The notes below the pieces were generated by a model, which was not told the DNA's origin, did no database searches, and worked only from the letters and a program-made list of their open reading frames with translations. From Hemiscyllium ocellatum (Eukaryota), in assembly GCF_020745735.1 (NCBI RefSeq), contig NC_083409.1:10343534-10407533 (forward strand): a stretch of DNA of 64,000 bases. Reading direction: 5' to 3'. The translations under genes were made by a program, and so were the position numbers. Below are positions 1-64,000 of this stretch, in pieces (the stretch's first letter is position 1; every line of letters starts with the position of its first letter).

Positions 1-59
1 TCCTTCCACGATCACTCTTCCCGTCTTCCTTATACAACCACCTCCCCCCCCCACCCCCC

Positions 60-3000
60 GCCCCACCACCCCCCGCCCCAATACAACTGAGCCACCAGTG
101 GTGCCATAGACTTGGCTCTGGCTGCACTCCCCAGATGAACCATCATTCTCATCAGGATTCCAAACTGAATTCTGTTTGGAGAGTGGGATACACTCAGGGT
201 ATTCCTGTACTAGCTGCCTGGTCCTTTTGGACTGTCTGCTGCTCCTCCATTCCCTCTCTCCCTGCATACTCTGAAGCTGCAGAGTGACCACATCTAGAAA
301 CGTGCTCTCCACGGAGCTCTCAGCCTCACGGACGCTCCGCACTGACACCAGCTGCTGCTCAAGCTCCGAAACCCAGAGCTTCAACTGCTATCACTGACCA
401 CACTTCCTGTACTCATGGTATTCCAGGAGCTGGGAAGCATTCTGAAGTTCCCACAAGGAACAGGATGCACACGCTCTCCACTCTTTGGTTGTCTCTGGGC
501 AAAGTTCTGATGACAAACAGCTACAGCAGGGCTCACAGTCCAGTGGGTTCAGTGTTGCAGGGTTTTGGGATTACTCTCCAGAAGTCTTTAAAAAATAGGA
601 GCACAAATCAGCCATTCAGCCCATTGGATCTGCTCTGCCATTTGATCTTGGCAGATATGCTTCTCACCCCCATTCTCCTGCCTACTCCACAGGAACGTTC
701 GATCCCCTTTACAATCACAAACCTATCTATCTCTGTCTTAAATACACTCAGTGACTTGGTCTCTAGCCCACTGTAGCAATGAGTTCCACAGATTTCCCAC
801 CGTCTGGCTGAAGAAAGTCCTCCTCATCTCAGCTCGAAAGGTTGGCCCTTCATTCTGAGGTTGTGCCTTGGTTACCGAGTCTCTCCTGTTTTTAGAAACA
901 TCTTCTCTGTATCCACTCTACCCAGGTCTATCAGTATTCTGTAAATTTCAATAAGGTGCCTTTGAAGTCTAAAACCTTACCAACAACTGAGTCCTGGCTA
1001 ACTGGCCTATCATGTCCCATCTTCTACCTCCCTCCCTTCTTAAACAGGGATGGTGTGTAAGCCATTTTCCTGTCCCTTGCCCCCACCAAATCCGTCCCCA
1101 CCCCACCTCCACACCCTGACTCCATTGATTCCTGAAAGATCATCACCAATGCCTCCACAATCTCCTCAACAATCTCCTTCAGAACACACTGGTGTAGTTC
1201 ATCCAGTCTGGGTGCGTTATCCACATTCAGACCATCTAACTTCCCCAGTACCTCCTCCTTAGTGATGGCCACTGCACTCCCATCCGACCCCTGACAGTCT
1301 TGAAGTACTGGTACACTACTAGTGTTTTCCATGGTGCAGACTGATGTGAAGTATCTATTCAATTCCTCTGCTATTCCTTCATTTCCTGTTATTCTTTCTC
1401 CAGCCTCATTTCCAGTGATCCATAGTCTATTTTTGACTCCCTCTTCCTTCTTATACACCTGATAAAGCTCCTGCAATCTTCTTTTATATTACTGGCTAGA
1501 TAACTCCCACATTTCACCTTCTCCACCCTTAATGCTTTTTCAGTTATCCTCTGCAGATTTTTAAAGGCTTCCTAATCCTCTGGCCTCCCACTATTCTCCA
1601 CCACATTGTATGCCTTTTCCTTTTGTTTTTATGCTGTCCTTGACCTCCCCCATCAGCCATGGTTGCCTTGTCCTCCCCCTGGTATGTTTCTTCTTTTTTG
1701 GGATGAGTTCCTGTTCTGCTTCCTGAATTACCCCCAGAAACCCTGCTGTTTGCTGTCCCACCATTATACCTGCTCGAGTCCCCTTCCAACCAACTCTGGC
1801 CAGCTCCTTCCTCATGTCTTTGGAGTTACCTTTACTCAATTGAAACACTGTTCAATCTGATTACAGCTTCTCTCTCAAACTACAGGGAGAATTCTATTGC
1901 ATTATTGTCACATATCCATCGGGATACTTTCACCTTAAACTCACGAGTCAAGTTTGCCTCAATACACATCACCGAATCTAGACCTGCCTGTTCCATAATG
2001 GCTCAACCACAAGCTGCTCCAAAAACCATCTCATTGACATTCTATGAAATCCTTTCCTTGAGACGCGCTACCCAGTCCATCTATTCATTGAAGTCTGCCC
2101 TGACATTTTGTATACGGCTTCTCTGTCTCCTGATTGATTTCCTTCCCCACACCCTGATTACTGCTTGGAGACCTGGACATAACTTGCATCAGATTCTTTA
2201 TTTTTTGCAGTTCCTCAACTCTACCCACCCAGATTCTACACCTTCTGACTCTATATCACTTCTTGCGATTGATTTAATTTCATTTCTCACGAACAAGGCA
2301 ACTCTTCCCCCTCTGCCCATCTGCCTCTCTTTTTGATAGGACATGTAACCTTGGATATTTAGTTCCCGGCCCGAATTCCCTTTCAGCCATGTCCCTGTGA
2401 TACCCACAACATTGTACCTGCCAGTTTCAATCTGCACTACAAGCTCATTGTGTATATTGTGTGCATTAAAGTACAACACCCTCAGTCCTGCATTGACTGC
2501 CCTCCTTCTCATCATTGTCCCCTTACCTGCTGTGATTTATGTTCAATTCCTGATCCTTTCTGTACTCTTTCCTTTTCCATCTTCTAGAAACTTGAATAAC
2601 CTTTCCTGAGCCCTCCTCCACTTTAACTGGTTTAAATTCCTTAGAAACTCAATTTACCTCAATTTGTGGTATCACTTTGTCTCCCATACTCGGAATGCTT
2701 CGTGCATTTAGATACAAAGTCTTTAAGTTTGTTCTATTATTGGTCCATGCTGACCAGATATCCAAAATTAATCTAGTCCCATTTGCCAGCATTTGACCCA
2801 TATCCCTCTAAACTCTTCCTATTTACATACCCATGCCTTTTAAATGTTATAATTGTTTCACCACGTCCTCTGGCAGCTCATTCCATACATTTAACATCCT
2901 CGGAATGAAAACGTTGTCCCTTAGGTCCCTTTTAAATCTTTCCCCTGTCACCTTCAGCCTATGCCCTCCAGTTCTGGACTCCCCTGCTCTGGAGAAAAGA

Positions 3001-3370
3001 TCTTCTCTATTCACCCTATCTATGCCGCTCATGATTTTATAAACCTCTATACGGTCACCCATCAACCTGCAATGATCCAGGGAAAACAGCCTCAGCCTAT
3101 TCAGCCTCTCCAATTCGCACTAACCCTCCAACCTTGGCAACATCCTTGTAAATCATTTCTGGATCATTTTAAGGTTCACAACATTTTTTCTCCAGCAAGG
3201 AGAACTGAATTGCACACAGTAATCCAAAAGTGCCCTAACCAATGTCCTGTACAGCCGCAACAGCTCCCAACTCCAATAATCAATGCACTGCCTAATAAAG
3301 GAAAGCAAACTAAATGACTTCATCACTCCCCTACCTACCTGCAACTTCATCTTCAAGGACCTATTCTCCA
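60..3370 (-). mobile_element. Mosaic of decayed CR1 LINE fragments
   Basis: Translated fragments include LRVLYFNAHNI..YNVVGITGTWL (APE endonuclease), LNVDNAPRLDELH..LKE (RT N-terminus) and LERLNRLRLFSL..GDRIEVYKIM (CR1 ORF2 C-terminus). All are frameshifted. Confidence 0.85.
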
Positions 3371-3394
3371 TTTTTTGGACGAACTGAGAGTCTT

Positions 3395-3620
3395 TCAGTT
3401 GTGAAAGATGCCATTCCATAGCACTATTGGATGAAGAGCAGGCAGTTCCCCCTGGTGTCCCTGGTCAATATTTATCCCCCAGTCAAAATCACTCAGAATG
3501 TATTTCTCTGCTAATTATCACATGGGGTTTGGGATCTCGCTGTGCACAGTCTGCTGGAAAGATCCAGTGGGGCATCCTGAGTTGGGGTGCTACACAAATA
3601 CAAGTCTTTCTTGAAGGTTG
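3395..3620 (+). mobile_element. Deu-domain (SacSINE1/AmnSINE-like) SINE fragment
   Basis: The stretch gcactattggatgaagagcaggcagttccccctggtgtccctggtcaatatttatccc resembles the Deu core from memory, and a similar copy lies at ~36090-36230. Confidence 0.55.
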
Positions 3621-3809
3621 GAGTCTCCTGATCAGGATCCTCATCCATTGTCTGTGCACTCTCACCTTCCAGGAGTCATGGGGTCATTAGGAGCAGTGAC
3701 CCTGTCTGACCCTAGGACACTGAGACTTTTTGCAGCCTCACCCTTGATCTCAGCCCAGCAGTGTGCAGCAAGGTTTGAAATATAATCTAGAACCTTCTAC
3801 ACAGACACC

Positions 3810-4317
3810 CAATGTGACTCTTTCCTGAAGTGCGTGGATCCGAGTCTGCTCCAATGTTCTCAGACAAAGTTCTCCTGAGGTTTGGATGTTAAAGCAAATC
3901 ATTGCGACAGTGTCGACGGAGCTTTACGCTGTGTCAAACCCCATGCTGTCCCTGTTCTGGGAGTCTTTGGTGGGTCAGAATTGACTTGTGATGCCAAGTA
4001 AAATCTCTTGAATTTGCTGAAGACTGTCAGCTGTACAAAACAATGTGAACCTCAGAATTCTCTGCTTCAGTAAACCAGATCTCCTTCCTGCTTAGCTGTC
4101 AGTTCCAATTTAAGGTTTTGTCACTGTTTGAAGGGACAGGATTCTCATGTTATTGAGCAATTCTCCACAAATGTTTTCCTCAAGCTCCATTGTGGCTGTG
4201 AATTTAAGCAGCTTCGTCTGTCTGGGCTGTTAATTGCAGTTTTTTTTCTGTCAATGTGAATGTGGAAAAGGGAATAAAGATGAAGATTCAGTCTCTGTCT
4301 CTGTGTGCTTTGGAAAT
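3810..4317 (+). pseudogene. Orphan Ig kappa C 3'UTR/polyA region (remnant W), plus strand
   Basis: It is the reverse complement of 38060-38560, e.g. gggaataaagatgaagattcagtctctgtctctgtgtgctttggaa and aacaatgtgaacctcagaa. Identity is roughly 80% by eye. No C exon is visible immediately upstream. Confidence 0.85.
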
Positions 4318-4677
4318 AGATGACCTTCCCCGACCCCAGTTGATTGGCTGCATTTCAACAGGTCGTTGTCAAGATTGGCTGGTTGGCCTGTCAATCAATT
4401 ACAATCATTAATCATTTTCATCTGGTCCCTTTGGTCAGGAATTTATGTAGATTACAAGATTCCAAAAAGAACAGAAACTGAAAGCTGTTAGGACTCAATA
4501 AGTACAATCTGATGCATTCCCTCTTCACTCTGTTGGTCCAGGCCCAGCTGATGGGATCGCACTGTGCAATCTCTGCTGCATGTTGGGTAGCTGCTGAAGC
4601 AATCTTCGGCCAATCACTGACTTTGTCAGCTGTGTCTCCCTGAAGTAAAAACAAGGACTGCAGATGCTAGAAACCAG

Positions 4678-4881
4678 ATTCTAGATTAGAGTGGTACTGG
4701 AAAAGCACAGCAGTTCAGGCAGCATCTGAGGAGCAGGAAAATCAACATTTCGGGCAAAAGCCCTTCATCAGGAAAAGAGCTCTATTCTTGATGAAGGGCT
4801 TTTGCCCAAAATGTCGATTTTCCTGCTCCTCAGATGCTGCCTGAACTGCTGTGTTTTTCCAGCACCACTCTAATCTGGAAT
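4678..4881. mobile_element. Fold-back Penelope-like terminal-repeat insertion (97-bp inverted arms, 10-nt loop)
   Basis: 4678-4774 is the reverse complement of 4785-4881 with few mismatches. It belongs to the same family as the terminal repeats of the GIY-YIG element at 23375-24605. Confidence 0.8.
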
Positions 4882-6244
4882 GTGTGCCTCTCTGAGTGTG
4901 AGTTTAACTTAATGCTGCTTGGAGGGGTCTCTCTCAGTGTGGATTTGTTACACAGAGAGACACCCACAGGCAGCGTTCAGTAATGCACCCACATTCGGAG
5001 ACACCTGTCTACGCATGGAGTGTGATCATGGTCCTCAGTGCTACCTGTCTCACAGAGTGAGTGTGTTACTCTTTGCTGTCCGTAGGTGTCTCTCTGAGGT
5101 ATGTGTCTCCGAGCGATGGATTGAGAATGGGCTTTGTGCTGGGGATTGAAGATTAGGCTTTAATCTTCTCAAATCATGAATGGAAAACAATTCAGCTGAT
5201 TCAGTCTGAGATGGCAGCTCATTCAGATGGCCGAAGTTAAAAAATCCAACAACTCCAGGTGATAGTTAAACAGGTTTATTTGTAAGTAGAAGCATTCAGA
5301 GCACTGTTTCTTCATTAGGTAGCTGGAGGGGCAGGATCATTGGACACAGAATTTATTGTAAATTGAGATGGCAGCTGAGAAAGGTGAATACTGAGAATGT
5401 ATTCTCAGTAAGGGAGGGATTTCAGAGGCAGTGGGCACTGTGCTCCCTAATGCAGAAATGTCGATTTTCCTGCTCCTCAGATGCTGCCTGACCTGCTGTG
5501 CTTTTCCAGCACTACTCTAATCTAGACTGTGCTCCCTAATGTGTTGCCCAATTACACCGGGACTTTCTGAATCCAGGGTCAATCGTGGCTGCCTGCCCAA
5601 CCAATGCTGGCTCCCCATAGTCATATTTCAGTGGTTAATTAACCCAAAACAAGGTGCAGCAATATTACCTTCCAGGGAGGGGAGCTGTCTGAGGGAGGGA
5701 GGTTGAATTCTTGCAGCCCCAAGAGAGGTTGCGGTGGATTAATGACAGGTATGACCACCATGAAGGTACCACTTTCTCTCCCCCTGCCCCAGCTGTGATG
5801 ACCCTCAGGTTAAAAGTGTGACTGCTCTGGGATGATGACCACATTCCTGGGTGATGGAGGGAAGGCCAACCTCTCCCAAAGGCAGCACAAGCTGGATCAA
5901 AGGTGAAACAAGAGTAAGCATGGGGAGATTGAGGGTGACAGAAGGAGGGGGTTGGTTGGCAAGTTGTTATTCAGAGTCAGGTCCCAGAGTATCAGTCCTT
6001 CTGACATTCCCCTTTCTATCTGTCAGCCAGAGCTCCCTGACTGGACAAATTTAACTGGCCCTGTCAGAGAACTCATATTTTATCAAAAAGAATAAAACAT
6101 TTATTGAACAAGGAGCTCAAGAGCTAAATGACACGAGACAAAATGAATGGTTTGAAAGGTTTCATTATGGACACTGCAAATGGAATTTGGAGAAGAAATT
6201 TTTTCACTCCACGGGTGGTGGGAATCTGGAATGGACTGTCATAA

Positions 6245-6540
6245 AATCCCTACAGTGAGGAAACAGGCCATTTGGCCCAACATTCCACACTGACCCTTGG
6301 AAGAGTAACCTACCCAAGATCCAATCCTCTATCTTATTACTCTGCTTTTTCCCTGACTGATGAGCCGAACCTACACATCCCTGACCACTGTGGGCAATTT
6401 AGCACAGCCAATTAACCTAACCTGCACATCTTTAGATTGTGGGAGGAAACCAGAGCACCCAGAGGAAACCTACGCAGACACTTGGAGAATGTGCAAATTC
6501 CACACATACAGTTGCCTGAGGCTGGAATTGAACCTGACTT
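6245..6540 (-). mobile_element. HE1-type tRNA-derived SINE
   Basis: It carries the characteristic body ctttagattgtgggaggaaaccagagcacccagaggaaacctacgcagacac, shared with several other copies in the window. Confidence 0.85.
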
Positions 6541-9310
6541 CGCTCCAACCTCTGCCTCCACTTCTGGCCCCACCCACTCTGCAACCAAGACTACGACTTC
6601 AATTCCCAGAGTCCCCCTGAGTCCAACTGCCTACCTGCAGCCAGCCAGCACACTCGCTCTCCCTCCTCACCCATACACCCCCACAGTGCACCCTATCCCT
6701 CCACTTCTCCATCTTCACCTCATCCCCACCTTTCCACTCCCACACCTCACTCCACAAACCACATCCGCCCCAATCTCCTTTCTCTCCCACACCCATTCTC
6801 TCCAATTCCTATCACCCTTGCCCCCTCCCCTCCTTCAGCCATCTCGGACCCCCCTGAAAACCTCGTCCCCCACCCTGAGCCTTGCCCCTTATTTACTATC
6901 CCCCCACGGCCTCGACCACTCTGAGGCCAAAAGGTCCATCCTGAGAAAAGGGCTCACATTCATTCCCCACCTCAAAAAATCCCGCACCCACCACGATGCG
7001 GAGCTCTTCTTCCACCACCTCTACCTCCGTGTCTTCTTCTTTAACAAAAACTCCCAACCTCCTTCTGAGGACCCCTTCTCCCACTTCCAACCTTCCTCCT
7101 CCACTTGGTCACCGCCCCCCCACCACCAGCTGTGTACACACCTTAGAGCTCTTCATTGCTGACCACTGATGTGACATCAGCCGCCTCAATTTCTCCACCC
7201 CCTCACCCTCTCCAACGATCCCTCCTCCAAACGTGCAGCCCTCCACTCTCTCCGTACCAACCCCTGGTTCACCATCAAACCCACTGACAAAGGCGGTAGT
7301 CTGGGGAACGGACCTCTATGTCACAGAGGCCGAACCCCAACTCTCTGACACCACGTCCTACCTCCCCCTTGCCCATGACCCCACCGTGACCCATCAGGCC
7401 AAGATCATTCACACTGTCTCTGCCCCCATTGCCTCCAATGATCTCCCCTCCACTGTCTCCAATCTCATAGTCCCCCAGCCCTGCACTGCCCAGTTCTACC
7501 TGCTCCCCAAGATCCACAAACCCAACTACACTGGCCGACCCATCATCTCAACATGCTCCTGCCCCACCGAACTCCTCTCATCCTACCTCAACTCCATCCT
7601 CTCCTCCTTGGTTCAGGCACTTCCCACCTACATCCGTGACATCAACCATGCCATCCATCTCTTCAGTAACCTTCAGTTCCCAGGCCTCCAGCACTTTACC
7701 TTCACTATGGACAGTCCTTATATACATCCATACCCAACAAGATCAGCCTCCTGGCCCTCTCTTTTTTTCTCTCCAACAGATCCATCCACTCCCCCTCCAC
7801 CAATACCCTCCTCCATCTGGCCGAACTGGCCCTCACCCTCAACAACTTTTCCTTTAACTCCTCCCAGTTCCTCTAAATCCAGGGGTGGCTATGAGTACCT
7901 GGATGGGCCCCAGCTCCCCCTGCCCCTTTATTGGCTATGCCGAACAGTCCCTCTTCAGTGCCTACACAGGCACTGTGCCCCAGCTCTGCTACCATTACAT
8001 CGATGACTGCGTTGGTGCAGTGGCCTGCACCCAGGCTGAACTGGAGCAGTTCATCGTCTTCGCCCACAACTTCCACCCTACCCTCAAGTTCACTTGGTCC
8101 ACCTCGGACACCTCCCTCCCCTTTATTGACCTCTCCATTCCCATCTCCAGTGACCGTGTTCAGATAGACATTTACTGCAAACTCATTATTACCCGGAATA
8201 TACATTCTCCCACCCAGTATCCAGCAAGAACTCCATCCCATTCTTCCAATTCCTCGGCCTCTGCTCTATCTGCTCGGATGAGGAGACATTCCACTCCCAA
8301 GTATTCCAGATGTCCACCTATTTCAAACAACATGCTTTTGCTCCCTCTGTCATCCATCGCACCACCTCCATTTCCCGTTCCATTGCTCTAAACCCACCCC
8401 CCTCCAAACAGAATAAAGACAGAGTGCCCATTGTCCTCACCTATCACCCAAACCAATCTCTGTATCCAACACATCATCCTATCCTGCCAACCCCAAACCC
8501 CACCACCAAGAATGTCTTCCTCACCATACCCCTGTCTGCCTTCCACAAGGACTGTTCTCTTTGACAATTCTTGGTTTGCACCACTCTCTCCACCATCTCT
8601 CCTGAACCCCTCGGTACCTTCCCCTGCAAACGGAAATGATGCAAAGCTTGCTGGTACACCAACCCCAGCACCTCCATCCAGGGCCCCAAACAGTCCTTCC
8701 AGGTGAGACAGACGTTCACCTGCCTCTCCTCCAACCTAGTTTACTGCATCAGGTGCCTGCGATGTGGTCTTCTCTACATCTGGAAGACCAAACATAAACT
8801 TAGGCAGTGGTTGGCCGTGCATCTCAGCTGGGTCTGTAGGGGTCGACCAGACCTCCCAGTCACCACCCATTTTAATTCCCCTTCCCACTCCCTTTCCACC
8901 ATGACCATCTTTGGCCTCTTCCATTGCCACAATGAACCAAATCGCAAATTGGAGGAACAATACCTCATCTTCCGCCTGGGCAGCCTACAGGCCAGAGGAT
9001 TCAACACTGAGTTCTCCAATTTCAAATACCCTCCCTTCCCATTCCCTGACTCCCTCCCCAATCCCTCCCATCTCTTCCACTCCTCTCTGCCACCAAACAG
9101 ATTCATTCCTTCCATTGACAAACCAGGTCGTGTCCTCTGCCTGTCTTCATCTATCCCCATTCTCCACCCTGCCCCCGCCACCCCCTTTATCTGCAGCTCT
9201 GCCTACACTCACCGCCATTCCTGAAGAAGGGTTACACCCAAAACATCAACTTCTTCACCGCCTGATGCTGCCTGGCTTGCTGTGTTTCTCCAGCCGCCTG
9301 CCTGCCATTG
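6540..9310 (+). mobile_element. Near-complete but frameshifted Penelope-like retroelement (RT + GIY-YIG)
   Basis: Translated motifs: FYLLPKIHKPNYTGRPIISTCSCPTE, FTMD, YIDDC (RT catalytic motif) and NLVYCIRCLRCGLLYIWKTKHKL (GIY-YIG). A terminal repeat sits at ~9215-9305. Confidence 0.9.
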
Positions 9311-10092
9311 AATGTAACCAACAGGAAAGGGCTGGACAATCAAGTGTCAGGGCCATCAACAAATGGGAATGGGACACACTACAGATAGATGCATTGAGTC
9401 AGTCAATCACAAAGAGGTGACCAAACTGAAAATGAAACACTCATACACAGTGGACGGAATTTAATATCAGAAAGTGTGAGACCATGCACTTTGTTCGGAA
9501 TAATCGAAAGGCCGACTATTATTTAAATAGTGAGAGATTTCAACAAGGATTCCAATTGCATATTTCCTGTAGCAGTAGATCCATTGAAGATCACATTTTC
9601 ATTTGGAGTTTGCCCAAGTTTCTGTCCAGGCTGATGCAGCATGGTCTACCAGTGCTGCTCCTATTGGGCTAAACACACGAGGGAATCTGATGGGCACTTT
9701 CTCTTTGTGATGGCAAAGGGAGAGATTTGGTTTTACTGCGATGGTGGCCAGAGAAATTAGGCAGTGGATGTAGTTCCAGCTGAGCAGAATGTTCTGATGT
9801 TCATGATGGGATTAACCTCGACAGTTCCCACTTGCCTTTACACTGACAGTGGGGCAGGAAGTCAGTGCTGACACCATCTACATGTTTCACAGAATGAACA
9901 AACAGCACACACTGTGAAGACAAGCAAAAGTCCCATCAAAGTACTTTTCTTATCACAGGGGACATTTTCATTGTGGTGCCCTCAGTACCCTACTTCTAAA
10001 GTTGCACTGTCTCTCTATGGGTCTCTGCAGATTGAGCCTGTCAGCTCCAAGCAGAGTCCCACTTTACGTTTTACTGATCAGGGACAGTGAAG

Positions 10093-10110
10093 CAGCTGCC
10101 CTCTAGTGGC
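10093..10110 (-). promoter_or_regulatory. CTCF-like motif GCCACTAGAGGGCAGCTG (reverse orientation)
   Basis: It matches the CTCF core CCASYAGRKGGC and is identical over 18 nt to the paralogous site at 25940-25957. Confidence 0.7.
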
Positions 10111-12954
10111 GAGAGAGCGCTTGCACGGCTGCTGAGGATTATGGGTCCCCTTCCATTCGCGCCCACACAAACCAGCAGCCACTTCAGCTGCTTTATTGAA
10201 AACCACAAGCTTTCAAGGCACTGTTCTTTCAACGGTGGAACTGGACACACGATCAAATGAGTTAGGGGCAGAGGAAGGAGATTCATCCTCTTGAGCCTGC
10301 TCCCCATGGCTGACCTGATTATTCCACATTCTTGCCTTACTCTGATAAATTCTTGAAAACAATGGCTATCTACTTCTTCACTACAAGCATTCAGAGGTTT
10401 CATTTCTATGTTTGATGAACAGTCCCAAAGATCTATGACCTTATGCAAGAAACAAAAACCTGCTTATCTCGGTCTTCTATGAGGGAACTTGTTTTAATTT
10501 GATATTCTCCCCGAAAAGGAAACATGCTTTTCACATCCACGCTGTATTCTATGTTCATGTTGATATGGCATCTGCTTTAATCAGCTGCTCTCTCATGAGA
10601 ACAGCAGCCTATCCTGCCACCTTCAGTGACTGATGCACAGAAACATCCAGGTCCTATCGCTCCTACACCCATCCATACTTGTACCCTTTAGTTTGTTTTG
10701 TCTCTCCACGTTTTCCTTCCAAAATGAATCAGTGACATCTATTTCCATTAAGTTGTTTCTACAGCCATCTGCTCATTCCATTAACTTATCTACATCCTTT
10801 TTGAAGTTAGACACTATCTTCTTCATCAGCCGTAATACATTCAAGTTTCATACCATCAGCAAAGTTTGAAGTTATGCCTTGTACACTCAGGTTAACATAG
10901 ATTTAAATATTTTAAATATGTTTTTTAAAAATGAACTATCTGATAAACTATTGTAAATTAAACCTCAAATTTATTGCCCATCTCTAGTTACTCGGACTGA
11001 GTTCTGAGCCAGATTATGGGGCCTTTAAGAATGAATCGTGTCACTGTGGGACTGGAGTCACAGACCGGGTGATGACTGGGTCCCCTTGTCCAAACTCCAT
11101 TCATGAACATGACATTGAGTTTCCTGGGTTTTTTTGTTCAGATCCCAGCGCTTTCCTTCCCAGATATTACATGGCTTACCACTGCCCCCTCCAGGACAAT
11201 TAGGAAAGGGCAACAAATAGCAGCCATTTTTGTTCCTGCCCATACCAGGAGAAATCAAAATAAATGAAATACTCTTCAAATGATCAAAGTGGTGAGGCTT
11301 GAATTCATCTTTTTGGAAGACTTGAGGCTAGGCTGGAAATAGAGCCATGACATGGGTGAACCTGGTTTGTCAGACTGAAAGGTGGAGTGTCCTTCAGATT
11401 GACGCTGGGATCAGACACAAAATGAATTACACTCAAAGACCGAACACACGGCTATCAAAGTGGGTCACCAAACTGCAAAGAGCAGCAATTTATCTCGGAG
11501 ACCTCAACTGGTAACAGTGGGTGTAAGAGCATTAGGCAGGCAAGTGTCAGATATTGTTGAACACAGCAGAAACACAGTCACACAGAAAGGGAAGCTATTG
11601 GGATAGAGCAGGGAAACGGGAATTACTGAATTTCTCCACTGACAGCTGGAAGGGGTTTTCTCAGTTGCAACTCCTCTGAGAATGATAAAAGTTGAAGGGC
11701 CGTTTATATTATAAACAACACTGTAGCGCGCAAGAAAGGATGTGGAGTGACAGATCTCCTCTAAATTGGAAACAATATCAGAAATAAAGGTCAATGTGAT
11801 TTTGGATTGAATACTGAGAGTGAGGAGATGGAGGGGAGAGTGACCATGGCAGCTGTCCTGAAGAATGGTTAGGTCATGGCTAGAATATGGTGCACAGTTA
11901 GGGGCTGCTTTGAGGGACAATACATTATGGGTAATGGACAGGGGATCAAGGGTCACAAGAGATGTGCAGGATAGCAAATGGAAAATGCATGGTTACAGGG
12001 ATAAGGTAGGGGAGGTGTGGGTCTAGGTGGGATGGTCTTCAAGGGTCGGTACGAGCTTGGTGGGCTGTGTGGCCTGTTTCCACCCAGCAGGAATTCCTCA
12101 ATTCTGTGATTCTGTGAAGGCCAGAACATGATCTCGAAAGTGGAGGGAGGGAATTCTGATGTTCAAAAATTTTTAAACAAATAAACACAGTAACCGTAGA
12201 TTTATCATCAGTGCAGACAAACTGAAAGGTAAAATGACTTATTCTCCAGTTATATACCAGGTACAGAAAAGGTATCAGGAAAAATGTTTTGATGCAGTTA
12301 TTGGAACATAATGATGAATGATGATAAACATAGTGCTTCATTCAAAAAAAGACAGAATTACTTTTTAGAATTTCAACAGGCCTGAAGCAAAAGAGGAAAT
12401 CAGGATCAAATAATCATTTGCAAATATAGTACTTGAGTGAGACAAGATCCTTCGTGTGAAAACATTTCATTTGGCCTTGCTTTCTCTCCATGGATGCTGC
12501 CTGACCCGCTGGGATCTCCATTCTTCTCCATTCTTTGGCTGCGCTATTTCTTACAAATTGTCTTGTTGTGTGCAAGACAAAAGCTTTGACAAAATGTCTC
12601 TGTTTTTCAGGAACACTTGAATTTGGATCAGTTTGGAGAGAAAGCAGGGCCATGGAATCATCTTTCCCTGCAGGGAGGGAGGGAGTGTGTGTGGAATCTC
12701 CCATGGGCAGGGTTCTCCTGGCTGCCACCATATGAGGAAGGCTGGAGCTTGATGATCGAGCTGAATGGACAGGGCTCACTCTCACAGTCCTCAGGGCCAT
12801 GGAGCCTCTTGTGATGGGAGCATCTGCTTGGTGTCGAGGGCAAACAATGACATTGCAGTAGAATTGGAAATGGGACAACTTGACAATGGATGCTGCACAA
12901 TGACTGCACTGCCTCTTCCTCTCTGCCTGATCCCTCCCCACACACAGCAGAAGG

Positions 12955-13735
12955 TGCATTAGGAACCTGTTCTAAAGGGCTACACAACACTGCAGCACTC
13001 CCGAGCTGCAAAGAGAAGAACATTTATACAAAGACTTTGCCAAGAACGGATATTCCTGCAACTTCATCCACAGATGCCTAACAGACAAACAACGTGATGA
13101 GAACATGCCACGACCTAACACACTAGCCACGCTACCTTATATAAAAACATCACAGTACTGACAGCTAGACTTCTCCAACCATTCATAAACTGCCCAGAAA
13201 CTGACAGCCACGCTCAGACAACAACTCATGAGAACAAAAGGCCCAATACCCACTGTGTGAAAGACAGATGTAATTTACAAGAATCCATGCAACGTTTTGC
13301 ACGAAACACCTCGGACAAACAGCCAGACAACTAGCCATCCACATCCATGAACACCAACGAGCCACTAAACCCCATGAGCAGCTGTCCCGAGTAGCTATAC
13401 ACACAGATGACAAGGACCACGAATTCGATTGGGCCAACACTATGATCATAGGACAAGCTCAACAGAGGGCAGCCAGAGAATTTCTAGAGGCATGACACTT
13501 ATCCATGGGCTCCATCAATAAACATATTGACCTAGACCCAGTACACTGACCACTGCAACGAACATCAGGAACCAGTAACTGAAAACAGCAAGAAAGGAAC
13601 CAAATAAATTCCAGAAGACACAGGACAACAGCGCATCACAGGAAGCTCCAAAGCTCTGAAGATGTCAACGACATAGGGGACAAAATGTCTACAAATCAAC
13701 TTCCCAGCTCAGCGAGCATACCCATAACTACAGCA
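12955..13735 (+). mobile_element. Penelope-like element 3' fragment, second family
   Basis: The decayed ORF end shows ATLPYIK, GQTARQLAIHIHEHQRA and HEFDWANTMIIGQA in shifting frames. The terminal repeat is related to 21499-21728. Confidence 0.75.
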
Positions 13736-14652
13736 AAAGTGAGGGGTTTTCCTGTCCTACAGTGCTCTCCAAATCCTTACCTGCCCTCCTCATTGTCATA
13801 CCCTCCTGCCCCTTCCTACATATGGAATGGGACAACCTGGTCCTGAGGCTTATAACATCCTTCTGGAACAAAGTCTCCAGGTATCTCTGCACCTCCCTGA
13901 TGTGTCACCAATACTTTCAACTCAGCCTCCAATCCAAACACTCTGTGTGGGAATTGTTGTAGATTTATCCTTTCACTACAGATGTGTTTAATCTGAGTCA
14001 CTTTAACTCAATAAAGAAATGTTGATCCCATTTACAAACGAAAGATGTCTATTCCTCTATCAGTATCTGAATTAAAGTTTTAGTGCTTTCCATTTATTGA
14101 CCTTCCCGAATGGGGATGTTCCGAAGCAGTACAAGACGACATGAGGATACAGATGGGCTGGAGGGTCAGATGGGCTGATCAGTAACAAGTGTAATTCATT
14201 CAGATAAATGTGAGTCAGTGAGCTCTCCCTGACCATGAGAGTGAGGTGAGGGCAGAGTGACGGCCCTTGACATCAAGGCCTCTTTGATGGTGTGTGGCAT
14301 CAAGGAACCTGAGCAATGCAGCAGTTTTTCACCTGCTGTTCCAGGGAAGGGATCAACATCTGGATCCCTCGGAGCAACTCCTCAGAGTTCTGTCATTCTG
14401 AAGGGACGCGTTCTCCTTCTCAACTGTGTGAAGACACACTGCCAGTCCATCAGCAATGAGGCAATCAGCTCTGAACACTCCCTGAGTGAGCTCACTCCAT
14501 TATGTTCAGATGCACTGCCAAAGAGCCCATTCTCCCTCTTCTTGTTCGCCCTCCCATCCCAGAGACCCCCGTGAACCCCTTCAGTTCGCTCTCCACTGGA
14601 GGGGGCTGATCCCAGTGGTTTTGATGGATGCATCTGTGTGTGAGATGTATGA

Positions 14653-14684
<32 letters not shown>
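14653..14684. repeat. (GT)n(TA)n microsatellite
   Basis: gtgtgtgtgtatatatatatatatatatatat read directly from the sequence. Confidence 0.95.
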
Positions 14685-14686
<2 letters not shown>

Positions 14687-15129
14687 AAACTCAATATGTT
14701 CCCTGTTCCCCACCCACATACATATGGACACAGGCTCTTCTCCATTCACTGTACACCATCAGGCACAGGTATTCAGGATGGGTACTGCCCCTTCAGAGCA
14801 CCAACATGGTAGATGGGGGTTATGGAGTAAAAGGTACCCTCCCCACTCTGGGTTGGAACTTCCCCATCTACACTCTGAGTTCAGCTTACTCTCAGCATCA
14901 TTCTTCAATCTTTCTGTACTCCAGCATACCTTTCTTCTCTTCTCCAGTTATTGGGGAAAATTTTCTCAGGGCCCTGTGTTCCTGCTGAAAGTGCCCCTTC
15001 TGGCCCTAACTGTAGGGTGGCCCTCCTGCTCCCGGGACCCCATTGGACTCTCTATTTTCAATCCCGTTTTCCGTGCCCTGATGGTGGAGGGTTTCACTTC
15101 ACACACCTTAGGCTTCAGTTCGGGACATT

Positions 15130-15809
15130 TCCAAAGCACACACGAAACAGAGACAAAGACAGAGACTGAATCTTCTTCATCTTTATTCCCCTTTCCGGAC
15201 TGACATTGACAGAAAACAGTCAGCAATTAACAGCCCAGACAGAGGAAGCTGCACAAATTCACAGCCACAATGGAGCTTGAGGAAAACACTTAAGGTGATT
15301 TTCCCAATAACATGAGAAGCCTGTCCCTTTAAACAGTGACAAGACCCTGAGGTGGAACTGATGGCTAAGCAGGATGGAGATCTGGTTTACTGAAGCAGAG
15401 ACTTCTGAGGTTCACATTGTTTTTATACAGCTGACTGTCTTCAATACCTTTGAAAGGTTATGCTTGTTATCACAAGTCAACGTTGTCCCCAGCAAACAGT
15501 CTCCTGGACAGGGACAGAATAGGGTTAGATACAGAGTAAAGCTCTTTCTGTACTGTTCCCACCAAAGACACCCAGGACAGGGACAGGATAAGAAACAGAA
15601 TAAAGCTGTCTCCACACTGACAGGAACAGCACTGGTTGGGTACAGAGTGAATCTCTGTCTATCATGTCACAGTTACCCGCCTTAAACCCCGAACCTCAGA
15701 GTCTCCAGAGGCCAGTCTCACGAAGGAAGAGAGTTGAAATTCAGTGCTGACAATGACCTTTGTCCTGCCAGCTCAGCCCTGTTCTATTTAAAGTTGTGTC
15801 TCCTCTGTG
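15130..15809 (-). pseudogene. Orphan Ig kappa C 3'UTR (remnant X); homology to the live gene stops 16 nt short of the stop codon
   Basis: It is colinear with 38060-38616, including the near-identical stretch gaaggaagagagttgaaattcagtgctgacaatgacctttgtcctgccagctcagccctgttctatttaaagttgtgtctcctctgtg. The sequence then diverges, and no C, J or V follows. Confidence 0.9.
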
Positions 15810-16275
15810 CACAACACCTAACAAACTCGATCTTTTTTTTTAAATTCCCTTTTATTGTGGACATTGAAGTCCCCCACCCAGAGTACATTCTGTGCCCTCA
15901 CTCCCCTCAGACCTTCCTCCAAGTGCTGTTCAACATGGAGGAGAGACTGACTCATCAGCCGAGGGAGGACAGAACATGGTCATCAGCCAGAGGTTTCACA
16001 GAATCAGAGAATCATACAGTGTAGAAGAGGTCCCTCATCTGATCATGTCTGTCCCACCAAGGCAAAACTAAATCTACTCTCCATCCACTTTCCAGAACTG
16101 GGCCCAAAGTATTGAATGTTCGGATATTTCAGGCGCTCATCCAGGCATTTTTTAGAAAGGTATATTTTATGTGGATCTGCTCTGCTCTTCTCATAGTGTC
16201 ATAGCATCTTCTATTGTCCCCTGAGAGGGCAGACATCAGAACATCCCATCTGAAAGATGGTCCCTGAGAACTGAA

Positions 16276-16657
16276 CCTCTGACAGTGTTGCACTCCCTCA
16301 GTGTTGACACACCAGCAGTGCAGCACTCCCTCATCATGAACTATCTGACAGTGCAGCACTCCCACAGTATTGACTTCCTGATATTGTGGCATTCCCTCAG
16401 TACGAACCCTCTGACAGTGTGGCACTGTCTCAGTACTCACCCTCTGACAGTGCAACCCTCCCTCAGCACTCACCCTCTGACAATGCAGCACTCCCTCAGT
16501 ACTGACCCACCATTAGTGTAACAATACCTCAGTAATGACCCTTCAATAGTGTGGCACTCCCTCAGGACTCTCCCTCTGACAGTGTGGCAGTCCCTCAGTA
16601 CTGACCCTCTGACAGTGTGGCAGTCCCTCAGTACTGACCCTCTGACAGTGTTGCACT
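16276..16657. repeat. 33-bp minisatellite, ~12 degenerate copies (cctctgacagtgtggcagtccctcagtactgac)
   Basis: The units are adjacent with no spacers, which produces the HCQRVSTEGLP periodicity in the ORF track. The unit resembles an internal segment of Deu-type SINEs. Confidence 0.9.
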
Positions 16658-18649
16658 GCGCTCTCCATCTGGATAATTTGTTTCAGTGATAGAATCATGT
16701 AATGATGGAATCTGTACAACGTCGAACAGGCCATTCACTCCAATGAGTTTACACCAATCCTCCGAAGAGCATCCCATCCAGATCCAAACCAATGCACTAT
16801 CTCTGCAATGGCTCATCCACTCAATCTGCTACATTGTGAGTGGGAGGGGAGAGTGCTCCACACTGAGACCAGGCTGAAACCTCCCGGTCCAATGGCCTGC
16901 CTTGCTTCCCCATCCCAGCCCACACTTGGAGGACTGAGACCACCTGGGGAGGCTAGAGATGTTTCCCAGCCAGAGATAGTGCCTTCAGGCGAGAGATAGT
17001 GAACAGATGATAGGAGCAGGGGCAGTGGGATCAGTTATATTGAGGTAGGGTGTAGGACACATTGAAGCAGGCGATGGCAGGTGCTGAACCCTTTCCCCAG
17101 AAAGAGTTTGAAAGTTGCTGGGTGAAAGTATGGGGGGGGGGCACTAGAGTAAATTCTTTGTTGCTGCTGAAACCCTCGCTGTCTGCTCTGTCACGTCTGA
17201 GAGACACACAGACACATCAGACACACAGGAGGCAGCTTTCTGTGGATGTTCTCCTGGGGCAGGCCTCATCAATCATGGAGCTATGGTCAGTAACAGTGTA
17301 AGCTGTGCGGCCCTGAAAGCCTGAGTCTGCAACTCAGCTCGGAAGGACATCAGCTCATTCATCAAACCTGGTTCTGCCCCTCTGCAGCCTAGCCGGTCTG
17401 CCTGTGCCTTTTCACCACTCCCAGGTTTTCCCTTGTGCCACAGCTCATTCTCCTGAGGGACAGCTGTACGCAGGCCCAGCACATGATCTAGTCCCACTGT
17501 CAGATCCTCTTCGAGAAACTCATGGCTCACCACCGCCCTCTCCAGGATAGATAGGAAAGGGCAATAAACAGCAGACATATCAATGTCCTCCCCATCCTAG
17601 GAGTAATCAAAATAACTGATGGACAATTCAAACAATCAAACTGGTGGAAGGTAGTTAAATCATTCCAGTGATTAAATTTCACCTGGTAATTCCTGTACTA
17701 AGTTCAAGGTGAAGCTATCTTGGTCTCTGCTAAATTTAGACCAATTTTCATTGTTAATTTAATACATTTCCATGTTCATTCTTTCTCTCCAAACTGATCC
17801 TAATTTGAATGTTTCGAAAAACAAAATTGTCCTGATGAGGGCAAAATGAAAAGCTTCCAAAAACCGGACATTTTTCAGGCCAGTTTAATATTCTCAAATG
17901 ACTATTTGATCCTAATTTGCTCTTTTGCTTCAGACCTGTTCAAATTCCAAGAAGTAATTCAGTTTACCAGCACTTGCTAAATTCCAATTTCTATATTAAA
18001 ATATTTTTCCTGATCTCCCTCCTGTTCCTGGTGTATGACGAGAGAATGTGTCATTTTGCCTTTCTGTTTGTCGGTATTGACAGTAAATCTACTTTTACTG
18101 TGTTGATTTTATAAAGAAGTTTTGTCGTCAGAATACCCTCCCTCCCCCGCGAGATTCTGTTCTGGTCTTTCCCTGTAACCTAGATCCCCTATCCCTGTCC
18201 CTGGACCATTCTGCATTGCCCCTCGTGGAAGCCTATAACTGTACACCATATTCCTAATGTAACCTAACCATTCTTCAGTACAGCTGTCCTGGCCACTCTC
18301 CCCTCCATCTCCTCACTCTCAATATTCATTCCAATGTCCCATTGGCCTTTCCCATTTTTTTTCCAATTTTCTTTCCCAATTTTAAGCATTTATGTTGCTC
18401 AACATCCTTTCTTGCCCACTGCAGTACATTGTTTACAATATGAGCAGCACTTTATCCTTTAACATTCTGAGTCATTACAACCAGGAAAGCTCTCAATAGA
18501 AAAATTCAATTAATCCCATTGCCCTGCTCTATCCCAACAGCTTCAATGTATTTATGGTGCATTCAATGACATCTGACACTTGTCTGTCTTACCCTCTTAC
18601 ACCCACTAATGGCTTTCTCTTGAGTTCTTCCTGACAAAATGATCAGATT

Positions 18650-18942
18650 AGTAACAGCGTGGAAACAGACCCTTCGGGCCAACAAGTCCACACCGACGTG
18701 CCAAAGCATAACCCACCCAGACATTGACCCCTTCACCTAACACTATGGGTAATTTAGCATGGCCAATTCACCTAACCTGCACATTTTTGGACTGTGGGAG
18801 GAAACCAGAGCACCCGTAGAAAACCCACGCAGACACGAGGAGAATGCGCAAACTCCACACAGAGAGCCGCCTGAGGTGAGTATTGAACCCAGGTCTCTGG
18901 CGCAGTGAGGCAGCAGTGCTAACCACTGTGCCACCGTGCCGC
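18650..18942 (-). mobile_element. HE1-type SINE with tRNA-like head
   Basis: The minus strand reads ggcacggtggcacagtggttagcactgctgcctcactgcgccagagacctgggttcaatac (A and B boxes), followed by the HE1 body. Confidence 0.9.
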
Positions 18943-19244
18943 TCGTAAAATTGCAGTTTGGTGACACACTTTGGTAGCCGTTTGTTCTGTCTTTGTGTAA
19001 TTCATTTTGTGCCTGATCCGTAAGGGACTCCACCTTGCAATTTAAAAATTCAGGCTCACCCATGTCATGGCCAAGGCTCCAGTCTTTCAAAGAGATGAAT
19101 TTAAGCCTCACCAGTTTAATCATTTGAATTGTACGTCATTTATTTTAATTTCTCTTGGGATGGGGCAAGCTTTGATTTGTCTGCTATTTGTTGTCCTTCC
19201 CTAATTGTCCTGGAGAGGGCGGTGGTGAGCAATGTCATATCTAG

Positions 19245-20975
19245 AACACAGAACATAGACCATGACAGCCCAGTCCAGGCCCTTTAACCCTTGACGTTGC
19301 GCCGACCTGTGGAACTAGCCTAAAGCCCATCTATCCTACACTATTCCATTTTCATCCATATGTTTATCCCGTGTCCATTTAAATGCCCTTAGTGTTAGCG
19401 AGTCTGCCACTGTTGCAGGCTGTGTATTCCATGCCCCTACTAGTCTCTGAGTAAAGAAACTACTTCTGACATCTCTCCTATATCTATCACCCCCCAGTTT
19501 AAATCTATGTCCCCTCAACTCAGAAAAAAGGCTCTCACTATCCACCCTATCTAACCTTGTGATTATCTTAGTATGTCTCAATTAAGACAACTCTCAACCT
19601 TCTTCTCTCTAACAAAACAACCACAAGTCCCTCATCCTTCCCTCATAAGGCCTTCCCTCCATGCCAGGCAACATCTTAGTTTATTTCCTTTGGACCCTTA
19701 AGTTTCCACATCCTTTTTTTAATGTGGTGATCGCAACTGTATGCAATACTCCAATTGCGGCCAAACCAGAGTTTTGTACAGCTGCAGCATGACCTCATGA
19801 CTCCTAAACCCAATCTCTCTATCAATGAAAATTGACCCAACATTAGCCTTCTTAACCACCCTATCAAACTGGGTTGAAAATGTGTTGCTGGAAAAGTGCA
19901 GCAGGTCAGGCAGCATCCAAGGAGCAGAAGAATCAACGTTTCCGGAATGAAGACGGGCTCAAGTCCGAAACATCGATTCTCCTGCTCCTTGGATGCTGCT
20001 TGACCTGCTTTCCTTTTCCAGCAACACATTTTCAGCTCTGATCTCCAGCATCTGCAGTCCTCACTTTGTTCTATCAAACTTTCAAGGATCTGTGTACATG
20101 AATACCGAGATCTCTCTGCTCATCTACACTACTAAGAATCTTACCATTAGCCCAGTGCTCTTTATTCCTGTTGCTCCTTCCAAAGTGAATCACCTCACAC
20201 TTTTCTGCATTAAAATCTGCATTTGCTACTTCTCAGCCCAGCTCTGCAGCTTATCCGTGTCCCTGTGTAACCTGCAATATCCTTCAGCACTATTCACAAC
20301 GTCACTAACATCAGTGTCATCCACAAATTTACTAACCCATCTTTCGATGCCCTCATTCAGGTCATTTATAAAAATGGCAAGCAGCAGTGACCCCAAAAGA
20401 GATGCTTGCAGTACACCGCTGGTAACTGAACTCCAGGATGAACATTGTCCATCAACAACCACGCTCTGTCTTCTTTCAGCTAGCCAACTTCTGATCCAAA
20501 CCGCTAAATTACCCTTAATCCCATGCCTCCGTATTTTGTGGAGAACCTTATCAAATGCCTTACTGAAGTGCATATCACCACATCAACCACTTTACCCTCA
20601 TGTACCTGTTTGTTCACCTTCTCAACAAACTCAATAAGGTCTGTGAGGCCCAATCTACCGTGTTGACTATCCCTAATCAACTTATTCCTTTCTAGGTGAT
20701 TACAAATCCTATCTCTTCTAACCTTTTGCAACACTTTACCCACAACCGAAGTAAGGCTCACTGGTCTATAATTACTAGGGTTGTCTCCACTCCCCTTCAT
20801 GAACAAGGGGACTACATTTGCTATCTTCCAGTATTCTGGCACTGTTCCTGTCAACAATGATGACATAAAGATCAAAGCCAAAGCCTCAGAAATCTCCTCC
20901 CTGGCTTCCCAGAGAATCCTTGGATAAATCCCATCCGGCCTAGGGAACTTAAATATTTTCACGCTTTCCAGAATT
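19245..20975 (-). mobile_element. CR1 LINE ORF2 3' half, decayed
   Basis: Translated motifs: DGIYPRILWEARE, NYRPVSLTS, FSKAFDKVLH, SKFVDD and YKTLVWPQLEYC. The element ends in a CR1 tail. Confidence 0.9.
19871..20070. mobile_element. Fold-back Penelope-like insertion nested in CR1, with a 10-bp target-site duplication
   Basis: The arms 19873-19942 and 19967-20036 are inverted. The direct repeat ctatcaaact lies at 19861-19870 and 20071-20080. Confidence 0.8.
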
Positions 20976-21283
20976 GCTAACTCCTCCTACTTAAGAGGGA
21001 AATCAGAATGGCAAAAAGGTAACATGAGATAGCTTTGCTTAATTAGGCTAAGGTGAATCAAAAGGGAGTTTATAAATGCACTAAGGACAAAAGAGTGATA
21101 ATTAACAGAATAGGGCCCCTCAACGATCAGCAAGGCAGCCCATGTGTAGAACTGCAGAAGATTGGGCAAATACTTTGCGTCAGTGTTTACTGTGGAGAAA
21201 GACACAGCAGATAGAGAATTTGGGGAAATAGATGGTGACATCTTGAAAAATGTCCATATTACAGAGGAGGAAGTGCAGTATGT

Positions 21284-21728
21284 TGTGGTTCAGTTCGCCG
21301 AGCTGGGAGTTTTTGTTGCAAACATTCCGTCCCCTTTCTAGGTGACATCCTCAGTGCTTGGGAGCCTCCTGTGAAGCGCTTCTGTGCTGATTCCTCCAGC
21401 ATTTATAATGGTTTGTCTGTGCCGTTTCCGGTCGTCAGTTGTTGTTCGCTGCAGTAGCCGGTATATAGGGTCTAGGTCGATGTGTCTGTTGATAGACGTA
21501 GACCCTATATACCGGTCACTGCAGCGGACAGCTACTGACAACCGGAAGCGGCAGAGACAAACCACTATAAATGCCGGAGGAATCAGCACAGAAGAGCTTC
21601 ACAGGAGGCTCCCAAGCACTGAGGATGTCACCTAGAAAGGGGATGAAACGTTTGCAACAAAAACTCCCAGCTCGGCAAACAGAACCACAACAACGAGCAC
21701 CCGAGCTACAAATCTTCTCACAAACTTT
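21284..21728. mobile_element. Fold-back Penelope-like insertion (~190-bp inverted arms, 24-nt loop), with a 15-bp TSD
   Basis: The arms are 21282-21474 and 21499-21691. The TSD ggaagtgcagtatgt lies at 21269-21283 and 21729-21743, and the host CR1 resumes after it. Confidence 0.9.
21616..21655 (+). ncRNA. Minimal hammerhead-like motif, second Penelope family
   Basis: The motif reads GCA-CTGAGGA-T-GTCACCTAGAAAGGGGAT-GAAA-CG-TT-TGC. It has the core, an imperfect helix II and a 3-bp helix I (GCA/TGC). Confidence 0.45.
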
Positions 21729-22539
21729 GGAAGTGCAGTATGTCTTAAAATGCATAAAAGTAGATAAATCACTGGGACCTGATCAGGTGCACCCCAGAAC
21801 TCTGTGGGAAGCTGGGGAAGTGATTGCTGGGCCACTTGCTGAAATATTTATATCATTGATGGTCACACGTGAGGTGCTGGAAGACTGGAGTTTAGCTAAT
21901 GTAGTAAGGGAAAGCCAGGAACCGGTGAGCCTGACATAGTGGGTGGGCAAATTGTTGGAGAGAATCCTGAAGGGCAGGATTTACATGCATTTGGAAAGAC
22001 AAGGACTGTTTCAGGATAGTCAACATGGCTTTGTACCTGGGAAATCATGATTCACTAACCTGATTGAGATTTTGAAGAAATAACGAAGACAATTGATGAT
22101 GTCAGAGCAGTGGATGTGATGTATATGGACTTCAGTGAGGCATTCAACAAGTTTCCTTGTGGTGGATTGGTTTGCAAGGTTAGATCACATGGAATACAGG
22201 GAGAACTAGCTACATGGATATATAAATGGCTTGCAGGTAGAAGACAGAGAGTGATGGTGGAGGGTTGCTTTTCACACTGGAGGCCTGTGATCAGTGGTGT
22301 GCCACAAGGATCAGTGTTAGGTCCACTGCTTTTTGTCATTGACGTAAGGATTTGGATGTGAACATAGGACGTATAGTTAGTAAGTTTGCGGATGACACCA
22401 AATTGGAGATGTAGTGGGCAGTGAAGGGGGTTACCACAGAGCACAATGTGCCGATGAGTGGCAGATGGAGTTTAATTTAGATAAATGTGAGATGCTGCAT
22501 TTTGGAAAGTCAAATCAGGAGAGGGTTTAGATGTTTAAT

Positions 22540-22860
22540 CATGGAATTCCTGCAGTATGGAAACAGGCCATTTGGCACAAGTTCACAATGACCCTCTGAA
22601 AAGTAACCCATCCAAACCCATCCTCCTATCCTGTTCCTCGACATTTAACCCTGACGAATGAACCTATTGTACATATGCCTGAACTTTGGGCAATTCAGCA
22701 TGGCCAATTCACCTAATCTGCACATCTTTAGACTATGGGAGGTAACCCACGCAGACACATGGAGAATGTGCAAATTCCACATGGACAGTCACCCGAGTCT
22801 GGAACTGAACCAGGGCTCTGGCACTGTGAGGCAGCAGTGTTAATCACTGAGCCACCATGT
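22540..22860 (-). mobile_element. Older HE1-type SINE
   Basis: It shows the HE1 body plus a tRNA-like head ending gcactgtgaggcagcagtgttaatcactgagccacc. Confidence 0.8.
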
Positions 22861-23049
22861 CACCCCTTACTGGTGAGGTACTGGGGAGTGTTGCTGAACA
22901 AAAGGACCTTGAAATGCAGGTTCATAGGTCCTTGAAATTAGAACCACAGGTTGAAAAGATAGTGACTAAGGCACTTTTTAAATTCCAAAAATATACTTTA
23001 TTCATAAAATATTTTGATGATCTGTCAAATTGGTTCATGCCATACATCA

Positions 23050-23307
23050 GGCGACTGACTGTGTGGAGTTTGCACGTTCTCCCCGTGTCAGCGTGGGTTT
23101 CCTCCGGGTGCTCCGGTTTCCTCCCACAGTCCAAAGATGTGCGGGTCAGGTGAATTGGCCATGCTAAATTGCCCGTAGTGTTAGGTAAGGGGTAAATGTA
23201 GGGGTATGGGTGGGTTTCGCTTCGGCGGGTCGGTGTGGACTTGTTGGGCCGAAGGGCCTGTTTCCACACTGTAAGTCTAATCTAATCTAAGTCTAATCTA
23301 ATCTAAT
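23050..23307 (+). mobile_element. Young HE1-type SINE (5'-truncated) with (CTAAT)n-type tail
   Basis: It is a near-identical inverted partner of 24612-24920. Confidence 0.9.
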
Positions 23308-23374
23308 CCGTAAACGTTCCATTTCTTTGCATACAGGGACAGAATAATCATTCATATATAGCAACACGTTTTCA

Positions 23375-24605
23375 GTCTTGGCCTGCTGGACACACTTTCC
23401 TCATTCCTGAAGAAGTGCTCATGCCCAAAACGTCGATTCTCCTGCTCCTTGGATGCTGCCTGACCTGCTGCGCTTTTCCAGCAACACATTTTCATCCCAA
23501 CACATTTTCCGAATTCCTTCGTCTCCGCCGCATCTGCTCCCAGGAGGACCATTTCCAATACCGTACAACCCAGATGGCCTCCTTCTTCAAAGACCGCAAT
23601 TTCACCCCAGAAGTGATCGACGATGCCCTCCACTTCCTGCTCCTCCGCCCTTGAGCCCCGCCCCTCCAAACACCACCAGGGCAGAACCCCACTGTTCCTC
23701 ACCTACCACCTCACCAACCTCCATAGACAGCGTATCATCCGCCGTCATTTCCACCACCTCCAAATGGACCCTACCACTAGGGATATATTTCCCTCCCCTC
23801 CCCTATCAGCGTTCCAAAAAGAATACTCCCTCTGTGACTCCTTCATCAGGCCCACACCCCTCACCAACCCAACCTCCACTCCCGGCACCTTCCCCTGCAA
23901 CTGCAAGAAATGCAAAACTTGTGCCCACACGTCTCCCCTTACTTGCCTCCAAGGCCCCAAGGGATCCTTCTATATCCGCCAGAAATTCACCTGCACCTCC
24001 ACACACATCATTTATTGCATCTACTGAACCCAATGTGGCCTCCTCTATATTGGGGAGAAAGGCCACCTATTTTCAGAATGTTTCAGAGAACACCTCTGGG
24101 ACACCCGGATCAATCAACCCAACCACCCCGTGGCTCAACACTTCAACTCCCCCTCCCACTCCACCAAGGACATGCAGATCCTTGGACTCCTCCATCGCCA
24201 GACCATAGCAACATGACGGTTGGAAAAGAGCGCCTCATCTTCCGCCTAGGGACCCTCCAACCACAAGGGATGAACTCAGATTTCTCCAGTTTCCTCATTT
24301 CCCCTCCCCTCACCTTGTCTCGGTCAAATCCCTCGAACTCAGCACTGCCTTCCTAACCTGCAATCTTCTTCCTGACCTCTCCGCCCCCACCCCCACTCAA
24401 GCCTATCACCCTCACCTTGACCTCCTTCCACCTATCGCATTTCCAATGCCCCTCCCCCAAGTCCCTCCTCTCTACCTTTTATCTTAGCCTGCTGGACACA
24501 CTTTCCTCATTCCTGAAGAAGGGCTCATGCCCGAAACGTCGATTCGCCTGCTCCTTGGATGCTGCCTGACCTGCTGCGCTTTTCCAGCAACACATTTTCA
24601 GCTAT
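23375..24605 (+). mobile_element. Penelope-like element 3' part: GIY-YIG region between two direct terminal repeats
   Basis: The ORF fragment reads PLFLTYHLTNLH...CNCKKCKTCAHTS...YIRQKFTCTSTHIIYCI. The repeat gcctgctggacacactttcctcattcctgaagaa... occurs at ~23380 and ~24487. Confidence 0.9.
24510..24545 (+). ncRNA. Minimal type I hammerhead ribozyme-like motif in a Penelope terminal repeat
   Basis: The motif reads CTGAAGA-A-GGGC TCAT GCCC-GAAA-CG-TC (24513-24540). This gives a conserved core, a 4-bp helix II, a palindromic ACGT in place of helix III and a GUC triplet. Helix I is weak. Confidence 0.55.
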
Positions 24606-24611
24606 ATACAG

Positions 24612-24920
24612 GTCTTAGATTAGACTTACAGTGTGGAAACAGGCCCTTCGGCCCAACAAGTCCACACCGACCCGCCGAAGCGAAACCCACCCATACCCCT
24701 ACATTTACCCCTTACCTAACACTACGGGCAATTTAGCATGGCCAATTCACCTGACCTGCACATCTTTGGACTGTGGGAGGAAACCGGAGCACCCGGAGGA
24801 AACCCACGCAGACACGGGGAAAACGTGCAAACTCCACACAGTCAGTCACCTGAGTCGGGAATTGATCCCGGGTCTGAGGTGCTGTGAGGCAGCAGTGCTA
24901 ACCACTGTGCCACCGTGCCA
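24612..24920 (-). mobile_element. Young full-length HE1-type SINE
   Basis: The minus strand carries a tRNA-like head (tggcacggtggcacagtggttagc...gggatcaattccc), the full body and the tail. Confidence 0.92.
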
Positions 24921-24939
24921 TCCACATATTTAGCTGGGA

Positions 24940-25230
24940 GGATAAGCAGAGCCCAAATGACTGCATAGGCCCCCTGTTCTTAGGCAGGCAGACATTACAC
25001 GGTAGCCTTTCCCCACCGCACCTTGGCAGCAGATACCCCAAGCTTCAGCCCGTTCCTCATGACGTAGTGCTGGACCTTGGAATGTGCCAGTCTACAGCAC
25101 TCAGTCGGGGTCAACTCCTTCAGCTGGAAGATCCACAGGTCCTTCACCGAGTTGTTGTTCCTCCAGGCACAGTTGCTGTTTGTCTCGGTGTGTGTCCCAG
25201 GGAACAGGGAGAACTCACTGCTTTCCTTCC
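24940..25230 (-). mobile_element. Tx1/L1-clade LINE 3' end fragment
   Basis: The translation LFPGTHTETNSNCAWR..NSVKD.LWIFQLKELTPTECCRLAHSKVQHYVMRNGLKLG...RWGKATV* resembles the ORF2 C-terminus of elasmobranch Tx1-like elements (recognised from memory). Confidence 0.65.
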
Positions 25231-25939
25231 TGGCTGCCCCTCTGGTAGCCGTCACTTCCCCTGCTGCACCCGCTATTTCTGTGAAGAGAGAGAAAAAAAA
25301 ACACTGCTGCCCGCTACAGGTAAGTCGTTTTAAAACAAACTGTCTTACCTTAGCTGTAGTCTTCCGGGTTCGCTTTTACTCAGCCGCTGCTCCCACTCAA
25401 AATTTGTGTTAAACACTGGTTTGTGTTAAACCGGCCCCCAGTTCTCGTCTGCCCTATAACAGGATCCACCCTCTCAGTATCCAGCCTGTGATGTCTCCTT
25501 CAGATCAGAAACTGTTCATGAGAGAGAACAGGTTGGAAAAGCGAGGCTTTTCCCTGGGAATGAAGAATGGTGTTGATGTCAGCTGTTTTCTCCAGTGTCC
25601 GAATCCAGAACAAGAGGATGGATAAAATTAGAATTGTGAAAGATTTCAGGAGGAACTCTTCCTGACAAAGAGTGGTGGAAATCTAGAACTCTCAGTCTGA
25701 CAAAGCTGTCAAGGTCAGGGTTCAATGTTCATTCGCTCAGGAAGGTAAGGGTTACAGAATTAAGTGGGAATATGTTCCAGGTCAGCCATGGCCTGCCTGA
25801 CTGACTGACTGGGGAACCAGGCCGAAACAACCGATAACTCATTCCCACTGGAATCCACCGGAATGGCTGCAGTTTCGTTCAGATGCTCATGGCCCGGGAC
25901 TTGACGCGTGGTTCTCAGCAGCAGTACCAACACTCTATA

Positions 25940-25957
25940 GCCACTAGAGGGCAGCTG
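25940..25957 (+). promoter_or_regulatory. CTCF-like motif GCCACTAGAGGGCAGCTG (forward orientation)
   Basis: It matches the CTCF core and is 18/18 identical to 10093-10110 within otherwise diverged paralogous flanks. Confidence 0.7.
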
Positions 25958-28900
25958 TTCCACTGTCCCTGAACAGAACAAATGAACTGGGGCCCTGCTC
26001 GGGTCTAACCGGTTCAATCCGTAGAAATGCGGAGAGAGAGGGAGGTTCGGGAAAGCTTCTGAACCAGGATATTTATCACACCCCAGTGAAATTTCCCCTG
26101 TGATATGATCGTCTTCATAGTGTGTTTTTTTTATTCATTCTGTGATACACATAGATTATGTCAGTGCTGAGTGACACAAAGTATGTTCCCTCCATTAAAC
26201 ACTTTCCAAAACACCCTCTCCATCTTTCCTTACTCTCTTATTGACACTTCTACAATTGTCCCTGTTCCCTCACTCTGTCCCGGTCCCAGAGGGATTGATG
26301 GCTGGAGTTCATGACCCCGCACTGTGTGAAGGTTGGTGTGAAGTGAGGCCAGTGTGCTGGAGGTTGGGCTCCTGCCTCAGGCCCAGGTGTAGGGACCTGT
26401 TCAACAATCTGCACAATGTTTTGGTTTTTCTTGCTGATCGCAGACATTTTAATATTGCTTAATAAACTAATGATGGAAATATATCATTTCAAGGATCATT
26501 TAACGTCATGGTCCTAGTTTGTAATGGACCCTCATTCATGATAACACAGTTTTCAATGCTTCTCTCCCCTTACGTGTTACGAAGAGCTTTGCAAACATGT
26601 TTTGATGAGGACAGTGTGTCTTCGACACCATGTAACGGAGTGGGTGGGTGTTTGAATTCTCATCCCCCTACGTCCAGCTTTCAAGGAAAACAACCCATTT
26701 TCTCCTGTCCCATTTCTTTGTCCGCCATTGCAGGAAACGCAAATCTCTCCCTTTACCCGCACAAAGAGAAAGTGGCGTCAGATTCCCTGGTGTGTGATGA
26801 TTTCCCCCAATAGGAGCAGCACTGGTAGATCATGCTGTATCAGCCTTGACAGAAACCTGGGGCAAACTCCAAATGAAAGGATGACCTTCAGTGGATCTGC
26901 TGTGACAGGAAATATAGAATTGGAATCCTTGTTCCCGAATCACCTCATCAAACCCAAATACAACTGAGAAAATATAAACCAAACCAATTTCCCAAGGACA
27001 TTCATCAGAACACAACAAGAAAATAGTTAACAGGCAGTTACTGTCTCTGGAGAGTGTCACTGTAACTGTCCCCTTTCTCTCAGGGTCGTGTAGTTGTTCC
27101 TGTCCCCTCCCTCTTTGGGGCCATACTATTTCTGCCATCCTTTCTGTCTGAGGATGCTACTGTCCCTGTCTCCCAACTGTCCAGCGTCAAGGAGGGAGTT
27201 GACACCCACCTGGTTTGTTAATTCGTTTTACTCAATCCCTGATTCACTACACTGACCCGAGTGTTAAAGCTTAGCACAGGCTACCATTCATCTCAATCAA
27301 ATCACAGGGTCTAAGATTGGTCAGTAATGTCTGGCCCCAGAACAATAACACTGACTGACTGGAGACAACCCAGATCAAGTCCCACTGAGAGTGTTATTGA
27401 CCTTCACACTCAAAGCCCACCAAGGAGGTGGTTGTTGTTAGTCTCAATGTTGCCACAGATTAAGTTCTCCCAGAGATTCATAATTCATTCTAGATTTTAA
27501 ACAAGGAAGGGATGTTGTGGGGAGACAGATGGGAAGGCATGGAGAGGAAACAAAAAGGAGAGAGAATTGCACTTCTGTTACACCGTTCATGAGCTCAGGA
27601 TGTTCAAAGATGTTTTACAGCTAATGGAATACTTCCAAAGTCTAGTCATTGTTGTAATGTGGGAACTGTGACAGCCCATTTCCTCTCAGCAGGCTCCCAC
27701 GATAACAGCGAACGATTGACAAGGATCTCAGGGATAGGACACGGAGTGGAGAATAGGATGGAATGGCAAGTGAAACCCAAGCAGCCAATGAGGCCTGAGT
27801 ATTAGGCTGGGTGGAAGGGAGATGTCAAAGGAAATGGGCTTCTTAAAATTCCTTCATGGGATGTGGGGTTCACTGAATGGGCCAGCATTTATTACCTACC
27901 CCAAGTTGCCCTGGTGAAGTTGGTGCTGAGTTGCTTTCTTGAACTGGTGCATCCAAGTAGACAGACTCATAAAGCCCTTCGAGGGGAAATTCCAGGATTT
28001 TGACCCAGTGGCAGTGAAGGAATAGTTCAAAGTCAGGATGGTGAGTGGCTTGCATGGAGCTTCCAGGGATTTGGTGTTCCCATATATCTGCTGCCCTTAT
28101 CGTTCCAGACTGAAGCAGTCATGGGTTTGGAAGGAACTATTTGAAGGACGTTTGATGAGCTGGTGTTAGTGGGACAGTCGGCTGGAAATTCCCTTTCCTT
28201 TTACATCTGTCAATAAATAACTCCTGGGCAGTAATATCAACAACAACAACTTGTATTAATATTGCATCTTTAATATAGTAACCATTCAAAAGGTGGGAAC
28301 ATACGGTGTTTGTGATGGTGACCAAAAAGAGAGAAAGAGCTCATTCTAAGAAGAGAGAGGGGTTTGTGGAGGAAATCCCCGTGCTGAGGGCCTGGGAGAG
28401 TGAAGGCACAGCTGAGAGTCATGAGGGGGAAGGCCAGAGTGGAGAGTTTGGGAGATGGGGGAGGGATTGAGGATAACCGAGTGGTCCGTTATATCACCTC
28501 CCCCACCTGCTGCAGCAGGAGACTGGGGAGAGGAATTGGGAGGCTGGGCAAGGCACCACCGAGAGGCTGGAGGCTGTTACTGCAAGCAGGGTCCAAACCA
28601 GTTCTGCTGTGAGAAATTGGAGCAGGAGGATGCTTCCAATGCCAGTCCATCCTTTCTTAAATACAGAGACCAAAACTGCACACAGCCCTGCACGTGCAGG
28701 CTCATTAACACACATTAGAATTGGTACAAGGTTTCTCTATTTTTAAATTTCAACCCGCAGCAATAAATGTTAAAATTCCATTCACCCCCACCCAGTGCCC
28801 GAGAGGTTGCGGGGTAGAGGGTGTGGGTTGGGGCGGGGGAGATGTGAATGACAGCATTTTCCGACAGAAGGAATGCTAAAAATGCTATCACTATAAGAGT

Positions 28901-29149
28901 GAAAAGGTGGGGTGGGGACACTGGCAGTGACCCCCTCCACAGGGAGAGGGGAAAGTACACTGACACATTTAAAACTGTATTATTACAAGTGAGAATTCTA
29001 ACAACCACCCACTCCATCATGAGTCTTCCCGCATTGTTGGTTTGATCAGTGACGTAGCAAGGAAGCAGCAGCTGCCCCATGAAATCCAACAAAAGAATGA
29101 GAACAGGGTCTTCATACGGAGCTGGCTCCCGAGAATCCAATTCAACAGC

Positions 29150-30270
29150 AGGGATCAAAGAACAAGGAACATTACAGCACAGGAACAGGCCCATCGGCCC
29201 TCCTAGCCTGTGCCAACACATATTGCCCTTCCTCACTGAAACTGTGTTCACCTACAGGATTCATATCCCTCTATTCCCTTCCTATCCATGTATTCATCCA
29301 GGTATTTCTTGAATGCTGCTATTGTGTCTGCGTCCACCACGTCCACTGGCAGCGTGTTCCAGCCCCTCACCACCGTTTGTGTGAAATATTTACCTCACAC
29401 ATCTGTTTTAAATCCTCACCCCTGCCGCCCCCACCCCGCACACACACACCTTGAACCTGTGTCCACTAGTAACTGACCCCTCTATCCTGGGAAAAACCTT
29501 CATATTTCCCACTCTCTCCATGCCTTTCACAATTTCATCCATTTCTATTGGGTTGCCCCTCAAACCTCCTGATTCTAATGAAAACAAATCCAGTCTATCC
29601 AACCTTCCTTCATCACTAAAGCCCTCCATATCAGACAGCATTCTTGGTAAATCTTTTCTGTACCCTCTCCAAAACATCCACATCCTTCTGGTCATGTGGT
29701 GACCAGAACCATATGCACTATTCCAAGTATGACCAAACTAAAGTTCAGTAAAGCTGCAGTATAACTTGTCTATCCTAATCCTCAGTGCTCCTCCCAATGT
29801 AGCCAAGCCTGCCATTGGCCTTTTTTACTACCTTAGGTGCTGCCACCATCAGTGATCTGTGAACATGTACATCCAGATCCCTCTCCATTTCAATACTCCA
29901 ATGGATTCTGCCATTCACTGTGCTGGTATTCTGCCACGTGCTTCATCTTTCAAAATGCATCATTTGACATTTATCTGGATTAAACTTCATCTGCCAATTT
30001 CTATCCATGCATCCAATTGATCTATGTCCTGCTGTATCTTCTGATAATCTGATCATTACCTGCAACTCCAGCAATCTTTGTGGCATCCACAAACTCATCA
30101 ATTAGACGAGCCATGTTTTCGTCCAAATCACTGATGGAGACCATGAACACCAAAGGTCCCATCATTGATCCCTGTGAAACCCCACAAGACACAGCCCTCC
30201 ATTCTGAAATCCATACTTCCATCACTGCCCTCTATCTCCTCTGACACAGCCAGTTCTGTACCTAGTGCTG
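29150..30270 (-). mobile_element. CR1 LINE 3' portion
   Basis: Translated motifs: GVSQGSMMGPLVF, DEFVDATKI and RLDRLDLFSLE..GNPIE. The CR1 tail is at ~29150. Confidence 0.88.
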
Positions 30271-33200
30271 GGGACATTTTAGACAAGACACCTTGTTGCC
30301 AGCTCGTTACTGCAACTTGATCCAGTTCATTCAGAAAGAGACAAAGGACAATGTGCAGATTGTTGAACAGGCCCCTACACCTGGGCCTGAGGGAGGGGCC
30401 CAAGCTCCAACACACTACACATGAAATTTAAGACAGAGTGGGGTCATGAACTCTGTCCATATGTTCCTTTGGGACCGGAAAGGAGTGAGGAAATAGAGGC
30501 AATTGTAGAAGAGTCAATAAGGATTAAAGTAAGATGGAGAGAGCGTTTTGGAAAGGGGCTAGAGGAGGAAATAAACTTTTTGCCACCCAACGTTGACATA
30601 GTCTCCATGTATCACACCATGAATAAAATAGCACACTGTGAGGACAATCAAAAGTTACACCAAGTACTTCTTTTTGATATATCACAGCATGCAGAGCATT
30701 TTCATTGTGGGGCAATTAGGTATCCTGGTTCAAAAGATGTTCTCTCTCTCTCTCTCTCTCTCTCCCCCCTTGTTTGTACAGATCGGGCTGGTTAGATCCT
30801 CACAGAGCCCCAGTTTATTTGGACTGTTCAGTAATGTGGAAATGCCGATGCTGGACTGGGGTACACCTGATGAAGGAGCAGCGCTTCAGAAGTTTGTGAT
30901 TTCAAATGAATCTCTTGGGCAAGAACCTGGTGTAGTGAGTCCTCTGACTTTGTATTGTTCAGGCACAGTGAAACAGCTACTTTCTAGTTACTATGGAGGA
31001 CTTGCACAGCTGCTGAAGACTATGGGTAATGACTCCTTCCATTAGCTGCAAACACACCAGTAGTCATTCTAGTGGATTCCAGTGGGAATGACCAATCAGT
31101 TACTTTGACCTAGTTCCCCAGTTAATCAGGCCATGGCTGACCTGGAATACATTCTCCCTTTGTCCTGTAAACCGTACTGCCCTGAGTAAATGGATATTGA
31201 AACCCAGCCTCAACAGCTTTTTATTTTGGATTGAGAGTTCCAGATTTCCATCACTCTGTCGGAAGGAATTTTTCCTGAAATCGTCTGAATTACAATTTTA
31301 ACAACCCTCTTGTTCTGGACTCTGGGACTGGAGAAAGCAATTTACATCAACATTGTTCATCATCTCTGGGGAAACGTCTCGCTGATGTAACCTGTTCTTT
31401 CTCATTAACAGTTTCTGATCTGAAGGTGACATCACAGGCTGGATTCTGAGAGGGTGGATCCTATTATTGGGCAGACGAGAACTGGGGTCTGGTTTAACAC
31501 AAACCAGTCTCCTGTTTAAAGGGAAGGAGGGGTTTTCTTGCTGAGGGTTGACAGTGTGTGGAATTCTCTTCTCTAGATGGGAATGGAGGTTCACTCATGG
31601 AGTTGGCTCAAGGTTACAGTAGACAGATTTTTTGATGAACAAGGCAATTAAGGATAATGGGAGGGGTGGGGAAGCAGAAAGTGCAGGTGAGACCATAACT
31701 AGATGAGCAATGATCTTCTTCATTGGCACAGCAGCTCCCAAAAGGCCTGCTCCTGCTCCTGGGTCCTATGTTCTGGCAGAGGCTGCAGCAACCCTGGACC
31801 CCCATCTTTCCTTTGTCACTCACTGACAAAAATATAATTTTAAAATGAAAATTATTTTCTTAAATAAAACCAACTCAATTCTTGTTGCAGTCATTTTCTT
31901 TGCTGGCTTTTAATTTCAGCAGGGTTTTAGAAACACGTCATTTGTCTTATGTTGCAGTGGAGACAGACACAAGGCAGTGAGGCCTCAGAGAACACCGAGA
32001 GCTTTCACTCTGCACAACAAGGCTGTCAGCACAAGCATCTGGTGACAGGATTGTAGGGGGTTGAAAAGGAGAGAGTCACGGAGAGAAGAGACCTTATAGT
32101 TCAAAATAAAACCTCTTCCTATATTCCCACACTCTAATGAATTAATGTTAGAGGATTAGAGACCCAGAACGGTGAGAGTGTGCTGGCTCAGAGGCTTAAA
32201 GGCAGAGAGCAAGGAGCTGCATTATTCCTTCTCATTATTATTTCTGCTTCATCATTGGCGAGCTTCATATTTATTGCCCAACCCCAGTTGCTTGGACTAA
32301 GTTCTTTGCTGAACCAGATCATGGGGTCATTAAAAATGGATCATGTCACAGTGGGGCAGGAGTCACAGACCAGGTTCCCTCACCCAAAGAACATTTGTGA
32401 ACATCACATTGAATTTCATGTCTTTTTTGTACAGATTCCAGCGCCTTCCTTTCCAGGTATTACATGGCTCACCCCCGCCCTCTCCAGGACAATTGGGGAA
32501 AGGCAACGCCCGCTCTGGAGAAATCAGGAGAAATGATGTAAAATTAAAATGATTAAACTGGTGAGGCTTGAATTCATCTCTTTGGAAGACTGGACTCTCG
32601 GCCAGAAACAGAGCCATGACATGGGTGACCCTGGTTTATCAGACTGAAAGGTGGAGTGTCCTTTGGATTGACACTGGGATCAGCAAAAAAATGAATTACA
32701 CTCAAAGATCCAATAAACAGCTATCAAAGTGGGTCACCAAACTGCAGAGTGCAGCACTTGCAGCTCCGCGTCCCCATCTCTATCCTTGCTGTTGCCCTTC
32801 CCTAACTGTCCTGGAGAGGGCGGTGGTGAGCCATGGGTTTCTCAAAGAGGATCTGACAGAAGGACAAGGTCATGTCCTCGGCCTGAGCACAACTGCCTGA
32901 CCTGCTGTGCTTTTCCAGCGCCACAGTTTTCGACTCCGAGTAAACTATCCCTCACGAGAATGAGCTGTGGCACATGGGAAAACGTGAGAGTGTGGGAAAG
33001 GAACCAGCAGCCTGGTCAGCCTGCAGAGGGGAAGAAACAGATTTGGTGAATGAAATGATATCCTTCTGAGCTGAAATACAGACTCAGGCTTTCAGATCCA
33101 CACAGTTTACATTGTTACTGATGGTGACTCCATGGGCAATGTTCCTGCTTCAGAGTCAAATGGTCATTGGATTGAACTCTGACACAATGTTATGTATGGG

Positions 33201-33609
33201 ATGTTCATTTAAAGCCCCACCAGCACCACCCAGACCCCAATCCTTCCACCTCAGGGGGCTCGACAAGATCCCATTCTAAAAGAGATTCCCTCGGGTATCC
33301 TGCTCAATATTCATCCAATGCCACCAAAACACATTTGTCTCATCATTCATTTGCTGATTTTGGGACCTCAGCATTTTGTCTTGTGAAGGTGATTGCACTG
33401 CACACGCAGCTTTAAATATCCTGGGACAATTTTAAAAAAAACTGCACCCACAAGAGTTCTCTCTCCATTATCATGTAAAAGGGGAGCAATGAGCAAATGA
33501 AAATCCACACTGGAGGCAAACACGGAAGTTTCAGCTGAAAGGCTTTTTGCACCATGTAAACCTGCTCCCTGGGCATTTCCTTCCAGTGTTCGAGATGGTT
33601 ATCAGGCTG

Positions 33610-35160
33610 GGATGGAGGCTTACAGGAGGCTGGAAGAACACAGCAAGTCAGGCAGAACTGGAGGTGGAGCAGTCAACATTTCGGGTATAACCTTTCTTCA
33701 GAACTGCAGGTGGGGGTAGGGGGAGCTGCAAATCAAGGTGTGATCAGTTGTTTGGGTAGGTGGAGGGGAATGGTGGAGTGGTAGGTATTGATGGATGAAC
33801 ACAAGTAGAGGGTTTGAAGTGCTTGGTCGATGGGAGGAATGAATCCATTTGGTGGCTGGAAGGGAGGGTCTGTAAGTGGAATAGAATGGAGAAGGGGGAC
33901 TGGAAAGGGAGTCGAAAGTTGGGAAAGGGAGGCTTTTTGAAATTGGAGAACTCAATGTTGATTCCTCTGGGTTCTGAGCTACCCCAGGGAAAAGATAATT
34001 ATTTGTTCCTCCAGTTTGCAGTCTGATTGTTTGTGGCAATGGAGGAGGCAGAAGATGGTCATGTCAGAGAGGGAATAGGAAGGGGAATTGAAATAGGCAG
34101 TGACTGGGAGGCCAGGTCAGCCTTTGTGAGCTTGGCTAAGATGCTCAGCAAAACATGCCCTTAGTTTAAGTTCGGTCTCACCAGTGTAGAGAAGACCACA
34201 ACGGGTGCACCGGATACAATAAACTTGGTAGGAGCAGAGGCAGGTGAACCTCTGTCTGACCTGGAAGGACTGGGGCCCTGGATGGAAATGACAGGGGTGG
34301 TGTGTCGGCAGGTTTTGCATCTTTTACGGTTGCAGGGGAAGGTACCAGGGTTTTGTTGGGGGGGGGAGGGGGTAGGTGTGAAGTGTGGTGAAAACCAAGG
34401 ATTGGCAAAGGGAACAGTACATGAGGAAGGCAGAGAGGGATGGGGAGGGTAAGATGCTTTGGTGGTGGGGTCTAGCTGGAGTTGGCAGAATTGTTTGAGG
34501 CGGAGATTGGTGGGGTGTAAGATGAAGACAAGGGGGAACCCTGTCTTTATTGCATTTTGGAGAGGGGTGTTTAGATTTGGGAAGCAGAGAATGGAGGAGG
34601 TGCGGTGGAGGGCTTTCTGGATGGCAGAGGTGGGAAAAGTACATTGTTCAAAATAAGTGGACATCTGGGACACTTGGGAGTGGAGCGTCTCCTCGTTCGA
34701 GCAGACATGACGGAGATGGAAGAATTGGGAAAACGGGAGGGTGTTCTTGCAGGATACTGGTTGGGAGGAGGTCGTTGTGAGAGTCTGTGGATTTACAGTA
34801 AATGTCTGATCCTAGACTGTCACCGGAGATGGAAATGGAGCGATCAAGAAAGAAGAAGGATTTGTCCAAGATGGACTATGTGAATTTAAGGGCAGGTTGG
34901 AAGTTGTTAGCAAAGTCGATGAACTGCTCCAGTTCAGCCTGGGTGCAGGATGCAGCACTGATGCAGTCACTGATGTAATGGTGGAAGATTTAGGGAACAG
35001 TGCCTGTGCATGTACTGGTGAGGTGTTGTTTGATGTAGCCGACAACAAGCAGACATAGCTGGGACCCATGGTCACCCACTGGATTTGGAGGAAATGGGAA
35101 GAGTTGAAGGAGGCTGACAGATCACATGGAAATGTTTGGAAAAGGTTCACAAGGGCACAG
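33610..35160 (-). mobile_element. Penelope-like element (RT end + GIY-YIG), decayed
   Basis: Translated motifs include QVYCIRCTRCGLLYTGETELKLRACFAEHL and PGTFPCNRKRCKTC. A terminal repeat with a hammerhead-like core lies at 33675-33701. Confidence 0.88.
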
Positions 35161-38099
35161 TCCAGGCTTCCTGCAAATATCAGCCTTCCTTCTATTGTAG
35201 TGCTTCTTCATAGGAACTTCTCTCTGGCGGTTTCAAGTACACATCCTCCATGGAAATATCACAGACTTTATTGAAATGGGATGAGCTGAAAGAATAGAAG
35301 GAAATGGGAAGAATTAACCAGACAAGGGTGTGCATCAAGAGAGATGGGAGTGTGTGGGAGACTCTGTGCCATTAAAAAATCCCAAAGGAGTTTCACAAGA
35401 AAAGCTCGAATCTTTACAAGGATATAACAGGGAGATGACTTACTGACATCAAACAGGTTGGGTGTTAGGGACCCTGTGCCTCTGGTGCCTAACTCTATTT
35501 GAGACATTACAGTCAAGGATGGTTGATGTGTAAATAAAGGGTGACTTGATGATGTGGAGTTATTTCATGATCAATGACCGGGGGCAGAGATTTAAGAGAA
35601 ATGGCTGAAAATTAAGAAGGAATATGAGGAAACATACTTTCGTGCAGTAGGTGGTGGTAATTTGTAACTTGCTTTCTGTAAGAATGGTTGAGGCAGAAGC
35701 TCTCCCATATCATTGAAGTATTTCGGTGTGCAGCTGTTATACCAAGGCACACAGGACTATGGGCTGAGTGCTGGAACATGGAATTAGAATAGTGAGGTGG
35801 TTGTTTGACTGGCTTTGGCTCATTGAGCAGAAGGGTCCTGTTCTTGTAGACCTGTTGTAGACATCTGACTCTGCCAGGACTCCAGCAATGTGGCTGACCC
35901 TTACCTGCCATTTGAAAGGCCCAGCAAGCCACTCAGTTTCAGGGCAGTTAGGGATGGGGAACAAATGCTGGTCTTGTCAGTGACACCCACATCCCAGGAA
36001 AGAATAGACGGCCTCAGTAACACAGTCACCTGAACCTGCAGGTTTCAAGCCCCACTCCAGACACTGGAGCACTATCCTGAGACTGGCAAACGTAAAGACG
36101 CCATCTGCTGGATGATCGGTTAAACCACTGCCCTCTCAGGTCGATGTGAATATAAGGGCTTTGTGACCATCTCAGGGAAACTCTCCCCAGTGTGCTGGCC
36201 AATGCTTCTCTTATAACCAATGGCATTAAAACAGATACAAGAGTAAAATACAGCAAATCTCAAATAAAACAAGATGCTGGAGAAAGGGAACAGGTGCAGC
36301 CGCTTTAGAGAGAGGAGGGAATAATGTTTTGGATTCAGTGATGTTTTATCAAAAAGACACCACAGTTTTTGATGATTTTATTTAATTTTAACCTGTTTTA
36401 TGTTATTTTGTTTTATTTAAATCTTGTTTATCAAATTTCTCTCGGCTTGATTGGCACCACATCGACATATATCCATTGTCTCCACATTGACCCTCAGTAA
36501 CAGCTGTGTGCACTATCTACAAGATACATTGCAGAGATTCAGCAAAGATCCTGAGAGAGTACCTTCCAAACCCATGACCACTTCCATCAAGAAGGACATG
36601 GTAGCAGATACACAGGAACACCGGTCTTTGCACGTTCCCCTCAAGCCATTTTGCATTCTGATATGGAAATATATCACTGTTCCTACATTGTTACTGGGTC
36701 AGAATCCGAGAATCCCCTTCCTCTGCACATTCTGGGTCTACCTACAGCACACAGACTGCAGCGGTTCAAGAAAGCAGCTCAGCGCCACTGTGTACATGAC
36801 AATGAGAGATGGACAGTAACAAGGCTGGTGCAAAGTAAGAGCAGGTGTGATTAGGGATCTGAAAGTGAGAATGTGATGTTTCAGTTTGTTCTGAACATCT
36901 CAAAGTTTGTATGAGCTTTTGGTCTCCTAATTGCAGAAAGAATATAAATCCATTGGAAGTGTTTCAGAGGAGTTTTACCCGACTGATCCCTGGTATGAGG
37001 GGTCTGTGTGATGAGGAAAGATTGGAAAGGCTGGCCTTGTTCTCACTGGAGTTTCGAAGAGTGGGGGGTTTTCCTGTCCCACTTTATTCTCCAAAACTTT
37101 ACCTGACCCCCTCTTGGGTCATACCCTCCTGCCCCTTACTAACATGGAATCGGACTGCCCAGTCCTGAGGCTTACACCTTCCATCTGGAACAAAGTCTCC
37201 AGGTATCGCTGCCCCTCCCTGATGTATCAGGATTCTTACAACTCAGCTTCCAATCCAAACCCCCTGAGTGGGAGTTGCTGTAGTTTTATACAGTCTCGTG
37301 TGGACTGAAGAACACAACAGTCAGGACAATGAGCTGCTCTGGAATCCACCCTGAGCCCTGGATGACCCTCACTGAGATGATCCAGGGGCTACTGAACATT
37401 CTCTCTGACCCCAGGGACACACGGGACAATTCCATCTCATTTGAAGAGTAAAGAAAACCCAGGTCTAATTTATGGAATATTTATTACCCAAACCCTGTGG
37501 AATTGTTATTCTGAGTTCCAAGATTCGGCTGATCATATAGATCAATAGAGTGTCCCCAGTGACCTTGATTTGAATTGCTTGGCTCAGGATCTTGCTGTCC
37601 CTGATGGATGGGTTGGTGTGGAGGGGGAATTGCCCTCAGAATATTTTGTACCAGGGATTGATCAAGTCAGTATAGTGGGTGACATGGTGGCTCAGTGGTT
37701 AGCACTGCTGCTTCATAGTGCCAGGGACCTGGGTTCGATTCCTGCCTCAAGCAAATATCTATGTGGATTTTGCCCATTTTCTTCAAATGCTGTATGGAGT
37801 ATTTGCTTTGCAAACCCTGTGGTATCATTATTCTGGGTAGCAAGATCCTGCTGGTCAAATTGATCAATAAAATGCGAACTGAACTGCTTGGCTCGGGATC
37901 TTGCTGTGCTGAAAGGATGTGTTGGTGTTCAGGGGAATTCCCATCAGATTATTGTGTTCCTCATTGCCCCCTCTATTCTCCCCTTCCTGCTCCATACCTG
38001 GGGGTGGGGTGGAGCTTATAACTTTGTACACCTAGCCCTGAGGACTCAGCTCTGACCATTCCCAAAGTACACAGAGACAGAGACTGAATCTTCTTCATC

Positions 38100-38105
38100 T
38101 TTATT
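38100..38105 (-). terminator. Polyadenylation signal of the C exon transcript
   Basis: AATAAA lies ~530 nt after the stop and is followed by GT-rich gattcagtctctgtctctgtgt. It is conserved in the two paralogous UTR copies (15182-15187 and 4273-4278). Confidence 0.75.
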
Positions 38106-38632
38106 CCCTTTTCCAGATTGACATTGACAGAAAACAGTCAGCAATTAAGAGCCCAGACAGAGGAAGCTGCTCAAATTCACAGCCACAATAGAGCTTGAGG
38201 AAAACACATGTGGAGATTTTCTCAATAACATGAGAATCCTGTCCCTTTAAACAGTGACAAAACCTTAAATTGGAACTGGCGGCTGAGCAGAAAGGAGGTC
38301 TGTTTTACTGAAACAGAGACTTTTGAGGTTCACATTGTTTTAGCACAGCTGACAGTCTTTAGCATCTTCGAGAGGTTTGACTTGACATCGCAAGTTAACA
38401 CTGTCCCCATCAAACACATCCAGGTCAGGGAAAGCATGGGGCTAGATAAAGAGTAAAGTTTTCTCTACACTATCCCAATGACCAGCCTTAACCCCTGAAG
38501 CTCAGAAGTGTCTCTGAGCTGGTCCTGAGAAGGAAGAGAGTTGAAATTCAGTGCTGACAATGACCTTTGTCCTGCCAGCTCAGCCCTGTTCTATTTAAAG
38601 TTGTGTCTCCTCTGTGGACTGTCTCAAACACT

Positions 38633-38961
38633 CTACACACATTCTGATCTCCTGATGCTCTTGCTGAGGGGAGAGGGGAGGGTCACGTGGGTGAGGGCAC
38701 AGGAGAAGCGAGCATCGGACTCCCAGTCAGACCCAGAGAGGGTCAGCAGGCTGCTGACACTGTAGGTGCTGTCCGAAGCTCGCAGGTAGTTGCTGGTCTG
38801 AACCCCGTCCGAAATGACTGCACCGTCCTTCTTCCACTGCACCTCCAGCTCATCGGGATAGAAGTGATTGGCAAGGCACACCAGGGTGGCAGTGCCCTTG
38901 GCATTGACCTGCTCCAGGGAGGGGGGCAGCAGGGTCAGCTTGGGCTGAGAGTTCTCACGGC
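38633..38961 (-). CDS. IGKC: Ig kappa constant exon ((S)RENSQPKLTLLPPS...TATLVCLANHFYPDELEVQWKKDG...FSCALTHVTLPSPLSKSIRRSECV*)
   Basis: The acceptor is ttgtctttcAG at 38963-38962, with phase matching J. The exon encodes a C1-set Ig domain with both cysteines, the Trp and the penultimate interchain Cys. TAG is at 38635-38633. Confidence 0.97.
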
Positions 38962-39584
38962 CTGAAAGACAAGAGAAACAATTTTAATCCCAGCCTTTTG
39001 AAGGTACATCAACTCTCGGAACAGTAACTGGTAAAACATTTGAACATTTGTATCCAGTACCTAGCATACCTGACAAAAGCACTGGCATTTTAAAAATTGC
39101 TTTTTGGGACGTGTACGGCACTGGCAGAGCCAGTTGCTGCCCATCCCTAACTGTCTCTGAGAACGTGATGGTGACGCAGCAGAAAGATAAGGGACAGTCC
39201 TGGACCACCATTTGAGGAATGAATGTGGGCACCTGGAAGGGCTATCAATGTGGGAGCATTTAGTGACAGTGATCGGAACTCAGTGAGATTGAGATTAGGG
39301 ATGGAAATGGAGAACCATGGAACAAGTGTACAAGTTTTATTTGGGAACAACCCATTTTACCAAACTGTGTGGTAATTTGATAAAAGAGCACTGGAACTAT
39401 CGACTTGATGGGAGATCAGTGACAGGGCAGTGGGAGGTCTCCAAGGATGAGACAAAGACAGAGATCATTCAGAATCTTTTCCCAAAAGAGTAAAAGTGGC
39501 ACTCCCAAAGAGAGAGTCTCAGCAAAGATGTGAAACTATCGATATGATGTGGAGGCTCTGGTGTCCGACTGGGGTGGACATGTT

Positions 39585-39758
39585 CAGAAGTCACATGACA
39601 CCAGGTTCCAGTCTAACAGGTTTATTTAAAATCACGAGCTTTTGAAATGATGCTCCATCTTCAGGTGAAGCGACTTCAGTGCTGAAGGAACAGAGCTCTG
39701 AAAGCTTGTGATTTGAAATAAGCCTGTTGGACTATATTCTGGTGTCATGTGACTTCTG
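39585..39758. mobile_element. Fold-back repeat of a third Penelope-related short family
   Basis: cagaagtcacatgacaccag...aacaggtttatttaaaatcacgagcttt pairs with gaaagcttgtgatttgaaataagcctgttgg...ctggtgtcatgtgacttctg. Related copies lie at ~5240-5325 and ~30800-30910. Confidence 0.7.
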
Positions 39759-39759
39759 A

Positions 39760-42700
39760 CCTCAAATGAAGCCCCGTTAGAGCACAATGAGAGAACTGTG
39801 TGCAGTTCTGGTCATCACATTGCAGGAAGGATGTGATCCCCCTGGGGACAGTGGGGGATTTTATCAGGAATGAGGAGTATTAGCTTTGAGTAATGATTGG
39901 TTTGGCTGGGACTGGTTTCTTTGGAACACAGGAGGCTGAGGGGAGATTTGATCGATGGTGTGTAAAATGATGAGGGGTCCGGATAGAGTGGGTAGGAAGA
40001 CCTGATTTCTATTGGCAGAGAGGGCAATAACCATGGGGAGAGATTGAAATGAATTGGGGGCAGGGTTCGAGGCGAGTTGAGGAATAATTGTTTTCACCCA
40101 GTGGCTGGGGGGATCAGGACCTCACTGTCTGAAAAGGTGAGAGCGGCAGAAACCCTCATCACATTAAAAAAATCACTTGGATATTCACTTGAAACACCAA
40201 AGCCTCCAGAGCTATGGAGCAAGAGCTGGTATGTGGGGTGGAGTTCGACACCTCTTTAACAAACCTCCGATCACTCACAGCTCGGGAGAACTTTATCCAA
40301 CAACATTGGAGCAGAGTTGGATAGGCACAATTCAGGAAGCAGTCACGTTGGGTGTCCATGTAGAAGGTTCTAGATTTTGTTTCAAATCTTCCAGCTCAGC
40401 AAGGTCAAATGTGAGGTTGCAAAGAGTCTCAGTGTCTTGGGATCAGACAGTGTCACTGCTCTTAATGATCCCATGCTCCCTGGAAGATGGAAGCGTGTAT
40501 CCAATGGGCAAGGGTCAGGTTCAGGAGACTCCAACCTCAAAGAAAGACTTGCATTTATGTTGCATCTGCCTCCACCTAAGGATGTCGCAGTGGCTCTTCC
40601 CATCAGACTGTGCTCAGCAAGATCCCAGAGAGCTGGGTGACAATGAGGCGAGGATCAGATTTTTAGTGATGCTCATTAGGGAATCAATATTGACCAGGAC
40701 ACCTGGAGACACCGTCCTGCTGTCTGTATAATAGAGCCATGGAATGGCAGCTCTGATATCTGAAAGGTTCCGAGTGCATCAAAAGAAAGACTTGTATGTC
40801 AGGCTCTCCCAAAGCATTTACAGAGAGTGAGGGACTTGTCTGAATACTGGTCACTGTTTAGTGCAGATAACATAATTTGTACATAGCAATTACGGAGCAT
40901 GTTCAGTGATGTTTCAGGGATAAATATTGACCTAAAGTCAACCCAAAGAGAAAGCAAATGGGTTCACTTGCACAGAACGTGAGAAAATGAAAGGCACAGT
41001 AGAAGGTGGGATTCGTGGTTAGTGATTGGTTTGATTGTTACCAGAGACTTAAAGGAAGGATCAGAATTTGTGAATGTCATATTGTAACAAGGCAATACAG
41101 AAGTGCAGGGGAACTTGACAGTAGAAATAACTTTGCGTGATAACGCATTCGGAATAAGGTAGACAGACTGATGCCACAAATTGAGGTTCCCGAGGACTTT
41201 AAAATCATTAAAGTGACGCAGGGCTCAGGAGAGGTTAACAAAGTTCCCAGAATAATTAATAGGACATAGATTATGGAAAGGATCAGAAAATTAATTTTAG
41301 GCACAGTGCATAAGGGGACAACTATGAAAAGGAAGGCAGTCAATGCAGGACTGAGGGTGTTGTACCTGAATGCAGGGAGTATCCGAAATGAGGTAAATGA
41401 GCTTGTAGCGCAGATTGGAATTGGCAGGTACGATGTTTTGAGTATCACAGGGACCTGGCTGTAAGGGGTTGTGGGCTGGGAATGAAATACTCAAGGATGC
41501 ACATCCGATTGACAGGACATGCTGATGGGCAGATGGGGGTGGGGTTACCTTCTTGGGAAGAAATGAAATTAGATCAATCACAAGAATGGATTTAGAGTTG
41601 GAATGCATTCATTCTGTGTGGGTAGAGGTGAGGAGTTGCAAGGGAGAAAGAGCATGATGAGAACTTAGCACAGGACCCCCCAGCAGCAGTCAGGATATGA
41701 GGAAGAAAATAAATCAGGGGATAGAGAAGGCCCCGCTATAATAGTCATGAGGGACTGCAATATGCAGGGAGACTGGAAAATTAAATTGTTTGGGGATCTC
41801 AAGGGAAGGAATTAATGAAATGTCTACGAGATGGTATTTGGAGCAGCTTGTGGTAGAGATCATTATAGAACAGGCAATTCTGGATTGGGTGATGTGTATT
41901 GAAGCAGACCTGATTAGGGAACTTAGGGTGAAGGAATCCCTTGGGGGCATTGACCGTAATATGACAGAATTCACCCTGCAGTTTGTGACAGGGAATCTGG
42001 AGTCAGATGTACTGGTAATGCAATTAACTTTTAGGTTTTATATTAAACACTTGTCCAATAAAAGGGGAATGGCCAGTTCTTACAGTTTGCTGTTTTTGAC
42101 AAACAATCGGTTGGAAGCTCCTGGATAAAGAAAGCTGCTGGTGAGAAAGGTTCCCCAATTCAACATTTTCCAGTGGACTCACTGTCTGAAATTCCTCTCC
42201 TGTAAGAACCCCTGTGTTTATATTTACCTTTTAACCAAGGCTATTACAGCAAATTGGAACAGCTCTTTGTCAAGTTACATTTTTTCGTCAGTTGGGTTTT
42301 CAAATAGTTAAGTTATTCTAAATTCTGTTTTCTTTTGATTGTAAATAAATTCTCTTTTCCTTCAAGCTGAGTGGTTTGACCAGTTGTATCAATCCTGGAA
42401 TATCCAGGTTACATTTGCTTCACACAATTCGAAAAGTTAAGGTCTGGGCTGCATTCTTAAAATGTTTCGAAGGATCTGGCCTGGTTCATAACAATGTCAC
42501 AGAGTCCTACAGCATGGAGACAGGCCATTTGGACCAAACTGGTCCATGCCCACCAAAATGTCCATTTACGCTAATCCTGCACTTGGCCAATATCCTTCTG
42601 AATCCTGTCCTTTGCTGTATTTGTCCAAATGCCTTTGAAATGTTATTAATGGCAACCACTTCCACTGGCAGATCATTCCATACACAAACAACCCTCTGTG

Positions 42701-45570
42701 TAAAAAGATTGCCCCTCAGGTTCCCTTTTATTCTTTCCCCTCTAACCTTAACTGATGCGCTCTAGTTCATATTCGCAAACCTTGGGGAAAAGACCGAGTG
42801 AATTCACCCTAACCATGCCTCTCATAATCTTATGAGGTCCTCCCTCAGTCTCCTACACTCTAAAGAAAAAAGTACTCTCCCTTTAACCCAAACGATTGAA
42901 TCCTGGCAAATTTCTTCTGCACTCTTTCCAGTTTAATAACATCCTTCCTGGAACAAGGTGACCAAAACTGAACACAATATTTCAAGTGTGGCTTCACCAA
43001 TGTACTGTATAGCTGCAACATAACTTCCCAATGTCTGTAGTAAATGCCCTGACTGATGAAGGGCACTGAAGAAAAAGCTCTCTTCTCTGCTCTATCTACT
43101 TGTGACTCCATTTTCAGAGAATTGCTTACCTGAATTCTAAGGACCCTCTGTTCCACTATATTCCTTAAGGCCATATCATTCACCATGAAACCCCTACCTT
43201 GCTTTAAATTTCCAAAATACAAGACTTCACATTTATCTGTATTAAACTCTATTTGTCATTTCTCGGCCCACTTCCCCAGCTGAGCAAGGTCCTGCTGCAA
43301 TTTCTGATAACTGTCCGCACTGTCCACGATGCTGCTTATTTGAGTGTCATCAGCAAACTCACTAACCATGCCTTGCACATTCTCATCCAAAACATTGTTA
43401 TAGATAACAAACAGCAATGGGCTCAGCACTGACCACTGAGGCACTCCACTAGTCACAGGCCTCCAGTACAATAAGGATTCTTCCCCATTACCCTGTGCTT
43501 TCTACCATCAAGCCAATCGTGTATCCAATTTGCCAGGTCACCTTGGATTCCATGCGATCTAACCTTCCATAACAGCCTACCATGTGGAACCTTATCAAAG
43601 GCCTCACTGAAATCCATACAGACCACGTCTACCATCCTGCCCTCATCAACCTTCCTGGTCAATTCATCAAAGTACCTTAACAAATTTGTGAGGCATATTC
43701 TCCCACTCACAAAGTCATGCTGACAACTCCTAATCAAATTCACTCTTTCCAAATGCATGTGTATCTTATCTTATCAAACAACTTACCCACCACAAATGTT
43801 AAGCTTATAATTCTCAGGCTTTTGTTTTTCAGCCCTTTTTGAACAATGGCACAGTCTTCGCTATCCTCCAGTCTTCTGGCACCTCACCTGCGGCTAACCA
43901 TGATGCTTAAATATCAGCCAGTACACCTGAACTTCAAGAGAGTTGGGAGCAGAAGTGAGTGGAGAGGGCATCACTAAGGTGGAGGGGTTGAGGCAGCTGA
44001 AAGGTCTGAAGGTGGATAAATCATTCAGACCCGATGGACTACACTCCAGAGTTCTGATGGAGATAGCTAAGGTAATTGTAGGGCCATTGGTTGTGGTCTT
44101 TCAGAAATCACTGGAGTCAGGAGTGGTCCCAGAAGACTGGAAAATAGTGAATGTAACATCCCTGTTTAAGAAAGGAGGGAGGCAGACATGGGATATTATA
44201 AGCTGGTTAGCCTGACCTCGGTCATTGGTAAGATTTTAGAGGTCCACCTAAGGGTGAGATTGAAAGTATTTGGAATCTCACCCTTAAGCCTGGTAAAATT
44301 GCAGCCTGGTAAAATTGGGCTGAGTCAGCACAGCTTCATCAAAGGGAGGCATGCCTGATAAATCTGTTAGAAATCTTTGAGGAGGTAACAAGTGAGTTAG
44401 ACAAAGGAGAGCCAGTGGATGTGATCCATTTGGATTTCCACAAGGCCTTTGACAGGGTACAATAAAGGAGACTGCTAAGTCAAATCAGAGCCCATGCTGT
44501 CAGGAGCAAGGCACTGCGAAGTGTAGAGGATTGGCTGGCAGGCACAAAGGCGAGAGTAGGGACAAAGGGATTTTTTTCTGGATGGCAGTTGGTGCTTTGT
44601 GGCAATCCACAGGGATTTGTGTTGGGACCACAACTATTCACATTATCCATTAACAATCTGGATAAGGAACTGAAGATATTGTTCATATGTTTGTAGATGA
44701 CACAAAAATTGGTGAAAGGACAGGTGGAGTTGAGGAAGTGGGGGAGATTGCAGAAGGACTTGGTCAGGCTAGGAGAATGTGCAAAGAAGTGGCAGGTGGA
44801 GTACAATGCGGGGACTTGTGAGGCTAGATACTTTGGTGGGAAGAATAGAGGCACAGACTGTTTTCTAAGTGAGGAAAGATTTCAGAAATCTGAAGCACAA
44901 AGAGAATTGGGAGTCCTTGCCTAGGTTTCTCTGAAGGTTAATGTGCAGGTTCATCATTGGCAGTTTGAAAGGCAGTTACAATGTTAGCATTAACTTTAAT
45001 GTCAGAGGTGTACTGCTGAGTTTGTATAAGTCTCTGATCAGACCGCATTTGGAATTTTGGTCTCCTTATTAAGGAAGGATGTGGTGTCATTGGTGAGGGT
45101 CCAGAGGAAAAAGTGAGAAAGAATAAGAATACTCCTGGGAATGAAGGGGTGTCATATAAAGAGTGGTTGAGGATTCTGGATCTGTACACAATTGTGTTTA
45201 GAAAGATGATGGGGGAATCTTATTGAAACTGCAGAATATTGAGAGGCCTGGAGAACATGGAGAAGGTGTTTCCACGAATAGAAGAAACTAGGGCCCGAAG
45301 GCAAAGCCTCAGAGTGAAGAATGATCCGTCAGAACTGAGATAAGGAGGCATTTCTTCAGCCACAGGGTGGTGAATCTGCGGAACTCATTGTCACAGAGGT
45401 CTATGGATGCCAAGATGTTGAGAGTATTTAAAACAGAGACAGATAGGTTCTTGATCAGTAAGGAGATCAAATGTTAAAAGGAGAATGGGGTTGAGAAACA
45501 CATCACACAAGATCAAATGGCAGAGCAGACTCTCTTCTGACTGGTCCAATTCTGCTCCTATATCTTAAGT
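39760..45570. mobile_element. Multiple CR1 fragments in the J-C intron (+ 39760-40180, + 41210-42030, - 42490-43870, + 43960-45570)
   Basis: Endonuclease (LRVLYLNAGSIRN..YDVLSITGTWL) and RT (DFSEAFDKVPHGRLL, SGVPQWSVLSPLLF, EFADDT) fragments occur on both strands. Confidence 0.85.
42030..42493 (+). mobile_element. Possible solo-LTR fragment
   Basis: This is a non-CR1 insert between CR1 pieces, with AATAAA and a terminal ...ctggttcataACA typical of LTR ends. The 5' TG boundary could not be fixed. Confidence 0.35.
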
Positions 45571-45619
45571 ATTTTGGGTTTATGTAGATGTTCCTTGAAT
45601 CCCTGGAAAACTGGAAGTA

Positions 45620-45960
45620 CGGTCACTTTGTGGTTTGCCCTGCTGCCTCACAGCGCTATGGACCCAGGTTTGATTCTAGCCTCGGGCGTCTGTCTGTGTG
45701 GAGTTTGCATGTTCTCCCTGTGCCTGCGTGGGTTTCCTCCGGGTGCTCTGGTTTCCTCCCACAGTCCAAAGCTCTGCAGGTTCGGTGAATTGGCCATGCT
45801 AAATTGCCCATAGTGCAGGTTAGGTACATTAGTCAGGAGTAAATGTAGGTTAAAAAGGTTGGGGAATGGGTCTGGGTGGGTTACTGTTCGGAGGGTCAGT
45901 GTGGACTTGATGGACCAAATGGCCTGTTTCCATACTGTAGGAATTCTGTGATTCTATGGA
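45620..45960 (+). mobile_element. HE1-type SINE
   Basis: HE1 body gtggagtttgcatgttctccctgtgcctgcgtgggtttcctccgggtgctctggtttcctcccacag. Confidence 0.85.
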
Positions 45961-46059
45961 CATTGAAAGTACTGGTTTATGAGCCCTGCTGTTGCTGTTT
46001 CTCAAAAGAACTTTGACAAAAGATAATCAGGGAGTGGTGAGAGTGAGCATCAGGCTGCA

Positions 46060-47730
46060 TGAGGGAACTGCTTGTCCTGCTTCCTGGAATACCATGAGTA
46101 CAGGAAGTGAGGTCAGTGACAGCAGTTGGAACTCCGGGTTTCGGAGCTTGAGCAGCAGCTGGTGTCAGTGAGGAGCGTCCGTGAGGCTGAGAGCTCCGTA
46201 GAGAGCACGTTTCTAGACGTGGTCACTCTGCAGTTTCAGAGTATGCAGGGAGAGAGGGAATGGGGGAGCAGCCGACAGTCCAAAAGGATCAGGCAGCTAA
46301 TACAGGAATCCACTGAGTGTATTCCACTCTCCAACCAGGATTCAGTTTGGAATCCTGATCAGAATGATGGTTCATCTGGGGAGTGCAGCCAGAGCCAAGT
46401 CCCTGCCACCATGGGGGGGCTCAGCTATACAGGGGGGGCACAAGGAAGACTGGAAGAGCGATAGTGAGAGGATATTCGAGAGTGAGGGCATCGATAGGTG
46501 TTTCTGCAGCTGCAGATGGGAATCCAGGATGGTGTGTTGTCTCCCTGGTGCCAGGGTCAAGTCTGTCACTGAGTTGCAGCAGAGCACACTGGAGGGAGAG
46601 GGGGAACAGGCAGCAGTCATGGTCCACATCGGTCCCAGTGACAGAGGGAGAAAAGGGATGTGGTCCTCCAGTCAGAATTTAGGGAGTTCCAGAGGGAATT
46701 AGCAGCAAGAGCTCAAAAGTAGGAATCTCCAAGATTACCCCCAGTGCCCCACACAACTGAGAATAGAAAGAGGAGGATAGCACAGGTGACGGTGGAACTG
46801 AAAAGACAGTCCAGGAGGAAGGGCTTTCGATTATTTTAACATTTGGGTCTGGCTTTGGGAGGAGATGGACATGTACAGACCAGACGGGTTGCTCCTGAAC
46901 AGACCTGGGACTGAGTTCCTTTGGGGTGATTTACTCGTGCTGTTGGAGAGGGTTTAAACTATCTTGGCTGGCCTGTGTGATCCAGGAGCTAATACCAGAG
47001 AGGAACACAGAGGTGCACAGAATCCTGGGAGAGATAGATAGCACCAGAATAAGGAATAGAACTTCTTACCCAGTTTCAGAGTGAGGGAGAGAGAGTAATA
47101 AATTCTAAATCAGGGTCACTGTGTAAGGATGGATCTGCACGGAGTGTTGGGAATGACACTGGGAAGGTACAGCCACAGAGTGTTAAGTGGAAATCTGATG
47201 TGTGTCTCTCACATAGGAAGATAAGATAATAAGAACATTAGAAATAGGAGCAGGAGTAGGCTATCTGACCCATCGAGGATGAGGGATGTTAGTTATGAAG
47301 ATAGACTGAAGACGTTGGGACTGTTTTCCTCAGAGAAGAGAAGGCAGAGGGGAGATTTGATCGAGAAATTCAAAATCAGGAGGGGTCTGAACAGAGTAAA
47401 CTAGGATAAAATGTTCCCACCTGAGAAAGAATTGAGAGGGAGAGGCCATGGATTGAAAATAATTAGTAAAAGAGGCAAAAGTGAGATGAGGGAAAAACAT
47501 TTTCAGCCAGTGGGTGGTTAAGGTGTTAAATGCACTGCCTGAGAGTGTGGTGGAGGCAGCTTCAATTGAAACATTCTGTAGGGAATGAGACTGTTATTTG
47601 AAAAGGAACAATGTGCAGGGTGACAGGGAGAAGGCAGGAGAATGACACTCAGTGAATTGCTCATTCGGAGAGCCGGTCCAGACAGGATGGGTGGAACGGC
47701 CTCCGTGTACACTGTAACAACTCTGTGATT
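46060..47730 (+). mobile_element. CR1 fragments including the ORF1 esterase-like region
   Basis: Translated motifs: LRVSELEQQL and RMVCCLPGARVKSV...AAVMVHIG (SGNH-type ORF1). A CR1 3' end lies at ~47270-47730. Confidence 0.8.
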
Positions 47731-47785
47731 GTGTGATTGAGCAGAGTTAAAGCTGGGGGAGGTGGGAGCTCGGTGTCTCACTGTG

Positions 47786-47812
47786 CTGCTGCTGCTGCTG
47801 CTGCTGCTGCTG
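47786..47812. repeat. (CTG)9 microsatellite in the J-C intron
   Basis: Read directly from the sequence. Confidence 0.95.
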
Positions 47813-48182
47813 AGGTCAGTGAGATCAGAGACTGGGACAGGGAGCCAGAGCTCACATCAAACTCTGCCCCGTGTCCGTCACACTGAGACTGGCAGGAGGC
47901 TACTCACTGATTTCACTCCATGCTGCAGGAATGGGACCACAGGCTGCAAATGGACAGAGCTCCTCCACATGGTGAGTAAAGCTGACTGACTTATATCTTG
48001 CTGCTTAAGCGGGGCAATAGGACGACAGAAATACAGCTGGACACCCTGTTCGACACAGTGCTCCTCAATCAACCATTTCATTCACTGCAGCTCCCCACTA
48101 ACACCTGCATCAATTCAGCATTTGTGATTTAGAAAGTTCCAGTATTGACAGGGTTAATAACGGAGGATTGAGGTTTACTTAC

Positions 48183-48217
48183 TCAGTCTGAGCTTGGTTC
48201 CTTTACCGAACGTAAGC
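48183..48217 (-). CDS. IGKJ: Ig kappa J segment (LTFGKGTKLRL)
   Basis: The segment reads G CTT ACG TTC GGT AAA GGA ACC AAG CTC AGA CTG A|GTAAGT. It contains the FGxG motif and a consensus donor. Confidence 0.97.
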
Positions 48218-48256
48218 CACAGTGAGAGCTCCCAGTGCAGAGGCTGTACAAAAACC
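48218..48256 (-). other. J recombination signal sequence, 23-bp spacer
   Basis: The minus strand reads GGTTTTTGT-acagcctctgcactgggagctct-CACTGTG, a perfect consensus with a 23-nt spacer. Confidence 0.98.
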
Positions 48257-48663
48257 TCAGCTCTCTGCTTCCCTCTGTCACTCTCACCCTCTCCCTATTT
48301 CCCAGTCTGTCGATCACTCTCACCCTCTTTTTGCCCCTGTCAGTCTCTCCCTCATTCATGTGTCTTTCTATCTCTGCCTCTAGGTTGTGAACTTTATTTT
48401 TTGTTGTTAAATCTTGCAGCTGTTCTTCACGTGTGGCCATGCAGTGTAAGGGGGAAACCTGAGGCCTTCAGTGAGCGGTGAACACCACAGAGACTGGAGT
48501 GTGTCGTGGACAGTGACAATCCCAGCATGGGGTAATTTGTTCAGTTTCATTTAGATCTAACTGTGGGATATGACAGTTCAGGCGGTGGGATTGTGTGTCC
48601 ATTATTATGCATTTTATATAACCGTGGATGTGTCAGTACAGGAGGTGATTCTGTGTGCTTTGA

Positions 48664-48691
48664 GGTTTTTGTACGGCTCTGTATCACTGTG
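48664..48691 (-). other. V recombination signal sequence, 12-bp spacer
   Basis: The minus strand reads CACAGTG-atacagagccgt-ACAAAAACC, with a perfect heptamer and nonamer. A 12-RSS on V is the kappa-type arrangement. Confidence 0.98.
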
Positions 48692-48988
48692 AAGGCAAGC
48701 TGTAATCCTGCATACAGTAATAGTCAGCGACATCCTCATTCTGAACGTTGCTGATTTTCAGAGTGAAACTGGTCCCTGATCCACTGCCGGTGAATCGATC
48801 GGAGACTCCTGTGAATTGATTTGTTGCATCATAGATCAGGAGAGAGGGTTTCTGACCTTCTCGCTGCTGGTACCAGGAAAGCTCATTGCCAACAGATTGA
48901 CTGGCCGTACAGGTAAGTGTTGCAGTCTGGCCCAGTCCCACTGACATCACCGGGGGAGACTGGGTCATGATGATGTCCCCACTGATAC
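48692..48988 (-). CDS. IGKV: Ig kappa V exon ([27 protein letters not shown]...[15 protein letters not shown]...[11 protein letters not shown])
   Basis: A polypyrimidine tract and AG acceptor lie at 48990-48989. The frame is open, with the canonical Cys, WYQQ, GSGSGT and DYYC motifs, and the exon ends at the RSS heptamer. It closely resembles shark type III (NS4/kappa) V regions as I recall them. Confidence 0.97.
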
Positions 48989-49174
48989 CTGAGGGGTCAG
49001 AGAGAAACACAGTGAAGTCACAACTGTTCCAGAAAGAGCCTGTCAAATGAGAGATTGTTGGAGACACTGAGCATTCCTCTGGTTTCAGCATTTTCCCTTC
49101 AATCACAAGTCAGTGGAATTGGAGTGAAATGGAGAGCAGCTAAAGATTCAAGGTGGAAGGAGAGAGATTTGTAC

Positions 49175-49223
49175 CTGCGGCACAGAATGCCAGGGGCCAG
49201 ATCAGCTGGATGTGTGAAATCAT
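49175..49223 (-). CDS. IGKV: Ig kappa leader exon (MISHIQLIWPLAFCAA + 1 nt)
   Basis: The minus strand reads ATG ATT TCA CAC ATC CAG CTG ATC TGG CCC CTG GCA TTC TGT GCC GCA G|GTAC. This is a hydrophobic 16-codon exon with a phase-1 GT donor, in frame with the V exon. Confidence 0.9.
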
Positions 49224-49283
49224 GGTGTGTGCTCCTGTCCCTGTGCCTGGTTCCTGATAAACTCTCCCTTCACTGGGCTCTGC

Positions 49284-49372
49284 TTTATAAAGCTACAGCC
49301 TGTGCGAGTCTGACTGGGTGTATGTAAATAGCATCAGGCAGAGAGAGCCACGTCAGCCCCTCACACTTCCTC
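49284..49372 (-). promoter_or_regulatory. V-gene promoter: TATA-like TTTATAAA (49284-49291), variant octamer ATTTACAT (49322-49329), TGACGTG (49349-49355), Ets/PU.1-like GAGGAAGTG (49364-49372)
   Basis: The motifs are read directly from the sequence. The octamer-like site is ~100 nt upstream of the ATG and ~30 nt upstream of the TATA, the canonical position for Ig light-chain promoters. Confidence 0.75.
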
Positions 49373-50339
49373 TTCTCTCTCTCTATCTCACACTCTCTGT
49401 CTCAGAGTGATTGATGTGAACAGCACTGAATGAGGCCATTTGGCCCATTGTGTCTGTGCTGCTAAAGAAAGATGTGATGACACTAATCTCATCCTCCAGC
49501 TCTTGGCCCATGACCCTGGAGGCAACAGCAACACAAGGGAATATCTAAACACTGCTCCAATGTCATGAGAGCTTGTGACTCAACCAGCCTTTCAGGCAGT
49601 GAGTTCCAGACTCCCACCACCCTCTGGGCGAAAACATTTCTCCTCAATTCTTCTCTCACTCTGCAACTCAACTGGGCCTGGACTCACTCAAGTTTATAAG
49701 GATGAAACGGAATCTGATTGAAACATATAAAATTGTAACAGGCCCGGGCAGGGAGGAGGTTCCCCTGGTTGGGGAGTCTGGAACCAGGGGACACAGTCTC
49801 AGGGAGATACGGGGTAGAACATTTAGGACTGAGATGAGGAAACATTTCTTCACTCAGAGGATGGTCAACCTGATGAATTCTCTACCACAAACGTCTGTGG
49901 GGGACAAGGAACTGAATATATTCAAGAAAAAAAGAGAGATAGTTGTTTTGCATTTTAACTGCATGAAGGAAATAGGGAGAAAGCAGAAACATAGCATTGA
50001 GAGAGAGGATCAGCCATGATCATACTGAATGACACACAAGATTCAAAGGGCTGAATGGCCTACTCCTGCTCCAAGTTTCTATGAGACCATGTCTGTGTTA
50101 CCTTCAATCTCTGTCCCTGGTTATTGAGTCCTTTACTCTTGTATAAAGTGCCTTCCTATGCAACGTATCACTGCCAACAATTATCTTATACCTCTCTATC
50201 AGGTCCCTCTCAACCTTCAATGCTCCAAGGAAAACTGCCCCAACCTTTCCAATCTTTCCTCATAGCTGACCCTCCATCCCAGGCAGCAGCCTGGGAAATC
50301 TCCTCTGCCCCCTCTCAAGTACAATCACATCCTTCCCAG

Positions 50340-50700
50340 AATGTGGTGACCAGGACCTTTCTCTCCCTCTCTCTCTTTTCCCCTATCTGTCTCACATCTG
50401 CTACTTTGATCTCTCTACATCTATCTCTCTCTCCCAATGTTAATCTCTCTCATATTCTTTCTCTCACTCTGTCTCATAGCCACTCTCTCCAACTCACTAA
50501 CGCTTCCTCACTCCGTCTCATAATCTTTCTCCATCTCTCACTCTCTCTGTCACTCGCTCCATCTCTCACTTCAATTGAAAACCTCCAAATGTTATCTGCC
50601 CCTCTCTATTTCTCCCTCTGTCTTTCCCTCCTTCTCCACATCCCACTCGACCTCTACTTCTCTTTCTCTGTCTCGCTTCTCTCTCTTTCTCACAGTGTCC
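50340..50700. repeat. CT-rich low-complexity tract
   Basis: A degenerate (CT)n run about 1 kb upstream of the V promoter. Confidence 0.85.
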
Positions 50701-51029
50701 CAGGTGGAGACAGTTGAATTCAGGATAAATCTCTCTCTGCTCTGCCCCACTAATGGATGTTAACCCTTGACCCCAGAAGCATGTCTTCTCCTGGAGTAAA
50801 GGCCAACTTTCACATCGACCAGGTTTTGGTATCTCTTAGAAAGATGGACAGATTCTTGGTAAATGAAGGGCAGTTCTGTGCTGTTGGCCTGTTCTCACTG
50901 GGGACTGGTTTGGACACAAACCTCATTCCATGAAGGCCCAGCAGAGATAGGAGATCCTCAGGCCATCAGTGTGAGCTGGAGGGACAGGACAGGCTCTGAC
51001 CCACTGACCCATCCTGTCCTTGTGCAACA

Positions 51030-51800
51030 TGGAGGAGAAAGTGAGGACTGCAGATGGTGGAGATCAGAGTTGAAAATGTGTTGCTGGAAAAGTGCAGCAG
51101 GTCAGGCAGCATCTAAAGAGCAGGAGAATCAATGTTTCGGGCATGAGCCCTTCTTCAGGAATGAGGAAATGTGTCTAGCAGGCTAAGATAAAAGGTAGGG
51201 AGGAGGGACTTGGGGGAGGGGCTTTGGAAATGCGATAGGTGGAAGGAGGTTAAGGTGAGGGTGATAGGCCGGAGTGGGGGTGGGGGCGGAGAGGTCAGGA
51301 AGAAGATTGCAGGTTAGGAAGACGGTGCTGAGTTCAAGGGATTTAACTGAGACAAGTGGGGGGAGGGGAAATGAGGAAACTGGAGAAATCTAGATTCATC
51401 CCTTGTGGTTGGAGGGTTCCTAGGCGGAAGATGGGGTGTTCTTCCTCCAACCATCGTGTTGCTATGGTCTGGCGATGGAGGAGTCCAAGGGCCTGCATGT
51501 CCTTGGCAGATTGGGAGGTGGAGTTGAAGTGTCGAGCCACGGGGTGGTTGGGTTGGTTGGTCAACCACCCCGTGGCTCAACAGACCATAGCAACACGACG
51601 CCTCATCTTCCGCCTAGGAACCCTCCAACCACAAGGGATGAACCTAGATTTATCCAGTTTCCTAATTTCCCCTCCCACCACCTTGTCTCAGTCAAATCCC
51701 TCGAACTCAGCACCGCCTTCCTAATCTGCAGTCTTCTTCCTGACCTTTCCGTCCCCACCCCCACTCCGGCCTATCACCCTCACCATGACCTCCTTCCACC
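51030..51800. mobile_element. Penelope-like 3' end in inverted arrangement (minus 51030-51555, plus 51565-51800)
   Basis: The HPVARHFNSTS...RLGTLQPQGMN region is present on both strands. A hammerhead-like core lies at 51131-51158 (minus). Confidence 0.8.
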
Positions 51801-51819
51801 TATCGCATTTCCAACGCCA

Positions 51820-52060
51820 ACAGTAAACGTGGATGTCAGTTCACGAGAGTGCTCCATGGAGAAACATGGGCCTCCTTCCCACTGAAGCTCCCAATGGAGA
51901 CCAGTAAACATGGACATCGTTCCTGCTTGAGCCTCCAATAAAGACCAGGAAATGTTGGCCTCCTTCCTAATGGACTCTCCAAAGGAGACCAGTAAACATG
52001 GACCTCCTTCTGACTGGATACTCCAAGAATACCAGTAAATGTGGGCCTCCTATTCACTTG
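51820..52060. repeat. Degenerate ~44-bp minisatellite, continuing at ~53320-53390 after a CR1 insertion
   Basis: gaccagtaaacatgg-like unit starts fall at 51899, 51943, 51987 and 52030. Confidence 0.75.
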
Positions 52061-52064
52061 TCGT

Positions 52065-53315
52065 TCTAATAGACACAAGTGGATAGTTGAGTTTTTGAAG
52101 AAATAAATAAAAATAGATCAGTACACATTGTCGACATGGACTTTAGCAAGGCCTTAGACAAGATTTCCTATGGTAAACTGCTTAGTAAGATTATATCACA
52201 GTGGATCTAGGGAGATCTAACCAATTGGATATAAAATGGGCCTGATGGTAGGAGGCAGAGGTTGGTGAGAGAGGGTTGTTCTTCAGACTGGAGGCCACTG
52301 ACCAGCCGTCTGCCACAAGAATCGATCCTGGATCCACTGTTGTTCATCATTTACATGAACAATTTGGATGAGAAAATAACAGGAATGGTCAGTAAGTTTG
52401 TGGCTGACATTAAAATTGTTGGCATCGTGGACAGGGAAGAAGGTTATCTAAGAGTGCAATGTCATCTTCATCAACTGGGCCAGTGGGTCAACAAATCCAG
52501 ATGGAGTTTAATTTCGATAAATGCAAGGAGTTGCATTTTGGGAAGACAAACCAGGGCAGGAATTACACAACTAATGGTAGAGCCATGGGGAGTGTTGTTG
52601 AACAGAGAGACAGAGGGGTACAGGTGCATAGTTCCTTGGAAGTGGTGTCACAGGTAGAGAGGGTGGTGAAGACGGTATTTGGCTCGTGGACCTTCAATGG
52701 TCAAAGCAGGGAGTACAGGAGCTGGGACATCATGTTACAGCTGTACAAGGCATTGGTTAGGCCACATTTGGACACTGTGTACATTCCTATTTGCTCTGCT
52801 GTAGGAAGGAAGTTACTGCACTGGTTTGGATAAAAGAAAGATTAACAGGGATGTTACCAAGGTTGGTGAGTTTGAATTACAAGGCGAGGATGGATAAGCC
52901 GAGAGATTTTTCCAGTGAATGCAGGAGATTGAGGGGTGACCAGAGAGGTTTATAGAATCATTAGGGCCATAGATAAGGAGAATAGCCAAAGTTTTTTTTC
53001 CCCAGAGTAGGGGAGTCCAGTACGAGAAGGAATATGTTTAAGTTGAGAGGGGAAAGAATTAGAAGGGACCTGAGAGGCAACCTTTTCGCACAGAGGTTGG
53101 TGTGTATGTGTAATAAGCTGCCACAGGAAGTGGTGGAGGGGAGTACAATTACTAGATTTCAAGGACATATTTACAGGAACATGGATAGGAAGGATTTAGA
53201 GGGGATTGGGCCAAACGCATGCAGATGGGTCTAGTTCAGTTTTGGAAACTTGGTCGGCATGGATGAGTTGAGCTGAAGGGCCTGCTGCCACGCTGTAAAC
53301 CTCTATGGCTCTATG
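52065..53315 (+). mobile_element. CR1 LINE 3' portion
   Basis: Translated motifs: LPQESILDPLLF, SKFVADIK and YKALVRPHLD. The element ends in a CR1 tail. Confidence 0.88.
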
Positions 53316-55859
53316 ATGATGTAAACATGGGGCACCTTCCCATAGGACCAATAAACAGTAAACATGGGCCTCCTTCCTGAGCTGCAAACCCCACATCCTG
53401 TCCATCACATAGGTCCCTTATTTCAATCTGCACAACATTGTTTGTCTCTGCACTACCTCAGCCTCTTGACCACAGAAACCCCAATTCCTATTCATCCCAC
53501 CTCCTGACTCTATGATTTCAATGTCTTCTCCCAGCTTCCTGAAGCCACATTCCATCAACCCCAACTTGTCTGATATGGAGTGGTCCCTTCCCTGTCTCAC
53601 AACTACAGTTGTTCCAGAATCTGACCTCACTGCCAGCCAATTGCCTCCATGGCCTCCCTCCTCCCTCACTCTGTGTCCTGCTGTAGACTCACATTCCCTC
53701 CCTCCCCCTTCCATCTTCTGTCTCTGGTCTCCTGCCCATTGCTGCTTCCTCCATCCCATCATTGACAGCAGAGCCTTCAGACCCCGAGAGTATACTCTCT
53801 GCCCTCTTCATCCCTCCCTCTCTCGTTGTTTGTGCTATTGAATATACTGTTTAGTTCCATCACTTTTGGTTCGCTGTTCCCTTGCCATTGATTTGCTGAT
53901 TTATTCTAGTAAATCTAGACTGGTGTGTTCTCTGAGTTGGTTCAAGAGTGTTTTGCTTGAGAAAACACTTCTGTGAACTGGTTTGTCTGTTTCTCCCAGT
54001 CTTTGTGTAAAGGTGAGACGAAGTGTGTAAATGCTGTCATTTCATGGAGCAATCCAGTCAGTCCCACCCCCTCCCCTACTCGACCCCCAGAGCCTTGCAG
54101 GTTTAATTTCATCAAGAGCCCATCCAATCTGCCATTGCAATCACTGAGTGTCTTCACCTGCCTCACCTGAATGGGCACTAATTTCCAAGTCATTACGAAT
54201 TGCTGTTAAAAAACATTCTTCCTGAGATTCCGTATCTCTTGCCCAACAAAATGTAAGGTAATCTCAATGTGAAGATGGGATTTTGTCTCCACACGGACTG
54301 TGCAGTTGTCACCCTTACTGATACTGTCATGGACAGATACACCAGCAGCAGGCAGATTGGTGAGGGTGATAGTGAGTATGTTGTTCCCTCTTGTTGGTTC
54401 CCTCACCCCCTGTCCCAGGTCCAGTCGAGCAGCTGAATCAGGTGGAACTTGACCAGCTTGCTCAGTAGTGATGCTTCTAAGCAGCTCTTGATGGAGGACT
54501 TTGAATTCCCTTACTCAGGGTATATCCTGCATCATTCCCTCCTTCAGTGCTCCCTCCAAGTGTTGTTCAACATGGAGGAGGACTGACTGCTCAGTTGAGG
54601 TTGGAGCGGAGGGCGGTGCTATGTGGTAATCAGCAGGAGGTTTCCTTCCCCATGTTTGACCTGCTGTCATGAGGCTTCATGGGTTCCATAGTTAATGGTG
54701 AGGACTCCCAGGGCAACTTCCTTCCGACTGTACACACCACTGTGTTGCCTCCCCTGCTTGGTCTATCCTGCCAGTTAAAAACTGAATGAGGGAACAATTC
54801 TGTGCAGGTTTTACAGCTTGGAGACAGAGCTGCTGCTGGATTCTGTTTCTGATCTCCGAGTGCAGGCGTATGTGTTTGTGAGAGAGTGACTGTCCTTTTT
54901 CCCATCACTGTGCTGTTTCTGAAAAGAAAAATCCCAGAACCAGCCTCCTGTGCTGTCAGGTTCTTGGGTGTGCAGACAGTTCACAGTTTTCTCCCATCTC
55001 AGTAACAAACGTCCAGCTGCTCCGAGCTCTTTATTTCACTTCCTCTTTTGGTGAAGTTTCAACCTTGTGCTCTGACAGTCTTTGCAGTTATTTTTACACT
55101 GGGGCTTTCTGCAGTGGTCAGAACCTCTAATAATAAGTGTCCAATCAGTGACAATCACAGCAGCTAAGAGCAGTCAGGACTGAGGAGCCAGGCTCACTGG
55201 GAAACACATTGGGAAGATCAAAGCCATTCCTCTTCAGCTCCCGGTACAAACTCCATCCCTCTCCCTGAGCACTATCTGCTGCTCAACCAGACTCTTTACA
55301 AACTTGGCCTCATCTTTGGGGCTGATCTGAGCCCCATATCCTCCATCTCACAAAGATCAGCCACTGAAAATCTCTGTCATGTGCATGGGACTCCAAACAT
55401 GACCATACCAATGTTGTGCTTGCACACATCACAGCCACTGGCCTCCGTAACCTTCAGCTCATCCCAAATTCTGCTGCCCCATATCTAAACTCGCATCAAA
55501 TCCCATTCCTCCAACCCCCTGCGCCCTGTGCCTACATTGGCTCCTGGTCCAGCAACACCTTGATTTTCAAATTCTCATCCTTGTTCTCATGTCCCTCCCT
55601 GTCCTCCACTCTCCCTATCTCTGTAACCTCCTCCAAACTGCCTCACTCAGTGTGATCAACAAAATTGGATATATGGCTGTCTGTTCCTTCATCCAAGTAA
55701 TTTAGAAATATCGTGAAATGCTGAGGTTCTAGCCCAATTCCCTGGGGACACCACTATCCAGATGTTGCTCATTGGAGAGCACACACATTATCCCTCCTCT
55801 CTGTCTCCTACCTCCAAACTAATTCCTGACCAAAGATAAATACTTTTCTCTAACTGGCG

Positions 55860-56890
55860 AGAATGGGAGAAAGCAGAGGGACACAGTGAAAGGATACTTG
55901 TCAGACTGGAGGCCTGAGTCTAGTGGAGTGCCTCAGGATTGATGCTGGGTCCATTACTGTTTGTTATCAATATCAATGATTTAGAAGACATTACAATAGC
56001 CGGTATTGTGGACAATGAGGAAGGTTATCAGATATTGTAACAGGACCTTGATCAGCTGTGGAAGTGGGAAAAGAAATGATAAATTGAGTTTAAGTATGAG
56101 GTCTTGCATTTTGGAAAGTTAAATCAAGGTAGGAGTTTCATGGTGAATGGTAAGGCCTTCAGGACTGTAGTGGAACAGTGGGATCTCAGAGTTCAGGTGC
56201 ACAGTTCTCTGAAAGTTGAGTCACAGTTAGACAGGGCAGTGAAGAAGGCTTTTGGCACACTGGCCGTCATCAGTCAGGGCACTGGGTGTAGAAGTTGGGA
56301 AGTTATGTTTCAATTGTACATGACTTTGGTGAGGCTGCACTTGGAGTATTGTGCTCAGTTTTGGTCACCTTGTTATATGAAGGATATTATTAAACTGGAA
56401 AGAGTGCAGAATAAATTTACAAGGATGTTGCCAGGTTTCAACATCTGAGTTTTTGGGAAAGGTTGGACAAGCTAGGACATTTTTCTGAAGAGTGTCGGAG
56501 ACTAAAGGGGAATCTTTTAGAAGTGTATAAGATCTTGAGAGACATGGATAGGGTGACTGCACTCAGTCTTTGTCCCAGGGTTGGGGAATCAAGGACTAGA
56601 GGGCATCAGTTGAAGGTTAGAATAAACGGGAACCTGAGGGGCAACACTTTTACACAGAGGGTGGTACCCGTATGGAATGAGCTGCCAGCTGAAGTGATTG
56701 AGGCGGGTACATTAACAACATTTAAAAGGCATTTGGACAAATACATAGATAGTATGTAATTTGAAGGATATGGGCCAAATGGAGGGAAATGGGGTCAGTG
56801 TGGATGGATATTTTGGTCAGCACGGTCCACTTTGGGCCAAAGGGCCTGTCCCTGTGCTGTAGGGCTCGATGACTCTGTGACTCTATAATT
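55860..56890 (+). mobile_element. CR1 LINE 3' portion
   Basis: Translated motifs: LYMTLVRLHLEYCAQFWSP and GNLLEVYKIL. The element ends in a CR1 tail. Confidence 0.88.
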
Positions 56891-56919
56891 CCATATGTTT
56901 CCATGTTTATGAACAGTCT

Positions 56920-59900
56920 CTCAAACATAGAAACAGAGGAACTAGGAGCAGGAGGAGGCCGTTCAGCCCTTCGAGTCAGCTCTGCCAGTCAATATGACCT
57001 TGGCTGATCATACAACTTAGTCCCCTGTTCCCACTTTTTCTCCATAACCTTTAATCCCTTTCGCCATCTTGAAAACATTTAATATTTGGGCTCAACTGCT
57101 TTCTGTGACAAAATATTCCACGAGCTTCCCAGTCTCTGGCTAAAGAAATGTCTCCTCATCTCAGTCCGAAATGGCCTTTCCCTTTTCTTTAAACTGTAAT
57201 TCCTGGTTCTGGACTCTCCAGTCATCAGGAACACAATTCCCGTGTTTACCAGTCTTATCCTGTTAGGATTTTACAGGTTTCAATGTGATTCCTCTCAAAT
57301 TTCTAAACTCCAGTGAATATAATCCTAACAAATCCAGTTTCTCATCAGATCTAAGTGCTGTCCTCCCAGGAATCAGTCTGGTAAACCTTTGCTGCCCTCC
57401 CTCCACAGCCAGAACATTCTTCCTCAGATAAGGAGCCCGAAACTACCCACGACAGAATCATAAAATCACACAGTATAGAAGAGGCCCTTCAGCCCATTAA
57501 CTGTGTACCAGCCAAACTACACTAAACCTATACCAGTCCCACTTTCCAACATGAAGCCCATAGCTTGAATGTTCTGATATTTCAACTGCTCACCCAAGTA
57601 CTTTTTAAAGTTTGTGAAGTTTCCCACCTCAACTACTTTCCCAGATTGTGTATTCCAGACCCCCACCATCCTCTGGGTCAAAAACACTTTCCTCAAAACA
57701 TCTTGAAACCTCCTATCTTTGACATTGACTGTGAACCAACTTGTTATTGACCCTCCCAAGAAGGAGAACAGCTGCTTTCTCTCCTCCCTGTCCATTCCCC
57801 TCATCACCTTATACACTTCAATCAGGTCCTCCTCCACCTTCTCTGCTCTGAAGAAAACAACCCGAGATGATCCAATTTCTCATCATCACTGAGAGGTTCC
57901 ATCCCACACAACATCCTGGTGATTCCCCTCTGCACCCCATCCAGTGCAATCACCTCCTTCCTACAGTGTGGTGACCTGAACTGCACACAGTACTCCAACT
58001 GTGGCCTCACCAATGTTCTTCTTAACTGCAGCATATCCACCTGCTTTTATAGCCAACACCTGACATGACAAAGGCAAGTGTCCCCTGTGCCTTCTTAACT
58101 GCTCTGTTAACCTGTCTTGCCACATTCAGTGATCAGTGGAGAAGCACCCAAGATCACTCTGTTCCTTTGAGCTTCCTCAGTTCAAAGAACAAAGAGCAAT
58201 GAAAATTATAGCACAAGAACTGGCCCTTTGGCCCTACTAGCCTGCACTGGTCCATATCATCCACTGAAACCTATCATCAATTTTCCAATGGTCTGTCTCC
58301 CTTTGCTCTGTGCCCATCCATGTTTGTATCTAGATATATCTTAAATGATGTTATTGTGCCTGCCTCTACCACCTCCACTGGCAACGTGTTCCAGGATCAA
58401 TCACCCTCTGTGTGACGAACTTTCCATACATATCTCCTTTAAATGTTTCCACTCTCACTTTGAACTCATGACCCAGAGTAATTGAGTCCCCCACTCTGGG
58501 AAAAAGCTTCTTGCTATCCACCCTATCTATATCTCTCATGATTTTGTAGACCCCAATCAGGTCCCCCCTCAACGTTCGACTTTGTAATGAGAATAATCCT
58601 AATCTACTAAGCATCTCTCCATAGCTAGTGCCCTCCATCCCAGGCAATCCTGGTGAACCTCCTCTACACCCTCTCCAAAGCATCCACATCTTTCTGGTAA
58701 TGTGGCAACCAGAACTGTACACAGTATTCCAAATGTGGCCAAGCCAAAGTCTGATATAATGCTAATATGACCTTCCAACTCTTGTACTGAATACCACGTC
58801 TGGTGAAGGAAGGTATGCCATATGCCTTCTTGAACACTCTGTCGACCTGTGTTGCCACCTCCAGGGTACAATGGACCTGAACACCCAGGTCTCTCTGGGC
58901 ATCAATTTTCCCAGGGTGTTCCATTCACCGTACAGTTTACTCCAGATTTGGATCTTCCAAAATTCATCAGATCGCATTTGCCTGGTTTGAACTCCATCCA
59001 TCCGTTTCTCTGCCCAACTCTCCAATCTGTCTATATTCTGCTACATTCTCTGACAGTCCACTTCACTATCTGCTACTCCACCAATATTAGTGTCATCTGC
59101 AAACTTGTTAATCAGACCACCTATACCTTCCTCCAGATCATTTATGTATATCAAAAACAAGAGCGGTACCAGCACGGATTCCTGTTCTCCATTCTGAGAA
59201 ACACCTTCCATTACTACTGTCTGTCTCCTGTTGCCCAGCATGTTCTCTACCCAGCTAGTGATTACACTCTGGACCCCATGCGACTTAAATTTCTTTATCA
59301 GGCTGCCATGGGGAACTTTATCAAACGCATTCCTGAAATCCATGTGTATGACATCCACAGCCCTTCCCTCATCAATCAACTTCATCACTTTTTCAAAAGA
59401 TTCTATAAAGTTGATAAGACATGACATTCCCTGCACAACTTCATGCACCCTATAACTGATAAATCAAATTTCGTCCAAATGTAAATGGATCTTATCCCTC
59501 AGTATCTTCTCCAGCAACTTCCCTACCACTACATCAGGCTCACTGGTTCATACCTGGATTATCTTGGCTACCCCTCTTAAACATCAGTAATTCTTCAGTC
59601 CTCTGGGACCCTCATCCATGTTCAAGGTTGCTACAAAGATATCGATTAAGGCCCCAGTTATTTCCTCTCTTGCTTCCCTCAGTAAGCTGGGATCAATCCC
59701 ATCCTGACCTGGGGACTTGTGCACCTTGATGCCTTTTAAAATACCCAACATTCCCTCCTTCCTTAAACCGACTTCAACCTGAGTAATCAAACATCTATCC
59801 CCAATTTCAACATCTGTCATTTCCCTCTCCTTGGTGAATACCAACGTAAATCACTCATTAAGAATTTCATCCATTTTCTCTGACTCCACACATAACTTTC

Positions 59901-62900
59901 CTCCTTTGTCCTTGAGTGGGCCAACTCTTTCTTTAGTCACTCTCTTGCTCCTTATATATGAATAAAAGGATTTGGGATTTTCCTTAATCCTGTTTGTGAA
60001 TGATATTTTGTGACCCCTTTTAGCCCTTTTAATTCCTCACTTCAGATTGGTCCTACTTTCACAATATTCTTCCAAAGCTTTGTCTGTTTTCAGCTACCTA
60101 GACCTTATGTATGCATCCCTTCTCCTCTTAGCTAATCTCACAATTTCATCTGTCATCCAGCGTTTCCTAATCCTGCCATTTCAATCCCTTATTTTCACAG
60201 GGACATGTCTGTCCTGACTCTAGTCAACCTCTCTTTAAAAGCCTCCCACATATCAAATTTCAGAACAGAAATGCAGAGACTTTTCTTCAGCCAGAGAGTG
60301 GTGGGCCTGTGAAATTCATTGCCGCAGAGTGCAGTGGAGGCCGGGACACTAAATGTCTTCAAGGCAGATATTGATAAATTCTTGATGTCACAAGGAATTA
60401 AGGGCTATGGGAAGAATGTGGGTAAGTGGAGTTGAAATGCCCATCAGCCACGATTGAATGGCGGAATGGACTCAATGGGCCGAATGGCCTTACTTCCACT
60501 CCTATGTCTTATGGTTTATGGTCTAAATGTGGATTTCCCTTTAAACAGCTGCTCCCAATCCACATTTCCCAGCTCCTGCCAAATTTTTCTATAGTTGGCC
60601 TTCCCCCAGTTTAGCCGCCTTCCTTTCAGATCACTCTCGTCTTTGTCCATGAGCATTCTAAAACTTATGGAACTGTGGTCACTGTTACCAAAATAATCCC
60701 CTACTGAAATTTCAACCACCTGGCCGGGCTCATTCCCTTACACCATGTCCGGTATGGCCCCTTCCTGAGTCAGACTATTTCCACATTACTCTGTAAAATC
60801 CTCCTGGATGCTCCTTACAAATTCTGCTCCATCTTAACTTCTAACATTAAGTGAATCCCAGTCAATGTTGGGAAAATTAAAATCTTCCATCACCACCACC
60901 TTGTTACTCCTACATCTTTCCATAAGCTGTTTACATATTTGTACCTCTATCTCACGTTCACTGTTAGGAGGCTTGTAGGATAGCACCAACATTGTTACTG
61001 CACCCTTCCTGTTTCTGAGCTCTGCCCATATTGCCCCACTGCTCGAGTCCTCCATAGTGCCCTCCTTCACCATACCTGTGATATCCTCTCTGACCTCTAA
61101 TGCAACTCCTCCATCCCTTTTACCTCCCTCTCGAACCCATCTGATACATCTGTATCCTGGATATTTAGTTGGCAATCTTGCCATTCCCTCAACCACGTCT
61201 CAGTAATAGCAATAACATCACACTCCCAGATACTAACCCAAGCCCTAAATTCCTCTGCCTTACCTACTACGCTTCTCACATTAAAACAGATGTGCCTAAG
61301 ACCATTTGTTCCTTTGCGTTCATCATCTGCTCCCTACCAACACTTAACCTTAGTAACGCTGACTTCAATATCTAGTTTCTGACGGGCTTTAGTTACTCAC
61401 TCCTTATTGCCACTAACCTCCTCATTTGGTTCCCATCCCTCTGCTACACTATTTTGAACCCTCCCCAAGAGCATGATCAAACACATCCCTCAGGACACTG
61501 GTTCCAGTCCTGCCCAGGTGTAGACCGCTCGATTTGTAATTGTCCCACCTCCCCAGGAACCAGTCCCAATGTCCCAAAAATCTGAACCCCTCCCTCCTGC
61601 ACCATCTCTCAAGCCACGCATTCATCCTGCCTATATTTTCATTTCGACTCTGACTAGCACATGGCACTGGGAGCAATCCTGAGATTACTACCTCTGAGAT
61701 CCTACCATAAGACCAAAAGACCATAAGACATAGGAGTGGAAGTAAGGCCATTCAGCCCATCGAGTCCACTCCGCCATTCAATCGTGGCTGAAGGGCATTT
61801 CAACTCCACTTACCCACATTCTCCCCGTAGCCCTTAATTCCTCGAGACAACAAGAATTGATCGATCTCTGCCTTGAAGACATTTAGTGTCCCGGCCTCCA
61901 CCGCACTCTGCGGCAATGAATTCCACAGGCCCACCACTGTCTGGCTGAAGAAATGTCTCCGCATTTCTGTTCTGAATTTACCCCCTCTAATTTTAACGCT
62001 GTGTCCACGGGTCCTAATCTCCTCTCCTAACGGAAACAATTTCCTTGCCTCCACCCTTTCCAAGCCATGTATTATCTTGTATGTCTCTATTAAATCTCCC
62101 CTGAATACAATCCCAGGATCCTCAGCCGTTCCTCATATATGAGATCTACCATTCAAGGGATCATCCGTGTGAATCTCCGCTGGACACGTTCCAGTGCCAG
62201 TATGTTCTTCCTGAAGTGTGGGGACCAAAACTGGACACAGTCCTCCAAATGGGGCTAACCAGAGCTTTATAAAGTCTCAGTAGCACAACGGTGTTTTTAT
62301 ATTCCAACCCTCTTGAGGTAAGTGACAACATTGCATTCACTTTCTTAATCACGGACTCAACCAGCATATTTACCTTTAGAGAATCCTCGACTAGCAATCC
62401 CAGAACCCTTTGTACTTTGGCTTTACGAATTTTCTCACCGTTTAGAAAGTAGTCTATGCTTTTTTTTTGCCAACGTGCAAGACCTCGCATTTGCTCATGT
62501 TGAATTCCATTAGCCATTTCCTGGACCACTCTCCCAAACTGTCCAGATCCTTCTGTAGCCTCCCCACTTCCTCAATACTACCTGCCTCTCACCTAACTTC
62601 GTATCATCTGCAAACTTCGTTATAATGCCTCCAGTCCCTTCATCCAGATCATTAATATATATAATGCGAACAGCTGTGGCCCCAACACTGAACCCTATGG
62701 GACATCACTCGTCCATTCCGAAAAAGAACCTTTCATTCCAACTCTCTGCCTTCTGTCAGACAGACAATCCTCAATCCATCCCAGTAGCTCACCTCGAACA
62801 CAATGGGCCCTCACCTTGCTCAGCAGCCTCTCGTGTGGCACCTTATCAAAGGCCTTTTGGAAGTCTAGATAGACCACATCCACTGGGTTTCCCTGGTCTA

Positions 62901-64000
62901 ACCTACTTGTCTCCTCTTCAAAGAATTCCAACAGGTTTGTCAGGCATGACCTCCGCTTACTGAATCCTCGTTGACTTGTTCTAATCAGACTCTGCTCTTC
63001 TAAGAATTTATAAACCTCATCCTTAATGATGGATTCTAGAATTTTACCAACCACCGAGGTTAGGCTAATTGGCCTATAATTTTCCATCTTTTGTCTTGAT
63101 CCTTTCTTGAACAAGTGGGTTACTACAGCAATCTTCCAATCATCCGAGACTTTCCCTGACTCCAGTGACTCTTAAAAGATCTCAAACAATGCCTCTGCTA
63201 TTTCCTCAGCCACCTCTCTCAGAGCTCTAGGAAGTATCCCATCGGGGGCAGGAGATTTATCAATTTTAAGACTTTTTAGCTTTTCTAGCACTATCACTTT
63301 TGTAATGGCAACCATACTCAACTCAGACCCCTGACTTCCTTTATTCAGGAATTTTAATATGGTTCCTAACTCCCTAAATTCTGCTTGTAGGACCTCATTC
63401 CATTTATTACCAATATCATTCCTACATGAACCATCACAGCTAGCTGTTCACCTCTGCCTTCAGAATATCCTGCAGCCGATCTGAGACATCCCTGAGCCGT
63501 ATAACTGGGAGGCAACATGCTATTCGTGAGTCTCGTTTTTGACCACAGAACCGCCGACCTACTCCCCTTACAAAGTCCAAACAAACCATATCCATGGGCC
63601 CCCCCTTATCAAATCCACTTGCTACATCCTCACACAATTCCAGTCGATTTCCCTTTCGACAATCCATGCTGACTCTGTCCAGTTCTGTCACTGTTTTCAA
63701 AGTGCTAAGCTATAAAATATTTTATAATGAACTTGGGCATTTTCTCCACTGCTGATTTCTGGCTAATTGGTCTAAAATTTCTTATTTTCTCTCTCTCTCT
63801 CTCTCTCTTTCAATAATTTTGTTAAATTAACTCCCTCCACTCTGTAGGATCTATTCCACAGTTGCCAAACAGATAACCATCAATGTTTCTAATATTTTAC
63901 AACCACTTCCTGAAGCACTCCTGAAAATAGATTATTTGGCCCTGCTGATTTAACATACTTTAGTTTTCCCAGAACCATTTTACTCCAACAACTGACTTCC
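56920..64000 (-). mobile_element. Stack of nested CR1 LINEs, including a long decayed copy (~58200-61700) and younger inserts (60255-60530 plus; ~61707-63600 minus)
   Basis: ORF1 esterase (GFRFLGHWD; IACCLPVIRLRDVSDRLQDILK), endonuclease (WECDVIAITETWL) and RT (NYRPISLTS, DFQKAFDKVPH) fragments are present and interrupted. Confidence 0.88.

What the first reader, a model, noticed from the sequence alone, without database searches (positions are those of the whole stretch)
3810..38632. Fossil array of oppositely oriented Ig-kappa clusters: three coding-less remnants beside one intact gene
Seen in sequence: the C 3'UTR occurs three times (plus at ~3810-4317, minus at 15130-15809, minus in the live gene). 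The downstream flank also occurs three times (minus 9540-15130, inverted 17270-26940, minus ~29000-38060), with colinear or exactly inverted block order. The implied layout is W-> <-X | Y-> <-Z, i.e. two tail-to-tail pairs. X and Y are joined head-to-head across only ~1.45 kb (15810-17270) that holds no V, J, C or RSS. Inference: one deletion could have removed the coding halves of two divergent clusters. The live flank separately lacks ~1.3 kb that X and Y share. Shark cluster organisation is established, but this record of inversion and cluster death is informative.
Basis: partly seen in the sequence, partly recalled or inferred. Interest (0 to 1): 0.7.

Follow-up and report, generated by a model that had tools for sequence, protein, structure and literature searches.

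The report
Co-amplified dead kappa cluster relic
The repeated blocks are real remains of antibody light-chain gene clusters, but the central remnant pair is an old dead cluster copied at least 37 times as this shark-type kappa gene array grew, and one supposed remnant is a newly broken gene.

Summary
Three copies of the C 3'UTR and three copies of the downstream flank lie in the layout W-> <-X | Y-> <-Z. They are colinear and specific to this locus.

The interpretation needs three corrections.

1. W is not coding-less. Its J-C intron fills window 1-3879. Its V and J lie 4.4-4.9 kb left of the window. They are joined in the germline and out of frame. W lacks only the C exon, through a private deletion of about 2.5 kb (junction at 3872-3879).

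2. The X|Y remnant is not a local fossil. At least 37 copies with the same breakpoints are scattered over an 18-Mb kappa array that holds at least 150 intact C exons. Of 39 copies checked, 32 sit 11-15 kb tail-to-tail from an intact C exon. The remnant arose once, early, and was copied along with its live partner.

3. One deletion does not explain it. Other copies keep the last 86 nt of the C exon. The 1.45-kb junction holds two pieces of X's own V-upstream region. X therefore lost mid-C to about 5 kb upstream of V internally, and a second break joins Y's distal flank.

Z is an intact, unrearranged V-J-C cluster. The scan had already noted the out-of-frame VJ on the adjacent DNA. This is ordinary pseudogene biology. 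It gives a useful record of how the array grew, with moderate interest.

The parts
1..3879 (+). W cluster: distal part of the J-C intron. The cluster's germline-joined VJ lies at window -4940..-4370, in L065.
   Evidence: Colinear and inverted against Z 47024->40281, in blocks of 69-83% identity. W-type copies elsewhere match 3300-3878 at 92-95%, about 2 kb upstream of their C exons.
3872..3879 (+). W's private deletion junction. About 2.5 kb is missing: about 2.0 kb of intron, the whole C exon and the first ~130 nt of the 3'UTR. The breakpoints share 5-7 nt of microhomology.
   Evidence: No other place in the genome spans the junction. One 88-nt unitig of run X2 bridges 3837-3920 with no mismatch.
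3872..4317 (+). W 3'UTR remnant, with AATAAA at 4273.
   Evidence: 84% identical to Z 38508-38058 and 97% identical to a W-type copy's UTR. In the UTR tree it sits inside a clade of live UTRs on a long branch.
4318..9300 (+). W downstream flank. It includes a repeat-like block at 7850-9300 that matches Z 35111-33623 at 72%. There is no D block.
   Evidence: Related repeat copies lie at 23411-24353 and 51068-51559. Pfam gave no family for its ORFs.
9542..12657 (-). X relic: distal flank block D.
   Evidence: Colinear with Z 30594-32759 and inverted against Y.
13735..13968 (-). X relic: proximal flank block.
   Evidence: 83% identical to Z 37057-37289, in colinear order.
15153..15812 (-). X relic: complete 3'UTR, with AATAAA at 15187. 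A 133-nt deletion at 15812/15813 removed the C-exon tail that other copies keep.
   Evidence: The relic UTRs form their own clade with 100/100 support.
15851..16154 (-). Two adjacent fragments of the V-upstream region of the former X cluster.
   Evidence: About 70% identical to Z 54488-54644 and 57452-57607, which lie 5.2 and 8.2 kb upstream of Z's leader. They also match L061 6712-6868 and 9533-9691. Strand and order are the same, with E 1e-17 to 1e-21. These Z and L061 segments lie inside conserved upstream blocks.
16261..16657 (.). Minisatellite inside the junction: a 33-nt unit repeated 12 times.
   Evidence: It is also present in the other copies L066 and L067.
17274..19246 (+). Y relic: proximal part of D. 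It starts exactly at the point matching Z 33134.
   Evidence: The same junction-to-D transition is found in other copies.
19247..25414 (.). 6.2-kb insertion in Y. It holds LINE reverse-transcriptase fragments, short repeated units and a repeat-like ORF block.
   Evidence: It is absent from Z (32451->31508). A weak RVT_1 match lies at 20507-20986. Repeated units are listed.
25415..26933 (+). Y relic: distal part of D.
   Evidence: Inverted against Z 31508-30348 and X 9542-10136.
30348..33134 (-). Z cluster: distal flank block D.
   Evidence: Many copies at 88-94%, all inside the kappa array. They lie 5-7 kb, or 18 kb in one subfamily, downstream of C exons in a fixed orientation.
38058..38632 (-). 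Z 3'UTR, with AATAAA at 38105.
38633..38961 (-). Z constant exon, 38961->38636, with stop codon TAG at 38635-38633.
   Evidence: Open frame with a C1-set match at E 1e-21. The acceptor is TTTCAG|GC in phase 1.
48183..48256 (-). Z J segment, coding 48217->48183 with donor GTAAGT. Its 23-spacer RSS has the nonamer at 48256-48248 and the heptamer at 48224-48218.
48664..49223 (-). Z leader exon (49223->49175) and V exon (48988->48692). The 12-spacer RSS has the heptamer at 48691-48685 and the nonamer at 48672-48664.
   Evidence: V-set match at E 1e-17. Sequence shown. The best solved-structure matches are kappa V domains.

Best explanation
**What the span contains.** The span 3810-38632 holds the tail ends of two convergent Ig-kappa miniclusters. 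W is on the + strand and is now dead. Z is on the - strand and is intact and unrearranged. Between them lies an old remnant module, X|Y.

**What X is.**
- X is the 3' half of a former cluster. It has the D block, the proximal flank and a complete 3'UTR with its polyA signal.
- An internal deletion removed the 5' part of the C exon, the J-C intron, J, V and about 5 kb of upstream DNA.
- That deletion fused the C-exon tail to fragments of X's own V-upstream region.
- A minisatellite and a second break then lead into an inverted D block, which is Y.

**How it spread.** This composite arose once, before the live clusters sampled here diversified. It was then carried as a passenger each time the module [W-type cluster + relic] was duplicated, directly or in inverted order, as the array grew to at least 150 clusters.

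**Events local to this window.**
1. A 133-nt deletion removed X's remaining C-exon tail. The two closest copies elsewhere share it.
2. The germline VJ join of W is out of frame.
3. A private, microhomology-flanked deletion of about 2.5 kb removed W's C exon.
4. About 6.2 kb of repeat sequence was inserted into Y.

**Shown versus inferred.** Shown: the layout, the breakpoints, the copy distribution, and the state of W and Z. Inferred: the order of events, and that Y was once a whole cluster.
For: - **Layout and colinearity:**
- **W:**
  - In L065 the 485-nt V-J spacer and both RSSs are exactly missing, and J is read out of frame.
  - The intron is colinear with Z down to 3879, then jumps to the UTR.
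  - The junction is unique in the genome. One copy elsewhere has 2493 nt between the two flanks, including its C exon.
- **Relic family:**
  - One search lists at least 37 copies that match both the UTR part and the junction part.
  - The two parts are separated by a constant 131-140 nt (116 nt in two copies).
  - L066 and L067 show that this spacer is the last 86 nt of the C exon, with its frame intact, plus a 35-nt intron piece.
- **Pairing with live clusters:** 32 of 39 copies lie 10.9-14.9 kb from an intact C exon on the strand expected for a tail-to-tail pair.
- **Junction origin:** the junction pieces match the V-upstream region of Z and of L061, in the same order and strand.
- **D block:** it occurs only in the kappa array, at fixed distance and orientation from C exons.
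- **UTR tree:** the relics form a 100/100 clade outside all 46 live UTRs, and W lies within a live clade.
Against: - The tree is rooted at the midpoint only, so 'older than the live radiation' is not proven.
- Only two other relic copies were read base by base. The rest are known from coordinates.
- Genome searches scored only 40-150 of about 1000-7500 first-look candidates, so the counts are lower bounds and the sample favours the best matches.
- Nothing of Y's V, J, C or UTR survives, so Y could be an inverted partial duplication rather than a dead cluster.
- The 70% matches to the V-upstream region are short, about 150 nt each.
- Read support for W's deletion is one short unitig, probably from the same animal as the assembly.
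Confidence: 0.8

Rival explanations
1. One reading: four clusters once stood here, and one local deletion between head-to-head clusters X and Y removed both coding halves, leaving a fossil specific to this locus.
For: The orientations and colinear flanks fit. Live head-to-head pairs exist on both sides of the window, with about 35 kb between the V segments: Z with the L064 cluster, and the L061 cluster with W.
Against: The same junction occurs at least 37 times elsewhere, so the event was not local. Other copies keep a C-exon tail, an intron piece and two V-upstream fragments of X. This needs at least two breaks on the X side alone.
Confidence: 0.1
2. Y was never a cluster. The inverted D block beside X arose as an inverted partial duplication of flank DNA, for example by fold-back repair at the break that killed X.
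For: Y has no trace of a UTR, a proximal flank or coding sequence. In every copy it starts at the same point, matching Z 33134.
Against: The D blocks of X and Y are no closer to each other (67-83%) than either is to Z's (70-77%). If a duplication happened, it was as old as the split from Z-type clusters. The alternating orientation of live neighbours makes a former fourth cluster plausible.
Confidence: 0.25
3. The blocks are high-copy interspersed repeats, or the junctions are assembly errors.
For: Parts of the flanks are repeats: LINE reverse-transcriptase fragments, short repeated units, and the block 7850-9300 against 35111-33623. Read depth over some bins is very high.
Against: All scored matches to the UTR, D block and junction lie in the kappa array on C9 6.5-24.3 Mb, or on small contigs that also carry C exons, in fixed order and orientation. 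The X|Y junction is repeated independently in dozens of copies. W's junction is bridged by a unitig at single-copy depth.
Confidence: 0.03

Closest known systems
Nurse shark NS4 (type III / kappa) light-chain clusters, including germline-joined genes and pseudogenes (Lee et al. 2000, PMC2193156)
   Same: The V-J-C minicluster layout matches. Split and germline-joined VJ genes sit in one family. The joins have varied, trimmed junctions, and some joined genes are pseudogenes.
   Different: That work estimated about 50 genes, about 10% of them joined, from clones of a few kb. Here at least 150 C exons lie on one chromosome and at least 38 joined VJ copies were scored. Cluster orientation, the DNA between clusters and remnants without a C exon were not described there.
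Cartilaginous-fish Ig minicluster organisation as reviewed in PMC12227049
   Same: Each V-J-C is a cassette, and clusters of one isotype lie together.
   Different: [quoted passage not shown] This array exceeds that number. It also shows a repeated composite unit of two live clusters plus a dead pair.
Truncated (unprocessed) pseudogenes carried inside segmental duplications. One example is the inverted proximal and distal copies of the human IGK locus with their many V pseudogenes (from my own knowledge, not tested here).
   Same: Dead gene pieces are copied as passengers of larger direct or inverted duplications in an antigen-receptor locus.
   Different: Here the passenger is the 3' half of a whole V-J-C cassette fused to its own upstream region. 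It has been amplified dozens of times at a constant position behind one cluster subfamily.

Membership tests
Ig light-chain V-J-C minicluster of cartilaginous fish (applies to Z) | Leader exon plus a V-set exon with an open frame | tested here: met
   V-set match at E 1e-17. The leader runs 49223->49175 and the V exon 48988->48692.
Ig light-chain V-J-C minicluster of cartilaginous fish (applies to Z) | RSS at V and at J with complementary 12 and 23 spacers, and one J a few hundred nt downstream of V | tested here: met
   V carries CACAGTG, a 12-nt spacer and ACAAAAACC. J carries GGTTTTTGT, a 23-nt spacer and CACTGTG. The V-J spacer is about 470 nt.
Ig light-chain V-J-C minicluster of cartilaginous fish (applies to Z) | A single C1-set constant exon spliced in phase 1 to J, followed by a 3'UTR with a polyA signal | tested here: met
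   C1-set match at E 1e-21. The donor is GTAAGT after J and the acceptor is CAG|GC. AATAAA lies at 38105.
Kappa (type III / NS4) isotype | Groups with reference NS4 / type III sequences rather than lambda, sigma or sigma-2 | tested here: inconclusive
   No shark reference sequences were available to the tools. The best solved-structure matches of V are mammalian kappa V domains, at about E 1e-35. The 12-spacer V and 23-spacer J arrangement is the kappa type (my own knowledge).
Germline-joined VJ gene (applies to W) | V and J contiguous, with both RSSs and the spacer exactly missing and the coding ends trimmed | tested here: met
   L065 586/592 corresponds to Z 48698/48212. Five nt of J are trimmed. 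Other joined copies carry different junctions.
Germline-joined VJ gene (applies to W) | Present in germline DNA, not a somatic rearrangement caught by the assembly | not testable with these tools
   The tissue source is unknown. With hundreds of clusters, a somatic join of one cluster would be rare among reads (inference).
Truncated cluster pseudogene (applies to the X relic) | Homology to a parent gene's 3' end that stops at a fixed internal breakpoint, with the upstream exons absent | tested here: met
   Other copies keep the UTR plus the last 86 nt of the C exon. The break falls at the point matching Z 38721 in both L066 and L067. tblastn finds no V, J or C.
Interspersed repeat / transposable element (considered for the UTR, D and junction blocks) | Copies dispersed over the genome regardless of locus | tested here: not met
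   All scored copies lie in the kappa array or on small contigs that carry C exons.

The most novel reading that the evidence does not exclude
The relic may be kept by selection rather than carried as a passenger. In at least 32 modules, a convergent polyA-bearing UTR plus inverted D blocks sit 11-15 kb behind every W-type cluster. They could act as a transcription terminator, or as a chromatin boundary between convergent clusters that must rearrange and be expressed independently.
Probability: 0.06. Interest if true: 0.7.

Novelty: new variant of a known kind. Interest (0 to 1): 0.4.

Why it matters
How the hundreds of Ig miniclusters of sharks are laid out, and how the arrays grew, is described in the literature as poorly known (PMC12227049).

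A dead cluster with fixed breakpoints, riding along with one cluster subfamily, is a natural marker of descent. Its shared secondary deletions, such as the 133-nt loss common to three modules, order the duplications.

It also shows that the unit of growth was a composite of about 50-90 kb made of oppositely oriented clusters, not a single V-J-C cassette.

The window also records one way a cluster dies today: a nonproductive germline RAG-type join plus a microhomology-flanked loss of the C exon.

None of this changes how shark antibodies are thought to work.

Tried and rejected
- **Neighbouring DNA.** Most of the neighbouring 80 kb could not be fetched.
- **Repeat naming.** Pfam gave no family for the long ORFs of the repeat at 7170-9221, 23411-24205 and 34164-34811. 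My guess that they are Penelope-like elements is therefore unsupported and was dropped.
- **Structured RNAs.** Rfam found nothing in the window.
- **Junction versus C-proximal DNA.** The junction 15813-17273 has no match to the 1.5 kb around 60 live C exons. It is therefore not proximal J-C intron.
- **Reads.**
  - The runs are held only as unitigs of 60-150 nt.
  - They gave one bridging record for W's junction, from what is probably the assembly's own animal.
The X|Y junction therefore rests on the other genome copies, not on reads.
- **Related species.**
  - Runs of three other organism labels hold 0.19-0.29 of the 31-mers of 15500-16260, against 0.30-0.41 in the source species.
  - This hints that the relic family exists in related species.


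Full report
**Setting.** The window is G000:C9:10343534-10407533 of a 3.98-Gb genome.
- A search with the constant-exon protein returned 150 scored matches, the limit of the listing. All are at 93-100% identity, and 149 have no internal stop (one has a TAG).
- They are spread over C9 6.5-24.3 Mb and a few small contigs, on both strands.
- The window is therefore a small piece of a very large array of Ig light-chain miniclusters.
- A recent paper gives 'as many as 100 loci' as the known upper range. It also says the genomic distribution of these clusters is not well known (PMC12227049).

**The live gene, Z (- strand).**
- Leader exon: 49223->49175.
- V exon: 48988->48692. It is followed by CACAGTG, a 12-nt spacer and ACAAAAACC.
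- J: preceded by GGTTTTTGT, a 23-nt spacer and CACTGTG. The coding part runs 48217->48183, with donor GTAAGT.
- J-C intron: 9.2 kb, full of repeats.
- C exon: 38961->38636, stop TAG at 38635-38633.
- 3'UTR: extends to about 38058, with AATAAA at 38105.
- Pfam gives V-set (E 1e-17) and C1-set (E 1e-21). The best solved-structure matches of V are kappa V domains.
- tblastn finds no other V or C in the window.

**Checking the observation.**
- Self-BLAST confirms three 3'UTR copies: W 3872-4317 (+), X 15153-15812 (-) and Z (-). They are 83-85% identical, and each has its polyA signal.
- It also confirms three colinear flank copies. The block lists are in the observation check.
- The layout W-> <-X | Y-> <-Z is correct. 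So is the statement that X and Y share about 1.3 kb that Z lacks.
- Only a minority of each flank is homologous. Y contains a 6.2-kb insertion (19247-25414) with LINE reverse-transcriptase fragments and short repeated units.

**Are the blocks interspersed repeats? No.**
- Z's distal flank block D (30348-33134) has many copies at 88-94% identity. All are inside the kappa array.
- Each lies 5-7 kb downstream of a C exon, or 18 kb in one subfamily, in a fixed orientation.
- The same restriction holds for the UTR and for the X|Y junction.

**W is a whole cluster, recently broken.**
- I fetched the 5 kb left of the window (L065). It carries the promoter, leader and V of a + strand cluster. V is 94% identical in DNA to Z's V.
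- In L065, V is directly joined to J. Position L065 586/592 corresponds to Z 48698/48212. The 485-nt spacer and both RSSs are exactly gone, and 5 nt of J are trimmed.
- The join puts J out of frame...YYCMQYSSSPRSVKEPSSD*.
- The J-C intron then runs colinear with Z's into the window, down to 3879. That point matches Z 40281.
- There the sequence jumps to Z 38508, inside the 3'UTR.
- A genome search with 3300-4400 finds the two halves separately in dozens of clusters, at 92-97% identity.
- In one of them (C9:11448106-11451712) the halves are 2493 nt apart and enclose its C exon.
- No other locus spans the junction. The breakpoints share 5-7 nt.
- One 88-nt unitig of run X2 covers 3837-3920 without mismatch, at single-copy depth. 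It probably comes from the animal that was assembled.
- W has therefore been hit twice: a nonproductive germline join and a private loss of its C exon.
- In the 3'UTR tree W sits inside a clade of live clusters on a branch 20 times the median length.

**The X|Y remnant is a family.**
- A search with 15100-17600 returned more than 100 matching pieces.
- At least 37 loci carry both the UTR part and the junction part, at 80-96% identity. In many of them the match runs through to 17600, that is, into Y's D block.
- In all but three loci the two parts are separated by a constant 131-140 nt (116 nt in two).
- The three exceptions are the window and C9:15027924 and C9:16800794 (91% to the window), which align without a gap.
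- I read two copies, L066 and L067. The spacer is the last 86 nt of the C exon, with the frame ...ARFSC(S/A)LTHVTLPSPLSKSIRRSECV* intact, plus a 35-nt piece that lies 80-110 nt upstream of the C exon in Z.
- All copies therefore share the same break inside the C exon. Window X and its two closest relatives have additionally lost the 133-nt remainder.
- I compared the coordinates by eye. Of 39 relic copies, 32 lie 10.9-14.9 kb from an intact C exon on the strand that makes them tail-to-tail. This is the same relation as W and X here (about 11 kb).
- The partners that I hold as loci (L045, L057-L059) fall in W's clade of the UTR tree. The three relic UTRs form a 100/100 clade outside all 46 live UTRs (midpoint root only).

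**What the 1.45-kb junction is made of.**
- It does not match the 1.5 kb around live C exons.
- A more sensitive search shows that 15851-15997 and 15998-16154 match Z 54488-54644 and 57452-57607. These lie 5.2 and 8.2 kb upstream of Z's leader.
- They also match the corresponding places upstream of the neighbouring minus-strand cluster, L061 6712-6868 and 9533-9691.
- Strand and order are the same throughout. Identity is about 70%, with E 1e-17 to 1e-21, and L066 and L067 give the same result.
- Those Z and L061 segments lie inside long conserved upstream blocks at 84-90%.
- X therefore lost mid-C through about 5 kb upstream of its V by an internal deletion.
- Next come a minisatellite of 33 nt repeated 12 times, a short repeat piece, and then Y's D block. 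D begins at exactly the point matching Z 33134 in every copy.
- At least two breaks are needed, not one.

**Whether Y was a cluster cannot be decided.**
- Nothing but D survives of Y.
- The D blocks of X, Y and Z are about equally distant from each other, at 67-83%.

**Larger frame.**
- The neighbours alternate in orientation.
  - A minus-strand cluster has its V at about window -39000 (L061).
  - W is on the + strand.
  - Then come X|Y, then Z on the - strand.
  - A + strand split cluster has its V at about window 84800-85300 (L064).
- Window 69726-74000 matches window -20000..-15500 at 93-95% in direct orientation. This suggests that a composite of about 90 kb was duplicated in tandem.
- The closest relatives of the W+X module look functional. 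They have an in-frame joined VJ (L070 and L068), an intact C exon about 12 kb downstream, and a relic 11.4-11.5 kb beyond it.

**Verdict.**
- The 'fossil array' is the local copy of an old composite module that was amplified with the array.

**Comparison with the literature.**
- Known: germline-joined and pseudogene kappa (NS4) clusters (PMC2193156).
- Not found in the papers searched: a co-amplified cluster stump without a C exon, and the scale and alternating orientation of the array.

Noticed in passing
G000:C9 6.5-24.3 Mb plus contigs C10-C13, C291, C375, C388, C456, C597, C628, C694, C741, C1873: At least 150 kappa constant exons at 93-100% protein identity, on both strands. Of these, 149 have no internal stop. 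This exceeds the 'as many as 100 loci' quoted in PMC12227049.
   Followed up: partly
L065:60-630 (window -4940..-4370); L068-L071: Germline-joined VJ genes are common here: at least 38 scored copies are contiguous across the join. Their junctions differ. L068, L070 and L069 are in frame. L071 and W are out of frame, and L071 runs into a TAA. The most similar V and J (98-99%), at C9:22702323-22703436, is still split by about 535 nt.
   Followed up: partly
L063 (window 69726-74000) against L062 (window -20000..-15500): A direct repeat at 93-95% identity with a period of about 89.7 kb. This suggests a tandem duplication of a composite unit that holds two live clusters and the relic pair.
   Followed up: no
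window 32463-32507 and 32791-32835; Y 17521-17646 and 19109-19234: The D block holds an internal inverted repeat. The ~1.3 kb shared by X and Y but missing from Z lies between its arms. Some Z-type copies have about 300 nt at the same site. This could be an old element with inverted ends, or a deletion between the arms.
   Followed up: no
window 54644-57452 and L061 6868-9533: Live minus-strand clusters have about 2.8 kb, including a LINE fragment, between two upstream pieces that are adjacent in all relic copies. The relic may preserve the state before that insertion.
   Followed up: no
window 15500-16260: Sequencing runs of three other organism labels hold 0.19-0.29 of this stretch's 31-mers, against 0.30-0.41 in the source species. 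The relic family may exist in related species.
   Followed up: no
window 18641-18940, 22537-22856, 23047-23285, 24615-24919, 6239-6536, 45630-45953, 37668-37784: A repeat unit of about 240-300 nt is present at least 7 times in the window. One inverted pair is 98% identical (23047-23285 against 24853-24615). It looks SINE-like and was not named.
   Followed up: no
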